Positions 1 to 64,000 are shown, numbered from the stretch's first letter. The stretch is DNA of 64,000 nt from a virus (IMGVR_UViG_3300025313_000944:1-64000), one strand, 5' to 3'. A program made the numbers and translations. The notes: a model not told the origin generated them from the sequence alone.

Positions 1-108
1 TGTACCATCCGCATTGGTCGGGGAGGGATCAAACAGGGTGATCTCCATATCCTCCACACTCACAGGTGTGGGCGCAACAGGTCGGGCCGGAAGGGGTGAA
101 TCTGCCAT
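1..108 (-). CDS. 5' part of a virion-module protein running off the left edge
   Basis: ATG at 108 preceded by GGAG; MADSPLPARPVAPTPVSVEDMEITLFDP... open to position 1. Confidence 0.6.
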   Translation of the reverse strand, partial: MADSPLPARPVAPTPVSVEDMEITLFDPSPTNADGT

Positions 109-120
109 AAATTTCATCTC

Positions 121-1377
121 CTATGCTGTAGGTGCACTATAAAAAGGCACATAATAAAAACCGTCCGTAATGGGATTAGTTGCTTGGTCATCCTGCACAT
201 AAATTTTCAACCACCCTACAATCGAACCTGGTGTTGTCATATCAGCCGCATCAACTAAAGATTGAGAAGCATTAGTTGTAGAAGTGCCGATGAAATGGAT
301 GAATTCCTCGGATACGTCGGCCTGATCCAGAAGCAAAACCGGCTTAGCCGCAGTAGTGGAAGTCTGATCAATGTGCAAGCTGGCTGCCGGAGCCTGCGCG
401 AACATGCCAATCGCCCCAGATGTTATTCGCATCTGTTCAGCCGCGCTAACGAAAAATCGAGTAGTGGCAGCCACTTCTGACCCAAGTACCAGGCCGCGCG
501 AAGGACCTGAGCCACCCTTATCTGTAATGATACGAAATTCATTAGCAACCCAATACATGTGTACACGAGAAAAATTGGTTGCTTCATCGGCTGTATTGTA
601 TAGAGCAATACCCTCCGATGCCGCCGGAAAACTCAACGCGGTTTGAGGAGTTGGCGTGCCTGCTCCAATCCTCCCATTGGTCGTATCCACCACCAGCACG
701 TTGTCTTTGATGCCGTCCTGCTCGACCAACAACGCCACAGCCGAGTTGACGTTGATCTTCTGCACCGCCGTGAACACGTTGGCCAGCGCCAGACCGGCTT
801 TCTCGGTGTCCAACTCATCGATAGCCGCCTGCACTGTCACAGCGGCAATGTTGCCAGCCGCCACGTTGGTAATCAGGCTGGCGGTGTAATCTCCGGCTGT
901 AGCCACGACTGCGCCGGTACGGGTGAAGACGCTGGTCACACCGCCACTCACTACAGCCCAGGCTGCGTCTTGGCGAGCGTATTGGCTGCCGTTAGAAGGA
1001 GCATCGTCGATGATAGCCATACTGCCCAGGCCAAGCGAGGTTCTGGCCGTTGCTCCATTTTCAGCAACCCAAGTGCTGCCGTTACCCACGATAAAGTTTC
1101 CATCTGTAATGGCTAAAGCGGCGATAGCAGCTAGTTCTGCATCGTAAGCTTGTACATCTACCCCGACTTCTAATTCCAAATTGACGCGAGCCGTAGGAAC
1201 GTCATCTAAATCACTTAAGTTATTGGAACCAAGCAAGTAGCGAGCATCCAACGTGGACAATACAAGCTTTTTACTTTGGTCATTTTCGCTCGGCTCAGAT
1301 ATATCTACTATATAAAGTAGATCACCGGAAGCTGGTGTGGTTAGTTCCGTTAATGCACTTAGTTTTGCATCTGCCAT
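121..1377 (-). CDS. tail fibre / virion structural protein
   Basis: 418 aa; MADAKLSALTEL start, NNLSDL..ARVNL, GGVTSVFTRTGAV and GRIGAGTPTP segments typical of phage tail fibres; lies in structural operon. Confidence 0.7.
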   Translation of the reverse strand: MADAKLSALTELTTPASGDLLYIVDISEPSENDQSKKLVLSTLDARYLLGSNNLSDLDDVPTARVNLELEVGVDVQAYDAELAAIAALAITDGNFIVGNGSTWVAENGATARTSLGLGSMAIIDDAPSNGSQYARQDAAWAVVSGGVTSVFTRTGAVVATAGDYTASLITNVAAGNIAAVTVQAAIDELDTEKAGLALANVFTAVQKINVNSAVALLVEQDGIKDNVLVVDTTNGRIGAGTPTPQTALSFPAASEGIALYNTADEATNFSRVHMYWVANEFRIITDKGGSGPSRGLVLGSEVAATTRFFVSAAEQMRITSGAIGMFAQAPAASLHIDQTSTTAAKPVLLLDQADVSEEFIHFIGTSTTNASQSLVDAADMTTPGSIVGWLKIYVQDDQATNPITDGFYYVPFYSAPTA

Positions 1378-1379
1378 AT

Positions 1380-1919
1380 TTAATAATCTATATCTATTCT
1401 ATCAATTTTAGGTTGTGCGTCAACCTGTTCCATAGCCGAAAGTGCTTCTTTAATATATTCCACAGTTCTCACCGGCCGGTTGAGTTGTTCGGCTTTCAAC
1501 AGAAAGCGTCTAATAGGAACAGATGAAGTAAATTCGTCTAATTTATTCTTGAGCGCGAAGAAAGGCTGTAATAGAATACTTTCTATCTCCGCATCGTCGA
1601 TTTGGTTAACCGTGGGAATATCTTCTTCGACACCAGAAAATTCAATCAAAGTACCATCCTGAAGGTGTATCTTGTTATTCCTGCGTAAATAGATATCCTC
1701 GGCTGCTGACCAAACCTTGATGACCAATTCTTCTACGTCTCCGGTTTCTGGGTCACCATTAAGTACCACTTCGGCTGGTATCAACCGAATGGGGTCCAGA
1801 TAGCGCACCAAAACACGAGCCATAATTGTCTTCTTATAAATTTTATAAGGAGGCTTATTTCCTTGTAAAGCCTCGTAGATATCCTGCCTTATTGATTCGT
1901 CCTTCAATCCTGTAACCAT
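1380..1919 (-). CDS. hypothetical virion morphogenesis protein
   Basis: 179 aa ORF with GAGGAG RBS in structural operon. Confidence 0.6.
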   Translation of the reverse strand: MVTGLKDESIRQDIYEALQGNKPPYKIYKKTIMARVLVRYLDPIRLIPAEVVLNGDPETGDVEELVIKVWSAAEDIYLRRNNKIHLQDGTLIEFSGVEEDIPTVNQIDDAEIESILLQPFFALKNKLDEFTSSVPIRRFLLKAEQLNRPVRTVEYIKEALSAMEQVDAQPKIDRIDIDY

Positions 1920-1931
1920 TTAAATCTCCTC

Positions 1932-2393
1932 TTAAGTATAGTATCCACCAACTGTTATAGCTACCTCTGTATTTTTGTGGCCGGGCTTTACTTTAGCTGT
2001 AAGTACAGAACCAGAAGGAATAATTATCTGATCACTCAAATGAATTATATTCTCTTCCAAAACTGGCAATACAGTAAATGTAACACCATCTTTGCGCAAA
2101 TCTACCAGAGAGACAACATTGTTTCCGGTTTGAGCTAATATTATTGTATTTATCAATAAATCAGCATTGGCCGTAATGGAGAATTGTGTAGCCGTGTTGG
2201 TATTGTATAGGTCGTGAAAGCCTGTAGTGTTAGGCCACACATCCGTGTGATAGGCATGTTTCCATACGTAATCGTCCAGAGGTACACCGGGCGGTGTTGG
2301 GCTAAAAGCAGATGGAGCCAAAACATGTATCCGCCCATAAACATCGTGAGCAACCACCAAACCATTTTCTATTACAACTTGATCTATAAACAT
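1932..2393 (-). CDS. hypothetical beta-rich structural protein
   Basis: 153 aa ORF directly after the capsid terminator, GAGGT RBS. Confidence 0.55.
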   Translation of the reverse strand: MFIDQVVIENGLVVAHDVYGRIHVLAPSAFSPTPPGVPLDDYVWKHAYHTDVWPNTTGFHDLYNTNTATQFSITANADLLINTIILAQTGNNVVSLVDLRKDGVTFTVLPVLEENIIHLSDQIIIPSGSVLTAKVKPGHKNTEVAITVGGYYT

Positions 2394-2410
2394 CTATAAT
2401 ACCTCTGGAT

Positions 2411-2438
2411 AAAAGGGGGAGCCAAATAAGACTCCCCC
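2411..2438 (-). terminator. intrinsic terminator after major capsid gene
   Basis: minus strand GGGGGAGT-CTTATTTG-GCTCCCCC-TTTT. Confidence 0.75.
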
Positions 2439-2447
2439 TGATTATTT

Positions 2448-3371
2448 TTAGGTCAAACCACCAACGACCACAATTCCAATCTGGCGGTCTATAATCATTC
2501 CGAACTGAAGATAGAACTCAGTATTGTAAACTGGTGGCGTTGGTTCCCAGTTGGTCCACTGCTTGTGCTTGACATCGCCGTAGGTAATGAATTCGCCTAC
2601 GTTCTCGCCAATGACCAGAACTTTATTTTCAGGAAGCTGAGCGGTATAATCCACTTCGTTGTCCCAAATTTGATCTAGCCCTATGATGCGGGCACCGAAA
2701 TAATTTCCAAGAAAGCCGGTACGGCTAATCTCTTCGATAGCTGAAGGAATACCCACACCCCAAGAGGTTGGAGAGGCATCGTAAGGTACATAATTACCAA
2801 ACTTGGTAATAGGCGTCATAGCTTTGCGGGTACCAACAACGGCTCGCACCGCACCAACTCGGTAGTTAACTTCATTAATGGCAGTCTCAAGAGCCGTGGC
2901 GGTCAAAGCACCACCAACATTGATGAAGTTGCTAGGTGTATTGGTGGCACTCCACAACGTAGCCAGCTTGGTAAAGACTTGGGTCATGAAGTAGTCCTTG
3001 ATCTTGGCCTTCATCTCGGCTTCGATCTCGCCAATGGTACCAAGCTCACCGGATTCAAGTTCCCACTCATTTGCATGGACACGAACATCTATGCCGGAAA
3101 GATGGTAATTAGCCCGGTCGACCACACTTACTTCACTAGCCATATGCACGGCTCCTGGCACTAAGGTCCTCACGGTTATGCCCTTACGGACCTTCTTTAC
3201 TAATTGAGTGCCTGGGGCCAGACTACGAGTATTCAACAACATTGATACAAAGTCGGTGGTAATATGGTTTGGTTGAAGGTATTCCACGATAAGCGTGGCG
3301 AAAGCTTCGCGGTCGGTCTTAGCCAAAGACGCAAGAGCTTCACGGTACTGAGTTTCTTTCTGCTTATCCAT
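2448..3371 (-). CDS. major capsid protein
   Basis: 307 aa; order portal-protease/scaffold-decoration-this gene-terminator. Confidence 0.8.
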   Translation of the reverse strand: MDKQKETQYREALASLAKTDREAFATLIVEYLQPNHITTDFVSMLLNTRSLAPGTQLVKKVRKGITVRTLVPGAVHMASEVSVVDRANYHLSGIDVRVHANEWELESGELGTIGEIEAEMKAKIKDYFMTQVFTKLATLWSATNTPSNFINVGGALTATALETAINEVNYRVGAVRAVVGTRKAMTPITKFGNYVPYDASPTSWGVGIPSAIEEISRTGFLGNYFGARIIGLDQIWDNEVDYTAQLPENKVLVIGENVGEFITYGDVKHKQWTNWEPTPPVYNTEFYLQFGMIIDRQIGIVVVGGLT

Positions 3372-3373
3372 GA

Positions 3374-3904
3374 TTAATTCCCCTCACCATAGGTACGGAA
3401 CGTCAATTTCTTATACGTAAGATCAATGGCAGTACATACTGCCACAGCCGTACCACTAGATTTCTTGGTAAGCTGCCCACGAGTACTGGAACTAGTGGAC
3501 ACTTCCAACGTGGTTCCAATCACGATGGTGGCGTCATAAATCCACTGACCGGAACCAACAGTAAACTCACCCTTATCGTAGAGAAGTGCCCCAGTACCAG
3601 AGGGAATAGTCTGAGCTTCGTCTACCAGACCCGGGTAAGTGTAATAAAGCGTAGCTGACGTGACAGGTAGGTTCGTGGCTTTCTCGAAGCCATAGCGGAG
3701 CGCCTGAGTATAGCTAGGATAGGTTTGATAAATCGGTGGTTCCCGATTATCTACCGGCCAAGCTACCAGATAACGCGCCAAAGCTGCTTCGGTAGAGTTT
3801 ACCGGCAGTTTGGCTCCCGCAGCCGACAGGAGGGCCATACGCCCTTCGTATACATCTTGAGTCAGCGTGACGCCAAGAATGTCTGTAAATTTGTGAACTT
3901 CCAT
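3374..3904 (-). CDS. head decoration / minor capsid protein
   Basis: 176 aa between scaffold and major capsid gene. Confidence 0.6.
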   Translation of the reverse strand: MEVHKFTDILGVTLTQDVYEGRMALLSAAGAKLPVNSTEAALARYLVAWPVDNREPPIYQTYPSYTQALRYGFEKATNLPVTSATLYYTYPGLVDEAQTIPSGTGALLYDKGEFTVGSGQWIYDATIVIGTTLEVSTSSSTRGQLTKKSSGTAVAVCTAIDLTYKKLTFRTYGEGN

Positions 3905-3907
3905 GAA

Positions 3908-4897
3908 TTACGACTCCTTCTTGCGTCGTTCGTTCAAGAACTCGCGTACAAGGTCTTCCGGTTTCTTGTTTTCGTCCCCACCAACCGGAATAGGCGGAGT
4001 ACCAGTTGAAGCCTGTGTCTCCTTGGCAGGAGTATTAACCAACATCTTAAGCACGAAAGAGAAAGCGTTGTCGTCCATACCGAGCCAACGGTCGGCTTCG
4101 GCCTCGAACTCTTCACGCTTCATCTCAACACCGGCTTCAGCGATCTGCTTGAAGCGGGCATTTAGACGATCAGCACGTTCGCGCTGAGCTTCTACTTCTT
4201 GCTTAAAGGTACGCAGGCTCTCAAGCTCTTTGAGTTGATCTTTCAACTCTTCCAAAGAAGCATCAGCCACTTCAAGCTTTCCCTCAAGCTCTTCGACCTT
4301 CTGCTCTTTGACTTCAAGCTGTGCTTTCAATTGTTCAAGTTCCATGCTTGATTCGCCTTCATCTTTTTGGGTTGTCGAGATAGATTTCGCAGCCACAGCT
4401 AGAATGGGTGTTCTGCCCTCATAAGCTGGCATACTAACTACAGTTGCAGCGCGGGTAATAATATCTCGTAACCAAGACACTCCGGCTTGATCGACTTCCT
4501 CACGTCCGTAAAGCAATTCCCAAGAGACGTGAAGAGGTTGATCGTTGGCCTTGGCTTCTCGAAGCTGAGTTGCATCATCGGGATATTCTTTTTCCCAAAC
4601 AGCCGCAATAGCTTCAATGCGGTTTTCTATTTCTTCCAAACCGACGATGGTTCCAATCGGAACTGCTCCATCGTGATTTATACCTATGATACCACCTGTC
4701 ATCTTCTTGAAAGGCTTGAACTTGCCAGTCTTAACTATGCTGGCAAATTCATCCTTTGGTACTGCCTGCTTGTTGGCGTTAGGTCCGTCGTCGGTGAAGA
4801 TAAACTTCACCCACATGACATTATCACCAAGTAGGCTGGCTTCAGTTTCTAGATGGCCAGGTCGTTCAGCTAGGATTTCAAAACTAGCTTGTTTCAT
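3908..4897 (-). CDS. prohead protease-scaffold fusion
   Basis: N-terminal NANK...H..PIG...VSWE protease-like part, C-terminal Glu/Lys coiled coil; position between portal and capsid. Confidence 0.7.
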   Translation of the reverse strand: MKQASFEILAERPGHLETEASLLGDNVMWVKFIFTDDGPNANKQAVPKDEFASIVKTGKFKPFKKMTGGIIGINHDGAVPIGTIVGLEEIENRIEAIAAVWEKEYPDDATQLREAKANDQPLHVSWELLYGREEVDQAGVSWLRDIITRAATVVSMPAYEGRTPILAVAAKSISTTQKDEGESSMELEQLKAQLEVKEQKVEELEGKLEVADASLEELKDQLKELESLRTFKQEVEAQRERADRLNARFKQIAEAGVEMKREEFEAEADRWLGMDDNAFSFVLKMLVNTPAKETQASTGTPPIPVGGDENKKPEDLVREFLNERRKKES

Positions 4898-5126
4898 CTG
4901 CTAAAAATCCTAGCAATTTTTCCACGTCTTCAACAAGCTTTATTTGTGCTTCGGCCTGTTGTGGAGTTACACCGTGTCGTTTGGTAAATGTAGCAGCAGC
5001 CACTCTCTTGGCATACTGCATACAAGTCTCATCCTCCTTCTTGCCCTTGGGTGGGCTGCCTTTGCGCATCTCTGCTACGCAATTTTGGTGGATGCTGTCT
5101 CTCATTTTTCGGTACTCTTGTGGAAT
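4884..5126 (-). CDS. small basic protein, probable ATT start
   Basis: GGAGGT 5 nt before ATT-CCA-CAA-GAG (MPQEYRKMRDSI), directly after portal stop. Confidence 0.55.
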   Translation of the reverse strand: MPQEYRKMRDSIHQNCVAEMRKGSPPKGKKEDETCMQYAKRVAAATFTKRHGVTPQQAEAQIKLVEDVEKLLGFLADETS

Positions 5127-5127
5127 G

Positions 5128-6627
5128 TTACACCTCCACTGGTTCGCCCGGTACACTGGGTTTGGGTGAGAAAGGTAGAGCAGGAACCTCTGGAACGTCG
5201 AATTCTTTCATCAATTCGCGCTCAGTAGATTTCTTTTCTAATTCTTCCTCGAAGTTGTAACCAGCTATACCAGCCAAACTCGTTAAACTTAGAGCATTGT
5301 TTTGATACAATGTCGTTGCGATCTCTGTTAACTTACCTAAATCGTATAGACGCAATTCCTCGAAACTAACTTTTATCCTGTTTTCAAAGCTGTTTCGAGT
5401 TTTTATTTGATCTATGAGTTCCTCAACCCATAAGAGGATATCTTCTCTAAATCGTTTGATTGTCTCCGCAGGCGAAAACATTGCGAACTCAGCTTGTGAG
5501 GTAGCCGAGCGTAAAGTCTCACCACTAACGAGGATTCTAGGCATACCCAAAGCGTTGAATATATCTTCGTTAACAGCTTGATATTTCTCTTGGTTAAGCA
5601 TAGCCTCGGTGTCGGGGTAAATCCATTCGATGTTCAGCGTGTGGTTAGCAAAAAGTTGAAACACCCGGTCGATGTTTTTAGGTTGACTTCGCCACAACAT
5701 TTGAGTTTTCAAATCGTCTAATTGGTCTTCATCATCCTCTGTGAGAGGAAAATCATCATTACCAAGTTTAATTAATTGAATGGCCCCGATCACCCTAGAA
5801 GCGATAGCATAATCCATTTTCTTGAGGTTGCGCTTAAAAGCTAGAGATTCCAACGCCGAGAGTAGATACGGAGTTGGGTTGGGATCATAGGTTTTGGGTC
5901 TGCGTCTTATTACGAATGCTTTCTCTAGTAAAAGAGTGCTTTGTCCTTTTTTAATTGCATTTACAAATTCAGGAAATTCTTCTGTTAAACGCGACATAGT
6001 TTCTGTATCTGTAGAACCATCCGGTCGCTTACCACCCTCCAAGACGAACTTCCTGATGTTCTCTGGAATCATCATGTAAACTTCAACGTCTGTTGAAAAC
6101 GGTACCCACTGTAAAGTCAAAAGGAATGGATCAATTATCCAACATTTTTCCGGCAATTCATAACGCCGAACAGTGTCCAGATTTAATTCATCCGGTGTGA
6201 ATTGCCGCCAAGCAGCTTGGGGTACCACTAAACCTGACAATAAATATTCTAATGCGGCTTCCTTGAGGTACTTGAGAAATAATTTTTCCGCAGTTTGATA
6301 GACTGTAAATTCTTCGTCGGTGCAATTGTTTCGGTCAAAAACCAACTTGTTAATACCAACGTCGATAATCTTATTTATAGCTGTGCTGGCAATGGGGTCT
6401 ACTTCGTAATAGTAACGTACCCAGGCTATTCTCTCTTTATAGTCAGTCGGCAATTTCATTTTGTCCGGTTCGTTAGTGCCACCAGATAAGAGAATAGGGC
6501 TTATATCACCATACAACTGTATCGAGCCATAAGGATTAGTTACCCAAGCCGCGAAGGCATTTTTCACTCGTTGAGGTTGTGTTTCTTTGGGAAGTCTTTC
6601 CTCAATTTCGATTTCTATATTTTCCAT
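5128..6627 (-). CDS. portal protein
   Basis: ~500 aa just downstream of TerL; YYEVDPIASTAINK and IFNALGMPRILVSGE portal-like motifs. Confidence 0.8.
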   Translation of the reverse strand: MENIEIEIEERLPKETQPQRVKNAFAAWVTNPYGSIQLYGDISPILLSGGTNEPDKMKLPTDYKERIAWVRYYYEVDPIASTAINKIIDVGINKLVFDRNNCTDEEFTVYQTAEKLFLKYLKEAALEYLLSGLVVPQAAWRQFTPDELNLDTVRRYELPEKCWIIDPFLLTLQWVPFSTDVEVYMMIPENIRKFVLEGGKRPDGSTDTETMSRLTEEFPEFVNAIKKGQSTLLLEKAFVIRRRPKTYDPNPTPYLLSALESLAFKRNLKKMDYAIASRVIGAIQLIKLGNDDFPLTEDDEDQLDDLKTQMLWRSQPKNIDRVFQLFANHTLNIEWIYPDTEAMLNQEKYQAVNEDIFNALGMPRILVSGETLRSATSQAEFAMFSPAETIKRFREDILLWVEELIDQIKTRNSFENRIKVSFEELRLYDLGKLTEIATTLYQNNALSLTSLAGIAGYNFEEELEKKSTERELMKEFDVPEVPALPFSPKPSVPGEPVEV

Positions 6628-6860
6628 TAAAAATCTTCTCGATTGTCCCAAATTAAATAAGGCCAGACAGTGCTAGCTTTTACCATGTTAGTTCCAGAGT
6701 TTCCGTATATACCTTTAATGGTATTGCAATTTGAGCATTTCTCCACAAACGGTGCCCATATGGAGCCACACACTGGACATTGCCAGCCAACTGGGGTTGA
6801 TGTGCCTGAAACCACATCACAAGCATAAGTTGAATCTTTTCTTCCATTTATAATACACAT
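6627..6860 (-). CDS. small zinc-ribbon protein
   Basis: GWQCPVCGSIWAPFVEKCSNC; abuts terL and portal. Confidence 0.55.
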   Translation of the reverse strand: MCIINGRKDSTYACDVVSGTSTPVGWQCPVCGSIWAPFVEKCSNCNTIKGIYGNSGTNMVKASTVWPYLIWDNREDF

Positions 6861-9476
6861 TTATAATAACCACCTACTGCGGAGCAATTTAGGTTTACTC
6901 GGTCTGAATTCCAATGAATCATATTTCTCAAATAACACCATGACGAAAGTTAAAAGTGCGGCAAAATTATGATCGTCACCGCGATCACTACCCAGTGGAG
7001 TAACTGCCTTATAAACAGGATTGCCGGTAGCAGTCCTGTAATAAGTTATCCTCTCTAATTCTGTGAGCAAATCTTGATCTCGCTTGGAGAAAGCTATGTC
7101 ATGGTTATTGGCCATCTGTTGCAACTTAGAGGCAGAGAATTGTTTGATGCGCTCTTTCATCTCGTTGCCACCTTCGTCGAAGCCAACCACGACCGTACCA
7201 CCGAACTCCACGGGCAACATACGTTTGACGAAATCTTTATCTCTGTATGTATCTGAATGTACGAAGTTGTGGTAAAGTGACTTACCCTGACCCCCTGAGC
7301 CAACGTCCATACCCAAGAAGCTTGGATTATATTTAGTATCCAACCGGTTGATTATCTTCTCTTGTTCATCATAGTTTATTTGGAAAAGTTCCAACCGGAA
7401 CAAGAAGTACCAAACGTGGCTATCTTGTAATCTATATAAAGCATTGATAGCCGTTGGCTGCGTGTTTCCTTGTATGGCTACTCTACCATTTCTCCTAGTT
7501 ATATAGAAGCCAGTTCTGGTTTTGAAGCAATAAATTTTTCCACTGTAGTGCACCAACTTTATATTTTTCTTTTTAGAAAGTTCATTCTCTTTTCTTTTCA
7601 TGACTGATGCACTATACATGCCACCACTAGACTTGTGAAATCCCACGGTGGATGAATACCCTAATATTAATGCTAATCTTTGAAATTGGTCAATTAAAGT
7701 TTTTGATTGGGTCCAATATTGAGGTGATCTTTCACAATTTATTCTTGAACCATCCCCCAACAATAATGTTCTCAGAAATAATTCTTGATCTTCAGTGGAG
7801 CAATTAAAAATAAATTCCGGTATTTTTTTGTTTTTAGAATGTATTCCACAATTATCTCTAAGCCACAAACAAAGTTCTTTGCAAGTTATTGTCCACTTAA
7901 CTTGCTCTTTACCCCATTGATTTATGTATTCTTGCCTGGTAACTGTATAGGGTAATTGTTTTAATACTTTATCAATTTCATCAGCATATCTATTCTTAGA
8001 TTGTGTTAGATTGACTTCCCATTGATGGTTTGCTGTTGCCGAGCCCTCAGAAACGAACCATGCTAGAAATTGTACCCAAACGGACATGGGTACATCTGTA
8101 GATTTTTGTACTCGGTCCTTTCTGTTGGAATAATAGTATGGAACAGTGAATGTGGATTTTCCTATTGTATTTCTTCGGTTTGGGGCAATTTTAACTCTGA
8201 ACCTATCATTTGCCAGTTTCAACAAATCCACCGCTTGCATTTCCTCATAATCTTGAGGAACATAACCTTTTGTCTTGCAAGCCCAAACAGAATGTTCTGG
8301 CGACACCATAAAATTTGTGCTTTTTCCAGAAACCTCAATCATCTTACCGTCATAGTCTAATTCTCGCAAGAATAGTGGTTTATCCCAAATTATTTCATTT
8401 GTATTAGTGTCGAAACAAGCTATGATATCATTCTCATTGGTTTCTTGGTGTTTCAACCAACCCCTAGAGGTTAGCACCTCAGTGTCCTCGGAATAACAAT
8501 AACCCAAGTCGATGCCAAGTATCAAGTCGCTGGTATATTTAGGAGCATTGGGTAAATTTAAAATCACACGATATGGTAATTGAGAATCTCTTTTAAGCTG
8601 TTCTCCATAGAGGCGGATAACTGGAACGTCGTAATCCTCCAACCGCAACATCTCTCTATCGAAAACAGCATAAGTCGGGGTCCCATGTTCCCCCAAAACC
8701 TGCCTAATAAAGTCTTGGCTATCCTTTCCTCCATATTGGTCAATCGCACGTTTCTCTGCATCTTCGGTGAACCTAGGATTACGATACGCAGAAATTCTAT
8801 GCTTACTGTAATCAGGGCTGTTGTCACAATGGTAGCACACACTCTTCTCGCGCCGACCATCGGGGACACCAGAGACCAATATTTGATAGCCAAGTTCCCA
8901 GTCGTTGATGACTGGTTGCATTTCCAACCAAACATTCCAAGGGAAGTATGCCGATTCGTCAAGGAATATGATTGGAACGTGTAAACCAACTACGTTAACA
9001 CCGGTACCGGTGGTACCAGCAATACGGCAGATGAGTGTAAACCCATTCACGAATTTAATAATAAATTGCTGGGCATTTACACTAAACCTATTTATCCACC
9101 AACGTAGAAGTGGATTTAGTCTAAATTGTCTTTGGAGCTGTAAAAATACTGGATCGAGATGTGAACGATTAGGTACCACGAATAAGGCTTCGTCGAAGAA
9201 TTTATTCATGGCGTGCCACATCAGTTTGGTGACGAGTACTTGGGTCTTTCCCACACCGCGGCCTGCTCTCAAAGATACTTGACTGGAATAATCCATCAAG
9301 AATTCATATTGATAATCGGTATGAACCCAAGCTTCTCCTTCGTCTTCATCCTTTTCGAGATTTCTAACGAATTCTCCACACCAAGCTGGATGTCTTAAAA
9401 GCTCGTAAACAGCCCATTCCTCTTCAGTTAATTTTTCGACCAGCGCCAATATACGGTACCGAACCTGTCCTTCCAA
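6861..9476 (-). CDS. terL: terminase large subunit with intein
   Basis: Walker A AGRGVGKT, Walker B IFLDE, nuclease GIDLGY and GDDHNFAA; true start may be TTG at 9449. Confidence 0.92.
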   Translation of the reverse strand: MEGQVRYRILALVEKLTEEEWAVYELLRHPAWCGEFVRNLEKDEDEGEAWVHTDYQYEFLMDYSSQVSLRAGRGVGKTQVLVTKLMWHAMNKFFDEALFVVPNRSHLDPVFLQLQRQFRLNPLLRWWINRFSVNAQQFIIKFVNGFTLICRIAGTTGTGVNVVGLHVPIIFLDESAYFPWNVWLEMQPVINDWELGYQILVSGVPDGRREKSVCYHCDNSPDYSKHRISAYRNPRFTEDAEKRAIDQYGGKDSQDFIRQVLGEHGTPTYAVFDREMLRLEDYDVPVIRLYGEQLKRDSQLPYRVILNLPNAPKYTSDLILGIDLGYCYSEDTEVLTSRGWLKHQETNENDIIACFDTNTNEIIWDKPLFLRELDYDGKMIEVSGKSTNFMVSPEHSVWACKTKGYVPQDYEEMQAVDLLKLANDRFRVKIAPNRRNTIGKSTFTVPYYYSNRKDRVQKSTDVPMSVWVQFLAWFVSEGSATANHQWEVNLTQSKNRYADEIDKVLKQLPYTVTRQEYINQWGKEQVKWTITCKELCLWLRDNCGIHSKNKKIPEFIFNCSTEDQELFLRTLLLGDGSRINCERSPQYWTQSKTLIDQFQRLALILGYSSTVGFHKSSGGMYSASVMKRKENELSKKKNIKLVHYSGKIYCFKTRTGFYITRRNGRVAIQGNTQPTAINALYRLQDSHVWYFLFRLELFQINYDEQEKIINRLDTKYNPSFLGMDVGSGGQGKSLYHNFVHSDTYRDKDFVKRMLPVEFGGTVVVGFDEGGNEMKERIKQFSASKLQQMANNHDIAFSKRDQDLLTELERITYYRTATGNPVYKAVTPLGSDRGDDHNFAALLTFVMVLFEKYDSLEFRPSKPKLLRSRWLL
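7464..8498 (-). mobile_element. 345-aa LAGLIDADG intein in TerL nuclease motif
   Basis: GIDLGY|CYSEDTEVLT...SPEH...RVAIQGN|TQPT; LAWFVSEGS and LLLGDGS motifs. Confidence 0.9.
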
Positions 9477-9484
9477 TAGAAATG

Positions 9485-9512
9485 AAAAAGAGCAATCGTC
9501 ATTGATTGCTCT
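9485..9512 (-). terminator. intrinsic terminator after the RNA cluster, just upstream of terL
   Basis: AGAGCAATC-AATGAC-GATTGCTCT-TTTT. Confidence 0.7.
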
Positions 9513-9604
9513 AGATATTAATAAGGAAGATAGCTCCGCTCGTCAACGGGGGAGTCCCTAGCTATCTTCCTAGTTAATCATTACAAGTTTTAACGGTAAA
9601 CTTG

Positions 9605-9878
9605 TTAACCTTAACGTACCCATACTTGGCTAGACTCAACATTGAGTACACGGAATGATCCCGACTTTCACCAGAGTGTGAGTTTCATAGGCTAGGGCTG
9701 GATTTGCACCTGTTTTGCTCTCGGTTTAAACCCATCAAGGGCCGAAGACCGACTCTAACGGTCCTAGCAATTAGAGACAACTTGCAAGTGTCGGGCCGGC
9801 GATCCTATCCTCCGGCAGAGCAACTTATATAAGTGCAACCTAAAGCCTAAGCTCTAGGTGGGACTAACGTACTTGATA
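9605..9878 (-). ncRNA. candidate large structured ncRNA, family unassigned
   Basis: no ORF; nested helices 9844-49/9688-93, 9831-38/9704-11, 9817-23/9715-21 enclosing several hairpins; directly downstream of tRNAs. Confidence 0.55.
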
Positions 9879-9884
9879 ACCAGA

Positions 9885-9952
9885 CACGTGAGATAGGAAT
9901 TGAACCTACTTGGTCAAAATTTGGAGTTTCAACCCCGTCCAACGGCTCACGC
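9885..9952 (-). tRNA. atypical tRNA-Trp(CCA)
   Basis: GCGTGAG/CTCACGT acceptor, CCGT-TGG-ACGG D arm, GTTGAAA-CTCCAAA-TTTTGAC anticodon arm, GTAGG-TTCAATT-CCTAT T arm, G discriminator, no encoded CCA. Confidence 0.75.
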
Positions 9953-9954
9953 AG

Positions 9955-10027
9955 TAGGGATAGGAAGGTACGATCTTCCGCCATCTCACTCCCAAAGCGA
10001 GCGTGCTGCCAGTTACACCATATCCCT
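9955..10027 (-). tRNA. tRNA-Pro(TGG)
   Basis: AGGGATA/TATCCCT acceptor, GTG-TAACTGGCAG-CAC D arm, CTCGC-TTTGGGA-GTGAG anticodon arm, GGAAG-ATCGTAC-CTTCC T arm, A discriminator. Confidence 0.85.
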
Positions 10028-10189
10028 ATTTATTTGGAATAATATGAACAGCTTTGATTTCTACTTTGGTTATTGGTGGCTTGGATTCTATTACTTTAAG
10101 TTCAGCCACCACGCCAGGTGAAATACTTTTAAAGGTTATGGTGTCAGGTTCATATTTTACATTCGTGAAAATTTTGGAAAATATTGACA

Positions 10190-10804
10190 TTACTTATATG
10201 GATTCGCTTTTTCTATTTCTATGGCATCTTTGCTCGTAAAGTTGGATTTAGCTCCACACTTTTTGCAGGTCAATCTTATTTCGTTGTCTTCTTCAGGATA
10301 CAAGAAATTAACCGTGCTGAGGATGATCCCGCAACCGGGACAGGCTAGGTAAGCTAACCGCTCTTTATAAAATTTGGCGGCTCTCCTCTTGATGTCCTCA
10401 AATAGTACCCTTGGATTGTCTTCCGCTTTATCCTTACGGCGTACACGGGTTATATTTAGTGCATTCTGAATTTCGATGATGTCCCGCTGCATACTGCTCA
10501 AACGTTGTTCTTCCCGCAAAGCATCGCCAGAAGTGATCTGGTCACTATCTTTTAATTCTTTGAGAAGTTTTTCTTCCTCGTCAAGCCGCTCACTCAAGCT
10601 GGCCCAACGTTTGAGCAAAGCATGGTCGTTGGATTTCATATCTGATAGATCGAAATCCTCTCCCAATTTATCTAACCGCGCCTGAACCTTGGCTTCAAAT
10701 GTAGATGATTCTAAATAATCCAAGAGTTCAGCGTCACTCTTATCCCTGAATTGTGGCAAGTTTTTGAGGCTAGCCACACTCTTTCCACGTTTGGTCATAT
10801 CCAC
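10190..10804 (-). CDS. probable terminase small subunit
   Basis: 204 aa helical protein with C-terminal CPGC/CKKC, first large gene upstream of terL. Confidence 0.55.
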   Translation of the reverse strand: MDMTKRGKSVASLKNLPQFRDKSDAELLDYLESSTFEAKVQARLDKLGEDFDLSDMKSNDHALLKRWASLSERLDEEEKLLKELKDSDQITSGDALREEQRLSSMQRDIIEIQNALNITRVRRKDKAEDNPRVLFEDIKRRAAKFYKERLAYLACPGCGIILSTVNFLYPEEDNEIRLTCKKCGAKSNFTSKDAIEIEKANPYK

Positions 10805-10830
10805 CTATAGGTTTCTATAGAAAACATGTT

Positions 10831-10856
10831 GTCCTATATACAAGAAATAAAGTTTG
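10831..10856 (-). promoter_or_regulatory. candidate phage-specific promoter, copy 1
   Basis: CAAACTTTATTTCTTG-N4-TAGGAC, repeated at 16189-16214. Confidence 0.55.
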
Positions 10857-10862
10857 ATGGTT

Positions 10863-11141
10863 TTATGTATTGTTGGATTGCTTTTTTTCAATAATTCGTT
10901 CCAAAACTATAGGGTCAACTGGTATTTCTTCTACATAATATTTTGATTTCCTGCGTTTATCCATTTTCTGTTGCTCATTGCATAAAAATTTCAGCCACTC
11001 AGGCCAAGTTTTGTAAGGTTGTTTATAAGTGCCATGTTCAATTGCACACTCTCTACATACGTAAAACCTAGCCAACCTAGACCTTTTGCATCCTGGGATT
11101 ATACATCTAAGCATTTCCTTTACCTGTCCTTTATTGTTCAT
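10863..11141 (-). CDS. hypothetical Cys/His protein
   Basis: 92 aa, CIIPGC..CREC, GAGGA RBS. Confidence 0.55.
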   Translation of the reverse strand: MNNKGQVKEMLRCIIPGCKRSRLARFYVCRECAIEHGTYKQPYKTWPEWLKFLCNEQQKMDKRRKSKYYVEEIPVDPIVLERIIEKKQSNNT

Positions 11142-11154
11142 ATTATGTCCTCTT

Positions 11155-11454
11155 TTAAGTGCTTGATTGTACGAATTGTGCTACACTGGGGATTGCAAAT
11201 AAATGCTCCTGAGTTAAGTCGAGCGCCCACTTTATACTCTTGATAGCTACTTCTGTATTTACTCTTTCACTTTCCATAAACCAAGCCAGTTGATAATCTT
11301 TGACTAACAAAGCTTGATCCCGCTGAAGAGTACATTGTGCAGATATAAATTGTAGAGTTTTCAGAGCTTCGTCAATCTCTGCTCTCTTGCGCGGTTTGTA
11401 TTCCGACGTAATAATGGTTTTTGGGCTTTGCGCCAGCTTTAATAGTGAGTCCAT
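11155..11454 (-). CDS. hypothetical protein
   Basis: 99 aa ORF in operon; start uncertain. Confidence 0.45.
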   Translation of the reverse strand: MDSLLKLAQSPKTIITSEYKPRKRAEIDEALKTLQFISAQCTLQRDQALLVKDYQLAWFMESERVNTEVAIKSIKWALDLTQEHLFAIPSVAQFVQSST

Positions 11455-11623
11455 CTATGTGTATATCTCCTGTGTAATCTTCTGGAACCAAGACCATGTT
11501 TGGTTTTAGCCCCGTCAAGGTAGTGTAATTGTATACAACCTCTTCGATGAATTTATTGTAATCGGTCTTTGGTCCCTTGGTAAAACCCAGCATATCCCCC
11601 GGCCTTAATGTCTTAGAGCGCAT
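11372..11623 (-). CDS. hypothetical protein
   Basis: 83 aa, GAGGA RBS, overlaps upstream stop. Confidence 0.55.
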   Translation of the reverse strand: MRSKTLRPGDMLGFTKGPKTDYNKFIEEVVYNYTTLTGLKPNMVLVPEDYTGDIHIDGLTIKAGAKPKNHYYVGIQTAQESRD

Positions 11624-12437
11624 CGGTTATATCCTCTGTAGTATCCATTCTTAGCCGACTTAAAGACCAACCTCGCATACAATGATTGTAGTAGCCACAC
11701 CATTTTTCTGAGCAATACCAATTGCCAGGATCGGTTTTTGGATAAATATCTTTAGATAGCAATTCTTGGGCCACATCTATACGCTGGATATATTCTCCTA
11801 TTTGATGTTCAGTTCTTGCTGTTCCTATTACTTGTATCTCGGCTTTACCCGTCTTTGGAGCCACATCATATAGAAAGAAGCTTGGCTCTTTATCAAATAA
11901 ACGTATGAATGATAAGTAATACGCGGTTGGCTGTAATTCGGAATGTGCTCTGCTTTCTGCCCAGCGTTTGTTGGAAGTTTTATGATCTACTAAATAATCA
12001 TCACCATGACTATCCATGGCTACCAAATCTATAACCCCAATAAATGGTTTATCTATTTCTGGTAAAGTTATTTCAAATTTGTATTCAGCCAGTTTAGGTT
12101 CTCGGTTGGGGGAAACCTCTTTCATGTAATTACCAATTAATGCCACACCACGATCCCCCAAATGTCCTTGGTTATCTTTTTCCTCAAATTCCCACTCGAT
12201 TTCTGCTGCATCCCGCTTCCACTCATCCACGAATATATCTTTTACTTGCTCCAATGACATATCTCTGCCAGATTGGATACGATGATCAGCATTGGCTTTC
12301 ATGGTTCTGTGGTAAGATAACCCAAATTGTAACGCTGCACCTGGTGGTATTTTCCAACCTAGAATATAACGATACCAAAATTGTCGGGGGCAACGGCTCA
12401 GCATGGCTATCTTGGAATTACTCCAATTATCTATCAT
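11613..12437 (-). CDS. PD-(D/E)XK RecB/Cas4-like exonuclease
   Basis: S.SK....CPRQFW, G...H, E, GVIDL, VDHKT, Q...Y, C-terminal C....C.Y...C. Confidence 0.85.
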   Translation of the reverse strand: MIDNWSNSKIAMLSRCPRQFWYRYILGWKIPPGAALQFGLSYHRTMKANADHRIQSGRDMSLEQVKDIFVDEWKRDAAEIEWEFEEKDNQGHLGDRGVALIGNYMKEVSPNREPKLAEYKFEITLPEIDKPFIGVIDLVAMDSHGDDYLVDHKTSNKRWAESRAHSELQPTAYYLSFIRLFDKEPSFFLYDVAPKTGKAEIQVIGTARTEHQIGEYIQRIDVAQELLSKDIYPKTDPGNWYCSEKWCGYYNHCMRGWSLSRLRMDTTEDITDAL

Positions 12438-12696
12438 GATTAAATATCTCCGCCAATCCTTTAGTATAATCATCATTTGCTGTGTGTATCCAGATAAAGT
12501 CTCGCCAAATACCCTCCGCATAAGGTTGAATTTGTTGTTCTATATACAGACCGGTTGGGTGCAAACCAGCATCTTCTGTGAAGCAATTAATTGCTTTATG
12601 TTTAGCTTCTTCTGAAGTTTCTGCCAAAATATAATATACCGCTTCTTGTCTATGGGTTCCCCCGCTGTGCAACCGTACTTTGTAGAGAATTTTCAT
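12427..12696 (-). CDS. hypothetical protein
   Basis: 89 aa, ATGA overlap with MTase stop. Confidence 0.55.
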   Translation of the reverse strand: MKILYKVRLHSGGTHRQEAVYYILAETSEEAKHKAINCFTEDAGLHPTGLYIEQQIQPYAEGIWRDFIWIHTANDDYTKGLAEIFNHDR

Positions 12697-13514
12697 TTTA
12701 TAAATTCTACCCTAGATTCGTTGAACATGTCCAATTGCTTGCCGTCAGGATATTCCCCCAAATAAGCTCGTATGTATTCTTCCATATCCAGATTTCTTTC
12801 AATGCAAATAGAGTTGCGATCAAGGTTGCGAGTAACCCTAGTAACAGTGCAACTGCCAGCAAAAGGATCGAGTACCCAATCATTTTCTCCCGTGTACATC
12901 CTGATAAACCGATACGGTAATTCCTCTGGAAACTTGGCAAGTTTGAAGCCTTTGACATTTTCATTGCTCCTCACAGAACTAAAACTCCAAATAGAATCAG
13001 TCCAAGCAATTCTTTCCTCATCAGTCATGTCCACATTTTTGATGGGTGCTTGGCCTTCACCTTGCTTGCGCCACACGAAGATATATTCCCAATTAGGAGC
13101 TACCCGCATCTGACCTGTTTTATTATTCTTGTGGGCAAGATGTTGTGTACCTTCTGTGAAAACATCTTTCTTATCCCAAATTATTCTGGCCCACAAATCG
13201 AAACCAGCAGCCTGCATGATTGCATCGAATTTGTGGGCATATAATACCTCACAAGGTCGGCCCAACAACCGGGCGTTGGCGTATCTATCTGGAAAATTTA
13301 TAGCTACTTTGCCAAAAGGTTCCACCAACCTGTCCATTTTGAGGAATACAGCTAACATTAAATTCCAATAATCATCTTCGTCTTTGAGATAAGATTCATA
13401 TTCCCTGCCGACGAAGTAAGGTGGGGAAGTTACACAAAGAGCTATACTTTCTGGTTCTAATTCATCCAAAACGATTCGGCTGTCACCAAAAACAATTTTA
13501 TGCCGGCTTGGCAT
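12693..13514 (-). CDS. N4-cytosine/N6-adenine DNA methyltransferase, beta class
   Basis: VTSPPY before VLDPFAGS; AKFPEELP. Confidence 0.9.
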   Translation of the reverse strand: MPSRHKIVFGDSRIVLDELEPESIALCVTSPPYFVGREYESYLKDEDDYWNLMLAVFLKMDRLVEPFGKVAINFPDRYANARLLGRPCEVLYAHKFDAIMQAAGFDLWARIIWDKKDVFTEGTQHLAHKNNKTGQMRVAPNWEYIFVWRKQGEGQAPIKNVDMTDEERIAWTDSIWSFSSVRSNENVKGFKLAKFPEELPYRFIRMYTGENDWVLDPFAGSCTVTRVTRNLDRNSICIERNLDMEEYIRAYLGEYPDGKQLDMFNESRVEFIK

Positions 13515-13701
13515 CTCGATTTAATTCTCCCACCAGCTTGGAAGTAGGTACACCTACCACCGTATTACCTAACATCTGAGCAATGGCTGTATCGTTATCC
13601 TCGAAATCTGTGATGACCAATATGGTCAAGCTTAGCAATGTATCCCCAATGTCAACACTGCTGTCCACAGCAATTTCCACGTCGCCAATCTTTACCTTCA
13701 T
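13498..13701 (-). CDS. hypothetical protein
   Basis: 67 aa coupled ORF. Confidence 0.5.
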   Translation of the reverse strand: MKVKIGDVEIAVDSSVDIGDTLLSLTILVITDFEDNDTAIAQMLGNTVVGVPTSKLVGELNRDAKPA

Positions 13702-13928
13702 CGACTAATTCCCACCTTATATTTTAATAATTTTTCCACTACTTTTTGATTAAAATTAAATCCGCTGGCACTGGCCATAGTTACATCTCTGATCAGTTCT
13801 TTCCATTCTGCCCGCTCCAAGCCAACATAGATGATATCATGGCTGAGCGTGCACTTATCACAAGCAACCTCGTTATCATAAGATTTTCCACAATGCTTAC
13901 AGATAAATTCTTCCTTAACTTGGCGCAT
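13698..13928 (-). CDS. small C2H2-like zinc-finger protein
   Basis: FICKHCGKSY......C...H. Confidence 0.55.
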   Translation of the reverse strand: MRQVKEEFICKHCGKSYDNEVACDKCTLSHDIIYVGLERAEWKELIRDVTMASASGFNFNQKVVEKLLKYKVGISR

Positions 13929-14196
13929 CGAGTAATTTCTTGGTGGTCGTAGCTTCTCTGATGGCTGCTTGAACCACTTTATCCACGGTGTTGTACAGGT
14001 CTTCGAAGGTTTCAGAAGTAAAAGTCAGACTCTTTTCGGCTTTTAGTTCGTACCTACCACCCTCACCGTCGGTAACCAAAACCTTAGTATAAACATCGAA
14101 GGTTTGTTCGTCGTCTTCTTTGGATTCTAATTCCGTAACCGCCAAAACATAACGGTCATTCCAACCAAACCCGAATTCGCTATTCAATCTCAACAT
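13915..14196 (-). CDS. hypothetical acidic protein
   Basis: 93 aa, GAGGAG RBS. Confidence 0.55.
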   Translation of the reverse strand: MLRLNSEFGFGWNDRYVLAVTELESKEDDEQTFDVYTKVLVTDGEGGRYELKAEKSLTFTSETFEDLYNTVDKVVQAAIREATTTKKLLDAPS

Positions 14197-14366
14197 TTTC
14201 TGTCTCCTCTAAAATATTTGCATCTGGAAAACATATATAATATAGTTCTAAGATATTAAGTAATGTGTCGATAGCCCCTTGGTAATAAGGATTAGCCCCA
14301 TCTGCATCATGATATGTTCTGTACAGAGTTAGAAGTTGCCTCAACCCCTTCCTAAAGTCATTCATT

Positions 14367-14735
14367 TCAATGCCCCAAAAATTGTTTGCTTTGGTCACCA
14401 GGCCACCAGATTAGTTTACAATCTATCTGTCCGATAAGGTCGGAAGCCCTTTGGTAAAAAGGTTTCAAGCTCTCAGAGCTAACCTGCCACAAGCCATTTA
14501 ATTGATTGATCACTAATCTGGAATCACCTAGAATCAAGACTTCTTCGCCTGAATAATTTGATTGTAAAGATTCCAATGCGCGAATAAGAGCAAGGTATTC
14601 GGCTTCGTTGCTTGTTTTGACCTGCTCACTGATTCTATTCCCACGACCGATTAATTTATCGCCTTTAAAAATCAGGAACGAAAAATAAGTTCCTTGTTTA
14701 TTTTTACCACCATCAAATACGAGAATATAGCCCAT
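14367..14735 (-). CDS. ribonuclease H type I
   Basis: VFDGG, TSNEAEYLALIRAL, GDSRLVINQLNG.W. Confidence 0.85.
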   Translation of the reverse strand: MGYILVFDGGKNKQGTYFSFLIFKGDKLIGRGNRISEQVKTSNEAEYLALIRALESLQSNYSGEEVLILGDSRLVINQLNGLWQVSSESLKPFYQRASDLIGQIDCKLIWWPGDQSKQFLGH

Positions 14736-14736
14736 A

Positions 14737-15213
14737 TTATAAATGACGCCAAGTTCTATTATGTTTAATGTGCTGAACAGTTGTCTCACCAACTGAATAT
14801 TTAAGTGCTAATTTAATGCTGGACAAATTACTTTGTCTAATTTCCAAAACTTCTTTTTCAGTCAATCTTGATCGACCATTCCGTTGACCAAATGATGACC
14901 TGCCCTTATTAACCATGTCAGATAAGTTATCCTTATAAGTCCCTGTAAATAAATGGTTTGGATTGACACATTTTCGGTTGTCACATCTATGACATATACA
15001 TAATCCTTCAGGTATTTCCCCGAAATGCAACATCCAACTAAAGCGGTGCGCTAGAACTTGTTTTGAGTTGGCCCAAAATTGGCCATAACCTCCATACAAT
15101 AAAGCTCCCTTCCATTCCCAACAATCACTGTTCTTATCAACTTTATTCCAAAATCTGTTTATTACATCTTGATTGATTTCTGTTTCATTAAACTTAGTAT
15201 TTTTATAGCCCAT
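14737..15213 (-). CDS. free-standing HNH homing endonuclease
   Basis: RFWNKV..CWEW..GYG..AHRFSW..CHRCDNRKCVNPNHL plus C-terminal HTH. Confidence 0.88.
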   Translation of the reverse strand: MGYKNTKFNETEINQDVINRFWNKVDKNSDCWEWKGALLYGGYGQFWANSKQVLAHRFSWMLHFGEIPEGLCICHRCDNRKCVNPNHLFTGTYKDNLSDMVNKGRSSFGQRNGRSRLTEKEVLEIRQSNLSSIKLALKYSVGETTVQHIKHNRTWRHL

Positions 15214-15327
15214 TTAATGCCCGCCAAGATACGTGATTATCACCGCCAATGCTAGAATTAGAATTATTATGGCCCCAATAGTGTAACACCCCTTTGGATC
15301 ACTCGGTGGTGTATTTACGCTGAACAA

Positions 15328-15663
15328 CTAACTGGTTCTCACTCCTATATAATTTAATGCATCTGGAACTACTTCTACTAAATCCTTGCCGGGCACAACT
15401 ACCACATCACAATCCATAAATCTAATTATAGAGTGTGGCCTTTGGTAGACTTTTTGGGACATGTGCAACAGCAATTCTAGATAATTTTTATAACCCAAAA
15501 CGATATATTTAGGGGCTAAGTTGTGTTCATTCTGCAAGATACCCATCTGTTTAACGATACGATCTACAGTTCTCAAATAATTTAATTCTTGTTTCTCGCC
15601 GTTAACTTTTTTATTTAGTCGTTTCAATATGCTTATTGCCACTAACCACCAACCGTTTATCAT
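15328..15663 (-). CDS. hypothetical protein
   Basis: ORF following sortase; real start probably ~15627. Confidence 0.5.
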   Translation of the reverse strand: MINGWWLVAISILKRLNKKVNGEKQELNYLRTVDRIVKQMGILQNEHNLAPKYIVLGYKNYLELLLHMSQKVYQRPHSIIRFMDCDVVVVPGKDLVEVVPDALNYIGVRTS

Positions 15664-16003
15664 TCCCCAAGCAAGTAACTAACACCAAATCTGATCCCGA
15701 CAAAATTTTAGTAAACTTTGAATGTTCATGTTCCCCCAAGATATAGACTTCAGTCACCTCGTATTCTCTATTGGCAAACGTTATTATGTCACCAACCTCG
15801 ACTAAATGCAGATCGGAAAATATTCCAGGATTATGCCCGATGATATATTTCACCTGACCGTATTGGCACCAACAAGCTGACTTTTCCGGCACAACACAAA
15901 AGTTACCAGTTAAATAATCTATAGTCATAAATTCCCGTTGGCAGGGAGACACCGGTGTTATTATACTTCCGATGATCAACACCACTAAAATTATCATGTT
16001 CAT
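15611..16003 (-). CDS. minimal sortase-family transpeptidase
   Basis: hydrophobic N-terminus; IIGH...IFSDL..VEVGDII....YEV...LVLVTC.....RLVV, i.e. His-Cys-Arg triad in sortase order. Confidence 0.8.
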   Translation of the reverse strand: MNMIILVVLIIGSIITPVSPCQREFMTIDYLTGNFCVVPEKSACWCQYGQVKYIIGHNPGIFSDLHLVEVGDIITFANREYEVTEVYILGEHEHSKFTKILSGSDLVLVTCLGNDKRLVVSGNKHIETTK

Positions 16004-16005
16004 AT

Positions 16006-16034
16006 ATTATATCACATTCCAAGCTACTTGTCAA
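16006..16034 (-). promoter_or_regulatory. perfect-consensus sigma70 promoter for the sortase operon
   Basis: TTGACA-17 nt-TATAAT with extended -10 TG. Confidence 0.85.
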
Positions 16035-16188
16035 GTCCCAATTTCGAGTTAACATAATGTCTTGGGATTTAGATATAGCTTGCCTTAAGTCCTACAGTTA
16101 TATTCTATTTTTATTATCGAGCTTTTTAATCTAGTCGTGTTTGATTTCGCTACGCTCATCAAACACCTGTTTGTTGTTTGTTTTGTTC

Positions 16189-16214
16189 GTCCTACAAACA
16201 AGAAATAAAGTTTG
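16189..16214 (-). promoter_or_regulatory. candidate phage-specific promoter, copy 2
   Basis: 23/26 identical to 10831-10856. Confidence 0.55.
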
Positions 16215-16378
16215 GGCGTTTGGTGCATCAAAAGAATTAAAATTCATTAAAAATGCCAAACTGCTTGACATAATAAGTATTCTCATATTTTTATTCTTAT
16301 ATAAAGAAGAAATAAGAATTCATCTATAGAAAGCTGTTCAAGTTCTATAAGAACTTTATTTCTTGATAGTACAGAGAT

Positions 16379-16891
16379 GTGAAGAAAAATTCAAATCTCG
16401 GAGGTGTCGAGTTGATAATGCCAACGACTGTTCTTACAACTGTTGATTTTGCTGATACCCCGTTGGCAGAGTTTGGTGATTTGATAAATAGATATGCGGA
16501 AGAGAATTTGTTAGACCCATATATTGTTGCCGCAGTTATAATGGTTGAGAGCAGTGGTAAACCAGAAGCTTACAACTCAATGAGTAAAGCCACCGGCCTT
16601 GGTGGTATCATGCCGAGAGAAGCTGGTGCTGTGTTTGAGGATAGACCAACCATCGAAGAATTGAAAGACCCTGAAATTAACATAGCTTGGCTGTGTAAAA
16701 TCTTAGGGTATTACAGAAATAAATATCACGATATAGAAGCGGCTTTATACCAATATAGTGGTGGTTCAGTTTGGCCAGACAGAAAACAATTCAAGGAAAA
16801 ATATTTCAATCGAATAATGGGGTATTATGCTAAATATAGAACTGCACACGTCGATAGAGAGCCTGTTGCCGAAGTCTCCACAAATCCTTAG
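16379..16891 (+). CDS. SLT-domain lytic transglycosylase
   Basis: AAVIMVESSG, ATGLGGIMP, LKDPEINI, ALYQYSGG; start probably 16412 or 16418. Confidence 0.85.
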   Translation: MKKNSNLGGVELIMPTTVLTTVDFADTPLAEFGDLINRYAEENLLDPYIVAAVIMVESSGKPEAYNSMSKATGLGGIMPREAGAVFEDRPTIEELKDPEINIAWLCKILGYYRNKYHDIEAALYQYSGGSVWPDRKQFKEKYFNRIMGYYAKYRTAHVDREPVAEVSTNP

Positions 16892-18569
16892 TTACCCGGC
16901 TTTGGCCATAGACGTTGAGACTAATGGGCTTGATCCTTATCTTAACAATTTGGTATCAGTACAGATTGCCAACTCAGAGAATAACGATGTGCATATTTTA
17001 GATGTGCGCAAAGATAACTTTCAACAATTCTTCAATTGGTTGGCAGTCTATAAAGGAAAAGTCTATTTTCAAAATGCCAAATTCGATCTCAAGTTTCTCA
17101 AGACTGTGTTTAATGTTTTATATTTTGATCTATATGATACCATGATTGCGGAACGGCTTCTAACTTGTGGCTTGCAAGAACATGGTTCAGGTTTGGATGT
17201 TCTGGCTAAGAAGTATCTTAATATAGATATGGATAAAGGCATTAGAAATGAATTCACGCTGCCACTATTTGCCAACTTGGACTTTAGTGATGCACAACAG
17301 CATTATGCTGCCTTGGATGCTTGGGTATTGCCACGCATTGCAGAAATACAACAAAAGCAGGCCAAGCAGGATGGGTTGGAAAGAATATTCGATTTGGAGT
17401 TTAAAGTAATTCCGGTTGTTACCAAAGCTGAATTGCGGGGATTTAAATTAGATACCAAATTATGGAATGAAATCTATCAGGATGAGGTTCAAAAAGCCAA
17501 TAACCTGAAAACTAAGATGTTCGCCGTAGCTGGCAAGATATTTAATCCCAACAGTCCTGATCAAATAAAAGATGTGATGCATTCGCTTGGTTTGACTGTG
17601 CCGGTAGTTGGAGGCAAAGAAACAACCAAAGAAGAATTTATCTACAAGATAGATCACGACTTCATAAGGTTGTTGATAGATTATAGATCGGCCTTTAGGC
17701 GAGCTTCAACTTATGGTGAAGAATTTCTGAATAATATACACCCACTAACTGGTGCCATTCATGCTGATTTTGACCAAACCGGCACGGATACAGGCCGTAT
17801 GAGTAGTAAAAATCCAAATGCCCAAAATATACCTAAGCGCGGTGAGGGAGACGAAAGATTTAGGCGAGCTTTTATAGCTAGAGATGGTTGGAAAATAATT
17901 AGTTGTGATTACAATCAACAGGAGGTGCGTGTCCAAGCTGAATTATCTCGTGACCCGTTATTGATAGATATTTACGAAAAAGATTTGGACAGACATACAG
18001 TTACGGCCTCAAACAAGCTAGGCATACCTTACGATCAGGTAACTCTTGATCAACGAAGATTCTACAAGAATATGACTTTTGCACTATCGTACGGTTCAGC
18101 AGCTTGGAATATTGCCAATAAATTCAATATGTCTATTGAAGAAGCTGAGGAACAAATCAAAGATTATTGGAGTCTTTATAAGGTTCTTCAACAATGGTCG
18201 CGCAGGGAAGGTTTATTAGCCTTCGCTAAGGGTTATTCGGAGACTATGTGGGGCAGACGGCGGTACTACGATACCAAAGCTATGCGTAAAGATGAGGTCA
18301 TGCGACAAGGTGCCAACCATGCTGTCCAAGGGACCTCCGCTGATATGTTGAAACTTGCTATTTACCAATGTGATAAGCAATTTGTAGATAGACATTATAA
18401 TTCTACTCTGATAAATTTCGTGCACGATGAATTGGAAGCAGAAACTTTGAGTAATGAGGCTGAAGAGATAGCTTGGGTTTGTAAAGAGGAAATGGAGAAA
18501 GCAGGCCAAGAATTTGTGAAAATTATTCCCATTCCGGCGGAGGTAAAGATAGGGGGTCATTGGTTATGA
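16827..18569 (+). CDS. family A DNA polymerase with 3'-5' exonuclease
   Basis: DVET, NAKFD, YAALD; TGRMSS..PN.QNIP, DYNQQE.R, R..K...F...YG, N..VQG..AD, VHDE. Confidence 0.95.
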   Translation: MLNIELHTSIESLLPKSPQILSYPALAIDVETNGLDPYLNNLVSVQIANSENNDVHILDVRKDNFQQFFNWLAVYKGKVYFQNAKFDLKFLKTVFNVLYFDLYDTMIAERLLTCGLQEHGSGLDVLAKKYLNIDMDKGIRNEFTLPLFANLDFSDAQQHYAALDAWVLPRIAEIQQKQAKQDGLERIFDLEFKVIPVVTKAELRGFKLDTKLWNEIYQDEVQKANNLKTKMFAVAGKIFNPNSPDQIKDVMHSLGLTVPVVGGKETTKEEFIYKIDHDFIRLLIDYRSAFRRASTYGEEFLNNIHPLTGAIHADFDQTGTDTGRMSSKNPNAQNIPKRGEGDERFRRAFIARDGWKIISCDYNQQEVRVQAELSRDPLLIDIYEKDLDRHTVTASNKLGIPYDQVTLDQRRFYKNMTFALSYGSAAWNIANKFNMSIEEAEEQIKDYWSLYKVLQQWSRREGLLAFAKGYSETMWGRRRYYDTKAMRKDEVMRQGANHAVQGTSADMLKLAIYQCDKQFVDRHYNSTLINFVHDELEAETLSNEAEEIAWVCKEEMEKAGQEFVKIIPIPAEVKIGGHWL

Positions 18570-20401
18570 CACTATTAGATGAACTAAGGAAAGAATATAC
18601 CATTGCAACTCTCGAAGAGTTAGAACGAAAGTGGGCTGAAGAACCAACCAAGTCTTATTCGACTGGTGTTCCCAAGCTGGATAGAGATACCGGAGTTGGT
18701 GGCATTCCCGCAGGTAGGATAACTGAGATACATGGACCAGATCATTGTTTAGCTTGGGATTCATTTATTCTTTACAATATTATAGATAAGGGGGGACGCC
18801 GTCAAAATAAAAAAGGTGGAACTATACAGCACCTATATGAAAGATTCCATAAAATTTATGGCAACAAACGGAAAGAAACCAAAGATTCTGACTTTTATGT
18901 TGCTTCCATAAATGAAAAGGATTGTATAACGTTAAATAAAATAATGGATGTTGTTAAAACTGGAAACCAGAATTGTTATGAGGTGATAACAGAAAGAGGA
19001 CACAAATTAATCTGTACTAAGGAGCACCAATTTTATATTGGTAATGGTAAGTATGAAAAATTGGAAAAACTGGATGCTGGTAGCTGGGTTTTTATTCACG
19101 AAAATATACCCAATAGAAAGCATTATAAACAGATTAGATATTCAGAATTATTCGTAAAGTATCATCCATCTAATAGAATTAAGTCAATTACTGCAAATGA
19201 TAGGACTGGTTTTAAAAAATATAATTATATTAGATATAGGGTTAAAAATGCAAATATAATAGTAGAAGCAGACAGAAATGGATTAACATATAGAGAATAT
19301 ATTAACCTATTAAATAATGGTGTAAAAGAAGAAATAGATTCGCTATGGACAATTCCAACTGGGTTTGTGGTGCACCATAAAGATTTTAATTCAGGGAATG
19401 ATGATTTATCAAATCTTGAGCTAATGTTAGATGTGGAGCATCGCAGGTTGCACGCAATTCTCAGTCATAATAATTTAAGGTTTGTGGTAATACCAGACAA
19501 AATCAAGTCCATTAAATATGTTGGAGAAATGGAAACTTATGATATAAAATGTTTAGTTCCCTATAATAATTATGTTGCAAATAAATTCGTGGTACACAAC
19601 TCAGGTAAAACCAGTTTGGCTTTATCTACAGTGGCAGAATTGCATAAAGCAAATGCAGATGAACTAGCTTTATACATAGATGCAGAGAACGCTTTGGATT
19701 ATGAATATGCTTTAAAATTCAACGTGGACAGAAAAAGATTAATTGTCTTATATCCAGAGCAAGGTGAGGAAGTGTTTACTGTTGCGGAAAAGGCAGTTAG
19801 AAGTGGTGAATTTGCCATAGTGGTGGTTGATTCGGTGCCATCTGTTTCCCCAAGGAAGGAAATGGAGGGAGAAATAGGTGATGCCCACGTAGGATTAGTG
19901 CCTAGGTTGGTATCTCAGTTTTTGAGGAAGACTGCTTTTGCGGTGAGAGAATCAGGTGTGGCCGTTATATTTACCAATCAGATGAGAGACAGAATTGGTA
20001 GAGTACCATTGCCACCGGATTCACCTGGTGGTCGAGCTTTGAAGCACCATGCTTCTTTAAGAATATATCTATATAACGTAGAGCCGATTAAACAAGGTAA
20101 TGAAATTCTAGGCTCGAAGATTCAATACACTATAAAGAAGAACAAGGTTGGACCATCTTACGGCAATGGCGTGTTCGAGATTTGGAATGACAGAGGAATC
20201 TGCAAAGAGGCAGGATTGCTGGATATGGCGGTAGAATTAGGCATAATTCAGCAAAGGGGGGCTTGGTTTATTCACAACGAGAACACAATTGGTCAAGGCA
20301 GGTCTAGCACTATAAAAGCATTAAGTGAACCAGAATTATATAAAATTATATTACAGGAGTTAAAAGATGCAGAAAGGACCAACCACATGGAACACAATTG
20401 A
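18560..20401 (+). CDS. recA: RecA/UvsX recombinase with intein
   Basis: GGIPAGRITEI.GP, SGKT, IDAE, VVDSV, FTNQ.R, PGGRALK. Confidence 0.92.
   Translation: MVMTLLDELRKEYTIATLEELERKWAEEPTKSYSTGVPKLDRDTGVGGIPAGRITEIHGPDHCLAWDSFILYNIIDKGGRRQNKKGGTIQHLYERFHKIYGNKRKETKDSDFYVASINEKDCITLNKIMDVVKTGNQNCYEVITERGHKLICTKEHQFYIGNGKYEKLEKLDAGSWVFIHENIPNRKHYKQIRYSELFVKYHPSNRIKSITANDRTGFKKYNYIRYRVKNANIIVEADRNGLTYREYINLLNNGVKEEIDSLWTIPTGFVVHHKDFNSGNDDLSNLELMLDVEHRRLHAILSHNNLRFVVIPDKIKSIKYVGEMETYDIKCLVPYNNYVANKFVVHNSGKTSLALSTVAELHKANADELALYIDAENALDYEYALKFNVDRKRLIVLYPEQGEEVFTVAEKAVRSGEFAIVVVDSVPSVSPRKEMEGEIGDAHVGLVPRLVSQFLRKTAFAVRESGVAVIFTNQMRDRIGRVPLPPDSPGGRALKHHASLRIYLYNVEPIKQGNEILGSKIQYTIKKNKVGPSYGNGVFEIWNDRGICKEAGLLDMAVELGIIQQRGAWFIHNENTIGQGRSSTIKALSEPELYKIILQELKDAERTNHMEHN
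18746..19600 (+). mobile_element. 285-aa HNH-type intein in the RecA P-loop
   Basis: GPDH|CLAWDS...CTKEH...VVHN|SGKT; internal VHHKDFNSGNDDLSNL; AT-rich. Confidence 0.9.
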
Positions 20402-20900
20402 TTTATCTAATAAAAGATTTGGCAGATTGGTAGCATTAAAATTAGTTGGTATGAAGAAATACTGTGCCATGTGGTTGTGTCAATGTGACTGTGGAAATGA
20501 AAAAATAGTTAATGGTTACAATTTACGCAGCGGCAATACAATGTCTTGCGGTTGCTTACACAAAGAAAAATCTGGTGATGTAAATAGAAAACATGGCATG
20601 ACAGAAACCCCCGAATACACTACTTGGTGCAGTATGAAAGCCAGATGTTATAATCCAAATAACAAAGAATATAATTATTGGGGAGGCCGCGGTATAAAAG
20701 TTTGTGACGAGTGGTTAAATGATTTTGAATCGTTTTATAACCACATCGGTCCTAAACCTGGCCCTGGGTTCTCTATTGATAGAATTGACAATGAGGGCAA
20801 CTACGAGCCAGGAAATGTAAGGTGGGCAACTGCTTTGGAACAATCCAATAATAAACGGACTTATAAAAAAGGAAGGAAAAATAATGAAGAGAGTGTTTAA
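20367..20900 (+). CDS. HNH-family endonuclease
   Basis: WLCQCDCG, SCGC, GGRGIKVC, IDRIDNEGNYEPGNVRWA. Confidence 0.8.
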   Translation: MQKGPTTWNTIDLSNKRFGRLVALKLVGMKKYCAMWLCQCDCGNEKIVNGYNLRSGNTMSCGCLHKEKSGDVNRKHGMTETPEYTTWCSMKARCYNPNNKEYNYWGGRGIKVCDEWLNDFESFYNHIGPKPGPGFSIDRIDNEGNYEPGNVRWATALEQSNNKRTYKKGRKNNEESV

Positions 20901-21153
20901 TGTGACAAGGGTGTATCCGTTGGGAGCCTACAAAAACGTAAAGTACGAAAACACGTTAGAAGTTGAAGGAGAAGAACTGGAAGAATTGTTAAATAAGTAC
21001 AATGGCCCGATTGGTGTTTTTGAAAATTTAACCACAGAAATTTACCAAGCCTTTTTCAAACACGTTGATATGGCATTATCTTTTGAAGCCGCTCCAACAA
21101 TTGATGCTAAACGTGAAGCTTTTGAAGAATATCTAAACAATAAAGGAGAATAA
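20884..21153 (+). CDS. hypothetical protein
   Basis: 89 aa, AAGGA RBS. Confidence 0.55.
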   Translation: MKRVFNVTRVYPLGAYKNVKYENTLEVEGEELEELLNKYNGPIGVFENLTTEIYQAFFKHVDMALSFEAAPTIDAKREAFEEYLNNKGE

Positions 21154-21156
21154 GAA

Positions 21157-21360
21157 ATGAATCTTGAGTGGTTGAAGGCATTGTTGGTTAGCCGCAAATT
21201 CTGGCTGGCTTTTATAGCTACGCTAGTTGCAGTCGTGCTGTACATTCAGGGAGCCATTGACGCTGAGACTTTGATTAATGCTATCGTAGCTTTGATGGTT
21301 GTCTTGGTTGGTTCTATCGCCGCCGAAGATATTGCAACTAAACTTAATGGTAAGAAATAA
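21157..21360 (+). CDS. holin-like two-TM protein
   Basis: SRKFW motif, two hydrophobic segments, basic tail. Confidence 0.65.
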   Translation: MNLEWLKALLVSRKFWLAFIATLVAVVLYIQGAIDAETLINAIVALMVVLVGSIAAEDIATKLNGKK

Positions 21361-21372
21361 GGAGAACTAGAA

Positions 21373-22167
21373 ATGGCATTTTTTAACGAGACTCAATCAG
21401 GCACGAAAAAACGAAGAAATTGGCAAGATACATTCGTAATGTTGACGCCGGAACACCCCAGTGTGGTGCAGATTATTGAGCCAAAATATGCCTCTATTTG
21501 GAGACATTGGATACCTCAGGCTAGACGAAAGAATGGTGGGCGTGGTATCTATGTGGTCTGTCCAGGTATGGATATTTGTCCGATCTGTATCCGCAACAAG
21601 GAATTGCCGGATCGAGACCATCCTGACTACATCGGTGCCAGCAAGCGTTATGTAATCAATGTCTTGGATTTGACGCCGAGAAAGCAGTGCCCTCTGTGTG
21701 AGACAGTTAGTTATACTAATAACTGTTCTTATTGTGGTACTGAGCTTAAGGAAGTTGAGAAGATAGCACCTGAAGTTCGGTTGTTGGAGCGCGGTCGGGA
21801 ATTGTTTGACCAATTGAATACCATCGAAGATACTATCGTTAAATCTTACGATCCTAAAGACCCAACCAACGATCCAGAAATTTTTGATTATTCAAAGTAT
21901 AGTCCGGGTGACGATGTTCCAGTAGGTATCATGCACTATCCAATTACATTGAAGCTCAATGAGCAAACTAAGAAACCTACGCCGGTTGCTGGGCAGATCA
22001 ATAACCTCAATTGGCGGGATTGGCAGGAACAATTGATCAATTCAGAGGAAGCTTACATTGAGTTGACCCCACCTGAAATCGTAGAACTTCTGAGGGGTGG
22101 TTCCCTCTCAGAACTCTTAAAAGCACGCAACCAAGAAGATACCAGTGAAGAAGAATTAGGTCTGTAA
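21373..22167 (+). CDS. gp32-like single-stranded DNA-binding protein
   Basis: HW..VC....CPIC, RYVINVLD, additional Zn ribbon, acidic C-tail. Confidence 0.65.
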   Translation: MAFFNETQSGTKKRRNWQDTFVMLTPEHPSVVQIIEPKYASIWRHWIPQARRKNGGRGIYVVCPGMDICPICIRNKELPDRDHPDYIGASKRYVINVLDLTPRKQCPLCETVSYTNNCSYCGTELKEVEKIAPEVRLLERGRELFDQLNTIEDTIVKSYDPKDPTNDPEIFDYSKYSPGDDVPVGIMHYPITLKLNEQTKKPTPVAGQINNLNWRDWQEQLINSEEAYIELTPPEIVELLRGGSLSELLKARNQEDTSEEELGL

Positions 22168-22171
22168 ATTT

Positions 22172-22564
22172 GTGAGGGGAGAAGGGAAACTTTCTCCCCC
22201 ATTGGAGATTGAAATGAACTACAGGAAAATGTTAGAGATATCTCCTAAGCCTTACCATACGCTGATGCAAGCGTATACAGAGATTACCAACGAGGTAATT
22301 TCACAACAATTGATGCAAAAACTTCTTAAGGAATACGATGCTAATTTAATACTAGATGCCATAGAATTGATGCGAGGTAGGATTGTAGACAAGCCGGTGC
22401 CTTATTTGGTTGGTATTTGTAGAAACTTGCGGAGTAAACAAGTTGAAAAGTTTGTGGAAAGCAAACGTGTAGATACACTCGTGGATACGTTTCTGGACGA
22501 AAAAACCAGAACTGATCGACCAATTTTGAGGAGACCGTTGTTACATGTCGAATCTACCATATAG
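22172..22564 (+). CDS. hypothetical protein, possible helicase loader
   Basis: coupled to dnaB; PYLVGICRN segment. Confidence 0.45.
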   Translation: MRGEGKLSPPLEIEMNYRKMLEISPKPYHTLMQAYTEITNEVISQQLMQKLLKEYDANLILDAIELMRGRIVDKPVPYLVGICRNLRSKQVEKFVESKRVDTLVDTFLDEKTRTDRPILRRPLLHVESTI

Positions 22565-23828
22565 TCTAGAGGCGGAAAAAGCTGTATTAGGGTCGTTATT
22601 GATTGATAGTAGTGTAACTTTTTTGGCTACACCATTATTAGAGGTCAAATTCTTTTGGGAAAAGTCACACCAGCTTATCTACCAAGCCATCTTGGACGTG
22701 ATAACTGAGGGTATTCCCGTAGATTTCGTGACGGCTAGCAGCCGCTTGCAGCAGGTAAATAAACTAGACGAGGTTGGTGGTATAAATTACTTGACTGAAT
22801 TGATGCAATCCACACCATCTAGTTTGCACGCCGAGTATTATGCCAGCATAGTTAAGAATTATCATCGTTTAAGATCGTTGATAACCACTGCTCACCGCAT
22901 AATCAAGAATGCTGAGAGTGCTGGACCAGACGAAGTAGCCTCAGCTCTAGATGAATCATTAGATGCTTTATATGGTGTCTTCGGAGAAAAAGAACGCATA
23001 AAGAATTCATCGTATATGATGGATGAATTCCTGAACCATTTCGAGAAGAGGTACAACAATCCAAGCCAGACTGATATTTCTACCGGCTTCTTGGAGTTAG
23101 ATGCTGTCATTGGTGGCTACATACCAACCGATTTGATCGTGATTGCGGGCAGACCCTCGTGGGGCAAGACAGCCTTTATGATGAATTCAATGTTAAAGCT
23201 AAGCAGGGCTGGTATTCCCAGTGTCTTATTCGCTTACGAGATGTCTAGAGTTCAGACTGAACAAAGGTTTATAGCTTTAGAATCTGGCATAGCCTTGCAA
23301 AAAATAAAAACAGCTTCAGGCTTGAGCCAAACAGAATTAGATAAAGTAGTTCAGGCTGCCAGTGATTTTACCAATTATCGGTTGTACATTGACAACCACA
23401 CCGCCGGTGACGTATATTATCTAACTTCGGCTATCCGGCAATACGTGCAACAATTTGGCATCAAAGTAATCTTCATAGATTATTTGCAGAGGATACCCAC
23501 GTTGGGGCAGGACTTAACCCAAGAGACAGGTAAGATTACCACTATCCTTAAAACTTTGGCTACCTCACTTGGTATAACCATAGTCTTGGTTTGTCAGTTA
23601 AATAGAGATATAGAGCGCCGCCAAGGTAAACCAATACTTTCAGATTTGCGGCAGAGTGGAAGAATAGAAGAAGATAGTGATGTAGTTCTGTTTATCCACC
23701 GCGATCCAGATGGAGACACACCAGAAGATACAGAGGTAATCATTGGTAAAAATCGTAATGGTCCCATTGGTAGCTTTACACTTTATTTTGACCAACAAAC
23801 TACAAAATTTATAGGTCGTGAGAGATGA
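22545..23828 (+). CDS. dnaB: replicative helicase DnaB
   Basis: LPYSLEAEKAVLG, AGRPSWGKT, IDYLQ, QLNR, SDLRQSGRIEED, KNRNGP. Confidence 0.96.
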   Translation: MSNLPYSLEAEKAVLGSLLIDSSVTFLATPLLEVKFFWEKSHQLIYQAILDVITEGIPVDFVTASSRLQQVNKLDEVGGINYLTELMQSTPSSLHAEYYASIVKNYHRLRSLITTAHRIIKNAESAGPDEVASALDESLDALYGVFGEKERIKNSSYMMDEFLNHFEKRYNNPSQTDISTGFLELDAVIGGYIPTDLIVIAGRPSWGKTAFMMNSMLKLSRAGIPSVLFAYEMSRVQTEQRFIALESGIALQKIKTASGLSQTELDKVVQAASDFTNYRLYIDNHTAGDVYYLTSAIRQYVQQFGIKVIFIDYLQRIPTLGQDLTQETGKITTILKTLATSLGITIVLVCQLNRDIERRQGKPILSDLRQSGRIEEDSDVVLFIHRDPDGDTPEDTEVIIGKNRNGPIGSFTLYFDQQTTKFIGRER

Positions 23829-24283
23829 CCAAAAAGATACCCAAACCTCAACCTAAGGATAGAGGAGGCAAATCAGCTAAACAGTCAGGTAATTATTTTG
23901 AATATATGGCTGAAGATTACTTTGATAAGTCGAATATAGCCTCAGCTACCAGAATTGTAGGTTCTGGTGCCTTTGGTAAGATAAGTAGGGAGCCAAGATT
24001 GTTGGGTGATTTGCACATAGATTTCGACATATTGAACCACCCCATCTTGGCAGAATTAAAATTCGGCTATGGTGGCCCCACTCAAATAACGATCAAGAAG
24101 GAATGGATCGAAAAAATAACTCAAGAAGCCGAATTGACTAATAGATATCCAGCTTTGATATTTAAATTTAAAGGAGCCAGAGGAAAAAATTCTAGAATGA
24201 TTGCCTTTTCTTGGGAAGTATTTATGTCTATTATGAAGGATTTAGCTGAGTATATTGCTTTTTTGGAGAAGAAAAATGGATGA
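23825..24283 (+). CDS. Holliday junction resolvase, PD-(D/E)XK type
   Basis: G..FE, SGA, GD, ELK, PALIFK. Confidence 0.7.
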   Translation: MTKKIPKPQPKDRGGKSAKQSGNYFEYMAEDYFDKSNIASATRIVGSGAFGKISREPRLLGDLHIDFDILNHPILAELKFGYGGPTQITIKKEWIEKITQEAELTNRYPALIFKFKGARGKNSRMIAFSWEVFMSIMKDLAEYIAFLEKKNG

Positions 24284-24482
24284 GATTAAAGATATAGATA
24301 TGCTTGAACCATACTCCATCGGGCTGGGTTTGGTAACTCTAACAATACCAACATTTGTAGCTTGGCAATTGGCAGAGGATTTGAAACAGGCTTTATTGGA
24401 TGAATATGAGATGGTTCCTGGCATACCTACGCCGAACAATCCACAGCCAGCACCTAAGCTTAAACTTAAGGAGTAATACACA

Positions 24483-24869
24483 ATGGCTTTTATGAACATA
24501 GAAAGTGGTCCCGGTTTCGATTATGATGACCTCTTCACCGCTTGGAAGCAAATGGCTAATCTGGAAGAGATGGTATCTGAACATACTCGGTTGTTAGATG
24601 CTGCACGAGCATTATTTAAGCAGCAATGTTTAGTCACCAGAGAATATTGGCACAATGATAAACAACCCTCTATGGAGTATTTGAAGCAAGTAATACATTA
24701 CGTAGGTAATACCGAAGCAGATAGGGATTATCTCGAATTACGCGAGAAAGAATTGCAAAAATTGCAAAAGGCATTAATCGAAGCCAAAGGTCGTCTGGAT
24801 GCTATGCACGAACAAATAAGGATTTGGCAATCGGCTGGCGCTAATGCGAGAAAGACATTAATAGAATGA
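24483..24869 (+). CDS. UvsY-like coiled-coil recombination mediator (tentative)
   Basis: 128 aa helical protein in recombination cluster. Confidence 0.4.
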   Translation: MAFMNIESGPGFDYDDLFTAWKQMANLEEMVSEHTRLLDAARALFKQQCLVTREYWHNDKQPSMEYLKQVIHYVGNTEADRDYLELREKELQKLQKALIEAKGRLDAMHEQIRIWQSAGANARKTLIE

Positions 24870-25282
24870 GTGCTTTAGTGAGAGCTTTATTACACATCTA
24901 CGCTGATCTAGAAAACCGTAATGAGGTCGATGATTTCCTTTCGTGGAAGATCGACCTAGATCGGGCTTTCAAAATCTTATCTGAATCTAGGACCTTGACA
25001 GATATGGAACGCCAAGTGGTCATGATGGTGAGTACCGGTTGCTCAAACAACCAAGGTTCCAAAGAATTGGGCTTGCCGAGAACTAAGTATCTGGATTTAT
25101 TGAGATCAGCCAGCATCAAGATGGCCGACTTTTTGGGCAAGGAATATTCTGATAATATAATCCTGACGAAGATTGAGCACCGACTAGGCAGAACCTTGAG
25201 TAATAGGGAGACCAGAAAAGTCTTGCATGCTCTAACTTCTGCAAATAGTGATTACAAAAAAGATGGCATATTGGGAGAATAA
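24866..25282 (+). CDS. sigma region-4-like HTH protein
   Basis: LTDMERQVV....G.S.....ELG. Confidence 0.55.
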   Translation: MSALVRALLHIYADLENRNEVDDFLSWKIDLDRAFKILSESRTLTDMERQVVMMVSTGCSNNQGSKELGLPRTKYLDLLRSASIKMADFLGKEYSDNIILTKIEHRLGRTLSNRETRKVLHALTSANSDYKKDGILGE

Positions 25283-25284
25283 TT

Positions 25285-26793
25285 GTGGAACAAAAAGAAA
25301 TCATCGATTCAATAAAAGCCAAGGTAGGTACCAGTCTGACATTAGCCGAAATCCCCAAATTGAGGTGTATCCACCGGCATGTAATCGAAGAGCACCCCAT
25401 GTGTTTTTTAAACGGGGATATTAAATGGCCTACAGACAAAGCATTTGAAAAATATAATGATGTGCCTTGGTTTATGTGGCCTGGGCATAAAATCGGTTAC
25501 TTGGACATAGAAACCAGTGGACTAAACGTCAACTTTGGTACCATGCTATCTTGGGCAATAAAAGAAAAAGGCGGTGGTATTCATTATGATGTAATCACCA
25601 AGGATGATATTTTTGATAGAAACATTCGTGATTTAAAATTGGTAACCAGTTTGCTGGAAGAATTGAAAAAATATAGCATAGTGGTTACATATTATGGCTG
25701 TGTGACTCCTGGTCACAAGATTTTAACTAAAGACCTACGTTGGGTCAATGTTGAAACTCTTAAGCCAGGAGATGAGTTATTGTCTTTTGAGGACAACCCA
25801 TCAAAAAGATCAAGACAGTATACCGAAAGTGTTGTGATGAATAATGTTCCTATTGTAAAGGATGTTTTTGAAATCACGCTTTCTAATGGACAAAAGTTAG
25901 TAGCAACAGGAGACCACCCTTGGCTGGTTAAAAGACAACGTGTCTGGTGTTGGAGAAAAACAAGCGAATTACTGAATAAGGGTCAAGTAACTAAACTGGA
26001 CAAGATCATAGATGTGTGGGAAGAATCTAATTCTAGAGAATCTGGATACTTAGCTGGATTCTTTGACTCTGAGGGTGGAGTTTACCAAGTAAATAGAAAA
26101 GATAGAGACGGAGAGTATACATTTTCCGTGTGGGCATCTCAGAATGAAGAAAGTAATGGGAACATAATTGATGAAGTTGTTAGAGCAGCAAGATCAGAAG
26201 GTTTTGAATTATTAGTTCATAGTTATGATAAAGAACACCCAAGGCAGATGTCTATAGGTGTGGGTGGATCGAAGCAAGAAAAATTGAAGTTTCTTGGTAA
26301 AATTAGACCACAGAAGTTAAAGAAACTGGACGTGAATATACTAGGGGAGATTGGTAGAGAAGATTCTATAGAAATAGTATCAATTATCCCATTGGGAAAA
26401 CAGGTTGTTTGTGGTCTGGAAACGTCTAGTAAAACTTATATAGTGGATGGATTTGGTAGTCACAATACTAATTTCGACGTTCCCTTCATTCGCGCCAAAG
26501 CTTTGCATTATAACCTAGAGGGCTTAGAGTACGGTTCCGCTTTCCATCTCGATCTTTACTTCACCATAAAAAGCAAATTTGCACTGAGCAGAAAATCTCT
26601 GGCAGTAGCCACAGAATATTTTGGCATACCCGGAAAGACACCTATAGAATATTCTGTGTGGTATGATGCACAATTTGGAGAGCCAGAAGAATTGGCTATA
26701 GTTCTAGAACACAATATTGCAGATGTAGAGATAACTGAGAAACTTCACGACAAGATCACTCCCTATAGAAAGTGGCTACGTAAAAGTGTTTAA
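25285..26793 (+). CDS. DEDD/RNase H-fold 3'-5' exonuclease with intein
   Basis: LDIETSGL, TYYG|TNFDVPF, HLDLY, EHNIADV. Confidence 0.85.
   Translation: MEQKEIIDSIKAKVGTSLTLAEIPKLRCIHRHVIEEHPMCFLNGDIKWPTDKAFEKYNDVPWFMWPGHKIGYLDIETSGLNVNFGTMLSWAIKEKGGGIHYDVITKDDIFDRNIRDLKLVTSLLEELKKYSIVVTYYGCVTPGHKILTKDLRWVNVETLKPGDELLSFEDNPSKRSRQYTESVVMNNVPIVKDVFEITLSNGQKLVATGDHPWLVKRQRVWCWRKTSELLNKGQVTKLDKIIDVWEESNSRESGYLAGFFDSEGGVYQVNRKDRDGEYTFSVWASQNEESNGNIIDEVVRAARSEGFELLVHSYDKEHPRQMSIGVGGSKQEKLKFLGKIRPQKLKKLDVNILGEIGREDSIEIVSIIPLGKQVVCGLETSSKTYIVDGFGSHNTNFDVPFIRAKALHYNLEGLEYGSAFHLDLYFTIKSKFALSRKSLAVATEYFGIPGKTPIEYSVWYDAQFGEPEELAIVLEHNIADVEITEKLHDKITPYRKWLRKSV
25699..26466 (+). mobile_element. 256-aa intein with a single evident LAGLIDADG motif
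   Basis: YYG|CVTPGHKIL...ATGDHP...GSHN|TNFD; YLAGFFDSEG. Confidence 0.9.
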
Positions 26794-26941
26794 TGTGTGG
26801 AAATATGAACGTCGGGAAAGAAAATTAGAATCTCGTAAGAAGAGAATACCTAAACATAGTAAGGAACTCGGTGAACTATATGCTAATGCGATACTCAAAC
26901 GAGCCAAGGTGAAGCACCGCAAAAGTCGGGGAAACTCAGGC

Positions 26942-26970
26942 TTGACAAAGCAATCACCAGATGCTAATAT
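26942..26970 (+). promoter_or_regulatory. sigma70-type promoter
   Basis: TTGACA-17-TAATAT with TG extension. Confidence 0.65.
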
Positions 26971-27135
26971 AGAGGAAGATTGAAAAGGAGAAATAAAGAA
27001 TGAGTGAACATTTTGTAGCCCACTTTATTATAGTAGGCAACCAACTTCTCGACGTTGTTGGGGTATTATTGGTTGTTCTGGCTTACGAGGGCCTTAGGTT
27101 CTTGGTTAAAAACATATTCTAAAAGGAGAAATTTA

Positions 27136-28197
27136 ATGAGTTCTTTAGTGGTTGAGGTTTGTGAAGTTAAAAAGGTGGAGACACACCCTAATGCCGATAG
27201 GTTAGAATTAGCCATGGTCAAGGGTTGGCAAACAATTATCGGCAAAGGAGATCACCAGGTTGGTGATTTAGTTATCTTCGTGCCACCTGATTCTATCTTG
27301 CCGGAAAATTTAATTAAGCGATTTAATATTACTTATCTTAAGGGTAAGAATGGTAGAGTTGGTGTAGTAAAATTGCGGGGAGTATTCTCTTATGGTTTAA
27401 TTCTACCCAACGAGGATAGTCACAGGTTGGGAACCAACGTAGCCGATATTTACGGCATTATTAAATGGGAACCACCATCGGAAGTACACACAGTTGGTGG
27501 TCGCCGCAGCAGGAACCAGAAAGGCAATCCTAACTTCTTTAAGTATACTGATATTGAGAATTACCGTAACTTCGAGGATGTCCTGCGGGAAGGTGAGCGA
27601 GTTGTGATCACCGAAAAAATTCACGGCACAAATCTAAGGCTGGGGTGGGTAGAGAAGCCAATTGGTAACCTCCACAAATTTATTCGTAACCTGTTCAAGT
27701 TGGGACCAGTCTATGAATTTATAGTTGGTTCCCGCAACGTACAATACAATTACTATAGAGATATTACTTATTACGGCATCAATATCTATATACTTATGTC
27801 AGTTAGGTTGGGCTTGACTAGGCTGCCCAAAGGTTATACAGTCTATGGAGAAATCTATGGGCCAAGTATCCAAGATTTAACTTATAGTGCTCAGAAATTA
27901 GGTGTGGTTTTCTTCGACGTGATGTGGAAAGGTAGATACCTAGATTACACCGATGCTCGTATGTTTTTCAGCAGACAAGAATTGCCAACCGTGCCGATGT
28001 TATATGCAGGTCCTTGGAGCTACGAGAAAGGCCAAGAGTTGGTTACTGGCTTATCGAAGATGGACAACAAAACTATAAGAGAAGGCATCGTCATTCGCCC
28101 GGTTCACGAACGAGTTGACCCCAAACTTGGCCGAGTTATTGTCAAGCTAATAAATCCTGATTATCTCGTTCGCAAAGGTGCTTCGGAGAATAAATAA
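27136..28197 (+). CDS. RNA ligase, DRB0094/Rnl5-like
   Basis: N-terminal HPNADRLE OB domain; TEKIHGTN, YGEIYG, FFDV, REGIV, K.INPDYL. Confidence 0.88.
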   Translation: MSSLVVEVCEVKKVETHPNADRLELAMVKGWQTIIGKGDHQVGDLVIFVPPDSILPENLIKRFNITYLKGKNGRVGVVKLRGVFSYGLILPNEDSHRLGTNVADIYGIIKWEPPSEVHTVGGRRSRNQKGNPNFFKYTDIENYRNFEDVLREGERVVITEKIHGTNLRLGWVEKPIGNLHKFIRNLFKLGPVYEFIVGSRNVQYNYYRDITYYGINIYILMSVRLGLTRLPKGYTVYGEIYGPSIQDLTYSAQKLGVVFFDVMWKGRYLDYTDARMFFSRQELPTVPMLYAGPWSYEKGQELVTGLSKMDNKTIREGIVIRPVHERVDPKLGRVIVKLINPDYLVRKGASENK

Positions 28198-28493
28198 TGA
28201 GAAGGTTTGTAATCCGCACAATCAAAAATGGGCAAGTAAAAATCTTTGGCAAGATATTTGAACCAGACAACAAATTTATGGAGTATGATGGTAGATTGGA
28301 TGGCCTGCGCTATGCGTTTGGCTTGTATTATACACCCATATTGTTGGATGAACAAACTGTTGGCTATGATATATTTTCTGTAAATCTTTGGGGACCAGAA
28401 GAAAACTACAAAAACCCAGTTACTCAGACGTGGGCAATTGATCCACAGATTGTGGAAGGTCATTATCCTTGGTTGATTTGGTGGAGAGTTTGA
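28197..28493 (+). CDS. hypothetical protein
   Basis: 98 aa coupled ORF. Confidence 0.55.
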   Translation: MRRFVIRTIKNGQVKIFGKIFEPDNKFMEYDGRLDGLRYAFGLYYTPILLDEQTVGYDIFSVNLWGPEENYKNPVTQTWAIDPQIVEGHYPWLIWWRV

Positions 28494-29336
28494 ATGTTCT
28501 TTATGCCAGAGATCGAAGCCAGATACACGAGTGAGCAACTTTTGGCTTTGCCAAATTCTTACCTTAAAAGTAGGAAGAATGGTGAATATAGTTCAGCCTG
28601 TATTGTGTGTGGTGGTGAGGATAGGTTTCAATTTTGGCCCAGTGTTGGTAATTATTTTTGCCGGCAATGTGGCTTGCGAGGATTTGTGGGTGATGCGCCG
28701 GCAATCAAAGATAAAACTTTGGCCAAGATCATCAATGATAAGTTGACCAGCATAACTCCCGAAGTTGTAACTTGGCGGCAATACCATTATGACTTATTGA
28801 TTAATGAATTGGCTTTAAATTATTGGTACAGAGAGTTGGGACCAGAAGCAGATAGGGCCATCGATCATTTTGGATTAGGATTTTGTGCAGACTATAAAGG
28901 TTTAGGTCCTAGTGTAACTATACCTATTAGTTATTCTGACAAGGTTTACGTAATCAAACATCGTTTGTTGGCACCGCCCAAGGAGAAATACATAACTGAA
29001 CCAAGTGGCCGAGGAGCTATGTTGCTCAACTTAGATGAAGCATTAATCTCGCCGAGAGTTATCATAACTGAGGGGGAAAAGAAAGCCATTAGATTGTGGC
29101 TGGAAGGTTATGTAGCAGTGTCACCTACCAATGGGGCTGATGGTTTCCAAGATAATTGGGCTATCTTCTTCTTGGGCAAGGAGGTCTATGTTATCTTTGA
29201 TCCAGATTCTAATGGGCAGAAAAATGCTAAACGAGTTGCAGACTTGTTAGGTGGAAAGGTAATTGATTTACCGGATAAAGTAGATACTTGGATTAACAGT
29301 GGTGGTAATATTAAGGAAATTCTAGGAGAGTGGTGA
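28494..29336 (+). CDS. DNA primase (Zn ribbon + TOPRIM)
   Basis: CIVCGGEDRF..YFCRQC; ITEGEKKA; FDPD. Confidence 0.85.
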   Translation: MFFMPEIEARYTSEQLLALPNSYLKSRKNGEYSSACIVCGGEDRFQFWPSVGNYFCRQCGLRGFVGDAPAIKDKTLAKIINDKLTSITPEVVTWRQYHYDLLINELALNYWYRELGPEADRAIDHFGLGFCADYKGLGPSVTIPISYSDKVYVIKHRLLAPPKEKYITEPSGRGAMLLNLDEALISPRVIITEGEKKAIRLWLEGYVAVSPTNGADGFQDNWAIFFLGKEVYVIFDPDSNGQKNAKRVADLLGGKVIDLPDKVDTWINSGGNIKEILGEW

Positions 29337-29337
29337 A

Positions 29338-29583
29338 ATGGACACAGGAAATTTTTGGCAATCGAAATATGACAATCTGGTTTCTAGTTTGACGGAGACG
29401 CAAAAGGAAGCTTTATCACAATGGTTGGATGGTACACCTTTGGTCGTTGAAAAATTTCCACACACCCAAGGTTGTAGTGTGGTAATTTATGGTGGAGATG
29501 AAGAAATAATTTTTGAATTTGATACAAAAGGAAATTTTGTAAGCCTTGATGCCTTTGAGGTGGGTAGGTTCGGATGGAAATAA
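29338..29583 (+). CDS. hypothetical protein
   Basis: 81 aa coupled ORF. Confidence 0.5.
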   Translation: MDTGNFWQSKYDNLVSSLTETQKEALSQWLDGTPLVVEKFPHTQGCSVVIYGGDEEIIFEFDTKGNFVSLDAFEVGRFGWK

Positions 29584-29783
29584 TTCTATATAGTCTATTG
29601 GGATTGAGTTATTTGGTAATTTTTTCTCTGTTGGTGACCTTTGTCAATTTGGTGAAAGGTGAAATCTATTGGTTGAGTTTATTAATAATATTATTCTGGC
29701 CCATTACTCTGCCGATTTTATTTCTGGTTTCATTGTTTCAGGTATTGTTGAGGAGATATATGGATGGACATCTATTTGGCTAG
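29574..29783 (+). CDS. small membrane protein
   Basis: two hydrophobic segments, LFWPITLP. Confidence 0.55.
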   Translation: MEIILYSLLGLSYLVIFSLLVTFVNLVKGEIYWLSLLIILFWPITLPILFLVSLFQVLLRRYMDGHLFG

Positions 29784-30207
29784 ACCGATAAATGGTTACT
29801 CTTATTTGGAAGTTATGGATTGGTATAAAAAGACACGAGGAGAGTTGGAATACTTTTATACGATCTTATCACCTATGAGCAACAAAGAAGCCTTGAGAAC
29901 AGAAACCAAATTCAGAGCACATGGATACGATAATAATCCAGTCTCAACCAATCACGCTATCATAGAACGAGATAGGTGGATGGTTTCCAGAGCAGATGTT
30001 GTCTTTATGGATTTGAGTAACACGGCTGAAGTATCTATCGGATGTATGATGGAACTGGCTTGGGCGCACCAGCTTGGTAAACACACCATTGTAGTTATGT
30101 CTGAAGATAATATACATCAACATGCTTTCGTTTTAGAGGCGGCTGATATTGTATTTACAACTTATGAAGATGCTATCTGGTATTTACAAGAGTTAATAGG
30201 AGGTTAA
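29764..30207 (+). CDS. nucleoside 2-deoxyribosyltransferase-like / nucleotide N-glycosidase
   Basis: IYLA.P, RD...V..AD, SIG..MELAWA..LGK. Confidence 0.8.
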   Translation: MDIYLARPINGYSYLEVMDWYKKTRGELEYFYTILSPMSNKEALRTETKFRAHGYDNNPVSTNHAIIERDRWMVSRADVVFMDLSNTAEVSIGCMMELAWAHQLGKHTIVVMSEDNIHQHAFVLEAADIVFTTYEDAIWYLQELIGG

Positions 30208-30208
30208 A

Positions 30209-30412
30209 ATGTGGGAATATTTAGCACCAGAATATCCAGCAATTGTAGATGTGGAAAATGAACCGAGTATTCGTGAATGTTTATCTAGCTTTGAAAGAGA
30301 TAGAGTTACAAATTTGTTAGACGAAATTCGTTCATTTATTATGAATAGTAAACCACTTCATGCATTATTTGCTTTAGATGAATTAATGAAAATTCTGAAG
30401 TTGGAGGATTAA
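30209..30412 (+). CDS. hypothetical protein, partial paralogue of next gene
   Basis: GGAGG RBS; shares MWE.LA and NLL.E.RS..FALDEL. Confidence 0.55.
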   Translation: MWEYLAPEYPAIVDVENEPSIRECLSSFERDRVTNLLDEIRSFIMNSKPLHALFALDELMKILKLED

Positions 30413-30413
30413 G

Positions 30414-30893
30414 ATGTGGGAAGATTTGGCAACTGGGGAAAGTGGCAATTTAGAATTAGAGCAAGCTTGGTTACGCAAAGCCAAAGAGGTGTTTGATCTC
30501 TTCTGTCAGAAACAGATCGGATATGGCCCCTTCAACATAGCTCAAACCAGAGAAACCGGTGTAACCATTCGATTGAATGACAAAATGAAACGGTTGCTCA
30601 CGTTACATCTTGGTGACAGAGAAAGTCCATTGGAGGATGAAAGTCTGCGTGATACGGTTTTAGACATAGCTGATTATGGAATTATTTGGTTGTTGTGCCA
30701 CGATGGTGATTGGCCGGAATATGAAGAGTTAGATTTGTCCGGTTTCGGAGAAAACAAAGTTGTTAATTTATTGAATGAAGTACGTTCATGTCTTAGAGAT
30801 CATGATTGTTCCCAACATGATCACGAATTGAGATATGCAAAGTTTGCTTTAGATGAATTAGAACAAATCTTCGGAGAGAATGAAAATGGATGA
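30414..30893 (+). CDS. nucleotide-modification-associated (DUF1599/Nmad1-like) protein
   Basis: K..GYG..N, IRLNDK..RL, ESLRDT.LDIADY. Confidence 0.7.
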   Translation: MWEDLATGESGNLELEQAWLRKAKEVFDLFCQKQIGYGPFNIAQTRETGVTIRLNDKMKRLLTLHLGDRESPLEDESLRDTVLDIADYGIIWLLCHDGDWPEYEELDLSGFGENKVVNLLNEVRSCLRDHDCSQHDHELRYAKFALDELEQIFGENENG

Positions 30894-31269
30894 GATACAA
30901 AAGGGAGTTTTAACTTTCCATAAAGAAACAGGTTTGTATTATGCCGATAAACCAACTATGTTACCTGAACGAGAAATGAATATCTCTATTCGTTTAATCG
31001 AGGAAGAGTTCGATGAGTACGTAGAAGCTTATGAAAAAGACGATATAATTGGTATGGCTGATGCCTTAGGTGATCTACTGTATGTGGTGTATGGAGCCGC
31101 CGTCAGGTTGGGAGTGGATATGTCGAACATCATGGAAGAAATCCAACGCAGTAATATGACCAAGACTGGCGGACATTTAGATGAGCGGGGAAAATTTATA
31201 AAACCGGAAACCTATTCTCCGCCAAGAATTCGGCAGGTGCTTGAATGGCAGGGGTGGGTAGAGAAATGA
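30880..31269 (+). CDS. MazG-like all-alpha NTP pyrophosphatase
   Basis: LIEEEFDEY, DALGDLLYV.YG, SNMTK, GKFIKP. Confidence 0.85.
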   Translation: MKMDEIQKGVLTFHKETGLYYADKPTMLPEREMNISIRLIEEEFDEYVEAYEKDDIIGMADALGDLLYVVYGAAVRLGVDMSNIMEEIQRSNMTKTGGHLDERGKFIKPETYSPPRIRQVLEWQGWVEK

Positions 31270-31466
31270 GAAAATTTATCTTGGGATTGTTAATGGTATT
31301 ATTCTTAACTTCGGGAGTGAATGTGTCGCAAGGCTGTCAAGCTTATAAACAAGTGCGTGTATGCAGAGGCAACATCTGCGAATATAGGTGGGAATGTGTT
31401 AGGTACGCAAATAGGTACACCCCACCGTTGCGTCAACCCAGACCTAATAGAATACCCAGACGATAA
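31266..31466 (+). CDS. secreted four-Cys cationic peptide
   Basis: signal peptide MRKFILGLLMVLFLTSG; C-x8-C-x4-C-x5-C; Pro/Arg tail. Confidence 0.55.
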   Translation: MRKFILGLLMVLFLTSGVNVSQGCQAYKQVRVCRGNICEYRWECVRYANRYTPPLRQPRPNRIPRR

Positions 31467-31483
31467 GTTGAAGGAAGATAATC

Positions 31484-32105
31484 ATGAAAAAGGAGAATGA
31501 TGCCTTGGTGGATCAGAAATACAACATCGTGTTGGCCGATCCGCCATGGCGCTGAATGCTTCAAAAACTGGTCTATGTCTGAATTAGTCAAGCGTGGGGA
31601 AAAGTGGGCACGCAAGAATGGTAGAAGTCCTTATCCTGTCATGCTGACAGAAGATATCGCTAAGTTGCCTGTATCTAATTTATCTGCGAAAGACAGTGTA
31701 TTATTTCTGTGGGCAACTTATCCAAAACTTGAAGATGCTTTATATGTTATGAAAAGCTGGGGTTGGGAGTACAAAACGGTTGCCTTCTCGTGGGTAAAAT
31801 TAAATCCATCTGGTGTAGGTTTCCACTTCGGGTTGGGGTACTGGACAAGGCAAAATCCTGAATTATGTCTACTGGGAACTAGAGGTCATCCCAAGCGGGT
31901 GAATAATTCTGTACCCAATTTGGTTATCTATCCGCGTGGAAAGCACAGTGCCAAGCCACCTGAAGTCAGAGATAGGATCGTTAAATTGATGGGTGATTTA
32001 CCGCGCGTAGAGTTGTTTGCCACAGAGGTAGTAGAGGATTGGGATGCCATTGGAGATCAAATAGACGGTCATGATATTCGTGAGGTATTAAATGAAACCA
32101 TTTAA
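31484..32105 (+). pseudogene. MT-A70 adenine methyltransferase split by stop plus +1 frame change
   Basis: 31484-31555 reads MKKENDALVDQKYNIVLADPPWR*; LFLWAT, WVK, GLGYWTR.N.E, HSAKP, ELFA follow in the +1 frame. Confidence 0.75.
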
Positions 32106-32304
32106 AGTACACTATAAGCTGAGTGAAGTTCTTAAGGGTGAACATTTCATTCAACGTGGATTAGTTCTTTACCGCAAGACTGAAGATGGTTACAAAGTGG
32201 TAGACACTGCTTTCGGGGAAGACCCCAACTTGGAAATTGAACAAGATGAAATAGTAGAAATAGTAAATCCACACGAGTGGTATTATACCACGGAGGAGAA
32301 TTAG
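32092..32304 (+). CDS. hypothetical protein
   Basis: 70 aa, GAGGT RBS. Confidence 0.5.
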   Translation: MKPFKVHYKLSEVLKGEHFIQRGLVLYRKTEDGYKVVDTAFGEDPNLEIEQDEIVEIVNPHEWYYTTEEN

Positions 32305-32305
32305 G

Positions 32306-32617
32306 ATGGCTACAGTAGAGGTTTTTAATTATTTGAATGAAGTACCTGGTATACATTTGGCTTTACCAACGCGGTGTAAGTTGCCAGAATGTTATAGCAT
32401 GGTTTATTTTCCATACCATGTTTGGCGGCTTACTCTCAAGGAGAATAATTATTCGATGTTCTGGTTGTTTTGTTGTGAAGATCATAAAGCTAAATGGTTA
32501 GAGTTAATGTATAGTCAGTTCCACACTAGCATGGGTATAATGCAGCATGCTATTATTAAAGAGTTGGAACGAGTAAAAAAGGCGGCTGAATTATTGGAGG
32601 TTGAAAGTAATGGTTGA
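32306..32617 (+). CDS. hypothetical protein
   Basis: 103 aa, GGAGGAG RBS. Confidence 0.55.
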   Translation: MATVEVFNYLNEVPGIHLALPTRCKLPECYSMVYFPYHVWRLTLKENNYSMFWLFCCEDHKAKWLELMYSQFHTSMGIMQHAIIKELERVKKAAELLEVESNG

Positions 32618-32752
32618 GTTGGCTTTATTTTTGGCTGGATTTTTTGTAGGGTCGTTCATCTTCGGTTGGTTATACGCCAACGAGCGTGATAAAGTTAAAG
32701 AATTGACTGTTTTACTTAACACCCGCTTGGGTGATATTGCTAGAAAGGTTAA

Positions 32753-33160
32753 ATGATGATTAAAGAGTTGCTACTTACAGGGTTGGTATTAGCCAGTTGT
32801 GTGTCTTCTCAACCTCCAGTTAGCCCGGTACCAACACCGATTGTGTGTGATGTAGAGTGGGCTGATTTAGAGTATAGCATTCCGCTCTATCCGGCGGGAG
32901 AATACTTGCTTACCTTTGAAGCCAAATCCGTGGAACAATATGGTGAGCATGCTTTGGTAGTTGGTGTAGAAGTTAACACCGGTCAGGTAGTCGAGATGGG
33001 TGAGTATCAAGGTGAGTTGTTGATAGTTGGAACCCTCTATACAGTACGAGCCATATTCATGTCCTCCCAAGATGGTAGACCTATCTTCGCTTTAATTGAG
33101 GTAGTTAAGGTGGAGAGTGTAGTTGAACCTACGCCGGCTATTATAGGAGACCAGGTTTAA
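32753..33160 (+). CDS. lipoprotein
   Basis: LVLASC lipobox followed by Pro-rich PPVSPVPTP. Confidence 0.65.
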   Translation: MMIKELLLTGLVLASCVSSQPPVSPVPTPIVCDVEWADLEYSIPLYPAGEYLLTFEAKSVEQYGEHALVVGVEVNTGQVVEMGEYQGELLIVGTLYTVRAIFMSSQDGRPIFALIEVVKVESVVEPTPAIIGDQV

Positions 33161-35181
33161 TGGAGCATAAGCTTACGCCAATGGCAGAACAAATCCTACA
33201 GAAGAGATATGTTCATTCTGCTTTGGGAGAAAAGGATTGGAGTGACGTTGTCGAAAGAGTGTTGAATCATGTCATCCCACAAGAAAAAGATAAATACCGT
33301 GAGATTTTACTTGAACGCTATTTCGTACCCAATAGCCCTACTCTTGTTAATGCTGGCTCCTCTAATCTTAGCCTTTCTGCTTGCTATGTTGTACCTTTCG
33401 AGGATTCATTAGAAGACATTGCACATACTAAATATGCTTTTCTTAAAGTGTGCCAGAAAGGTGGTGGTTGTGGTACTACACTTTCTAATTTAAGACCTCA
33501 AGGAATGCCTGTTGCTGGTAGTGCTCACTCTATAGCAGCAGGGCCGATTGGATTTTTTAGTTCTATTTGTAGAGATATGGAAATTATGTCGGAGACTAGG
33601 TTCAGACATATGGCCATGATGGGTACGATGAGTTGTTCTCATCCTGACATAGAGAAATTCATTTTGGCTAAAACTGAAGAAGGTACATTACCAACCACTA
33701 ACATCTCAGTGATGGCTACAGATGAATTCATGCAAGCAGCCATTGATGGGGAAAATTGGTTAGCTGCGTTCTATGGCCCACACGATACGAGTATATCCAG
33801 AACCTTCAGTGCCAAGCGACTGTTAGATTTAATAGCCAAACAGGCTTGGCTTAATGGTGAACCTGGTTTGCTGTTTGAAACCAGAATAAATGAAGACACA
33901 CCATATAAATATTCTGGTCAATATATTTATGCAACCAATCCTTGCGGTGAACAACCGTTGCCACCATATGGTGTTTGCAATCTTGGCAGCATTGATCTCA
34001 GTAAATATTATAAATCATATATATCAGACTTGAGTAAAGTTATAGATTGGGAATTGTTGGGGCAGCACATAAGATTGGCTGTAGAATTTCTGGATAATAT
34101 AATTGATGTTTCGGTTTGGCCTTTGCCGGAAATAGAAGAGTGGGTTAAAGACAACCGCCCAATCGGTTTAGGTGTTATGGGTTTTGCCGATCTGTTACTA
34201 ATGATGGGTATAGAATATGGAAGTTTGGAATCAATCAATTTGGCCGAAGATTTGGGTGAATTTATTTATGAGGTTGCCCACAAAAGAAGTATCGAGCTTG
34301 GTCAAGAAAGAAATATACCACAAGCATGTAAAGTATTGCCTGAACCTAGACGTAATGTTACTATAATCTCTGTGGCCCCAACGGGCACTATCAGTCTATT
34401 AGCCGGGTGTAGTTCTGGCATAGAGCCAATTTATGCTCCTACAACAATTAGAACGGACAAGACAGGGACTTATACGCTAAGACATCCTTATGAGACAACA
34501 TCTTATTTCAAGTCAGCTATAAATGATGATCCCAACAAAGTCGTTACGTGGAAAGAACACATCGACATTCAAGCAGCTTGGCAAAAGCATTGTGACAGCG
34601 GAATCTCCAAGACAATTAATTTCCCCAACACAGCCACAGTGGATGATATTCGGGATGCTTTTGTATATGCTTGGCGCTCTGGCTGTAAAGGCGTTGCGGT
34701 CTATCGAGATGGTTCCAGACAGGAACAAGTTCTGAGTCAGAAAAAATTTTGGCCAAAGAATGAGCCGGTTACACAGGAAATTACACCCAAAGAGAGACCC
34801 TATACTTTAGATTCAAAGACTGTCAAGGTGACTAATGGTGGTGAGGGGAATGTTTACATCACGGTATCATACCAAGACGCTGCACCCAGAGAGGTTTTCG
34901 TCAATACTGCAAACCTACTTCTACATGAAGTTCAAGCCAGGGATGGCTTTGCTAGGTTATCTTCTTTGGCTTTGAAGTATGGTGTTCCAATCACAGAATT
35001 GATAAAAGAATTGAGACAAATTCCAGCCCAATCTTTGAAATCTGTACCTCTAATGATAGCTAAAGTATTAGAAGAATTAGAAATGCCGCAGGGTACCTGC
35101 CCCAGTTGTAAAGTTGGGGTATTAGAAATGGTTGAAGGTTGCAAAAAATGTTCAACTTGTGGCTTTAGTGAGTGTAATTAA
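33160..35181 (+). CDS. nrdJ: class II (B12-dependent) ribonucleotide reductase
   Basis: PNSPTL.NAG, SAC, TNPCGEQ, CNLGS, APTGT, SKTIN, YRDGSR, C-terminal Cys ribbon; no beta subunit in window. Confidence 0.93.
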   Translation: MEHKLTPMAEQILQKRYVHSALGEKDWSDVVERVLNHVIPQEKDKYREILLERYFVPNSPTLVNAGSSNLSLSACYVVPFEDSLEDIAHTKYAFLKVCQKGGGCGTTLSNLRPQGMPVAGSAHSIAAGPIGFFSSICRDMEIMSETRFRHMAMMGTMSCSHPDIEKFILAKTEEGTLPTTNISVMATDEFMQAAIDGENWLAAFYGPHDTSISRTFSAKRLLDLIAKQAWLNGEPGLLFETRINEDTPYKYSGQYIYATNPCGEQPLPPYGVCNLGSIDLSKYYKSYISDLSKVIDWELLGQHIRLAVEFLDNIIDVSVWPLPEIEEWVKDNRPIGLGVMGFADLLLMMGIEYGSLESINLAEDLGEFIYEVAHKRSIELGQERNIPQACKVLPEPRRNVTIISVAPTGTISLLAGCSSGIEPIYAPTTIRTDKTGTYTLRHPYETTSYFKSAINDDPNKVVTWKEHIDIQAAWQKHCDSGISKTINFPNTATVDDIRDAFVYAWRSGCKGVAVYRDGSRQEQVLSQKKFWPKNEPVTQEITPKERPYTLDSKTVKVTNGGEGNVYITVSYQDAAPREVFVNTANLLLHEVQARDGFARLSSLALKYGVPITELIKELRQIPAQSLKSVPLMIAKVLEELEMPQGTCPSCKVGVLEMVEGCKKCSTCGFSECN

Positions 35182-35346
35182 AATGGGATTATTTAGTAAA
35201 GCTAAAGAAATTGAAATTGCTGTGGAAAAGATTGCCAAAGCTCTACAGTCCGGTGTTGAAGAAGTTGCCGAGATACAACAAGCCTTGAATGATGTATCTA
35301 AAAGTTATGCCAAATTGAGTAAGATTTTGGATAAGAAAGGTAAACA

Positions 35347-35544
35347 ATGAAAGATTATAAGGAAACAACTTCGTTTGAAATCTATGGGGAAGATGACCAA
35401 CCACTATCTTTAGAATTTAAATGTCCAATTTGTGGTGATCATATTTATTGGGATGAAGACAAAGAAGGGGATGTTTGGATAGTTACTTGTCTTAATTGTT
35501 TCAATGCAATTGATGTTCATTTGAAATTGGTATTGGAATGGTAA
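35347..35544 (+). CDS. small zinc-ribbon protein
   Basis: CPICG..CLNC. Confidence 0.5.
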   Translation: MKDYKETTSFEIYGEDDQPLSLEFKCPICGDHIYWDEDKEGDVWIVTCLNCFNAIDVHLKLVLEW

Positions 35545-35545
35545 A

Positions 35546-36067
35546 ATGATTTGGTTCACTTCTGATCACCACCTAGGTCATGCCAACATAATCAAGTACT
35601 GTAATAGACCGTTCTCCAACGTAGAAGAAATGGACCAAGAGTTGATCCGGCGCTGGAATGAGGTGGTAAACCACAACGATATAGTTTATCACCTAGGAGA
35701 TTTAACCTTGGGGGATGCCCGCGTTGCCCGAAATTATGTGAAGCAATTGAATGGCAATATCCGAGTTCTAGGTGCAGATTATCACCACGACAAACGTTGG
35801 ATACATGGTGCTCAGATCGAATCCAAAAGCGGAATAAAATTAACCGTGCTTCAGCCGGTAGAAGTCTTGCTGGGTTTGTTGGAAGTGCCCATAGTGTTAT
35901 GTCACTTCCCATTCGCAATATGGGATAGAAAACATTTCGGATCAATCCACCTCCACGGCCACAGCCATTGCAATTATAAAGGTGAAGGTAAAATCTTGGA
36001 CGTTGGTGCAGATTGTTGGAGCTTTTATCCAATGTCTCTAGATGAAATTAGAAAGAGGTTTGAATGA
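35546..36067 (+). CDS. calcineurin-like metallophosphoesterase
   Basis: SDHH.GH, HLGD, CHFP, LHGHSH, DVG.D. Confidence 0.88.
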   Translation: MIWFTSDHHLGHANIIKYCNRPFSNVEEMDQELIRRWNEVVNHNDIVYHLGDLTLGDARVARNYVKQLNGNIRVLGADYHHDKRWIHGAQIESKSGIKLTVLQPVEVLLGLLEVPIVLCHFPFAIWDRKHFGSIHLHGHSHCNYKGEGKILDVGADCWSFYPMSLDEIRKRFE

Positions 36068-36438
36068 AGATAGGAATTGATATTGATGGTACGCTGACCA
36101 AATACCCAGAATTCTTTATGGAGTTGGGTAGGTTATTTCGACAAGCGGGACACAAAGTTTATTTGATTACCGGGTTGGGTGAGGATGGTTTGAATAAACG
36201 CATAGATAAATATTGGGGCAACATTTTTTTGGATGATTCCTTCTATGACCATATTTATACTACAGCTTATTATAATTCGGATGAGATAAAATTAATAGGT
36301 ATAGAACCGGACAATGAGAAAATAGTTGGTAGATTTAAACAAAGAATGTGCAAAGAGTTAGGTGTAGATATAATGTTTGATGACCAAGCTTCTACTCATA
36401 GAGAGTTTGGCGATGTGCCTATATTTGAGGTGAAATAA
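36064..36438 (+). CDS. HAD-family phosphatase
   Basis: DIDGTL, LITG, K, FDD. Confidence 0.8.
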   Translation: MKIGIDIDGTLTKYPEFFMELGRLFRQAGHKVYLITGLGEDGLNKRIDKYWGNIFLDDSFYDHIYTTAYYNSDEIKLIGIEPDNEKIVGRFKQRMCKELGVDIMFDDQASTHREFGDVPIFEVK

Positions 36439-37196
36439 TGTCAGAACAAATTTATGTTAATGATTTAAGACTTGATGGTGATTCGACTTTTTCTCTTGTC
36501 CCACGCTGTACTACGTTTGAGGATATCAACCGGTACTTCTTTACTACTATTGATCGCCAGTATGGTTGGGATTTGGCTCCCAACGGGGAACTAGTTTTTA
36601 AGTTGGTCGGGTTTAGTATACGAACTGGCCCATCTTTCTTTAATAAAGTTATGAAGCCAGACGCTACCCCATTGCCTGGGGTACTGATGAATGCTTACTA
36701 CCCCAATTTTCAGGCAGACCCAAGTTGGGAGCCACTACCACGCTACGAAGCCCGTGCCTTCGGCGACTTTACGAATAGTGAGGGTGTTTGGGGATTGGCT
36801 ATTGGGGGATTGCTTCTAAATTTAGAAGGTAGAAAAGGGCCACTGACGTTATGGCCGTTCATTGGTGCAAATAATACTCCACCTAGATACAGTGATGCCG
36901 TTCGCAATGTCGGTTGGTACCCAGCTACCGACCACCTAGCGGTACACCCAGAGTGGCAAATCGTTATGAAGACGGGTGGTGTTACACCACCTAGTGGTAA
37001 CACCGGTCTGTGGCTGTACAAAGATGGTCAAGCTTATGCTTTCATTCCGGCAATCGGCGGGCAACCACCCACCTCTGGATTTAATGGTCTGGCTTTCGAC
37101 GATGGTACCAATCTAGCTTGGCACGTAGAAGGTCAGCTTGGTACGCCGGAAACAAGAAGCCTTTTCGCCAGAGTGAGAGGTTGGCTAAATGGTTAA
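36438..37196 (+). CDS. hypothetical Gly/Pro/aromatic-rich protein
   Basis: 252 aa, GAGGTG RBS. Confidence 0.6.
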   Translation: MSEQIYVNDLRLDGDSTFSLVPRCTTFEDINRYFFTTIDRQYGWDLAPNGELVFKLVGFSIRTGPSFFNKVMKPDATPLPGVLMNAYYPNFQADPSWEPLPRYEARAFGDFTNSEGVWGLAIGGLLLNLEGRKGPLTLWPFIGANNTPPRYSDAVRNVGWYPATDHLAVHPEWQIVMKTGGVTPPSGNTGLWLYKDGQAYAFIPAIGGQPPTSGFNGLAFDDGTNLAWHVEGQLGTPETRSLFARVRGWLNG

Positions 37197-37452
37197 GAGA
37201 AAGTTGATGCCTTTCCCCAAAGCCGAGCAACCAATTGTCTTGGTAATAAATAGATTTGAAACTCTATGTGGAGAATGCAATAAGAATATAGACAGTATGG
37301 CTAAAGTCTGCAAATTTTGCGGAGCCAAGTTTACCCATTCAACTACAACCTGTCCACTGACTTGGATGGTGAGCAATGTTCAAAACTTGAGAAAAGATTT
37401 GGCTTTTATATCCAAGGAAGAATTGGTAAACTTGGGAAAAATTTATTTGTAG
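37189..37452 (+). CDS. zinc-ribbon protein, last of rightward operon
   Basis: CGEC..CKFC. Confidence 0.55.
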   Translation: MVKRKLMPFPKAEQPIVLVINRFETLCGECNKNIDSMAKVCKFCGAKFTHSTTTCPLTWMVSNVQNLRKDLAFISKEELVNLGKIYL

Positions 37453-37599
37453 TTTGAAAAAAATTCTGGGCAGAAAATCGTGCCTTTTATAGAATTCTGA
37501 CTTTCTGTTTATCACCAAGCTTAGCTAATAGGTATAGCTATAAGATGCTATAGGAAGAGATAAAACGGTAGCATACCCCAAGCGGCTATGGGCAAAAGA

Positions 37600-37629
37600 A
37601 AACCCCCACCCTACTTAGGGTGAGGGTTT
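37600..37629. terminator. hairpin between convergent operons
   Basis: AAACCC.CACCCTA-CT-TAGGGTG.GGGTTT with A-run on the left. Confidence 0.7.
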
Positions 37630-37842
37630 GATCCCTACATATATGTATGTAATGAGGGCTCCCTATTGGTTCGACCTCTGTATTTTATAATCCAACCACT
37701 TGGTATCATTTGTTTGGATTTTGTCAAAGCTTCTTCTCTATCCTTTCCATCTTGGACTATCCAACCATGTTGGCCTGTATTTCCCCAACCGTGACCGCCG
37801 TCAACACACCTGATTAGGAACATGTAATTCATTTTTTTCTCC

Positions 37843-38139
37843 TTAAGTATAGAATAGGTTGCCCGCTTCCGAGTTCCAGCGGTGCAACTTGACCACCTCT
37901 TTATAAATAGCACTTCTTTCAGCAGCGGTAGATGGCTGACCACCTACAAAGAGTGGTTGATATTTTGCTTCGATTTCTCGTTGGAGTTCTAACAGCTTGG
38001 CCAAGTATTCCTCATTAGCCAGCATTAGGGTTTGGAAATCTTCAGCAGAGACCGGGACTGAGTAACCTTTTTCATCAACGGTGTCAATAACCAGGTAACT
38101 GTTATCCTTGGTGTCGATTGGTGCAAATTGCAAATCCAT
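37843..38139 (-). CDS. hypothetical protein, paralogue of 39029-39325
   Basis: shared ED..TL.LA..EYL.KLL.LQ..I..KY.P...GGQP.T..ER.AI. Confidence 0.65.
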   Translation of the reverse strand: MDLQFAPIDTKDNSYLVIDTVDEKGYSVPVSAEDFQTLMLANEEYLAKLLELQREIEAKYQPLFVGGQPSTAAERSAIYKEVVKLHRWNSEAGNLFYT

Positions 38140-38150
38140 TTTATTTCTTC

Positions 38151-38534
38151 TTATATGTCAAATATTCGTATGCCATCACGAGTGATAGTAATAGATGGCA
38201 ACCCACTTTTTGAGCCAAACCCCACGTCCAACTTGGCTGATGCATAGCTAGGAATGTAGATATGAATTTCAGCATGACCCTCGCCGGTTTCCTCCACCCA
38301 AATATTTAGCTGTTCGCGGTTGGCTCTCTTGAGATTATGTTGGAAAGTTGCAGTTTGTTGGTGGATATAATCTGCTGTTATGCGAGGTAGGAACTTCTCA
38401 AGAAAGTGTACCCATTCCTGCATCTCTGCCGGATAGCACCTAGGACAGAAAGCTTGACCCAAGATGAAACTGGGGGGTCCACCGAACCTTTCAGAATTTT
38501 CCGCACCACACTTGTTGCACTCGTACTCTGGCAT
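38151..38534 (-). CDS. hypothetical Zn-ribbon protein
   Basis: YECNKCG..CPRC. Confidence 0.55.
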   Translation of the reverse strand: MPEYECNKCGAENSERFGGPPSFILGQAFCPRCYPAEMQEWVHFLEKFLPRITADYIHQQTATFQHNLKRANREQLNIWVEETGEGHAEIHIYIPSYASAKLDVGFGSKSGLPSITITRDGIRIFDI

Positions 38535-38728
38535 TATGAACGTACCTCCGTAAAATCGTAGAATGTTTTCAGGACCATATCCATGACATGGTCCAAGTCA
38601 CTACTTTCCGCAAAGTCAAGGTCGAATTCGCGCGGAAAATTCTCTACCGAATCATATACATATAGATACGGCATCATGATCTTGACCAATTTTTGCAGAA
38701 ATTCTAGGTCTCTTTTTGAGCTTCTCAT

Positions 38729-39019
38729 TCAGGCATTCCCATCGTAATTTGGTGTTGGGGTGGGTGTTACCGGAACCACCGGCTTGGCTGCTTGTGGAGG
38801 CCAAGTGAACCCCACAGATGGCTGCTCCCACCATTCAGCTTTCTGCAATTCTAGAATGTAGTTATCACATAGTGATTGGTGTCCGGTGTCGGCCATGCAC
38901 TTGTCCCAAATTCCGCGGTAGTATTCTTGCTCCATTTTATTTTCTGTCAGCCTACCCAACAGTAAGCCCAAGATTATACCCAAAACCACAGTGATGATTG
39001 ATACTTTACCGAATTTCAT
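38729..39019 (-). CDS. membrane-anchored exported protein
   Basis: N-terminal TM, two Cys, TPTPTP tail. Confidence 0.6.
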   Translation of the reverse strand: MKFGKVSIITVVLGIILGLLLGRLTENKMEQEYYRGIWDKCMADTGHQSLCDNYILELQKAEWWEQPSVGFTWPPQAAKPVVPVTPTPTPNYDGNA

Positions 39020-39028
39020 TTTAACCTC

Positions 39029-39325
39029 CTAATGGTAATACAATCCCTTTTTGGCTGTATCGTTCAACTTGGTAAGTTCAGATAACTTATTGTCAATTGC
39101 ATCTCTTTCTTGCCATGTGGCTGGTTGTCCTCCTTTAAGTTGTGGTTCATATTTGATTCTGATATTTTCTTGCAAATCCAGCAACTTGGTTAGGTATTCA
39201 TCTTGGGCCAAGATTAGGGTACGGTAGTCTTCCAGCGAATTAAGAAATCGCTCCCAACCATTATCCGCCACGATCTCAATGATATCGCATTCTTTGGAGT
39301 CTATTTGTGCAAACCTGAATTTTAT
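39029..39325 (-). CDS. hypothetical protein, probable ATA start
   Basis: AGGAGG then ATA aligned with Met1 of paralogue 37843-38139. Confidence 0.6.
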   Translation of the reverse strand: MKFRFAQIDSKECDIIEIVADNGWERFLNSLEDYRTLILAQDEYLTKLLDLQENIRIKYEPQLKGGQPATWQERDAIDNKLSELTKLNDTAKKGLYYH

Positions 39326-39327
39326 TT

Positions 39328-39528
39328 TTACCTCCTACCCTCAGGGGTGACTGACACTAGGGGCACGTCTGGTACGCCAAATGTAGCCCTGTAATCCACA
39401 GTAACTTGGGACGTGATGGGATACGGTGCCTCGGTAAATTTTGGAATTCGTGGGTCTAAGTCACAGGCTAGCGACATTGCTAGCAATACCACCACAGCCA
39501 ATAGAATCATTAGGTACTTTTTCACCAC
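39328..39528 (-). CDS. lipoprotein
   Basis: KKYLMILLAVVVLLAMSLAC lipobox. Confidence 0.65.
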   Translation of the reverse strand: MVKKYLMILLAVVVLLAMSLACDLDPRIPKFTEAPYPITSQVTVDYRATFGVPDVPLVSVTPEGRR

Positions 39529-39722
39529 CAGCCTCCACTGTCTGAGTTGCCCCCACCGGATGAACTACCACCACTATCTTTACCTTGATCTTTACCTTGA
39601 TCTTTACCCCCATCTTTTTCCGCAGGTGGTGGGGGTGGTGGCATAGCGCCGCCTTTACTTTCCTCGCCGGGTTTCGACCGCTCCCCTTGGTACTCATCCC
39701 ACGTGATCTTGTCTTTAGACAT
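39522..39722 (-). CDS. low-complexity peptide (poly-Pro, GKDQ repeats)
   Basis: AAGGAG RBS; overlaps both neighbours as in a coupled operon. Confidence 0.5.
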   Translation of the reverse strand: MSKDKITWDEYQGERSKPGEESKGGAMPPPPPPAEKDGGKDQGKDQGKDSGGSSSGGGNSDSGGWW

Positions 39723-39912
39723 TCTTAAGCTCCTTTTTCCAAGTGATAACCGTGTTGCCTGTGCGGGTGTTCAGCACCCTGTCTATCTCGCGCCAACCGT
39801 ACTTCTCTAGGATATGGTTCTCGACCGCCATCTTACTTCTTGCCAACATTAGGAATTACCACACCAGTACCGCCACTACAGTGCAGATTTGGTGTCTGAC
39901 ATACCCATTTGT

Positions 39913-40272
39913 TCATTTCTTTGCCCACCTTTTCATTAGGTTGTAGCACGTGTTGTGTTGTTTGAGTAGAAAAGATAACCACCTATTTAAATCTTTGAAT
40001 GGTGGTTCCTCACCGGGATCGGTCATGTAGGGGCACCACCATATCCACCAGTCTCCGTCTTCAGCCCAGTGTTTCTCACCCCAGTATGGTGAACTTTCTA
40101 GCAGCGGGCACAGGGCCTCCACCAACTTTTTGTGGAACCCGAAGTGCCACCGAACTCGCTTAGACCCCGTGTAAGTCTCGGTAGTGCAGTACACCCTCAG
40201 TGGTTGATCACCTGCATCTGAGCCGATTATGTCTGGGTATTCTCTGTGTAGAGTTAAGCTATCTCGGTTCAT
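39913..40272 (-). CDS. hypothetical Trp-rich protein
   Basis: 119 aa ORF. Confidence 0.55.
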   Translation of the reverse strand: MNRDSLTLHREYPDIIGSDAGDQPLRVYCTTETYTGSKRVRWHFGFHKKLVEALCPLLESSPYWGEKHWAEDGDWWIWWCPYMTDPGEEPPFKDLNRWLSFLLKQHNTCYNLMKRWAKK

Positions 40273-40275
40273 CTT

Positions 40276-40743
40276 TTACCATCCTATAGGGGCTAAATCC
40301 AGCAATCTAGTTTTGGCACAAAATAACCAATCTCGGTCATTCTTGGTGGTTTCTAAAGTGTCGGCAAAAACCACCGCCTTCGTAGCTGCTTCAAACCAGT
40401 CAGGCTTTATATCATCTGGTAGCTGGACGATGTGGCTACCTTCCCATAATGGGTACATACCTTTTTCCGGCCCGTTTGGTTCATTTAGAATCTTAATCAC
40501 CTCAGCCGCAGCTACCTCACCCAGCGCCTCTCTACACAGACTTACCAATTCTTGCGTTGCCTCCTTGCGACGGGCAAATACTAACTCAACATCTTCCTGA
40601 TAAACAGATACCAATTCCCCGTTTTGCCAGTGGTAGCCTGTACCAGCTACGAAGAATAGGTGAAATAGCACGTGCTTCTCGGTGGGAAAAAGCTCAGGGT
40701 AGTATTTCATTAACCGATCTTTAGTTTCCGCGTAAGATGCCAT
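40276..40743 (-). CDS. hypothetical protein
   Basis: 155 aa, AGGAGG RBS. Confidence 0.6.
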   Translation of the reverse strand: MASYAETKDRLMKYYPELFPTEKHVLFHLFFVAGTGYHWQNGELVSVYQEDVELVFARRKEATQELVSLCREALGEVAAAEVIKILNEPNGPEKGMYPLWEGSHIVQLPDDIKPDWFEAATKAVVFADTLETTKNDRDWLFCAKTRLLDLAPIGW

Positions 40744-40863
40744 GGTTACCTCCTAGATGGTGAACTTCTTTGAAATTAATAGATTCCACGTTTAAAAATT
40801 TCAACTTGTGCTTGCCGAGGAAAATGACAACCGACGTTGGTTTGTAATCTTTGTCGTAATGCA

Positions 40864-41637
40864 CTATGATTCTAATCTGCATGTTTTATTCACCGGAAAG
40901 TCAATCTTATCCAATTCAGATTTGGGCATGTACCACACCGCCGTGTGCTCCGGCCAAGTTCCGCTTGTTACGGACCATGGACCGCTATAAATATGTTTAT
41001 CTGTAAAGTAAAGTTTATCTGTAAAGTAAAATTTAAGATGCCTGTACCAATTGCTTAAACTTTGGTATTGAGTTCTTATTTTCAAACTGGATAAATCATA
41101 ACCAAAAATTGAGCCGTCCAAGTCCTTGTGGTAATTTTCCCAAATACTGAGCAGTTCAAGTGAACATTCAATGTCAGGTTTGTAAACCGGGCACCAAACG
41201 TCCGGTGACACCTCGTAAGCTACGAAGTTCTGCACACCCCTCTGTCTGCTGGCTACCTCGTTGGGAACTCTATAGTTCTTGAAGATGTATATTGCCAGCT
41301 TGAGCAGGTCGAAGTTGTAACCACGACCTTCTCTCAGGTAACGTAGAATTGCGTGCAGCACCGGCCTAGGTGTGGTTGGATCAACGTCGGCCATTTCCTC
41401 AGCCGACTGTAAAACTATAGGTTGGTAGACTCCGTCTAGTATAGTGTTTGCTTTACCCACCCACTTGGCGAATTCGATTAGCTTTGCTGAATCCGGTGCC
41501 AATTTCCAGTAGCTAGAGACGGTGTGTATCCTGATTGAGTCTATTACCGAAACATTCTTGTAGAAGCACGTTGCAGTTTCGGCACAATGCGAGCTTACGT
41601 CTTGGCCGTTTACATGTACATAGTTGTAGCCACTCAT
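40864..41637 (-). CDS. hypothetical protein of amidoligase cluster
   Basis: 257 aa, TAATG-coupled to ATP-grasp gene. Confidence 0.6.
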   Translation of the reverse strand: MSGYNYVHVNGQDVSSHCAETATCFYKNVSVIDSIRIHTVSSYWKLAPDSAKLIEFAKWVGKANTILDGVYQPIVLQSAEEMADVDPTTPRPVLHAILRYLREGRGYNFDLLKLAIYIFKNYRVPNEVASRQRGVQNFVAYEVSPDVWCPVYKPDIECSLELLSIWENYHKDLDGSIFGYDLSSLKIRTQYQSLSNWYRHLKFYFTDKLYFTDKHIYSGPWSVTSGTWPEHTAVWYMPKSELDKIDFPVNKTCRLES

Positions 41638-42500
41638 TAACCCTCTCCTATGAATAGGTAATCAGTATAAGATCGTGAATCAAGTAGCGGGTAATGCTCT
41701 CTCTCCCCGCTAAGTAACCAATCGAAATATTTAGCGTATTTACCCTGAGCATAATCTTCTAAAGTAGGTGAGGTGTTTACCTCACACACTACACATTGTG
41801 GATGATCCGGGCCATCCTCGGTTCTTGTCGGGTTAGCCATGATGTCTACCGCACCGTAATCCAAGCCGAGAACTTCTACAGCCTGAATTGCCAGCCTAAT
41901 CTCGTCTATGGGCCAATTAGACCGCCTTAGCACAACAAATTCAAAGTCATTGGTGGCGTGATTCCACACCGGTAGATTTACCTTATCTTCTTCACCCTCT
42001 CTCGGTCTCTTTTCGTTGACCAATAGAACTTTGCCATGAGCCACATGAACCCTGTATTCGTTTTGTTTCGGGTAGAACTCTGAGAAATACGAACCCACAA
42101 ACGGTGGTGGCGTGTGGTGTAATTCGTCCTCATCCTCGATCAGCCAAAAATTCTGACCACCTTGGTGAAACTGCGGCCTAAGAACTACCGGAAAGTTTAA
42201 TGTCCAGTCTTGTATCGGCTTAGTCCAGACAATGGTTTTGGGAACAGACACGCCAGCTTCTTGCAGCACCAGCCTTGCCCGGCCTTTGTCGCTGGCTAAG
42301 CCTATTCCCGACGATTGGTTGATTGTCTTTTTGGCGGGAATGTTAACACGACTTGCCCACCTAATCAACAATTCTACATTCTCAGGTGGGGCATCCCCTC
42401 TCCGCAAGCGCAACAATTGAATTTGGTCTTTGGTCTGCATCTTGTCGTAGATGCCTTGGACCGTCCTATGCCCGTTAGAAGCGCAAGTTAACAGGTTCAT
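41637..42500 (-). CDS. ATP-grasp peptide ligase (RimK-like)
   Basis: ASDK, VPKT, FPVVLRP..H..G, EYRVHV, GLDYGAVD, VCEVNTSP. Confidence 0.88.
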   Translation of the reverse strand: MNLLTCASNGHRTVQGIYDKMQTKDQIQLLRLRRGDAPPENVELLIRWASRVNIPAKKTINQSSGIGLASDKGRARLVLQEAGVSVPKTIVWTKPIQDWTLNFPVVLRPQFHQGGQNFWLIEDEDELHHTPPPFVGSYFSEFYPKQNEYRVHVAHGKVLLVNEKRPREGEEDKVNLPVWNHATNDFEFVVLRRSNWPIDEIRLAIQAVEVLGLDYGAVDIMANPTRTEDGPDHPQCVVCEVNTSPTLEDYAQGKYAKYFDWLLSGEREHYPLLDSRSYTDYLFIGEG

Positions 42501-42733
42501 TCTAATACCTCCTCTACCTCTATGCTTATAATCCTGTGGTTAGGTATCTCCAATAAGTTGGCAGCATGACCAGTCTCCAACAGAACATTTAGTTGGGTTC
42601 TCGTCAAATTACTATACGGCAGATTGGTTGTAAGTTCACCTATAGGCATTTTATAGGTGACCGTAACAATCCATTTACTTTTTTCCTCTCTGCCCGCGCT
42701 GTGACCATTATTAGCACAAGTTAGTATTTTCAC
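42497..42733 (-). CDS. small protein sharing its N-terminus with the ATP-grasp gene
   Basis: GAGGT RBS, GTG start, MKILTCANNGH. Confidence 0.55.
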   Translation of the reverse strand: MKILTCANNGHSAGREEKSKWIVTVTYKMPIGELTTNLPYSNLTRTQLNVLLETGHAANLLEIPNHRIISIEVEEVLE

Positions 42734-43311
42734 TTCAAATACCTCTGTAGATAGGCTATGATTTGATGTAACTGACCCAGCACTTCTGGGTGCCATTGAA
42801 CTGACACCACCGGTTTGTCTGGGTGCCAGATAGCTTCTATGATGCCGTCTTCAGCCACCGCTGCTACTTCCCAACTTGGCGGCACATCTTTGACGGCCTG
42901 GTGGTGCATAGAGTTGGCGCGAATGATTCTGGTGCCAAAAATTTCTTGCAGAATATTAGGCCCGGTTACGTGAACTGGGCCATGATGATGCCACCCAATC
43001 ACCACACCATCAAGCTCTATATCTTGGTAGAGACTACCACCAGCAGCGGCGGCGATGATTTGGTGCCCCCTACAGATGCCTACCATGGGGTGGTTCAATT
43101 CCAACAACCTTTTAGCTAGGTCGAATTCTCGTTTGTCGATGGCTGGCATCCACGGCCTAGAATGTGTATTCTCTTCCCCATACAGGCTGGGGTCGATATC
43201 CATACCCCCAGGGAACACCCAAGGTAAGTCGAGCGGTGGATTTTCTAGAAATTCTTGGTATTCTGCCTGTGTATAGTTTCTAGCAGGCCAGTCTGAATAA
43301 TAAAAATTCAT
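42730..43311 (-). CDS. class I glutamine amidotransferase / peptidase C26
   Basis: PGG.DI.P..YGE, GICRG.Q, NS.HHQAV, VQWHPE. Confidence 0.9.
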   Translation of the reverse strand: MNFYYSDWPARNYTQAEYQEFLENPPLDLPWVFPGGMDIDPSLYGEENTHSRPWMPAIDKREFDLAKRLLELNHPMVGICRGHQIIAAAAGGSLYQDIELDGVVIGWHHHGPVHVTGPNILQEIFGTRIIRANSMHHQAVKDVPPSWEVAAVAEDGIIEAIWHPDKPVVSVQWHPEVLGQLHQIIAYLQRYLK

Positions 43312-44054
43312 TATAAGTCCCTAGCCAATTCCAGCACCGCAGGTGGTGCTACTTCTTGCTCGCCGAAGAGAGACCACGCACCATAAGGCTCGTACCAGCC
43401 TCCATAGCTACAGCAAGCCTTAATTCTTTTGGCAAAAACTTGGTAACTGTTATTGATATTGCCCTCCAACCTGAGTTCAAAGACACCAAACCTGTTGCAG
43501 CGGTTACACTTACCCACCTGTGGTAGTAAGCTGAGAATTTCTTCTTTGTCTAAGAACAAGGCTGCCATGTAACCATCAAGGCCATCGTGATCTTCCACCA
43601 TGGACCTGCGCCTGATGAAGAATGGGTGCAATTCTGCCAAGGTGAATTCACCCAACAAAAAGCTCATAGCCCCGTCCCAAGTATCTTCACACCAATCTTC
43701 CTCTTGCTGTAATAAGCCCATATCTGCCAGTACCTTGAGGAGCAGGTGGTCGAATTCCCACCACCCATCTTCGTAGCAGCCTCGGATGATACCAGCCGCA
43801 GCGTGTACCGCGGCCAGGTGGATGTCAGCAAGCTTGAGGGTTACTTTGTTTGACTCGAAAAAATCATCGAATTTTTTCTCGGCCTGCATGCCGAAGCTAT
43901 TAACCAATGCTATGCGGTCATCTATTCCACCCCAGTTGGGTGAGTAGATGGTTAACAGCGCAGGTGAGTGGCTTCTTATTTGCCGTAGCATAGTTTCGCG
44001 GCAGGAGGTCGAGGACACTGCCGTACTGATGTAAAATTTGGTCGTCATTTCCAA
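43311..44054 (-). CDS. hypothetical protein of amidoligase cluster
   Basis: 247 aa, GGAGG RBS. Confidence 0.6.
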   Translation of the reverse strand: MEMTTKFYISTAVSSTSCRETMLRQIRSHSPALLTIYSPNWGGIDDRIALVNSFGMQAEKKFDDFFESNKVTLKLADIHLAAVHAAAGIIRGCYEDGWWEFDHLLLKVLADMGLLQQEEDWCEDTWDGAMSFLLGEFTLAELHPFFIRRRSMVEDHDGLDGYMAALFLDKEEILSLLPQVGKCNRCNRFGVFELRLEGNINNSYQVFAKRIKACCSYGGWYEPYGAWSLFGEQEVAPPAVLELARDL

Positions 44055-44950
44055 GCCTCCATAATATAGTTTTTCGGTGGTGCGGGTGCTTGTACACCGA
44101 AAAATTCAGAAACATTAGAAAATAATTGCTTGGCCGCTTCTGGATCACAGTTGTTTATGGTGGGTACCACTCGCCCAAAGTCTAATTGATTGATAAATTC
44201 AAACGGGTTATAACCATCTTCGATTAAAACGTGCACCATTTTAGCCAGACCCAGTAGACCGGCAGTTAATTCAGGATTGGTACTGGCCACACTACTGGGG
44301 GTGCGGTATTCTACACCCCAAGGCTGGATACGGAACTTTCCAGCCCGACCATACATCTGCCTACGTTGGCGGCCTAGGTCGGTGCTCTCGATCAGTACAT
44401 CATATAACCCTAACGTACAGTCGAGTAGCATCACCAAGCCTTGGACCTTGTTCATGTCCTTGTGAATTTCACTGATAGAGAAGTGAATGTGAAATCCGCC
44501 TGTCCGCCAAGTTATCTTGCGTGGGTCTTGCCAGGGACAGGTGGACAGGTCATACAAGCACTTGTCCGGCGAGCAGCCCAGTACCCTAAGTTCGGGGTGG
44601 TCTACCAAGTCTCTTGGGTCTAAGTAAACCAGCGGTGCTGCTGATAAGATATAACCGTTGTCATCAGCTAGTTTCCAAGCCTCACGCAAACCTTCGTAGA
44701 GGTGTTGCATCAGGCTATCCACCTCTCGCTCCGGTGTAACTGGGACCTCCAAAGCCAACCCATCCTCAGTCAGCTTGGAGTTTGCCAGCGTCACCTCGGC
44801 TGTCCAGTAGCCACCGTCGGCGATGTCTGAACCTATTTCTTTGAAGATCGGCCTGTGTTGCTTGGAAGCAACTAGTACATCTTTAGCCGGCTTGGCCAAG
44901 CCTGATGGAGACTGGTAAAAATATTCACAATCTAAGCCTATCAAGTTCAT
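44045..44950 (-). CDS. phiEco32-like COOH-NH2 ligase (glutamine synthetase fold)
   Basis: IGLDCE, DG...E, GCSPD, RTGGFHIH, RR..YG.AG.FR...WGVEYRT.S. Confidence 0.88.
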   Translation of the reverse strand: MNLIGLDCEYFYQSPSGLAKPAKDVLVASKQHRPIFKEIGSDIADGGYWTAEVTLANSKLTEDGLALEVPVTPEREVDSLMQHLYEGLREAWKLADDNGYILSAAPLVYLDPRDLVDHPELRVLGCSPDKCLYDLSTCPWQDPRKITWRTGGFHIHFSISEIHKDMNKVQGLVMLLDCTLGLYDVLIESTDLGRQRRQMYGRAGKFRIQPWGVEYRTPSSVASTNPELTAGLLGLAKMVHVLIEDGYNPFEFINQLDFGRVVPTINNCDPEAAKQLFSNVSEFFGVQAPAPPKNYIMEAWK

Positions 44951-44951
44951 T

Positions 44952-45587
44952 TTATCCTCTACCCGTATTGTATGTAGTTGTTGTGGGACCTGCCCACCTA
45001 ATATATTGTCGGACACTCTCTCTTGCTTGCGCCATACCTTCTAAATTTTCTGAACTTGGTTGTTCTAGTTCATCGTCTGGTTCATCATCCTCTTCTAAAT
45101 CTAGTGACGCTGGTTCTGGCTCCGTGACAGAGTGCCTCGGCTTGATAATAGTGATGACGGGGTTGTATTTCTCCTCTATTTTGCGCAAGTTCGTGGCTTG
45201 ACATTCTCTGACCAAGGCGCACGTTTTGCAAGCAACTTTATGTACACAGTTGGGGCAAACTATAGCCGCGTATCTGGCACACCAACCCAGCTTGTCGGTG
45301 ATGTTGCCACACCGGCAGACATCTATTAGATCGAAATCCACAAGTTGCCCGCCGGTGCCACAGCTTGTGCACGTTATAAATTCTATGTCGTGCACGGTTA
45401 CGTTGTGCAATTTCTTCTTGGAAGAAAGGTTGAAGTTGGTAATCCTGTCCTCCGCCGACAAGCCTTGGGTTTCTAACAGAGCTTTGGTGGCTTGTCCCAT
45501 CAGTTGTAGGCTGAGGCATTCCAGTAACAAGTCAGCCTTAACCGCACCTTTGATGTCAGTGCCACCACACGTTTTACACCTAAGCAT
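44952..45587 (-). CDS. Cys-rich protein with acidic tail
   Basis: multiple CxxC motifs; AGGAGG RBS. Confidence 0.6.
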   Translation of the reverse strand: MLRCKTCGGTDIKGAVKADLLLECLSLQLMGQATKALLETQGLSAEDRITNFNLSSKKKLHNVTVHDIEFITCTSCGTGGQLVDFDLIDVCRCGNITDKLGWCARYAAIVCPNCVHKVACKTCALVRECQATNLRKIEEKYNPVITIIKPRHSVTEPEPASLDLEEDDEPDDELEQPSSENLEGMAQARESVRQYIRWAGPTTTTYNTGRG

Positions 45588-45933
45588 TTAAATACCTCCT
45601 GACCGATGTATCGTTTATATATCTAACCTCTTTGGGGTCGAGCCTTAGTATCGGAGCCACCATATATTTGTCGATAAATAAATCACTCCTGATTAATACA
45701 TTATTATCCTTGTCCAGCTCCATGACCACGAACCTGCCCGCCCACACGTTTCTGGCGGTGGGCCACATGTAATTGGTAAAGATGATGGTTTCGACCTCGC
45801 CATCTTCAATCAGGCTTATATAATAGCCTAGTAGATTGCGGTTGACCTGCATACCACCTGCCCCACCTGTAACTACCATGGGTGACAGCTTGGTGCTTTG
45901 CCGAAACTCACTTAGCAATTGCTTTATATTCAT
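45580..45933 (-). CDS. hypothetical protein
   Basis: 117 aa coupled ORF. Confidence 0.55.
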   Translation of the reverse strand: MNIKQLLSEFRQSTKLSPMVVTGGAGGMQVNRNLLGYYISLIEDGEVETIIFTNYMWPTARNVWAGRFVVMELDKDNNVLIRSDLFIDKYMVAPILRLDPKEVRYINDTSVRRYLNA

Positions 45934-46277
45934 TGGGGTTTATCCCTCGGCAGGAATACCAACTCCACTCTACTCTTTAATTTCTGGCTGGTTTCTACCG
46001 TCCATTTTCTGCTAATGCGTTCTGTTTCTTCTCCTTCCACGAATACCTTTATTCTGTTGGGGAAGAAAACCACACCGTTTATGTTGAATGGGCAAGACTT
46101 ACCATAAAATGAGTGGGTTTTTCCTCTGAATTTGTAAACCTTACCTTGTGATAGTTGCTTGGCGGTATCGACAAACCGAAAATTTAACAAATCTTTTTCG
46201 GTTACAATCTCCACCTTGACTACTTGGTCATTAAAATTGCTTTCTAACATCTGGTAGTGGAGGTCCTTAATCTTCAA
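45930..46277 (-). CDS. hypothetical protein
   Basis: 115 aa, GGAGGTG RBS. Confidence 0.55.
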   Translation of the reverse strand: MKIKDLHYQMLESNFNDQVVKVEIVTEKDLLNFRFVDTAKQLSQGKVYKFRGKTHSFYGKSCPFNINGVVFFPNRIKVFVEGEETERISRKWTVETSQKLKSRVELVFLPRDKPQ

Positions 46278-46959
46278 CCTGCACCTCCGCAGCCTTGAAC
46301 ATATTTTCCAACATGGTCTTGTACGCCCTAGCTGTTACACCATAGAAGGCCGATTTTAACTTGTTTTGAGTCTCGGCGGTGTCGATAGTTTGTAGGTGGC
46401 CACTTAACACTAGCGAGAACAGCCCATAGGTTATTAGACCCAACATATCATCTGCCTTTTTTAGACTCAAAGTAGTCACACCTAAATCACGAACGGCGAT
46501 GTAAGCCAAGGCTACCAAAGCCATTATGCCGGTGATCTTCCACTTCTGGTCTGGTTCATCTTCAAACCAGATTGTGCAATCGTTCTTATCGAAGTCGGTT
46601 TTGAGCAGCTCTACTACCAGTTTATCTATCGAATCCACCGTGTGCTGCACACTCTTGTTGAAGACCGTACCCGAATCGAACACCACCCGCACGATCTCCC
46701 CGTGCCGGTTGAAGGTTACGATACTTTGGTTGTCGTCCCAAGCAGGTACCAACAACTTGTCCTTTATCTTGGGAAAGCTTTGTGTTCCCCGCAAGGTTCT
46801 ATCGTCTTGGGTGGCTATAAATGCTGGCATACCGTCGATGTCTACCACAAGTCCGCGCTCAAAAGCCAAACCTGTGACAACGTGATCGACGAAAGCTTTG
46901 GTATCCAGCAAATTTCTATCGTAAGAACTCTCAGCTAAAAACTTGTCAATTGTCCACAT
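46267..46959 (-). CDS. hypothetical protein
   Basis: 230 aa, overlaps ruvB-like stop. Confidence 0.6.
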   Translation of the reverse strand: MWTIDKFLAESSYDRNLLDTKAFVDHVVTGLAFERGLVVDIDGMPAFIATQDDRTLRGTQSFPKIKDKLLVPAWDDNQSIVTFNRHGEIVRVVFDSGTVFNKSVQHTVDSIDKLVVELLKTDFDKNDCTIWFEDEPDQKWKITGIMALVALAYIAVRDLGVTTLSLKKADDMLGLITYGLFSLVLSGHLQTIDTAETQNKLKSAFYGVTARAYKTMLENMFKAAEVQVED

Positions 46960-47686
46960 ATACTTCCCTACCTCTAGGTGTAATTCTGATCAGTTGTTTT
47001 TGTAAGAGAAAAGGTTCTATCTCTTCCTCCACGGTTTCTCTCGGCAATCCCAAGCTGGCTGAAATAACTCTGGCTGAAACTGGTCCTCTCTTACTAACAA
47101 ATTCTAAATAACTCCTATCATTGCCGGTGAAGCCAGCAGCTTGGTAGCCTAGAGTTTCCAGCATTTGGTCATACTCGGTTTGTGTTGCCTGAGAATATCT
47201 GTAGTATTGCTCCAAACTTATTACCTCTTTGGCCAACGTGACCGCCACTCTAGGTGAACCTCTACACCTAATTGATATCCTGTTAGCAGCCAAGTCACTG
47301 ATCGGAACGTGAACCTTGGCTATTTGGGCCAACTGTATTTCAGTGTATGGTTCCAGCCACAGTTCTATCATTCTGGACCTGAGCGGCTCGCTGACCGGTG
47401 CGCCGGTAGTAGTACAACCTATAAGGGTACTATAGGCATACCACGCCTCCTCATTGGGGAGCCGGTGTATCTCGTCGATAATTACCGGCTCCCCATCTTC
47501 AGGAGGGTATAATCTACCGGTGCATAGGTTGTAGTAGTATGCCTCTCTTGCAACTTGGTTGGCATACCACTTGGCTAGTAAGGTTTTACCGCTGCCGGGT
47601 GGACCACGAAACAGAGCGTTTTGGTGATTCTTGGTGGCTACCCACACTCTGATTCTAGTTTGTATGATTTCCTGTCCAATTATCAT
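46946..47686 (-). CDS. ruvB: RuvB-like AAA+ ATPase
   Basis: IGQE, GPPGSGKT, DEIHRL, TLIGCTT, PLRSR, RGSPRVA, EPFLLQ...ITPRGR. Confidence 0.85.
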   Translation of the reverse strand: MIIGQEIIQTRIRVWVATKNHQNALFRGPPGSGKTLLAKWYANQVAREAYYYNLCTGRLYPPEDGEPVIIDEIHRLPNEEAWYAYSTLIGCTTTGAPVSEPLRSRMIELWLEPYTEIQLAQIAKVHVPISDLAANRISIRCRGSPRVAVTLAKEVISLEQYYRYSQATQTEYDQMLETLGYQAAGFTGNDRSYLEFVSKRGPVSARVISASLGLPRETVEEEIEPFLLQKQLIRITPRGREVYVDN

Positions 47687-48960
47687 TATGTACCAGCTAT
47701 CAAGGCTAGGTCTTGTAAATCTATGACCTCGTTGTGGAAATAAGGAACGTCGAAATCTCGGCCTAATACCTCCTTTGCCAGTACATACAAACTCTCTACC
47801 GTTATCAACCCACTCATGTGGGAAGCGGTAGAGAAAGCCAACCACAACTGTTCTTTCTCCTCATTCGGAGCCAGCTCTGGTTTGGTTTCCCAAGCCCACT
47901 TCAATAGGTCGGTTAGCTCCCCAATTTCTATAGCCTCATAATTAGCCACACTTAACAGATCGTGGCCGGTCAGTTCTTTCAACGTCAGGCGGTGGGTTTC
48001 CTCACTCACCTTGGGGGACAGCCCAAACAACTTGACCAACGCCTCTACTCTGGCAATAGCCTCTTCCACATCTATTTCACCAGCAATGGTTTGGTAATCT
48101 TCAACATCATAGTTGGCTTGCCAACCATAATTATACTTGGTGGTTGTGTTGGTATATTTTTTGGGTGGGTCATTTACGTTCTTCACTTCCTTGAATTCAG
48201 CAATGGTTTGCAACTCACCTTTATTTAAAACGTGAAGGCTATATTCTGGCAGAGCTTTGGGTTTCTCTACTACCTCTAGCAGAGGCAGGTTGAACGCAGC
48301 CAAGCCAAAGTTGACTGCCTCGGCTAAATCACTCAAATTGGCCTCGGTTGTGTTTAAGAGCAAGCCATAATTGGTGTTCATAGTATACAAGGTACGATTA
48401 CCGCGTACCACGAACACCTCCGGTCGGCCAAGTTGCCGGATGAGTAAGGAATATTCAGCCTCACCCACCTGTTTTAACACCTCTACTAATTTATCTTCGA
48501 CCTTAGCCCCACCCAATTGGTTGGCCAAGTAGGCCGTGAAAACATGGCTGTCGGTGGCATCCCTTAGATTAACTTCTTTGGCCAGACGGTCATGCTCCTT
48601 GAAAATACCGTTGTGCATGACCAACACCCCACCCACTACGAATGGGTGGGCGTGCTCCGTTGGATGGTTTTGGCCGTACTGCACCCGCCACTCTGTCGAG
48701 GCGTTCCTGACGTGACCAATCAAGGTATCCTTGTAGCCATCTACTTTTTGGAACCAGTTGTGCCACGGTTCCAAAAATACTAACTCCTTGGCGGGCTTGC
48801 CAATCTTGAGGAATGGTAATCTATCTACCGTGTTGGCTGAGATGCCTATTCCGTTGGTGTTGCCCAGCCTAGCCGACAACAAAGTTAATACTCCGAACAC
48901 ATATAAGTCATTGACCTCAACTATAGGGTCACGTTTTGACATGGCAATTAATCTGCACAT
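47686..48960 (-). CDS. class II (Ntn) glutamine amidotransferase
   Basis: MCRL, IGHVRNAS, HAHPF, HNG, TDS. Confidence 0.88.
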   Translation of the reverse strand: MCRLIAMSKRDPIVEVNDLYVFGVLTLLSARLGNTNGIGISANTVDRLPFLKIGKPAKELVFLEPWHNWFQKVDGYKDTLIGHVRNASTEWRVQYGQNHPTEHAHPFVVGGVLVMHNGIFKEHDRLAKEVNLRDATDSHVFTAYLANQLGGAKVEDKLVEVLKQVGEAEYSLLIRQLGRPEVFVVRGNRTLYTMNTNYGLLLNTTEANLSDLAEAVNFGLAAFNLPLLEVVEKPKALPEYSLHVLNKGELQTIAEFKEVKNVNDPPKKYTNTTTKYNYGWQANYDVEDYQTIAGEIDVEEAIARVEALVKLFGLSPKVSEETHRLTLKELTGHDLLSVANYEAIEIGELTDLLKWAWETKPELAPNEEKEQLWLAFSTASHMSGLITVESLYVLAKEVLGRDFDVPYFHNEVIDLQDLALIAGT

Positions 48961-49325
48961 AATTTCTCCTGCAAAACCCTGCGGTGGATTTCAGACCGCC
49001 AAGGTCTTTCCTGTGTTCTTTCTTCTATTTCCACTTTATAATGCCACTCCATATTGTCCGGTATTTTGGTCCACGCCATTGGCTGAACTTTGTGGTCGGG
49101 AAAGTCAATGCCTAGTTCTTTGCACAAATTTTTGACATAAGAAGCACCCATGTCCACCCAACCACAGCCGTTCCAAAATGCAGGAATGGTGTGGGTCTCA
49201 CCTCTAGCGGAATTGTGCAACCCTCTGTATCTATCCTCTGCTGTATACTCGGTGGTAATAAGAGCTTCCCACCCCGCATCTTCATCGAAGTATAGCTGAC
49301 CATCAATCAATTCCAAGTTTACCAT
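48948..49325 (-). CDS. hypothetical protein
   Basis: AAGGA RBS; ORF between the GATase genes. Confidence 0.5.
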   Translation of the reverse strand: MVNLELIDGQLYFDEDAGWEALITTEYTAEDRYRGLHNSARGETHTIPAFWNGCGWVDMGASYVKNLCKELGIDFPDHKVQPMAWTKIPDNMEWHYKVEIEERTQERPWRSEIHRRVLQEKLCAD

Positions 49326-49336
49326 TTTTATTTTCC

Positions 49337-49960
49337 TTAGCTTAAAATATGGGCGAGTAGGTATTCGGATATACCATCGTAAATTTCTTCTGGGTGCCAT
49401 TGTACACCAGCTATTGGCAAATCCTCATGAAGCACGGCCTCTACTATATCGTCCCCCGAATAGCTAATTGGTCTTAACTCTACCCCCAATTCGCCCACAG
49501 CTTGGTGGTGCATGCTATTCACCTTTATGCTTTTCCTTGCTCCTAGTGCAAAACTTACCTCATGTACAAGTTGGGTTCTTGGGTCTGAGTGTGGGTGACT
49601 TAGTAAATTCTGTATCAGAGTGCCACCAAAGTGCACATTTAGGGTTTGCAGTCCACGACAAATGCCGAAGATGGGAAGCTTGGCTTTGACCAAGCTCGGT
49701 AAGATGTTGATATCGAAATACTCCAAGTGTTGGTCGCTATCATACAAGATGAAATTAGGCGCTTGCCGATAGCGCATTGTATTCAGGTCACTACCACCCG
49801 GTAGGACCACCAACCCAAAAAATCTGACTATATCTTCGGCGGTGGCAGTTGGTGGTATGGGGTAAACTGGACCCCATTGGCTCAAATACTCCATGTATGG
49901 GGCACCTACACCGAAAAAGCTGTCTTGGTAAGAAACCCGACCTGCTATGCCAATATTCAT
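49337..49960 (-). CDS. second class I glutamine amidotransferase / peptidase C26
   Basis: LPGGSD, GICRGLQ..NV.FGG.L.Q, VNS.HHQAV, GVQWHPE. Confidence 0.9.
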   Translation of the reverse strand: MNIGIAGRVSYQDSFFGVGAPYMEYLSQWGPVYPIPPTATAEDIVRFFGLVVLPGGSDLNTMRYRQAPNFILYDSDQHLEYFDINILPSLVKAKLPIFGICRGLQTLNVHFGGTLIQNLLSHPHSDPRTQLVHEVSFALGARKSIKVNSMHHQAVGELGVELRPISYSGDDIVEAVLHEDLPIAGVQWHPEEIYDGISEYLLAHILS

Positions 49961-50070
49961 TTTAGCACCCCCTCAGAACCAAGAGTATTATTACAAGTAC
50001 CACCAAATATAGAAACCATAGGTAGAGTTGTCCTTCGTTTAATCTCATTTTATTTTCTCCTTTTATTCTT

Positions 50071-51153
50071 TTAATCGTAGTAACCATTGTCCCAAATGGA
50101 CCGAATAAATTCTCTGTCAACCACCGGCGGTACCAAGCGACTGTCCATAGCTTCCAGATTCACGTAGGCGCTCTGGTTCCTACATAGATGATTTATCTGT
50201 GGGCCTTGAACACCTAGTTGCCAGTCCGATTTAGACCACAACCGGTACAGCTTATCCAAGGTGTAGTCCTCCATAGGAACCACAGCCAGTAGGTCTTCCA
50301 ACGTATAATCTTCGTAGGTTTTCCCCAAAGGAAAGCGAGGGATATCCAATTCCACCGGTTTGGCGTAGGCGGCTCTAACCACCGCCAGACACAGGTGTAC
50401 CCAAGCTTCCACGTTTTTGAAATCCAGTGTTTGATTAAAACACCGGAATTCGATAGTGCCTTGCCTTAGAAGTGGCACCGGGTTTAGCCAGTAATAGCGT
50501 GGCGGTATCCACTTGCTTCTCTGCTGGTCGGCTCTACCCCAAGCCTGCAATACCTCTTCGGTAGAATTAGCATACATGATTATTCTGTCAACATCGAAGC
50601 ATTGCCGCCAATGCTCATTACCATCTTTAACATATTGTGGACCAGCACCGGTCAATGGCCGACAGTACATGTAATCGTTATGACTGATACCACGATGGTA
50701 CAACAACTCAGCCACAGAAAGTCTGAACATAGGCGCTTCTATCCTAGTAGCAATTTCCAGGATGTTCTTAATGACCTCGACCGGTGGTAATGTTCCCATG
50801 TAAACGTGGACATGTACTGAGGTCAAAGTCGAGAGGTACTCTCCGTACCTCTTCAGTAGCTTGGTTAAAGCTTGAATATCCTCTCTGAACTTGGCTGAGG
50901 TTAGTTTACTGTAGACAGGTGAAACCAGTTCCCCGCCGACTTGGCGGGATGGCAGGATGTCAAGCAACGAATCTCCACGGTCTACCTCTAGGCGGATACC
51001 ATCTACCTCTAGTCCCCGCTTGGTGCAGGAGCCATCTCGCGTCAGAGACCAACCCCTCAGATCAGATTTCTTGGGGGGCCAATGACCGTCGATGTCGAAG
51101 CTGTTGAATTCGTACTCTACGCCGAAGCTACTACCTATTTCGTAGATTGCCAT
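50071..51153 (-). CDS. putative amidoligase (COOH-NH2 ligase family)
   Basis: FGVEYE, DGS, ELVSP, VHVH, RY..LN, TIEFR. Confidence 0.88.
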   Translation of the reverse strand: MAIYEIGSSFGVEYEFNSFDIDGHWPPKKSDLRGWSLTRDGSCTKRGLEVDGIRLEVDRGDSLLDILPSRQVGGELVSPVYSKLTSAKFREDIQALTKLLKRYGEYLSTLTSVHVHVYMGTLPPVEVIKNILEIATRIEAPMFRLSVAELLYHRGISHNDYMYCRPLTGAGPQYVKDGNEHWRQCFDVDRIIMYANSTEEVLQAWGRADQQRSKWIPPRYYWLNPVPLLRQGTIEFRCFNQTLDFKNVEAWVHLCLAVVRAAYAKPVELDIPRFPLGKTYEDYTLEDLLAVVPMEDYTLDKLYRLWSKSDWQLGVQGPQINHLCRNQSAYVNLEAMDSRLVPPVVDREFIRSIWDNGYYD

Positions 51154-51163
51154 GTTTTGCTCC

Positions 51164-51625
51164 TTAACTATGTACCAAATACAACCATACTTCACTGTTT
51201 ATTCCAGCATGGTACAGTTTGGATTTAGCTTGACGATGCTTGGCTGCCAACTCCATAATGTCATACCCACCGAATCGAGGCCGTTGAACCCGCACTGTTG
51301 TGCCAGAATAGTCATCGGATAATTCGGCCAAAGTTACACCAAGTATTCCATTAAGGACACCACCCTTGGGGGCATAATAACTGACATGCAGATCGAGGCC
51401 GTGTTCTTCCTTGAACCAATCTTGATACCAGTCGAGGTCGTATTCCAATACGCCAAATTTGAGAAGTTCAACCTCTTTGGTCTCTAAAGCTGGCTCGCCT
51501 TGGCTGTCGTGCAAGTAATAAATATTTGCACCCAATACAATGCTTTTCTTAATCTTGATCTGTTTGATAGTAGGTTTAAGGTAATCTTCAGCCCGCACGC
51601 CTACCATCAAAGTTACCTCGCTCAT
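51164..51625 (-). CDS. hypothetical protein
   Basis: AAGGAG RBS. Confidence 0.55.
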   Translation of the reverse strand: MSEVTLMVGVRAEDYLKPTIKQIKIKKSIVLGANIYYLHDSQGEPALETKEVELLKFGVLEYDLDWYQDWFKEEHGLDLHVSYYAPKGGVLNGILGVTLAELSDDYSGTTVRVQRPRFGGYDIMELAAKHRQAKSKLYHAGINSEVWLYLVHS

Positions 51626-51694
51626 TTTAATCTCCTTGAAATACTGGTCCAAAAGCGGACCGTGAAATAGATTAACCCGATTAACAAGGCTATC

Positions 51695-52468
51695 TCAATC
51701 ATTGGGGTACTTTCTGCGTGGCTTGACCAAGATAGCGTAAGATTTCCTATTTTCCATTGGAAGCTTCAACCAATCCCTAAATGCAGACCAAGCATACATT
51801 GGTAGGGTTTCTACTATTACAGCACCAACTTTAGCTGTTCGGTAAATATGCTTATATAGGTTCAGCATATTCATCTCACGGCTTATGGGTTGGTACATAT
51901 AAATTATGTCATAAGGCTTGAAATCATGCTCGAAAGCATCTCCCAAAATGAAGGTTGGCCTCGGTTTGTTGGGGTAGAGATCCATGAACTTCTTGCTTAG
52001 GAACTTACCGGCGTAATAACTATCGGGTGTGTATTCTATCCCGTAGGCCGTCAAGTTGAAGTAATCGCTGGCCAAGAAAGCTTTGTCCCCGATACCAGAA
52101 CCCACATCTATGAATTTTTTAGCTCTAGGCTTTGTGAGCAAGGCAGCACTGATGGCAACTACGAAATCGGCAGGCGGCAGTGGTATGTAGGCGTAGTCAC
52201 CACGCTTATAGGCTAATTCGTCTTTGATATCCGAGCATGACAACCTATCTGGTTCTAAACCAAATATCAACTTCAAGGCCGCGGTCAGAGACCTGTTCAG
52301 TGCTGAGTAATAATATTCTGCCTTACCCTCCTTGGCCCAGTCCAATAAGAACCAATAGTCTGCTATGCTCACATTTTTGAAGTCAACATTGGTCGTGCAC
52401 TTGGCACACATGTAAAACTTGCTAGACAAGGCCCTCATCTCACCACATTCTCTGCATTTTCCAGCCAT
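51695..52468 (-). CDS. class I SAM-dependent methyltransferase
   Basis: FIDVGSGIG, YGIE, GDAF, YDIIYMYQP; N-terminal CREC..CAKC. Confidence 0.8.
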   Translation of the reverse strand: MAGKCRECGEMRALSSKFYMCAKCTTNVDFKNVSIADYWFLLDWAKEGKAEYYYSALNRSLTAALKLIFGLEPDRLSCSDIKDELAYKRGDYAYIPLPPADFVVAISAALLTKPRAKKFIDVGSGIGDKAFLASDYFNLTAYGIEYTPDSYYAGKFLSKKFMDLYPNKPRPTFILGDAFEHDFKPYDIIYMYQPISREMNMLNLYKHIYRTAKVGAVIVETLPMYAWSAFRDWLKLPMENRKSYAILVKPRRKYPND

Positions 52469-52531
52469 GATAACCCTCCTGAGGGGCTAATCAAAATTTG
52501 TAATTTCTTACTTGACATAACCTCTGGTGGT

Positions 52532-52819
52532 TTATTCTTCCTCGAAACCAGCCTCGCAGGTTTCACAGAGGTTGTTGTCGTTTAGTGGTTCGAGTTCACC
52601 ACATTCCTCACATAGCTGTATTTCCCAACTCTCCACCGTATCCTTACCCACCACCAGAAGATTATCATAGTATTCAGGGTCTTGGAATATTACCAATCCT
52701 TCCGGTGTAATGCACGCAGGTAATCTATCTGACTTTATATTTGCGCGGATAGCTTGGTCGGTGCTCTCCACCGGCCTAATTTTTTGGGAATGAATAACCT
52801 CATGGTGCCATTTAAACAT
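52532..52819 (-). CDS. small C-terminal Zn-finger protein
   Basis: CEECGELEPLNDNNLCETC; AAGGAG RBS. Confidence 0.6.
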   Translation of the reverse strand: MFKWHHEVIHSQKIRPVESTDQAIRANIKSDRLPACITPEGLVIFQDPEYYDNLLVVGKDTVESWEIQLCEECGELEPLNDNNLCETCEAGFEEE

Positions 52820-53045
52820 TAGATTTCTCCTTTTTAACCACAATATTTTCTTCTTTTAGAAACTCTAAGATGCTATCGGCCAAGCCTATGTTCGAGGCGA
52901 TCTGCACATCGGTTACTACCATACAGTCAGTAGACCAAGTGGTTACTCCGAAGAAAAATTGAATCTTGAGCATTTGGTCTATATCCTCTAGGGCTTGTCG
53001 CAACCCTTGGCGGTCGTCGGCTTGTATAGCTGCAATTAGTATCAT
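52812..53045 (-). CDS. hypothetical protein
   Basis: 77 aa, GGAGG RBS. Confidence 0.5.
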   Translation of the reverse strand: MILIAAIQADDRQGLRQALEDIDQMLKIQFFFGVTTWSTDCMVVTDVQIASNIGLADSILEFLKEENIVVKKEKSNV

Positions 53046-53070
53046 TCTACCTCCATTTTTAGTAAGGCTT

Positions 53071-53256
53071 TCATAAGGTCATGAACCCACAAATTCTAAT
53101 AAGAACCCCAAGGCATGCCATAAACCAGAGTGCCGCCAACCAAGCTAGTAGAGGGTAACCAGTGGATGCGGCTAAAAATAGCGGGGCGACAGTTATTGAA
53201 ACAAACAAGCCTAGTGCTAGCCCGGCAGCAGCACCTTTACAGACATGTTTCAACAT
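53071..53256 (-). CDS. small two-TM membrane protein
   Basis: AGGAGG RBS, hydrophobic. Confidence 0.55.
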   Translation of the reverse strand: MLKHVCKGAAAGLALGLFVSITVAPLFLAASTGYPLLAWLAALWFMACLGVLIRICGFMTL

Positions 53257-53265
53257 TTTAACCTC

Positions 53266-53634
53266 CTATAGTACAAACATAACTTCCACCTCGGTAGGTG
53301 GTCGAATAATAGTTACACGTTCTTTGGGTGCAGGCAACAGCGGTCGGTCGAATTGGTACTCAGGGTTGATGATAGTTTCCCGCACCAAACCCATCACGAA
53401 GTAATCCCGCCGCAAGATGTCAGGTGTATCCCGTACCACCTTGGAGTTTTGCAAAGCGTATTCGATTAGCTTGTTGAACAGTTCCCAGTTGGTAGACGAG
53501 TACACCAACTGGAACTCTTTACCCTCGTTGTAGACGTGGGTGACCTTCTGACCATCCTCGAAAATATCGGCTGCGAATGAGAGAACATCCTTGGTCTCTT
53601 CTGGATAGGTTCTCAAGTTTCTGATGTTGTACAT
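53266..53634 (-). CDS. hypothetical protein
   Basis: 122 aa, GGAGG RBS. Confidence 0.6.
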   Translation of the reverse strand: MYNIRNLRTYPEETKDVLSFAADIFEDGQKVTHVYNEGKEFQLVYSSTNWELFNKLIEYALQNSKVVRDTPDILRRDYFVMGLVRETIINPEYQFDRPLLPAPKERVTIIRPPTEVEVMFVL

Positions 53635-53733
53635 GTTACCCCTCCAAAAACTTTCTCAGTTGCCCAAGTTTGGCGTATACAAAAACTTGGGTTGATCCAC
53701 CTCATTTAGCAACTTTGTTAACATTTTACCCTC

Positions 53734-54069
53734 CTAATCTGGGTAACTTGGGAAGTAGTTTGTGTCCAAGCTGTGCTCGATCACCATGTATCTAGCAACC
53801 TGTGCTTGCTGTGCTTGGCCCCTGTAGACAAAACCATCCCAAGCCACGACCCCATAGTAGTGAGGTCTTACTTCTGTGATTTCCTTGACCGACGGTGGGT
53901 CACCCGTCTTGTCATACCTACTACCACGATCATACCCTATGCCGTGGCTCAAGAATATCTCGGCAGCCTCTTGCACCGAGTCCGCCAAGACAATCGGATC
54001 GTGGTAATAATTATGTGGGTCGTCCCTATCTACATCAGTACTTCTGCTCATGAAAACGTAGAGATTCAT
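53734..54069 (-). CDS. hypothetical protein
   Basis: 111 aa, GAGGT RBS. Confidence 0.6.
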   Translation of the reverse strand: MNLYVFMSRSTDVDRDDPHNYYHDPIVLADSVQEAAEIFLSHGIGYDRGSRYDKTGDPPSVKEITEVRPHYYGVVAWDGFVYRGQAQQAQVARYMVIEHSLDTNYFPSYPD

Positions 54070-54317
54070 TTTTATACCTCTTTATCCCCTAATAGATATT
54101 ACCAGTGTGCTATTCTCAACTACCCCCCAAGCCACATCTTTTAATTCAAATTCTAAGGGTGGAAAATAGCCATTCCTAAAAGACAGCAGGTACTTGGAGG
54201 GCTTGGTTAATTTGGCGTGAAAAACATCGAAGGTGTTGAAATCTGCGTAGACTTCTTTACCTAAGAATTGGTCCAATAGTTCATGTGTAATTTCTTGTGA
54301 CATTTTACATCTTTTAC

Positions 54318-54521
54318 TTATTTCCAAGCTTGGGTAGGAAATATAGCCACCGCTGAGGTGACCGTTGCTTTTTCCTGTTGGGCAATAGCATACGCATATA
54401 CTTTGGTGAATGTAACACTGTGCCTACCAAACCCAGTTTCAAACTCATCCAACCGAAAATCGTAGAATAGCGGAGTTTTACCTTTATATTTGACTATTGC
54501 GTATAGCTTTATTTGTGCCAT
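54318..54521 (-). CDS. hypothetical protein
   Basis: 67 aa, AAGGAGG RBS. Confidence 0.55.
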   Translation of the reverse strand: MAQIKLYAIVKYKGKTPLFYDFRLDEFETGFGRHSVTFTKVYAYAIAQQEKATVTSAVAIFPTQAWK

Positions 54522-54523
54522 TT

Positions 54524-54816
54524 TTATTCTGCCTCCTTATAGTTAACACAATCCTCACAGATGCCATTCTCATTTAGCGGTTGAATATCATCACAATTGT
54601 TGCACATTCTGAATTCGATGTGTTGGTAGGTATTCGTAGTTATATCGACTGCTGTGAGACCCCAAGGGTTGTCAGCATTGGCTACCAACAGCTTGTCTCC
54701 CACCCGAATTGGTGCGTCATAGCCAACATCCGTTATTTTCTTCAGTGCGGCTTCAAAGGTTGGAGTAAGACTTTGCTTTCCGCCAGAACGTCGTAGTGGT
54801 GCTTAAATTTTGCCAT
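54524..54816 (-). pseudogene. frameshifted paralogue of 52532-52819
   Basis: MAKFKHHYDVLAESKV.. stops after 24 codons; -1 frame continues to CNNCDDIQPLNENGICEDC. Confidence 0.65.
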
Positions 54817-55083
54817 TTCCGTTTTTATTCTCCTTGAAAAATTTTTGCCTAAATAATTGGCCCTGTTACCTCGAAACCGAGGCCGGTGAGAAACACAAAA
54901 TCCTAGCGCAACCACGGTCCGGTCAAGAACCTAGGTCGGCTAGGATTTCATTAGAAACCACAATTGATGGTTCCGAGATTGGTGGTAGCAATCTTGGGTG
55001 GTACTGACCCCACATAATTCATATCTCTCAGGTTCTACGATAATTTGGTGCAAACTGGTTAATTCCAGTGTCTAACTGTAGGA

Positions 55084-55112
55084 ATTGTAGCACGAGGTAC
55101 TTTGGCTGTCAA
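55084..55112 (-). promoter_or_regulatory. sigma70-type promoter for leftward operon
   Basis: TTGACA-17-TACAAT with TG extension. Confidence 0.75.
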
Positions 55113-55144
55113 GCAGTAGATTTACCTATAGCAATCTATAGCTT

Positions 55145-55350
55145 AACTAGCTGGTAGCATACCTAGGCAGGGAGAAAGCACATATATAATGAAACACGGT
55201 AATTAACCGCAAATTGCGTATTCGGTGCACTAAATTAAATTAACTGGGTGACATACCAAGGCAGGGCGTGAAGCATATATAATGAAGGCCGGTGAACGAC
55301 CGTGATTTACGTATTAGGTACGTTATTTTTACCTTGAGCGGTAGCATATC
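55145..55350. repeat. degenerate ~94-bp tandem repeat, just over two units
   Basis: GGTAGCATACC-like boxes at 55153, 55247, 55340; AGGCAGGG..AAGCA(CA)TATATAATGAA in both full units. Confidence 0.75.
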
Positions 55351-55403
55351 TTGGACTGCTGACCAGCTCTAGGTAGCCTACCCAAACTCGGTGAAACTGG
55401 TTC

Positions 55404-55432
55404 TTGACAATGCACTCACCGTGTGCTATAGT
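55404..55432 (+). promoter_or_regulatory. sigma70-type promoter
   Basis: TTGACA-17-TATAGT with TG extension, preceded by GGTGAAACT. Confidence 0.8.
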
Positions 55433-55501
55433 AGACCTAGTGATTGGAGTATTGGCAACCCACCCCTAGCTGGGTGGAACTAGCTCATTGGAGGTGAGCA
55501 A

Positions 55502-55723
55502 ATGAGAACGATTAGATGCCCTCGCTGCGGTAACTTTCACACGATTGGGCAGAATAGTGCCGACTTGATCTGCCCCACCTGTAGAGACCGAGAGTACCAA
55601 GAAACGTTGAGTCACCGAGTCGTCCCTCGCAAACCAGGGTTGTATTTTCTGTCAGCCCCGGTCGGTTGGGTTCGTATCAATAACGATGACAACCAAGATG
55701 AGGTGAATAATGTCGAAATTTGA
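55502..55723 (+). CDS. zinc-ribbon protein
   Basis: CPRCG..CPTC; GGAGGTG RBS. Confidence 0.6.
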   Translation: MRTIRCPRCGNFHTIGQNSADLICPTCRDREYQETLSHRVVPRKPGLYFLSAPVGWVRINNDDNQDEVNNVEI

Positions 55724-56627
55724 TGATCTCATCAATATGGCGGTAAAACTTGGTTACTCAATAGAAGCTGAGGAAAAAAAGAGAAGCAAAGCGGCTGCGG
55801 TTAGCCGCAAGGCCGGCAAGAAGAAGCGCCAGCCCGGTGTCAGAAAGTTTGGTGAGGATACTTACCTAACCAGTAAGCTTCTCTACAAGATAATGGATAG
55901 AACCGACAAAACTGTCCATTATGTGGCGGGCATAGGTGCCGCCGAAAAGTTGGTGGAAGGGTTAAAGACTGAGGAACACAACCTAGTTCTATTTACCACT
56001 AACACTTCAGGTGACAAGCTGGTGGCACCTAAGCACTACCAATGTATCGTATCCAGCAACGGCAAAGCCGGTTATGCTTCCTTCTTCCGACCAACAACCG
56101 AGTGGCGGCGGGCAAAAATCCACAATAAAGATGGAGCACCTGAATGGGGATTAATACAAATCCTGCCTTGGCCAATAGCACCGGGTGGGTTCTATTTCCT
56201 GCTAAAAGACATTCAGGGCGGGGAGAAAGAAGTCACCGAGGAAGAGCAACGGAAAGTTATAGTTGCCGGTCCTTACCGTGTGGCTGAGGAAAAATATTTG
56301 CAGGAATTGTCCAAAGGGGATAGGTTGGTAATCGAGGACATCTTGGATGACCGGGCTTTGTTGGACGCCGTTGAATTGGTTCTGAATTGCCACTTCTCGG
56401 AATTGTCCACTAGGAGGGCACTGGACATCCTACGCAAAGGTACGACCAGATATGCTCATGACCCGACCGAAATAGCAGAAGGTTCCAGCCGGGCTCAGAG
56501 AGACCAGCAGACGATAGAGAACCAGCAAACGGTGATCGACCGGCAAGCTAAAGAGATAGAGAGATTGAGTCTTATAGTCACCCAACAACTGGGAATAATC
56601 CAAGGTCTGGGTGAAACTACTGCTTGA
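55710..56627 (+). CDS. hypothetical early protein with C-terminal coiled coil
   Basis: 305 aa, GAGGTG RBS. Confidence 0.65.
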   Translation: MSKFDDLINMAVKLGYSIEAEEKKRSKAAAVSRKAGKKKRQPGVRKFGEDTYLTSKLLYKIMDRTDKTVHYVAGIGAAEKLVEGLKTEEHNLVLFTTNTSGDKLVAPKHYQCIVSSNGKAGYASFFRPTTEWRRAKIHNKDGAPEWGLIQILPWPIAPGGFYFLLKDIQGGEKEVTEEEQRKVIVAGPYRVAEEKYLQELSKGDRLVIEDILDDRALLDAVELVLNCHFSELSTRRALDILRKGTTRYAHDPTEIAEGSSRAQRDQQTIENQQTVIDRQAKEIERLSLIVTQQLGIIQGLGETTA

Positions 56628-56652
56628 CACTGAGCTTACCCGATGCTAATCT
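56624..56652 (+). promoter_or_regulatory. sigma70-type promoter
   Basis: TTGACA-17-TAATCT with TG extension, preceded by GGTGAAACT. Confidence 0.65.
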
Positions 56653-56725
56653 AAGACTGTAGCAGTAGACAGGCCGGTAAGCACCGGCCTAATTTATTGA
56701 TTTTACCAACAGGAGGGTAAATCAA

Positions 56726-57316
56726 ATGGCCGACAAACAACAGAATAGTGGTGACGGACAAGCCACCAAGGTCTCGGTGAGACCCCTGAAATATGCCTAC
56801 AAACCCATCGTGCCTGGGTTTGTAGGCATATTTCAGGGTCCCACCGACGACGACCTGATGGGCAAGGAAATCCGCGAGCTTACCTTGGTTCTGCCACCGA
56901 CCGAGAAGGGGGCAGAGGCTACCAGAATCGAATTCTGGAAGGATAGCAAAGAGGTAAAGCAGGACGGCAAGTTGCTTCTACCGCCTCACTACAATGAGTG
57001 GTTGCGCTTGCTGGTAGCCCACGCGGTGGCTGGGTGGACGATGAAGGGTTCTGGTTACGCTTTGAGTGTGGCCATGAACACCGAGTCCTTCAAAGAGGAC
57101 ATCAAAAAGCTGGTTGACCGCGGCGCGGTGGTGGAAGCCCGGTACGCCAAGCAGGAAAAGTGGATTTATGCACCGTTCAAGTCTCTTTACGAATACGCGG
57201 TGCTCCACGCCAGCCTGCTTAAGACCACCGCCGAACGGTGGCCAGCCGAGACAAAGGTGGCCGAGGAGATTATCTCTGGCGAACCTGAGCGCGTTGAAGT
57301 CGAGTTTTCTCTGTAG
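56726..57316 (+). CDS. hypothetical early protein
   Basis: 196 aa, AGGAGG RBS. Confidence 0.65.
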   Translation: MADKQQNSGDGQATKVSVRPLKYAYKPIVPGFVGIFQGPTDDDLMGKEIRELTLVLPPTEKGAEATRIEFWKDSKEVKQDGKLLLPPHYNEWLRLLVAHAVAGWTMKGSGYALSVAMNTESFKEDIKKLVDRGAVVEARYAKQEKWIYAPFKSLYEYAVLHASLLKTTAERWPAETKVAEEIISGEPERVEVEFSL

Positions 57317-57503
57317 TAACCTGCTGGTGCTTGGGACTGGTTGTCCCCGCCACTACACAAATCACTTTGATAGCGGTAGGACATAGCCAGAAATGGTTGT
57401 GTCCTGCTCTGAGCCTTACACTTAGTTTTTTGGGTTGTTTAATTAGCACCTAAGTGTAAGGCTCAAGGTAGGACATAATCAACCTTAAAGGAGGTGAAAC
57501 TGA

Positions 57504-57920
57504 ATGACTATAAATACAACCAATGCCAAGGTACTTAAGGCTCGTAAGAGAATGAGCAGGTCAGATTTTGGCCACCGAAAATTGGTAGTCGAGTGTGCAG
57601 TTTGTGGTGGTCGCAAGAGGTTTAGATCACCTAGTAATCTTTGTGAAGCCTGCAAATACCTGCTGAACCAAGGCAGCTTTGATGAGAAGTTGCAAGCCAT
57701 GGTCACCAACAGACAGGTGGTCCGACGCCGCAAATTTAGGAGCAGAAAGTTTGCCCAGCCACTACCAGTCAAGCAGTATAAATCAGTATTCAGGGCATAT
57801 GTACCAACAGTAGAGGTACAAGGCATACCAATAGTGGTGGGCCAAGACCAGTGGGATGAGTTATTGGCCACTAATGATGGCGGTAACTGGTCAACCTTTC
57901 AACCCAATGGAGGTGAATAA
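57504..57920 (+). CDS. basic Zn-finger protein
   Basis: CAVCG..CEAC, Arg/Lys-rich; AAGGAGGTG RBS. Confidence 0.65.
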   Translation: MTINTTNAKVLKARKRMSRSDFGHRKLVVECAVCGGRKRFRSPSNLCEACKYLLNQGSFDEKLQAMVTNRQVVRRRKFRSRKFAQPLPVKQYKSVFRAYVPTVEVQGIPIVVGQDQWDELLATNDGGNWSTFQPNGGE

Positions 57921-57922
57921 AG

Positions 57923-58129
57923 ATGTGGTCATGCCCAACACACCCGCAAATTAGGTTTGCTGCCAACAGGCCAGACACCTGCCAGCAAATAGTATCAACC
58001 GTATGTGACAAGTGTCAAGAAGCAAACCCGGTAAGTCAGTTTGGGTTTCACCCCTATGGTTGTGGTGGTAATGTAGTAGCTATTCGCTGTAGGAGAAAAT
58101 TGGAGGTAGATAAAGATGAAGGAGATTGA
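57923..58129 (+). CDS. small Cys/His-rich protein
   Basis: 68 aa, GGAGGTG RBS. Confidence 0.55.
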   Translation: MWSCPTHPQIRFAANRPDTCQQIVSTVCDKCQEANPVSQFGFHPYGCGGNVVAIRCRRKLEVDKDEGD

Positions 58130-58379
58130 CGAGTACAATTCTAGGTTTATCAGTGGTGTAGGCATTGCCGCCAGCAGAGTCAGGTTGTTGCTGAAAGAAT
58201 GCTTACCAATCCACGGCTCATTGGTCTACAACGGCTTGGTGGCAGAGTGCCCCAAACGGACGCCTTACCAGTCGTTCAGGTATTGGACACAAGCCTTGCG
58301 AGCGGTTGAAGGTCTGCACGCGGCACCGGCACTTCTGGAACGTCTCGGAACCGATGCGGTCCACCAGATGTCTGATTAG
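58116..58379 (+). CDS. hypothetical protein
   Basis: 87 aa, GGAGGT RBS. Confidence 0.5.
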   Translation: MKEIDEYNSRFISGVGIAASRVRLLLKECLPIHGSLVYNGLVAECPKRTPYQSFRYWTQALRAVEGLHAAPALLERLGTDAVHQMSD

Positions 58380-58555
58380 ACTAAAAACATAGGTAAAATA
58401 GCTATTTCAAGCGAAAAAACCGGGGGAAATGGGAAGGTTTCCCCCACCGCCATTATCCAGCTTTTATCTCATTGTTCACCTCCTTTCTTGAGCCCACCTA
58501 GGGTCTTGCCAACCTTAGGTGGGCATTTTCTTTTTATAGAAAGGAGGTACACGAA

Positions 58556-58651
58556 ATGCCCGTAATCGTTATTGTAGTAATCTTGGTAGCCATTGTAGTT
58601 GTGCCAATCGCCGCAGCCTTGCTCGATGGCTACCTGTTGGGAGGTGAATAA
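58556..58651 (+). CDS. 31-aa hydrophobic peptide, not in ORF track
   Basis: AAGGAGGT RBS; MPVIVIVVILVAIVVVPIAAALLDGYLLGGE. Confidence 0.6.
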   Translation: MPVIVIVVILVAIVVVPIAAALLDGYLLGGE

Positions 58652-58750
58652 AGTGGACTTGGTGACTGTTCTTTCATATTTGGTAGTATTGGAGGCCGTC
58701 ATATTCCTAGCTTACGCGGCTGACACGTGGCTAGAATGGTGGTACCGCTA

Positions 58751-59086
58751 ATGCAATACCTCAAGGTAGCAATGGTACTCGTAGCCACTTGGAGGTTTTA
58801 CCGACTCGTGGCGGTGGACACCGGACCTAAATGCCTGCTGCGTAAGTTTAGGTGTTGGGTGGGTGTCAGGTACAACGGGGATTGGTCGGAGTGGAGCACC
58901 GAGAATGGGTCATTGGCTGAAATGATCACGTGCTGTAAGTGTGCTCCGGTGTGGTGGGGGGCAGCCTTTACACTCTTGTATCTATTTGCATCAGATACCT
59001 TGTTCTTCCTTATAACCCTACCATTGATAGCTAGTGCGTTCACCTTGGTGTTTGAAAACATTGTGTATGCACCAAGGGAAAAATAA
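58751..59086 (+). CDS. DUF1360-like membrane protein
   Basis: ATWR..RLV..D.GP....R..ITC..C..VW. Confidence 0.65.
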   Translation: MQYLKVAMVLVATWRFYRLVAVDTGPKCLLRKFRCWVGVRYNGDWSEWSTENGSLAEMITCCKCAPVWWGAAFTLLYLFASDTLFFLITLPLIASAFTLVFENIVYAPREK

Positions 59087-59113
59087 TAGGACAACCTTTA
59101 AGGAGGTACTCAA

Positions 59114-59974
59114 ATGTCTAGCAAGCACAACCGAATATTTGTGGTACTGGTGATCTTGGCTCTCTTATTCAGTTTGGCATCGGTGGCCTACGCCGAAAAA
59201 CCAGACAATGATGGGGAACACGGTAACTCCGGCCAACACGATCCCGACGATGATGGCCGAGGCCCCGACCGGGGTGAGGGTAAGCCGGATGACACCGATG
59301 GTGATCACAACAATGGTTCAGGCAATGACCCCGATCATTGCGACGACAACGAGGGTCGGTGTGGAAATGACGGAGATGAAGGTGGACCCGAAGCTACCGA
59401 GGAACCACTTGCTGACGAGCCTACCCAAGAAGCTACTCAGGAACCTACACCAGAAGAGACAAGTGTGCCTGAGGTGACGGAGCAGCCAACTGAGGAGGCT
59501 ACGCCTGAAGTTACACCTTTGCCGGAGGAGACACCCACACCTGAGGTAACTGAGCAGCCTGAGCTTCCGCCACCTTACACACCTACTGAGCTACCACAAC
59601 CACCACAGACACCCAGAGGTGGTATCCCAGATCGAGACTGCTGGCCAACCGATGCCGATAGTTACACTTGTGGTGGTGACGAAGATACCGGACACAACAA
59701 TAATGACACCTTTGTTCCGGTGATCGACGAAGTCGTGGTAGAACAGGGCTTGGAGCCGTTGCCTATGGCGGGTGTTACAGAATTACCTACCTTGGGTTAT
59801 GGACCTCCGCCAAATAGCTTGTACTTGAATACGGTGTTTGTCTTAATTGCCTTGGCTTTTTGGGCGGGATCGCTGACAACCACCGTTGGTATCTACTTCT
59901 TAGCGCCGCGGCCTAAAGCCACCAAGCAGGAAATGCCTTACCTCGTTCTAGATAACGGTGATGATCTCTGGTAG
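59114..59974 (+). CDS. secreted acidic Pro/Thr/Glu-rich surface protein with LPxxG-TM-basic tail
   Basis: signal peptide ending AYA; Asp/Gly/His-rich head; PTEEATPEVT stalk; LPMAG, LPTLG; hydrophobic segment; PRPKATK. Confidence 0.75.
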   Translation: MSSKHNRIFVVLVILALLFSLASVAYAEKPDNDGEHGNSGQHDPDDDGRGPDRGEGKPDDTDGDHNNGSGNDPDHCDDNEGRCGNDGDEGGPEATEEPLADEPTQEATQEPTPEETSVPEVTEQPTEEATPEVTPLPEETPTPEVTEQPELPPPYTPTELPQPPQTPRGGIPDRDCWPTDADSYTCGGDEDTGHNNNDTFVPVIDEVVVEQGLEPLPMAGVTELPTLGYGPPPNSLYLNTVFVLIALAFWAGSLTTTVGIYFLAPRPKATKQEMPYLVLDNGDDLW

Positions 59975-60000
59975 TAACCATACACAAGGTAGTTGAGTAC

Positions 60001-60030
60001 AGCCCGCAAGAAATTGCGGGCTTTCTTTTT
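60001..60030 (+). terminator. intrinsic terminator
   Basis: AGCCCGCAA-GAAA-TTGCGGGCT-TTCTTTTT. Confidence 0.85.
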
Positions 60031-60286
60031 GACCAAAACCAAGTCGGTACTTCAAAGTTTTTCTCCATCAGAAATATTTCCGCGCAAATACCCAAGCCTG
60101 TTACCTCGGAAACCTTGTGGGTACCCAACCTAGCAATAGATGAGACTACAACTGTAGACTAAGCTACCTACCAACTTTTCGCGGGAAAGATATCTTGGTT
60201 AATATAATATCTATAATAGAGTACTACTATCTTGGTAACAAAATGACTGTTTAAAATCAACACACGGTCTTGGATTAGACTACCGG

Positions 60287-60341
60287 CTATTTAAAATGAG
60301 GATTACTATTTAAAATGAGGATGGCTATTTAAAATGAGGAT
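60287..60341. repeat. 3 x 19-bp tandem repeat
   Basis: CTATTTAAAATGAGGAT three times with 2-nt linkers. Confidence 0.9.
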
Positions 60342-60425
60342 TGGTTCGGCGGTAGATTACCGGCCGGCCGGTAAGTCTTACACTCTGTAAGACTTCATCT
60401 AAACTACACTAGTCTACTATATACT

Positions 60426-60888
60426 GGTAGCATACCTTAGGTGAAACTGGTACTTGACAAATAAAGTACCATGTGCATAGCGGTATCTTGTAAGTTTATT
60501 TCTAGGTAGCATACCAAACAAGATTTTGCCGCAAAAGTAGAAGTCACCCTTGTTTGGTATCTTTACTATATGTAGAACGGTACCACACCGTCAAGATATT
60601 TCCCACAAAAAGTCAAGTACAGCAAACTTGCTTGGTAGCATACCTACCCCTAGCTTGGAAGTCAGGTATGCTACCTATTCAAATTATTTCACTCCAAATA
60701 TTTTCCGCCCAAAGAGTTAAGCCCGTTACGTATAGGGACAAGACGGTACCACACCTAACTTTGCTGCAAAGATTGGCTTGGTATTATTTTACCGCTAATA
60801 AAATCTTTCCAAGTAAGTTGGCCTGTTACCTAGAGAGTGGGTGAAGTAAAGTTTGTGAGTAATTTCACTTATACTTCGGTAGCATACC
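60426..60888. repeat. cluster of GGTAGCATACC boxes
   Basis: exact copies at 60426, 60505, 60634, 60665 (inverted), 60878. Confidence 0.85.
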
Positions 60889-61137
60889 GGGCTCTTATCC
60901 TGGGACTTCGTGAAATCTTTCACACAAGGGCTGGGCGCCGTTTCCTTGTCCAGCAAAAGCTTTTTGGATACTCCCCTGCTTGAAGCACATATATAATGAA
61001 GTAACTTGTAAAATGTAGATTTAATTATATAACTGACATGTAAAGTTGATAGTTTATCGAATATCCAATGACTTCTATTTGTGAAAGGTGTCACATACTT
61101 TATGTTAATTATTCAGATGTGAATTAATTCACATCTG
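60853..61137. promoter_or_regulatory. four Rex/CRP-type palindromic boxes
   Basis: GTGA-N6-TCAC at 60853, 60908, 61079, 61117; the last lies within a perfect 24-bp palindrome 61114-61137. Confidence 0.65.
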
Positions 61138-61156
61138 TAATCTCAGTAATTCTTAG

Positions 61157-61185
61157 TTGACAAGCAGTCCATAGTAGGATATACT
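61157..61185 (+). promoter_or_regulatory. sigma70-type promoter
   Basis: TTGACA-17-TATACT. Confidence 0.8.
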
Positions 61186-61598
61186 GTGGACAATCGAATA
61201 TGACAAAAAACGGAAACGCGAACACTAGGCTCCCAGGACTTCCAAGAACGCTAGGGGAGAAAACGAAAGACACTCCGCCTAGACTGAAGGAAGACAGGAA
61301 AGTTAGATTGAATCGCGTGGGAATAAACAGACGGGAAATTAATCATTCAGAGGTTTTGTATCTCAGGAGTAGACAATGATAAGTAAAGGGGAGTTAATCG
61401 TGAGACTTCTCAACGGGGAAATTGAACTCCCCAAAGATTGGCGTCTAACACGCGCAGATACGATTAGGGCCCTGCTTTACACTCAGGATAATCGTATCCC
61501 CAAATTACTCGTAGGAGAATAAACAATGGAAAAGATACTAGATGCACTCCAATGAGCTAACTTTGTGTCTTAACAAAACTTTAGTCGAGAGAGGATAA

Positions 61599-62219
61599 GT
61601 GAACAAAATGGCTACAAAAGTAGAACAAGTTGTAAAATCGATTATGTCCCTTGGGGCGTTTGCGAGAATTGCGCAATTGCACAACCGCGCTTCACAGAAA
61701 AATTACATAGGCCAGCTTGTGCAAAACCAAGGAACGGAGTTCAATCTGGGCTCCGTCAATTTCAAAGGCTACAATTGGCAGAGTGAAAAATCGTCTCTGG
61801 ACAAATCCGCAAAGAGCAGGGGATTATCCCTCACCTGGCCGAAAGTGTTTGAGACTATCAGTCAATTGAAAACTGAGACATCGTTCACTCGCAAGATGAC
61901 AGCTTATCTAGTCGCGATGTTTGCGACTAAACTCAGCTGGCGTGATTGGCTCACAAGTCAATTCCTTATTTTTGCTTTCCACAACGACGCGGGGGAATTC
62001 GACGGGAACAAATGGGAAGCCTGGGCTCAAGCCAACGAGTACAGCATTGTGCTGCGCGACAAGCAAGGCGAAGTAGAATCCGAATTTGTCCCTTCCGCTA
62101 AACTGCTTGGTGCCTTAATCACTGCATCAGAGGAGTTAGCTAAGGTAGCAAACTACTCTTCCCACGATAATGTATCTGCTAGATCAGCAGATATCGATAT
62201 CAACAAGTTGTTTGAATAA
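61599..62219 (+). CDS. hypothetical early protein
   Basis: 206 aa, GAGGA RBS. Confidence 0.65.
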   Translation: MNKMATKVEQVVKSIMSLGAFARIAQLHNRASQKNYIGQLVQNQGTEFNLGSVNFKGYNWQSEKSSLDKSAKSRGLSLTWPKVFETISQLKTETSFTRKMTAYLVAMFATKLSWRDWLTSQFLIFAFHNDAGEFDGNKWEAWAQANEYSIVLRDKQGEVESEFVPSAKLLGALITASEELAKVANYSSHDNVSARSADIDINKLFE

Positions 62220-62273
62220 AATCAAAATGGGGACTATGACAGTCCCCTAACTTCAATAAGAGAGAATAGTCCG

Positions 62274-62435
62274 ATGAACAAGATTGTTTTGATCATTTTG
62301 ATGTTTCTGTCTTTCGTGTTGTTTGCTTGTAAAGACCAAAATTCTTGGTCTTGTACGACGTTAGACGGAACGCCAGTGCCGCCGAATTGCACCCCTGACA
62401 TTATCCCCACTCCACAGATGGGGATAGAGAAGTAA
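62274..62435 (+). CDS. 53-aa lipoprotein, not in ORF track
   Basis: MNKIVLIILMFLSFVLFAC lipobox; two more Cys; PTP motif. Confidence 0.6.
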   Translation: MNKIVLIILMFLSFVLFACKDQNSWSCTTLDGTPVPPNCTPDIIPTPQMGIEK

Positions 62436-62481
62436 ACAACTTAAATCCAACGAAACTAGGATAAAGAGGTAGGAATAAGCT

Positions 62482-62670
62482 ATGTCACCCAAGACTAAGA
62501 GAAACTTCATTCTCGTGTTAGTTCCTGTCGTTATGTTCCTTGCGCAGTTAGCCTGTATAGATGACGGGCCCCCAGTCAGTGTTGTTGTTCCTACTCCTAT
62601 CATTGTTCCCAACGGAGGGGGAGTGATGGGCTGGGTAGCATGTGAGACTGGGATTGATAAGTGTGATTAA
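62482..62670 (+). CDS. lipoprotein
   Basis: KRNFILVLVPVVMFLAQLAC lipobox; VPTP; two C-terminal Cys. Confidence 0.65.
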   Translation: MSPKTKRNFILVLVPVVMFLAQLACIDDGPPVSVVVPTPIIVPNGGGVMGWVACETGIDKCD

Positions 62671-62703
62671 TCCCAATACTACAATAGAATAGTACATTGA
62701 GAC

Positions 62704-62735
62704 AGAGCCAAGCCTTAATTGCTTGGCTCTTTTTT
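62704..62735 (+). terminator. intrinsic terminator
   Basis: AGAGCCAAGC-CTTAATT-GCTTGGCTCT-TTTTT. Confidence 0.88.
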
Positions 62736-62747
62736 ATTTTATTCTAT

Positions 62748-62834
62748 TTGTGAAAAGGTGCACAAGATAGTACCCGGTGTCACAATAGTGTGAATATTAT
62801 CACAAGCCCCCCCCCTTCGTGAAAAAATTCACGA
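62748..62834. promoter_or_regulatory. array of Rex/CRP-type boxes
   Basis: boxes at 62748, 62788, 62817, half-site at 62768. Confidence 0.6.
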
Positions 62835-63246
62835 GTAGAACACCGGTTCTACGGGGTGTGGACGTTGATTATGGTTAAAGAGTTTTTGGTTAATAACTTT
62901 ACATAATATATATTGCAGGCATTAGACATGGTGTTTGTAATTATTACTCGACATAATATTTTATGTAAATACCGGTTAACAACCAGATTAAAATATTGGT
63001 ACTACTCCTAATACCAGGTAAAACATCGCTTCCCCCGAAAGTTTAATTAAGTTGTATTCAATTTAACGTGACCAATTTAGTGTTTCAGTTTCTCTACGTA
63101 CTTCTGAAGCATAACTTTGAACCTCTTAGAACCAGCTCCTTCTTCGGCTTGGGCTAGAAGTTGTCTGGTGTAGGCCAACAGAAGTTCACGACTATCCCTG
63201 AGTTCGTCTAGAAGTTTATCTTTAACTTCATCATACTCATCCATCT

Positions 63247-63591
63247 TTACCCCTTGGTCATGGCCGCCAATAAAGTTCTTATGGTCGCGGTTACTTCTTG
63301 TACCACAGCCGTGACTTCATCTTTAACCTTCAGCAAGGTTTGCAGGTGGGCTTCTTGCATCTCTAATTTCTCTTCTTGGAGTTCTTTGACTTCTTCTATG
63401 TGTTTTTGCAAGATAGCTTGGATTTGGTCACGCAAAGCTTCTACTCGTTTGTAGAGGTGCATGATGACCAGGATGTTGATAGCCGTGATCAAACCCAAGA
63501 TACCTTTGTCCAAAAATTTTTCTAAGAATTGGTCTAACACTGTTTTTCCTTTCTTCATATACCTCCGCCCAAGGTTAATTAAATTGGTCAA
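63247..63591 (-). CDS. single-TM coiled-coil protein, possibly lysis-related
   Basis: TM GILGLITAINILVIM then coiled coil; start probably MKKGK after GGAGGT. Confidence 0.55.
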   Translation of the reverse strand: MTNLINLGRRYMKKGKTVLDQFLEKFLDKGILGLITAINILVIMHLYKRVEALRDQIQAILQKHIEEVKELQEEKLEMQEAHLQTLLKVKDEVTAVVQEVTATIRTLLAAMTKG

Positions 63592-63613
63592 CCAAATTGA
63601 TACAATTTAGTGG

Positions 63614-64000
63614 TTAAGTTACTTCGTAAGTTCCATTGAAATAAATTAAATCCCCGTTAGCCAGAGCAAAGCTGGGGTTTGATCCCACGTAACCAGCTTG
63701 ATTGATGATAACTCGCCAATCGGTGGTTCCCTCGGCAAACAAGATACCCACATAGTTGGCCGTACCGGTGTCATTAACCCGGGCAAAGCCAAGTGGCATG
63801 ATGGCATTTACGCCCCGTATGGCTGCTGGTTGTCCACCGATGATGATGTCGCTCCCACCAGTACCGGCGCTGGTGATAGTTAACACAGCGTCCAAATGGC
63901 AAATCTTATTGACGACTTTATATTTGCATACGTTAGCTGTTAATGTCACTGAGACGCCCTGTGTAACAGTTGGCGTCCAGGCATTCCAACCTGTCAAGGT
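63614..64000 (-). CDS. C-terminal part of a tail protein, open at right edge
   Basis: WNAWTPTV..YKVVNK....GTYEV beta-sandwich typical of tail proteins. Confidence 0.65.
   Translation of the reverse strand, partial: TLTGWNAWTPTVTQGVSVTLTANVCKYKVVNKICHLDAVLTITSAGTGGSDIIIGGQPAAIRGVNAIMPLGFARVNDTGTANYVGILFAEGTTDWRVIINQAGYVGSNPSFALANGDLIYFNGTYEVT

Follow-up and report, generated by a model that had tools for sequence, protein, structure and literature searches.

To our knowledge, sortases have long been taken as purely cellular enzymes. Prophage-encoded LPXTG surface proteins, such as staphylococcal SasX, are secreted and then anchored by the host's own sortase. The locus described here resembles these in that a phage-borne secreted protein appears bound for the host surface. 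However, SasX-type proteins carry the canonical LPXTG motif and rely on the host enzyme, whereas here the phage brings the enzyme itself and the candidate signal is non-canonical. A preprint of October 2026 (Yuan & Chen, bioRxiv 10.64898/2026.10.24.761521) describes huge phages of the gut that encode a sortase B with adjacent substrate genes, the substrate being, in the accessible part of that preprint, always the gene immediately upstream. Our phage shares with these an intact His/Cys/Arg triad encoded in a phage genome and a proposed display on the infected cell. As far as that part of the preprint goes, the huge-phage enzymes are of class B, akin to Bacillota SrtB, and belong to animal-gut phages of over 200 kb, whereas our phage has 87 kb and comes from soil and groundwater runs, its sortase is an unclassified 130-aa barrel without an anchor, and its only candidate substrate lies 43 kb away and bears a non-canonical motif. 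An earlier note on this DNA, which had proposed a phage-encoded surface display system, had warned that its novelty was unverified; given what the preprint already describes, this caution was apt.

The source of the sortase gene is an uncultivated 87-kb tailed phage of soil, groundwater and sediment metagenomes. The window, that is the whole 64-kb stretch of DNA analysed, is the first part of a virus record of 87,332 bp, with a completeness rating of 90% and with portal, terminase and PolA genes; PHROGs matches were found to portal, large terminase, exonuclease, methyltransferase, HNH and UvsX-like proteins. The two ORFs on which the earlier note was built (15611-16003 and 59114-59974) are present where it placed them. 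The features discussed below are as follows.

15611..16003, minus strand: minimal sortase-family cysteine transpeptidase, 130 aa (128 from the second ATG), identified by Pfam, profile, AlphaFold2 (AF2) model, structural matches and triad
16006..16034, minus strand: perfect sigma70-type promoter, TTGACA, 17 nt, extended TGnTATAAT (12/12 consensus plus TG)
about 58556-58651 and 58653-58751, plus strand: two short hydrophobic ORFs 5' of the DUF1360 gene, read by eye only
58727..59086, plus strand: DUF1360 multi-TM membrane protein (Pfam DUF1360 26 bits, cut-off 21; phrog_781, of unknown function)
59114..59974, plus strand: secreted acidic low-complexity protein, 286 aa, with signal peptide, P/T/E stalk, LPMAG, LPTLG, C-terminal TM and a 22-aa mixed-charge tail

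The product of 15611-16003 is a genuine sortase-family cysteine transpeptidase with an intact triad. It matched Pfam PF04203 (Sortase; MEROPS family C60) with 32.9 bits, above the gathering cut-off of 26.6, and a genome-level search with the same model gave 32.7 bits. When the profile of a 12-sequence family was compared with the PDB, solved sortases were matched with a best E of 2.3e-15; the matches at E <= 1 comprised 63 distinct sequences, the best 60 of which are sortases by name or entry. The AF2 model, built on the 12-sequence alignment, had a pLDDT of 92.2 and a pTM of 0.84. All among the Foldseek matches listed for this model are sortases (TM by query 0.52-0.67), and VIA-align of the model (residues 1-130) against the best structural matches, again all sortases, gave Z of 11.5-13.8 over 106-117 aligned residues. 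The predicted structure is thus the eight-stranded beta-barrel of the sortase fold. The triad residues named in the earlier note were also found, namely His57 in IIGH, Cys111 in LVLVTC and Arg117 in RLVV; in the profile alignment they stand opposite the catalytic His, Cys and Arg of B. anthracis SrtA, and 12 of the 12 aligned sequences keep G56, H57, F62, L65, G71, Y81, T110, C111 and R117 unchanged. Hence the sortase assignment, for which profile and structure prediction had been proposed as checks, is borne out by both. The enzyme is probably catalytically active.

We then compared the phage sortase with described classes and relatives. None of the NCBIfam class cut-offs was reached (class GN 18.4 against 158, class D 15 against 165, class C 14.7 against 160), nor was that of the general sortase_fam model (20.8 bits against 39), and the 12 family members matched the class D, F, C, GN and E models weakly and about equally. 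The class B model was absent among the matches at E <= 1 for the window sortase and at E <= 0.01 for the 12 members, and no entry titled sortase B stands among the PDB matches listed, both of which are still compatible with class B. On such scores the phage sortase appears to fit none of the curated classes A-F and GN. Solved bacterial housekeeping and pilus sortases (B. anthracis SrtA 2kw8, C. perfringens SrtD 4d70, S. suis SrtC1 3re9, S. aureus SrtA 1t2w) have the same fold, strand order and catalytic positions at 14-25% sequence identity. However, the Cys111-Arg117 stretch of the phage enzyme is very short by comparison and, whereas cellular sortases have an N-terminal TM or signal segment and a linker before beta1, the phage sortase begins about 5 residues before beta1. 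At 128-130 aa it is among the smallest members of the family and consists of the catalytic barrel alone.

Close relatives are few: a search of 1.84 billion representatives yielded 13 proteins at E <= 0.001. The small 'GHNPGVFS' sortases (P0002-P0013, from metagenomes and the three IMG/VR contigs G001, G002 and G003) share the GHNPG(V/I)FS.L and (V/I)TC.G..RL motifs; they have 125-187 aa, are 28-35% identical to the phage sortase and, unlike it, mostly carry an N-terminal TM or signal peptide. Their gene neighbourhoods are also unlike that of the window. In G001 the sortase gene lies in a glycan-modification cluster, amid sulfatase, methyltransferase and glycosyltransferase genes, and in G002 in a tail module, directly after the gene for a 949-aa tail protein, its product having a clear signal peptide. 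The related viral sortases correspond to three IMG/VR loci (L003 and L004 being identical in ORFs wherever both were scanned), and the three records are rated 100%, 42% and 14% complete.

The earlier note had read the N-terminus of the sortase as a membrane anchor. Residues 3-21 are indeed very hydrophobic (Kyte-Doolittle mean 2.4 over 19 aa). However, residues 1-20 line up with the beta1-beta2 columns ('LxIPxIxL..PV') of longer sortases in which a separate TM lies upstream, the model places strands 7-11 and 14-20 in the barrel (pLDDT 79-96), and a superposition pairs model residues 2-126 with the soluble catalytic domain of S. aureus SrtA, residues 67-206. The hydrophobic stretch thus corresponds to beta1-beta2 of the catalytic barrel, and the alignment, strands and superposition show no separate anchor with linker. 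No Lys or Arg precedes the hydrophobic run in the ORF sequence, and an in-frame TAA one codon upstream leaves no room for an extension. Given its hydropathy, a dual role of this segment, as barrel strand and in the membrane, is possible. Export of the enzyme is plausible by comparison with its closest relative, P0002, in which a hydrophobic stretch comes after a charged one at the N-terminus and which has Cys21, Cys36 and Cys44 in common with the phage sortase; these shared cysteines suggest disulfides.

The sortase gene is the first behind the promoter at 16006..16034, the sole exact match in the 64 kb of the window, where shuffles predict 0.04. Its -10 element ends 2 nt ahead of the ATG at 16003, so that the expected transcription start lies at about 16001-15999 and the mRNA would be leaderless or nearly so. 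We saw no Shine-Dalgarno sequence before the gene on reading the sequence. The message is thus probably leaderless, and translation probably begins at the second ATG (15997) to give a product of 128 aa. A perfect sigma70 promoter, unique within the window, and a leaderless mRNA together point to strong and probably early expression by the host RNA polymerase. Around the sortase gene lie an ORF of 111 aa that matched no family and the genes of an HNH endonuclease and a divergent SLT transglycosylase.

The anatomy described for the 286-aa protein is largely as the earlier note had it, with a signal peptide, a D/G/H/N-rich head, a P/T/E stalk, LPMAG (216), LPTLG (224) and a hydrophobic helix. The signal peptide was judged solely by eye and from the N-terminal hydropathy (3.68); basic residues lead there into a hydrophobic core that is followed by AYA, and the C-terminal hydrophobic stretch starts at about residue 236 (KD 1.93 over 17 aa). 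The tail had been called basic; three basic residues are present among its 22, but so are four acidic ones, and no two basic residues are consecutive. Neither motif has the usual Thr at position 4 of an LPXTG-like pentapeptide. No Pfam or NCBIfam family matched the protein, which is an ORFan with homologues found only in its own cluster. A strong Shine-Dalgarno sequence, AAGGAGG, lies 6 nt upstream of the ATG, and the gene is directly followed by a terminator-like hairpin (60001-60022). The DUF1360 gene immediately upstream is probably co-transcribed with it and, together with the two short ORFs, themselves preceded by a hairpin at 58492-58524, they look like a small membrane-protein operon. 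We read the 286-aa protein as a probable type-I membrane protein, separately transcribed from the sortase and encoded by the last gene of this operon.

Taken together, we favour, with a probability of roughly one half, a strongly expressed auxiliary sortase reduced to its barrel that acts on chiefly host proteins, the 286-aa protein being a separate membrane protein. The host RNA polymerase would transcribe the gene from its perfect promoter early in infection, and the product would most likely serve as an envelope-remodelling enzyme in the infected cell, cutting or transferring proteins that bear C-terminal sorting signals. Its clients would be chiefly host-encoded, as argued by elimination, and the 286-aa protein may be one of them. 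In the other phages, too, related sortases occur with no phage-borne client detected (three IMG/VR records, G003 being scanned in L004 only).

The pairing proposed in the earlier note, in which the sortase is dedicated to the phage's own 286-aa protein, cleaves it at LPMAG or LPTLG and links it covalently to the infected-cell wall for exclusion, masking or adhesion, we consider rather unlikely. The two genes lie 43 kb apart on opposite strands and in different transcription units, and no substrate-like gene adjoins the sortase gene, whereas the substrate in the huge phages is always, in the accessible part of the preprint, the gene immediately upstream. [quoted passage not shown] Sorting-domain models gave no match to its last 82 and 124 residues (NCBIfam at E <= 10, Pfam at E <= 1), although HMMER filters easily lose domains so short. 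A truncated variant, P0016, has IPTLG in place of LPTLG, and no anchor that would keep the sortase at the membrane is evident. None of the three further viral records that encode a related sortase, among them one with a completeness rating of 100%, contains a homologue of the 286-aa protein; as far as three records can speak to co-occurrence in related phages, the two genes are distributed independently. An ORF of at least 80 aa with a signal-like N-terminus, an LPxxG-type motif and a C-terminal hydrophobic stretch was likewise absent from all of G001 and G002 and from the 14-kb locus L004 of G003.

On the other side, 59114-59974 is a real gene by its Shine-Dalgarno sequence and terminator, and no other ORF across the 87-kb genome combines a signal peptide with an LPxxG-type motif and a C-terminal TM. 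In shuffles that keep the composition, at least one LP..G fell within the 30 residues ahead of the TM 2-3% of the time and at least two about 0.02% of the time, figures that overstate the significance since the loose motif was picked after seeing the sequence; LP..G occurs nine times in the crude gene set (26,458 aa). Phage sortase B enzymes with substrates of their own are known from the preprint, as far as its accessible part goes, and the solved complexes of S. pyogenes SrtA include, by entry title, an LPALA peptide, so that not every sortase requires Thr at that position. The rarity of a double LPxxG before the TM, together with the singular anatomy of the ORF, thus leaves the pairing some probability. 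Nevertheless, on distance, tail, missing sorting-domain match, ORFan status and lack of co-occurrence the claim of a dedicated pairing is unsupported; nothing tested supports the 286-aa protein as a dedicated sortase substrate, and this is the weakest part of the earlier claim. We regard as unlikely the more elaborate form of it, a display system split over two loci in which a leaderless, early 128-aa sortase, held at the membrane by its over-hydrophobic beta1 region, recognises the non-canonical doubled LPxxG on the phage's acidic protein and so coats the infected cell. If true, no smaller sortase would be known to work, and the sorting motif would be new.

Alternatively, a sortase lacking both anchor and leader might work outside the classical pathway, as a cytoplasmic or post-release site-specific protease or ligase on phage or host proteins, for example in the maturation of virions or tail fibres. 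From end to end the protein corresponds to the soluble catalytic domain of solved sortases, its hydrophobic run has no charged residue ahead of it, and the related gene in G002 directly follows that of a tail protein. However, two of the related phage sortases have export-type N-termini, the three cysteines shared with P0002 suggest disulfides formed outside the cytoplasm, the N-terminus greatly exceeds a typical beta1 strand in hydrophobicity, and no phage protein with LP.TG occurs in the 26,458 aa of the crude gene set; we therefore give this role only a small probability. We consider it very improbable that this gene is a passenger, or a host sortase copy in decay, that plays no part in infection, since, although it is shorter than any characterised sortase, without the usual anchor and with very few close relatives, its triad and six further positions are invariant, its AF2 model is confident and complete, its promoter is the best in the window, and near-identical copies of the gene occur in sequencing runs from several studies.

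The auxiliary sortase that we favour extends phage sortases to mid-sized phages of soil and groundwater and to a different, apparently unclassified lineage, one that is a bare catalytic barrel behind a strong promoter. If active, it would be among the smallest natural sortases and of interest for protein-ligation technology, and it would mean that phages may rework the wall proteome of their host without a client protein of their own.

Two further observations are leads to the host only. In a protein atlas, the nearest named clusters to the phage sortase are labelled Saccharimonadota, and a related, TM-anchored sortase is borne by a cellular-looking contig with prfB, two sortases, ftsE and ftsX.

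The record carries a single sortase gene, by a Pfam search of all 87,332 bp, and its product matches the Pfam family over residues 48-123 (32.9 bits against a cut-off of 26.6).

15611-16003, minus strand: sortase, 130 aa (Pfam Sortase)
16034-16006, minus strand: TTGACA-N17-TATAAT with an extended -10 element, the sole exact match in the window (0.04 expected by chance)

An exhaustive phmmer search over 1.84 billion representatives returned just 13 proteins at E <= 0.001, of 125-187 aa except for one 3190-aa outlier. The motifs GH(N/S)PG.F..L and TC.G..RL are present in the 12 relatives fetched, and G56, H57, F62, L65, G71, Y81, T110, C111 and R117 are invariant in the 12-sequence alignment. 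When compared with the PDB, the 12-sequence profile matched 63 distinct sequences at E <= 1; B. anthracis SrtA ranked first (2.3e-15), and the His, Cys and Arg of the phage protein fall in the aligned catalytic columns. The AlphaFold model (mean pLDDT 92.2, pTM 0.84) retrieved sortases only among the Foldseek matches listed, and VIA-align gave Z scores of 11.5-13.8 over 106-117 aligned residues. Pfam, profile, Foldseek, VIA-align and catalytic residues thus bear out the earlier note's claim that this phage encodes a sortase, and the fold is a sortase fold. We regard the sortase as almost certainly real, and the putative enzyme is probably active. The protein reached no NCBIfam curated class cut-off, and the matches of its relatives to the models for classes D, F, C, GN and E were all about equally weak. 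Class B, whether as model or as structure, was absent from the matches listed for the family, and we leave the lineage unclassified. In the 3190-aa metagenomic protein, six separate stretches match sortase residues 90-123, the Cys-Arg end of the barrel (E = 3.9e-8), and this giant protein may contain repeated sortase-like modules.

The proposed membrane anchor of the sortase was not borne out as stated. When it is aligned with relatives that have a separate transmembrane segment and linker further upstream, its hydrophobic N-terminus falls in their 'LxIPxIxL..PV' beta1-beta2 columns, and residues 7-11 and 14-20 are modelled as barrel strands, in a model itself guided by the alignment. VIA-align matches model residues 2-126 to residues 67-206 of S. 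aureus SrtA, which form its soluble catalytic domain, and an in-frame TAA one codon upstream precludes a longer ORF. Because of these features, the sortase is predicted to be a bare barrel. An extracytoplasmic location is favoured by the unusually hydrophobic N-terminal stretch (KD 2.4 over 19 residues), by the closest relative (P0002, from phage record G001), in which a hydrophobic run comes after a charged N-terminus, by the clear signal peptide of another related phage sortase (contig G002), and by three cysteines common to the window's sortase and P0002.

The -10 element of the consensus promoter ends 2 nt before the ATG at 16003, so transcription should start at about 16001-15999, which would give a leaderless message translated from the second ATG (15997); the stretch read upstream of the gene lacks a Shine-Dalgarno sequence. 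Elsewhere, near-consensus sigma70 promoters with 11 of 12 matches each, at 55404-55432 (plus), 55112-55084 (minus) and 61157-61185 (plus), likely mark other early transcription units.

What would such an enzyme act upon? The earlier note had proposed that it is dedicated to the phage's own 286-aa LPxxG protein, and the described anatomy of that protein is indeed present in the ORF, which looks like a real gene.

59114-59974, plus strand: 286-aa acidic protein; AAGGAGG 6 nt before the ATG; terminator-like hairpin at 60001-60022
58556-59974, plus strand: likely four-gene membrane-protein operon, between strong hairpins at 58492-58524 and 60001-60022

Directly before it lies a gene for a DUF1360 membrane protein (Pfam), itself preceded by two short hydrophobic ORFs of ~31 aa each with good ribosome-binding sites (by eye); given this gene order and the hairpins on either side, the 286-aa gene likely closes a small membrane-protein operon. 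A minus-strand ORF at 58469-58702 is probably spurious. As a candidate sorting signal, the C-terminus is poor. [quoted passage not shown] Nor did any NCBIfam or Pfam sorting-domain model match the protein. An IPTL-type tag, another kind of sorting tag, was also considered for the C-terminus and rejected, as no NCBIfam model matched. In favour of a sorting signal, this is the sole ORF in all 87 kb with such anatomy, and two LP..G motifs fall so near the transmembrane segment in ~0.02% of shuffles, for a motif defined after the fact. No homologues were found beyond the protein's own 90% cluster, of which one truncated member reads IPTLG where the window protein reads LPTLG. Contigs of four runs over 58700-60100 gave no tabulated differences, with a single other letter in one X5 piece; several contigs end near 59772-59798, in the part encoding the motifs, but such a gap is no evidence either way. 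Neither the sortase nor the 286-aa protein matched a PHROGs family or had relatives in single-protein scans of IMG/VR, and a word-based protein search led from each to its own cluster only.

We then compared the phages carrying related sortases, three IMG/VR contigs (G001, G002 and G003). G001 (94,133 bp, 54% GC) is rated 100% complete, and G002 and G003 have identical ORFs wherever both were scanned. The expected co-occurrence was not found: a homologue of the 286-aa protein was present in none of the three records. An anatomy scan of all of G001 and G002 and of a 14-kb locus of G003 likewise detected no ORF in which a signal-like N-terminus is combined with a C-terminal hydrophobic stretch preceded by an LPxxG-type motif. 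In G001 the sortase gene has sulfatase, methyltransferase and glycosyltransferase genes around it, and in G002 it comes after the gene for a 949-aa tail protein. Phage sortases of this lineage thus travel without a recognisable phage-borne client, which favours host proteins as substrates. With a poor sorting signal and no co-occurrence in three records, a sortase dedicated to the 286-aa protein is unsupported and we consider it unlikely. Our best reading, at a probability of about 0.5, is that the sortase would remodel the envelope, with host proteins as its main substrates.

A second phage-borne partner was dropped. Only four proteins are common to the window's record and G001, and two of these adjoin in G001: the sortase and, directly upstream, a small secreted Cys-containing protein (L002 9624-9968).

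38729-39019, minus strand: small Cys protein with an N-terminal transmembrane segment, homologue of the G001 protein

This family, which has no Pfam or PHROG entry, shares the core EYYRG(I/L)(W/Y)D.C...C...W(W/Y)EQPS..W.WP followed by a short variable tail, and occurs in seven viral records including the window's own. Because none of the five further records (L015-L018 and L020; four fragments and one with terminal repeats) has a sortase, and its members share no conserved C-terminal signal, we rejected it as a true partner. In L015, terminase-like genes come a few genes after the family's member (by eye).

Phage-encoded sortases as a kind are already known, since a preprint of October 2026 (10.64898/2026.10.24.761521) describes 24 genes for sortase B in huge phages of the gut, and immediately upstream of each lies the gene for a substrate with a PXTG sorting signal as well as a signal peptide; according to its authors, sortases were previously undocumented in viruses. 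This was the only published work on phage-encoded sortases that we found, and its supplementary tables may list more viral sortases; by title, none of the papers listed on prophage or LPXTG surface proteins concerned a phage sortase, and the literature on Saccharibacteria sortases and LPXTG had nothing related. Compared with the sortase B enzymes as that preprint describes them, the window's enzyme is a variant in four respects: it belongs to a different lineage, it is minimal in size and without an anchor, its phage is mid-sized and environmental, and it has no adjacent client.

The window covers bases 1-64000 of this IMG/VR virus record, which is linear, rated ~90% complete, and has a GC content of 42.9%. 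PHROGs assigned an exonuclease, a DNA methyltransferase and the following genes.

5128-6651: portal protein
6861-9476, minus strand: large terminase, 871 aa
14737-15213: HNH endonuclease
16379-16891: SLT-type transglycosylase (SLT domain confirmed by Pfam)
18560-20401, plus strand: UvsX-like recombinase, 613 aa

The sortase region had no counterpart among cultured or deposited phages at either the DNA or the protein level, and searches with PolA and the portal protein reached phages of many hosts only at a distance (<31% identity), which gave no host clue; by these comparisons the phage has no close relative among deposited phages. Fifteen studies include runs with near-identical DNA, labelled as soil, groundwater or sediment metagenomes; two of the samples may be the very source of the window's DNA, and no RNA run was among those listed. 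Of 135 crude gene calls, 66 have a Shine-Dalgarno core ahead of them (8% background), a figure that does not discriminate between hosts. The G001 contig MEWP01000063.1 (L011; 94,133 bp), filed in a Zixibacteria MAG, agrees with IMGVR_UViG_2708742752_000007 (rated 100% complete) in its length, its coordinates and its match to the sortase. Probably a phage genome was here binned together with the bacterial MAG, and as a host clue Zixibacteria is weak evidence.

No substrate gene lies within reach of the sortases in two cellular loci, L013 and L014. On the cellular-looking contig L014 (3542-6087), two tandem transmembrane-anchored sortases of 257 and 547 aa lie between prfB and ftsE-ftsX, the first having the phage enzyme's GHNPGIFSRL motif; the same pair recurs in L013. 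Within the phage itself, the large terminase and UvsX-like recombinase are both much longer than usual and contain extra internal PHROGs matches, a thymidylate-synthase or PhoH-like stretch in the former and an HNH stretch in the latter, which suggests inteins or inserted homing elements in both.
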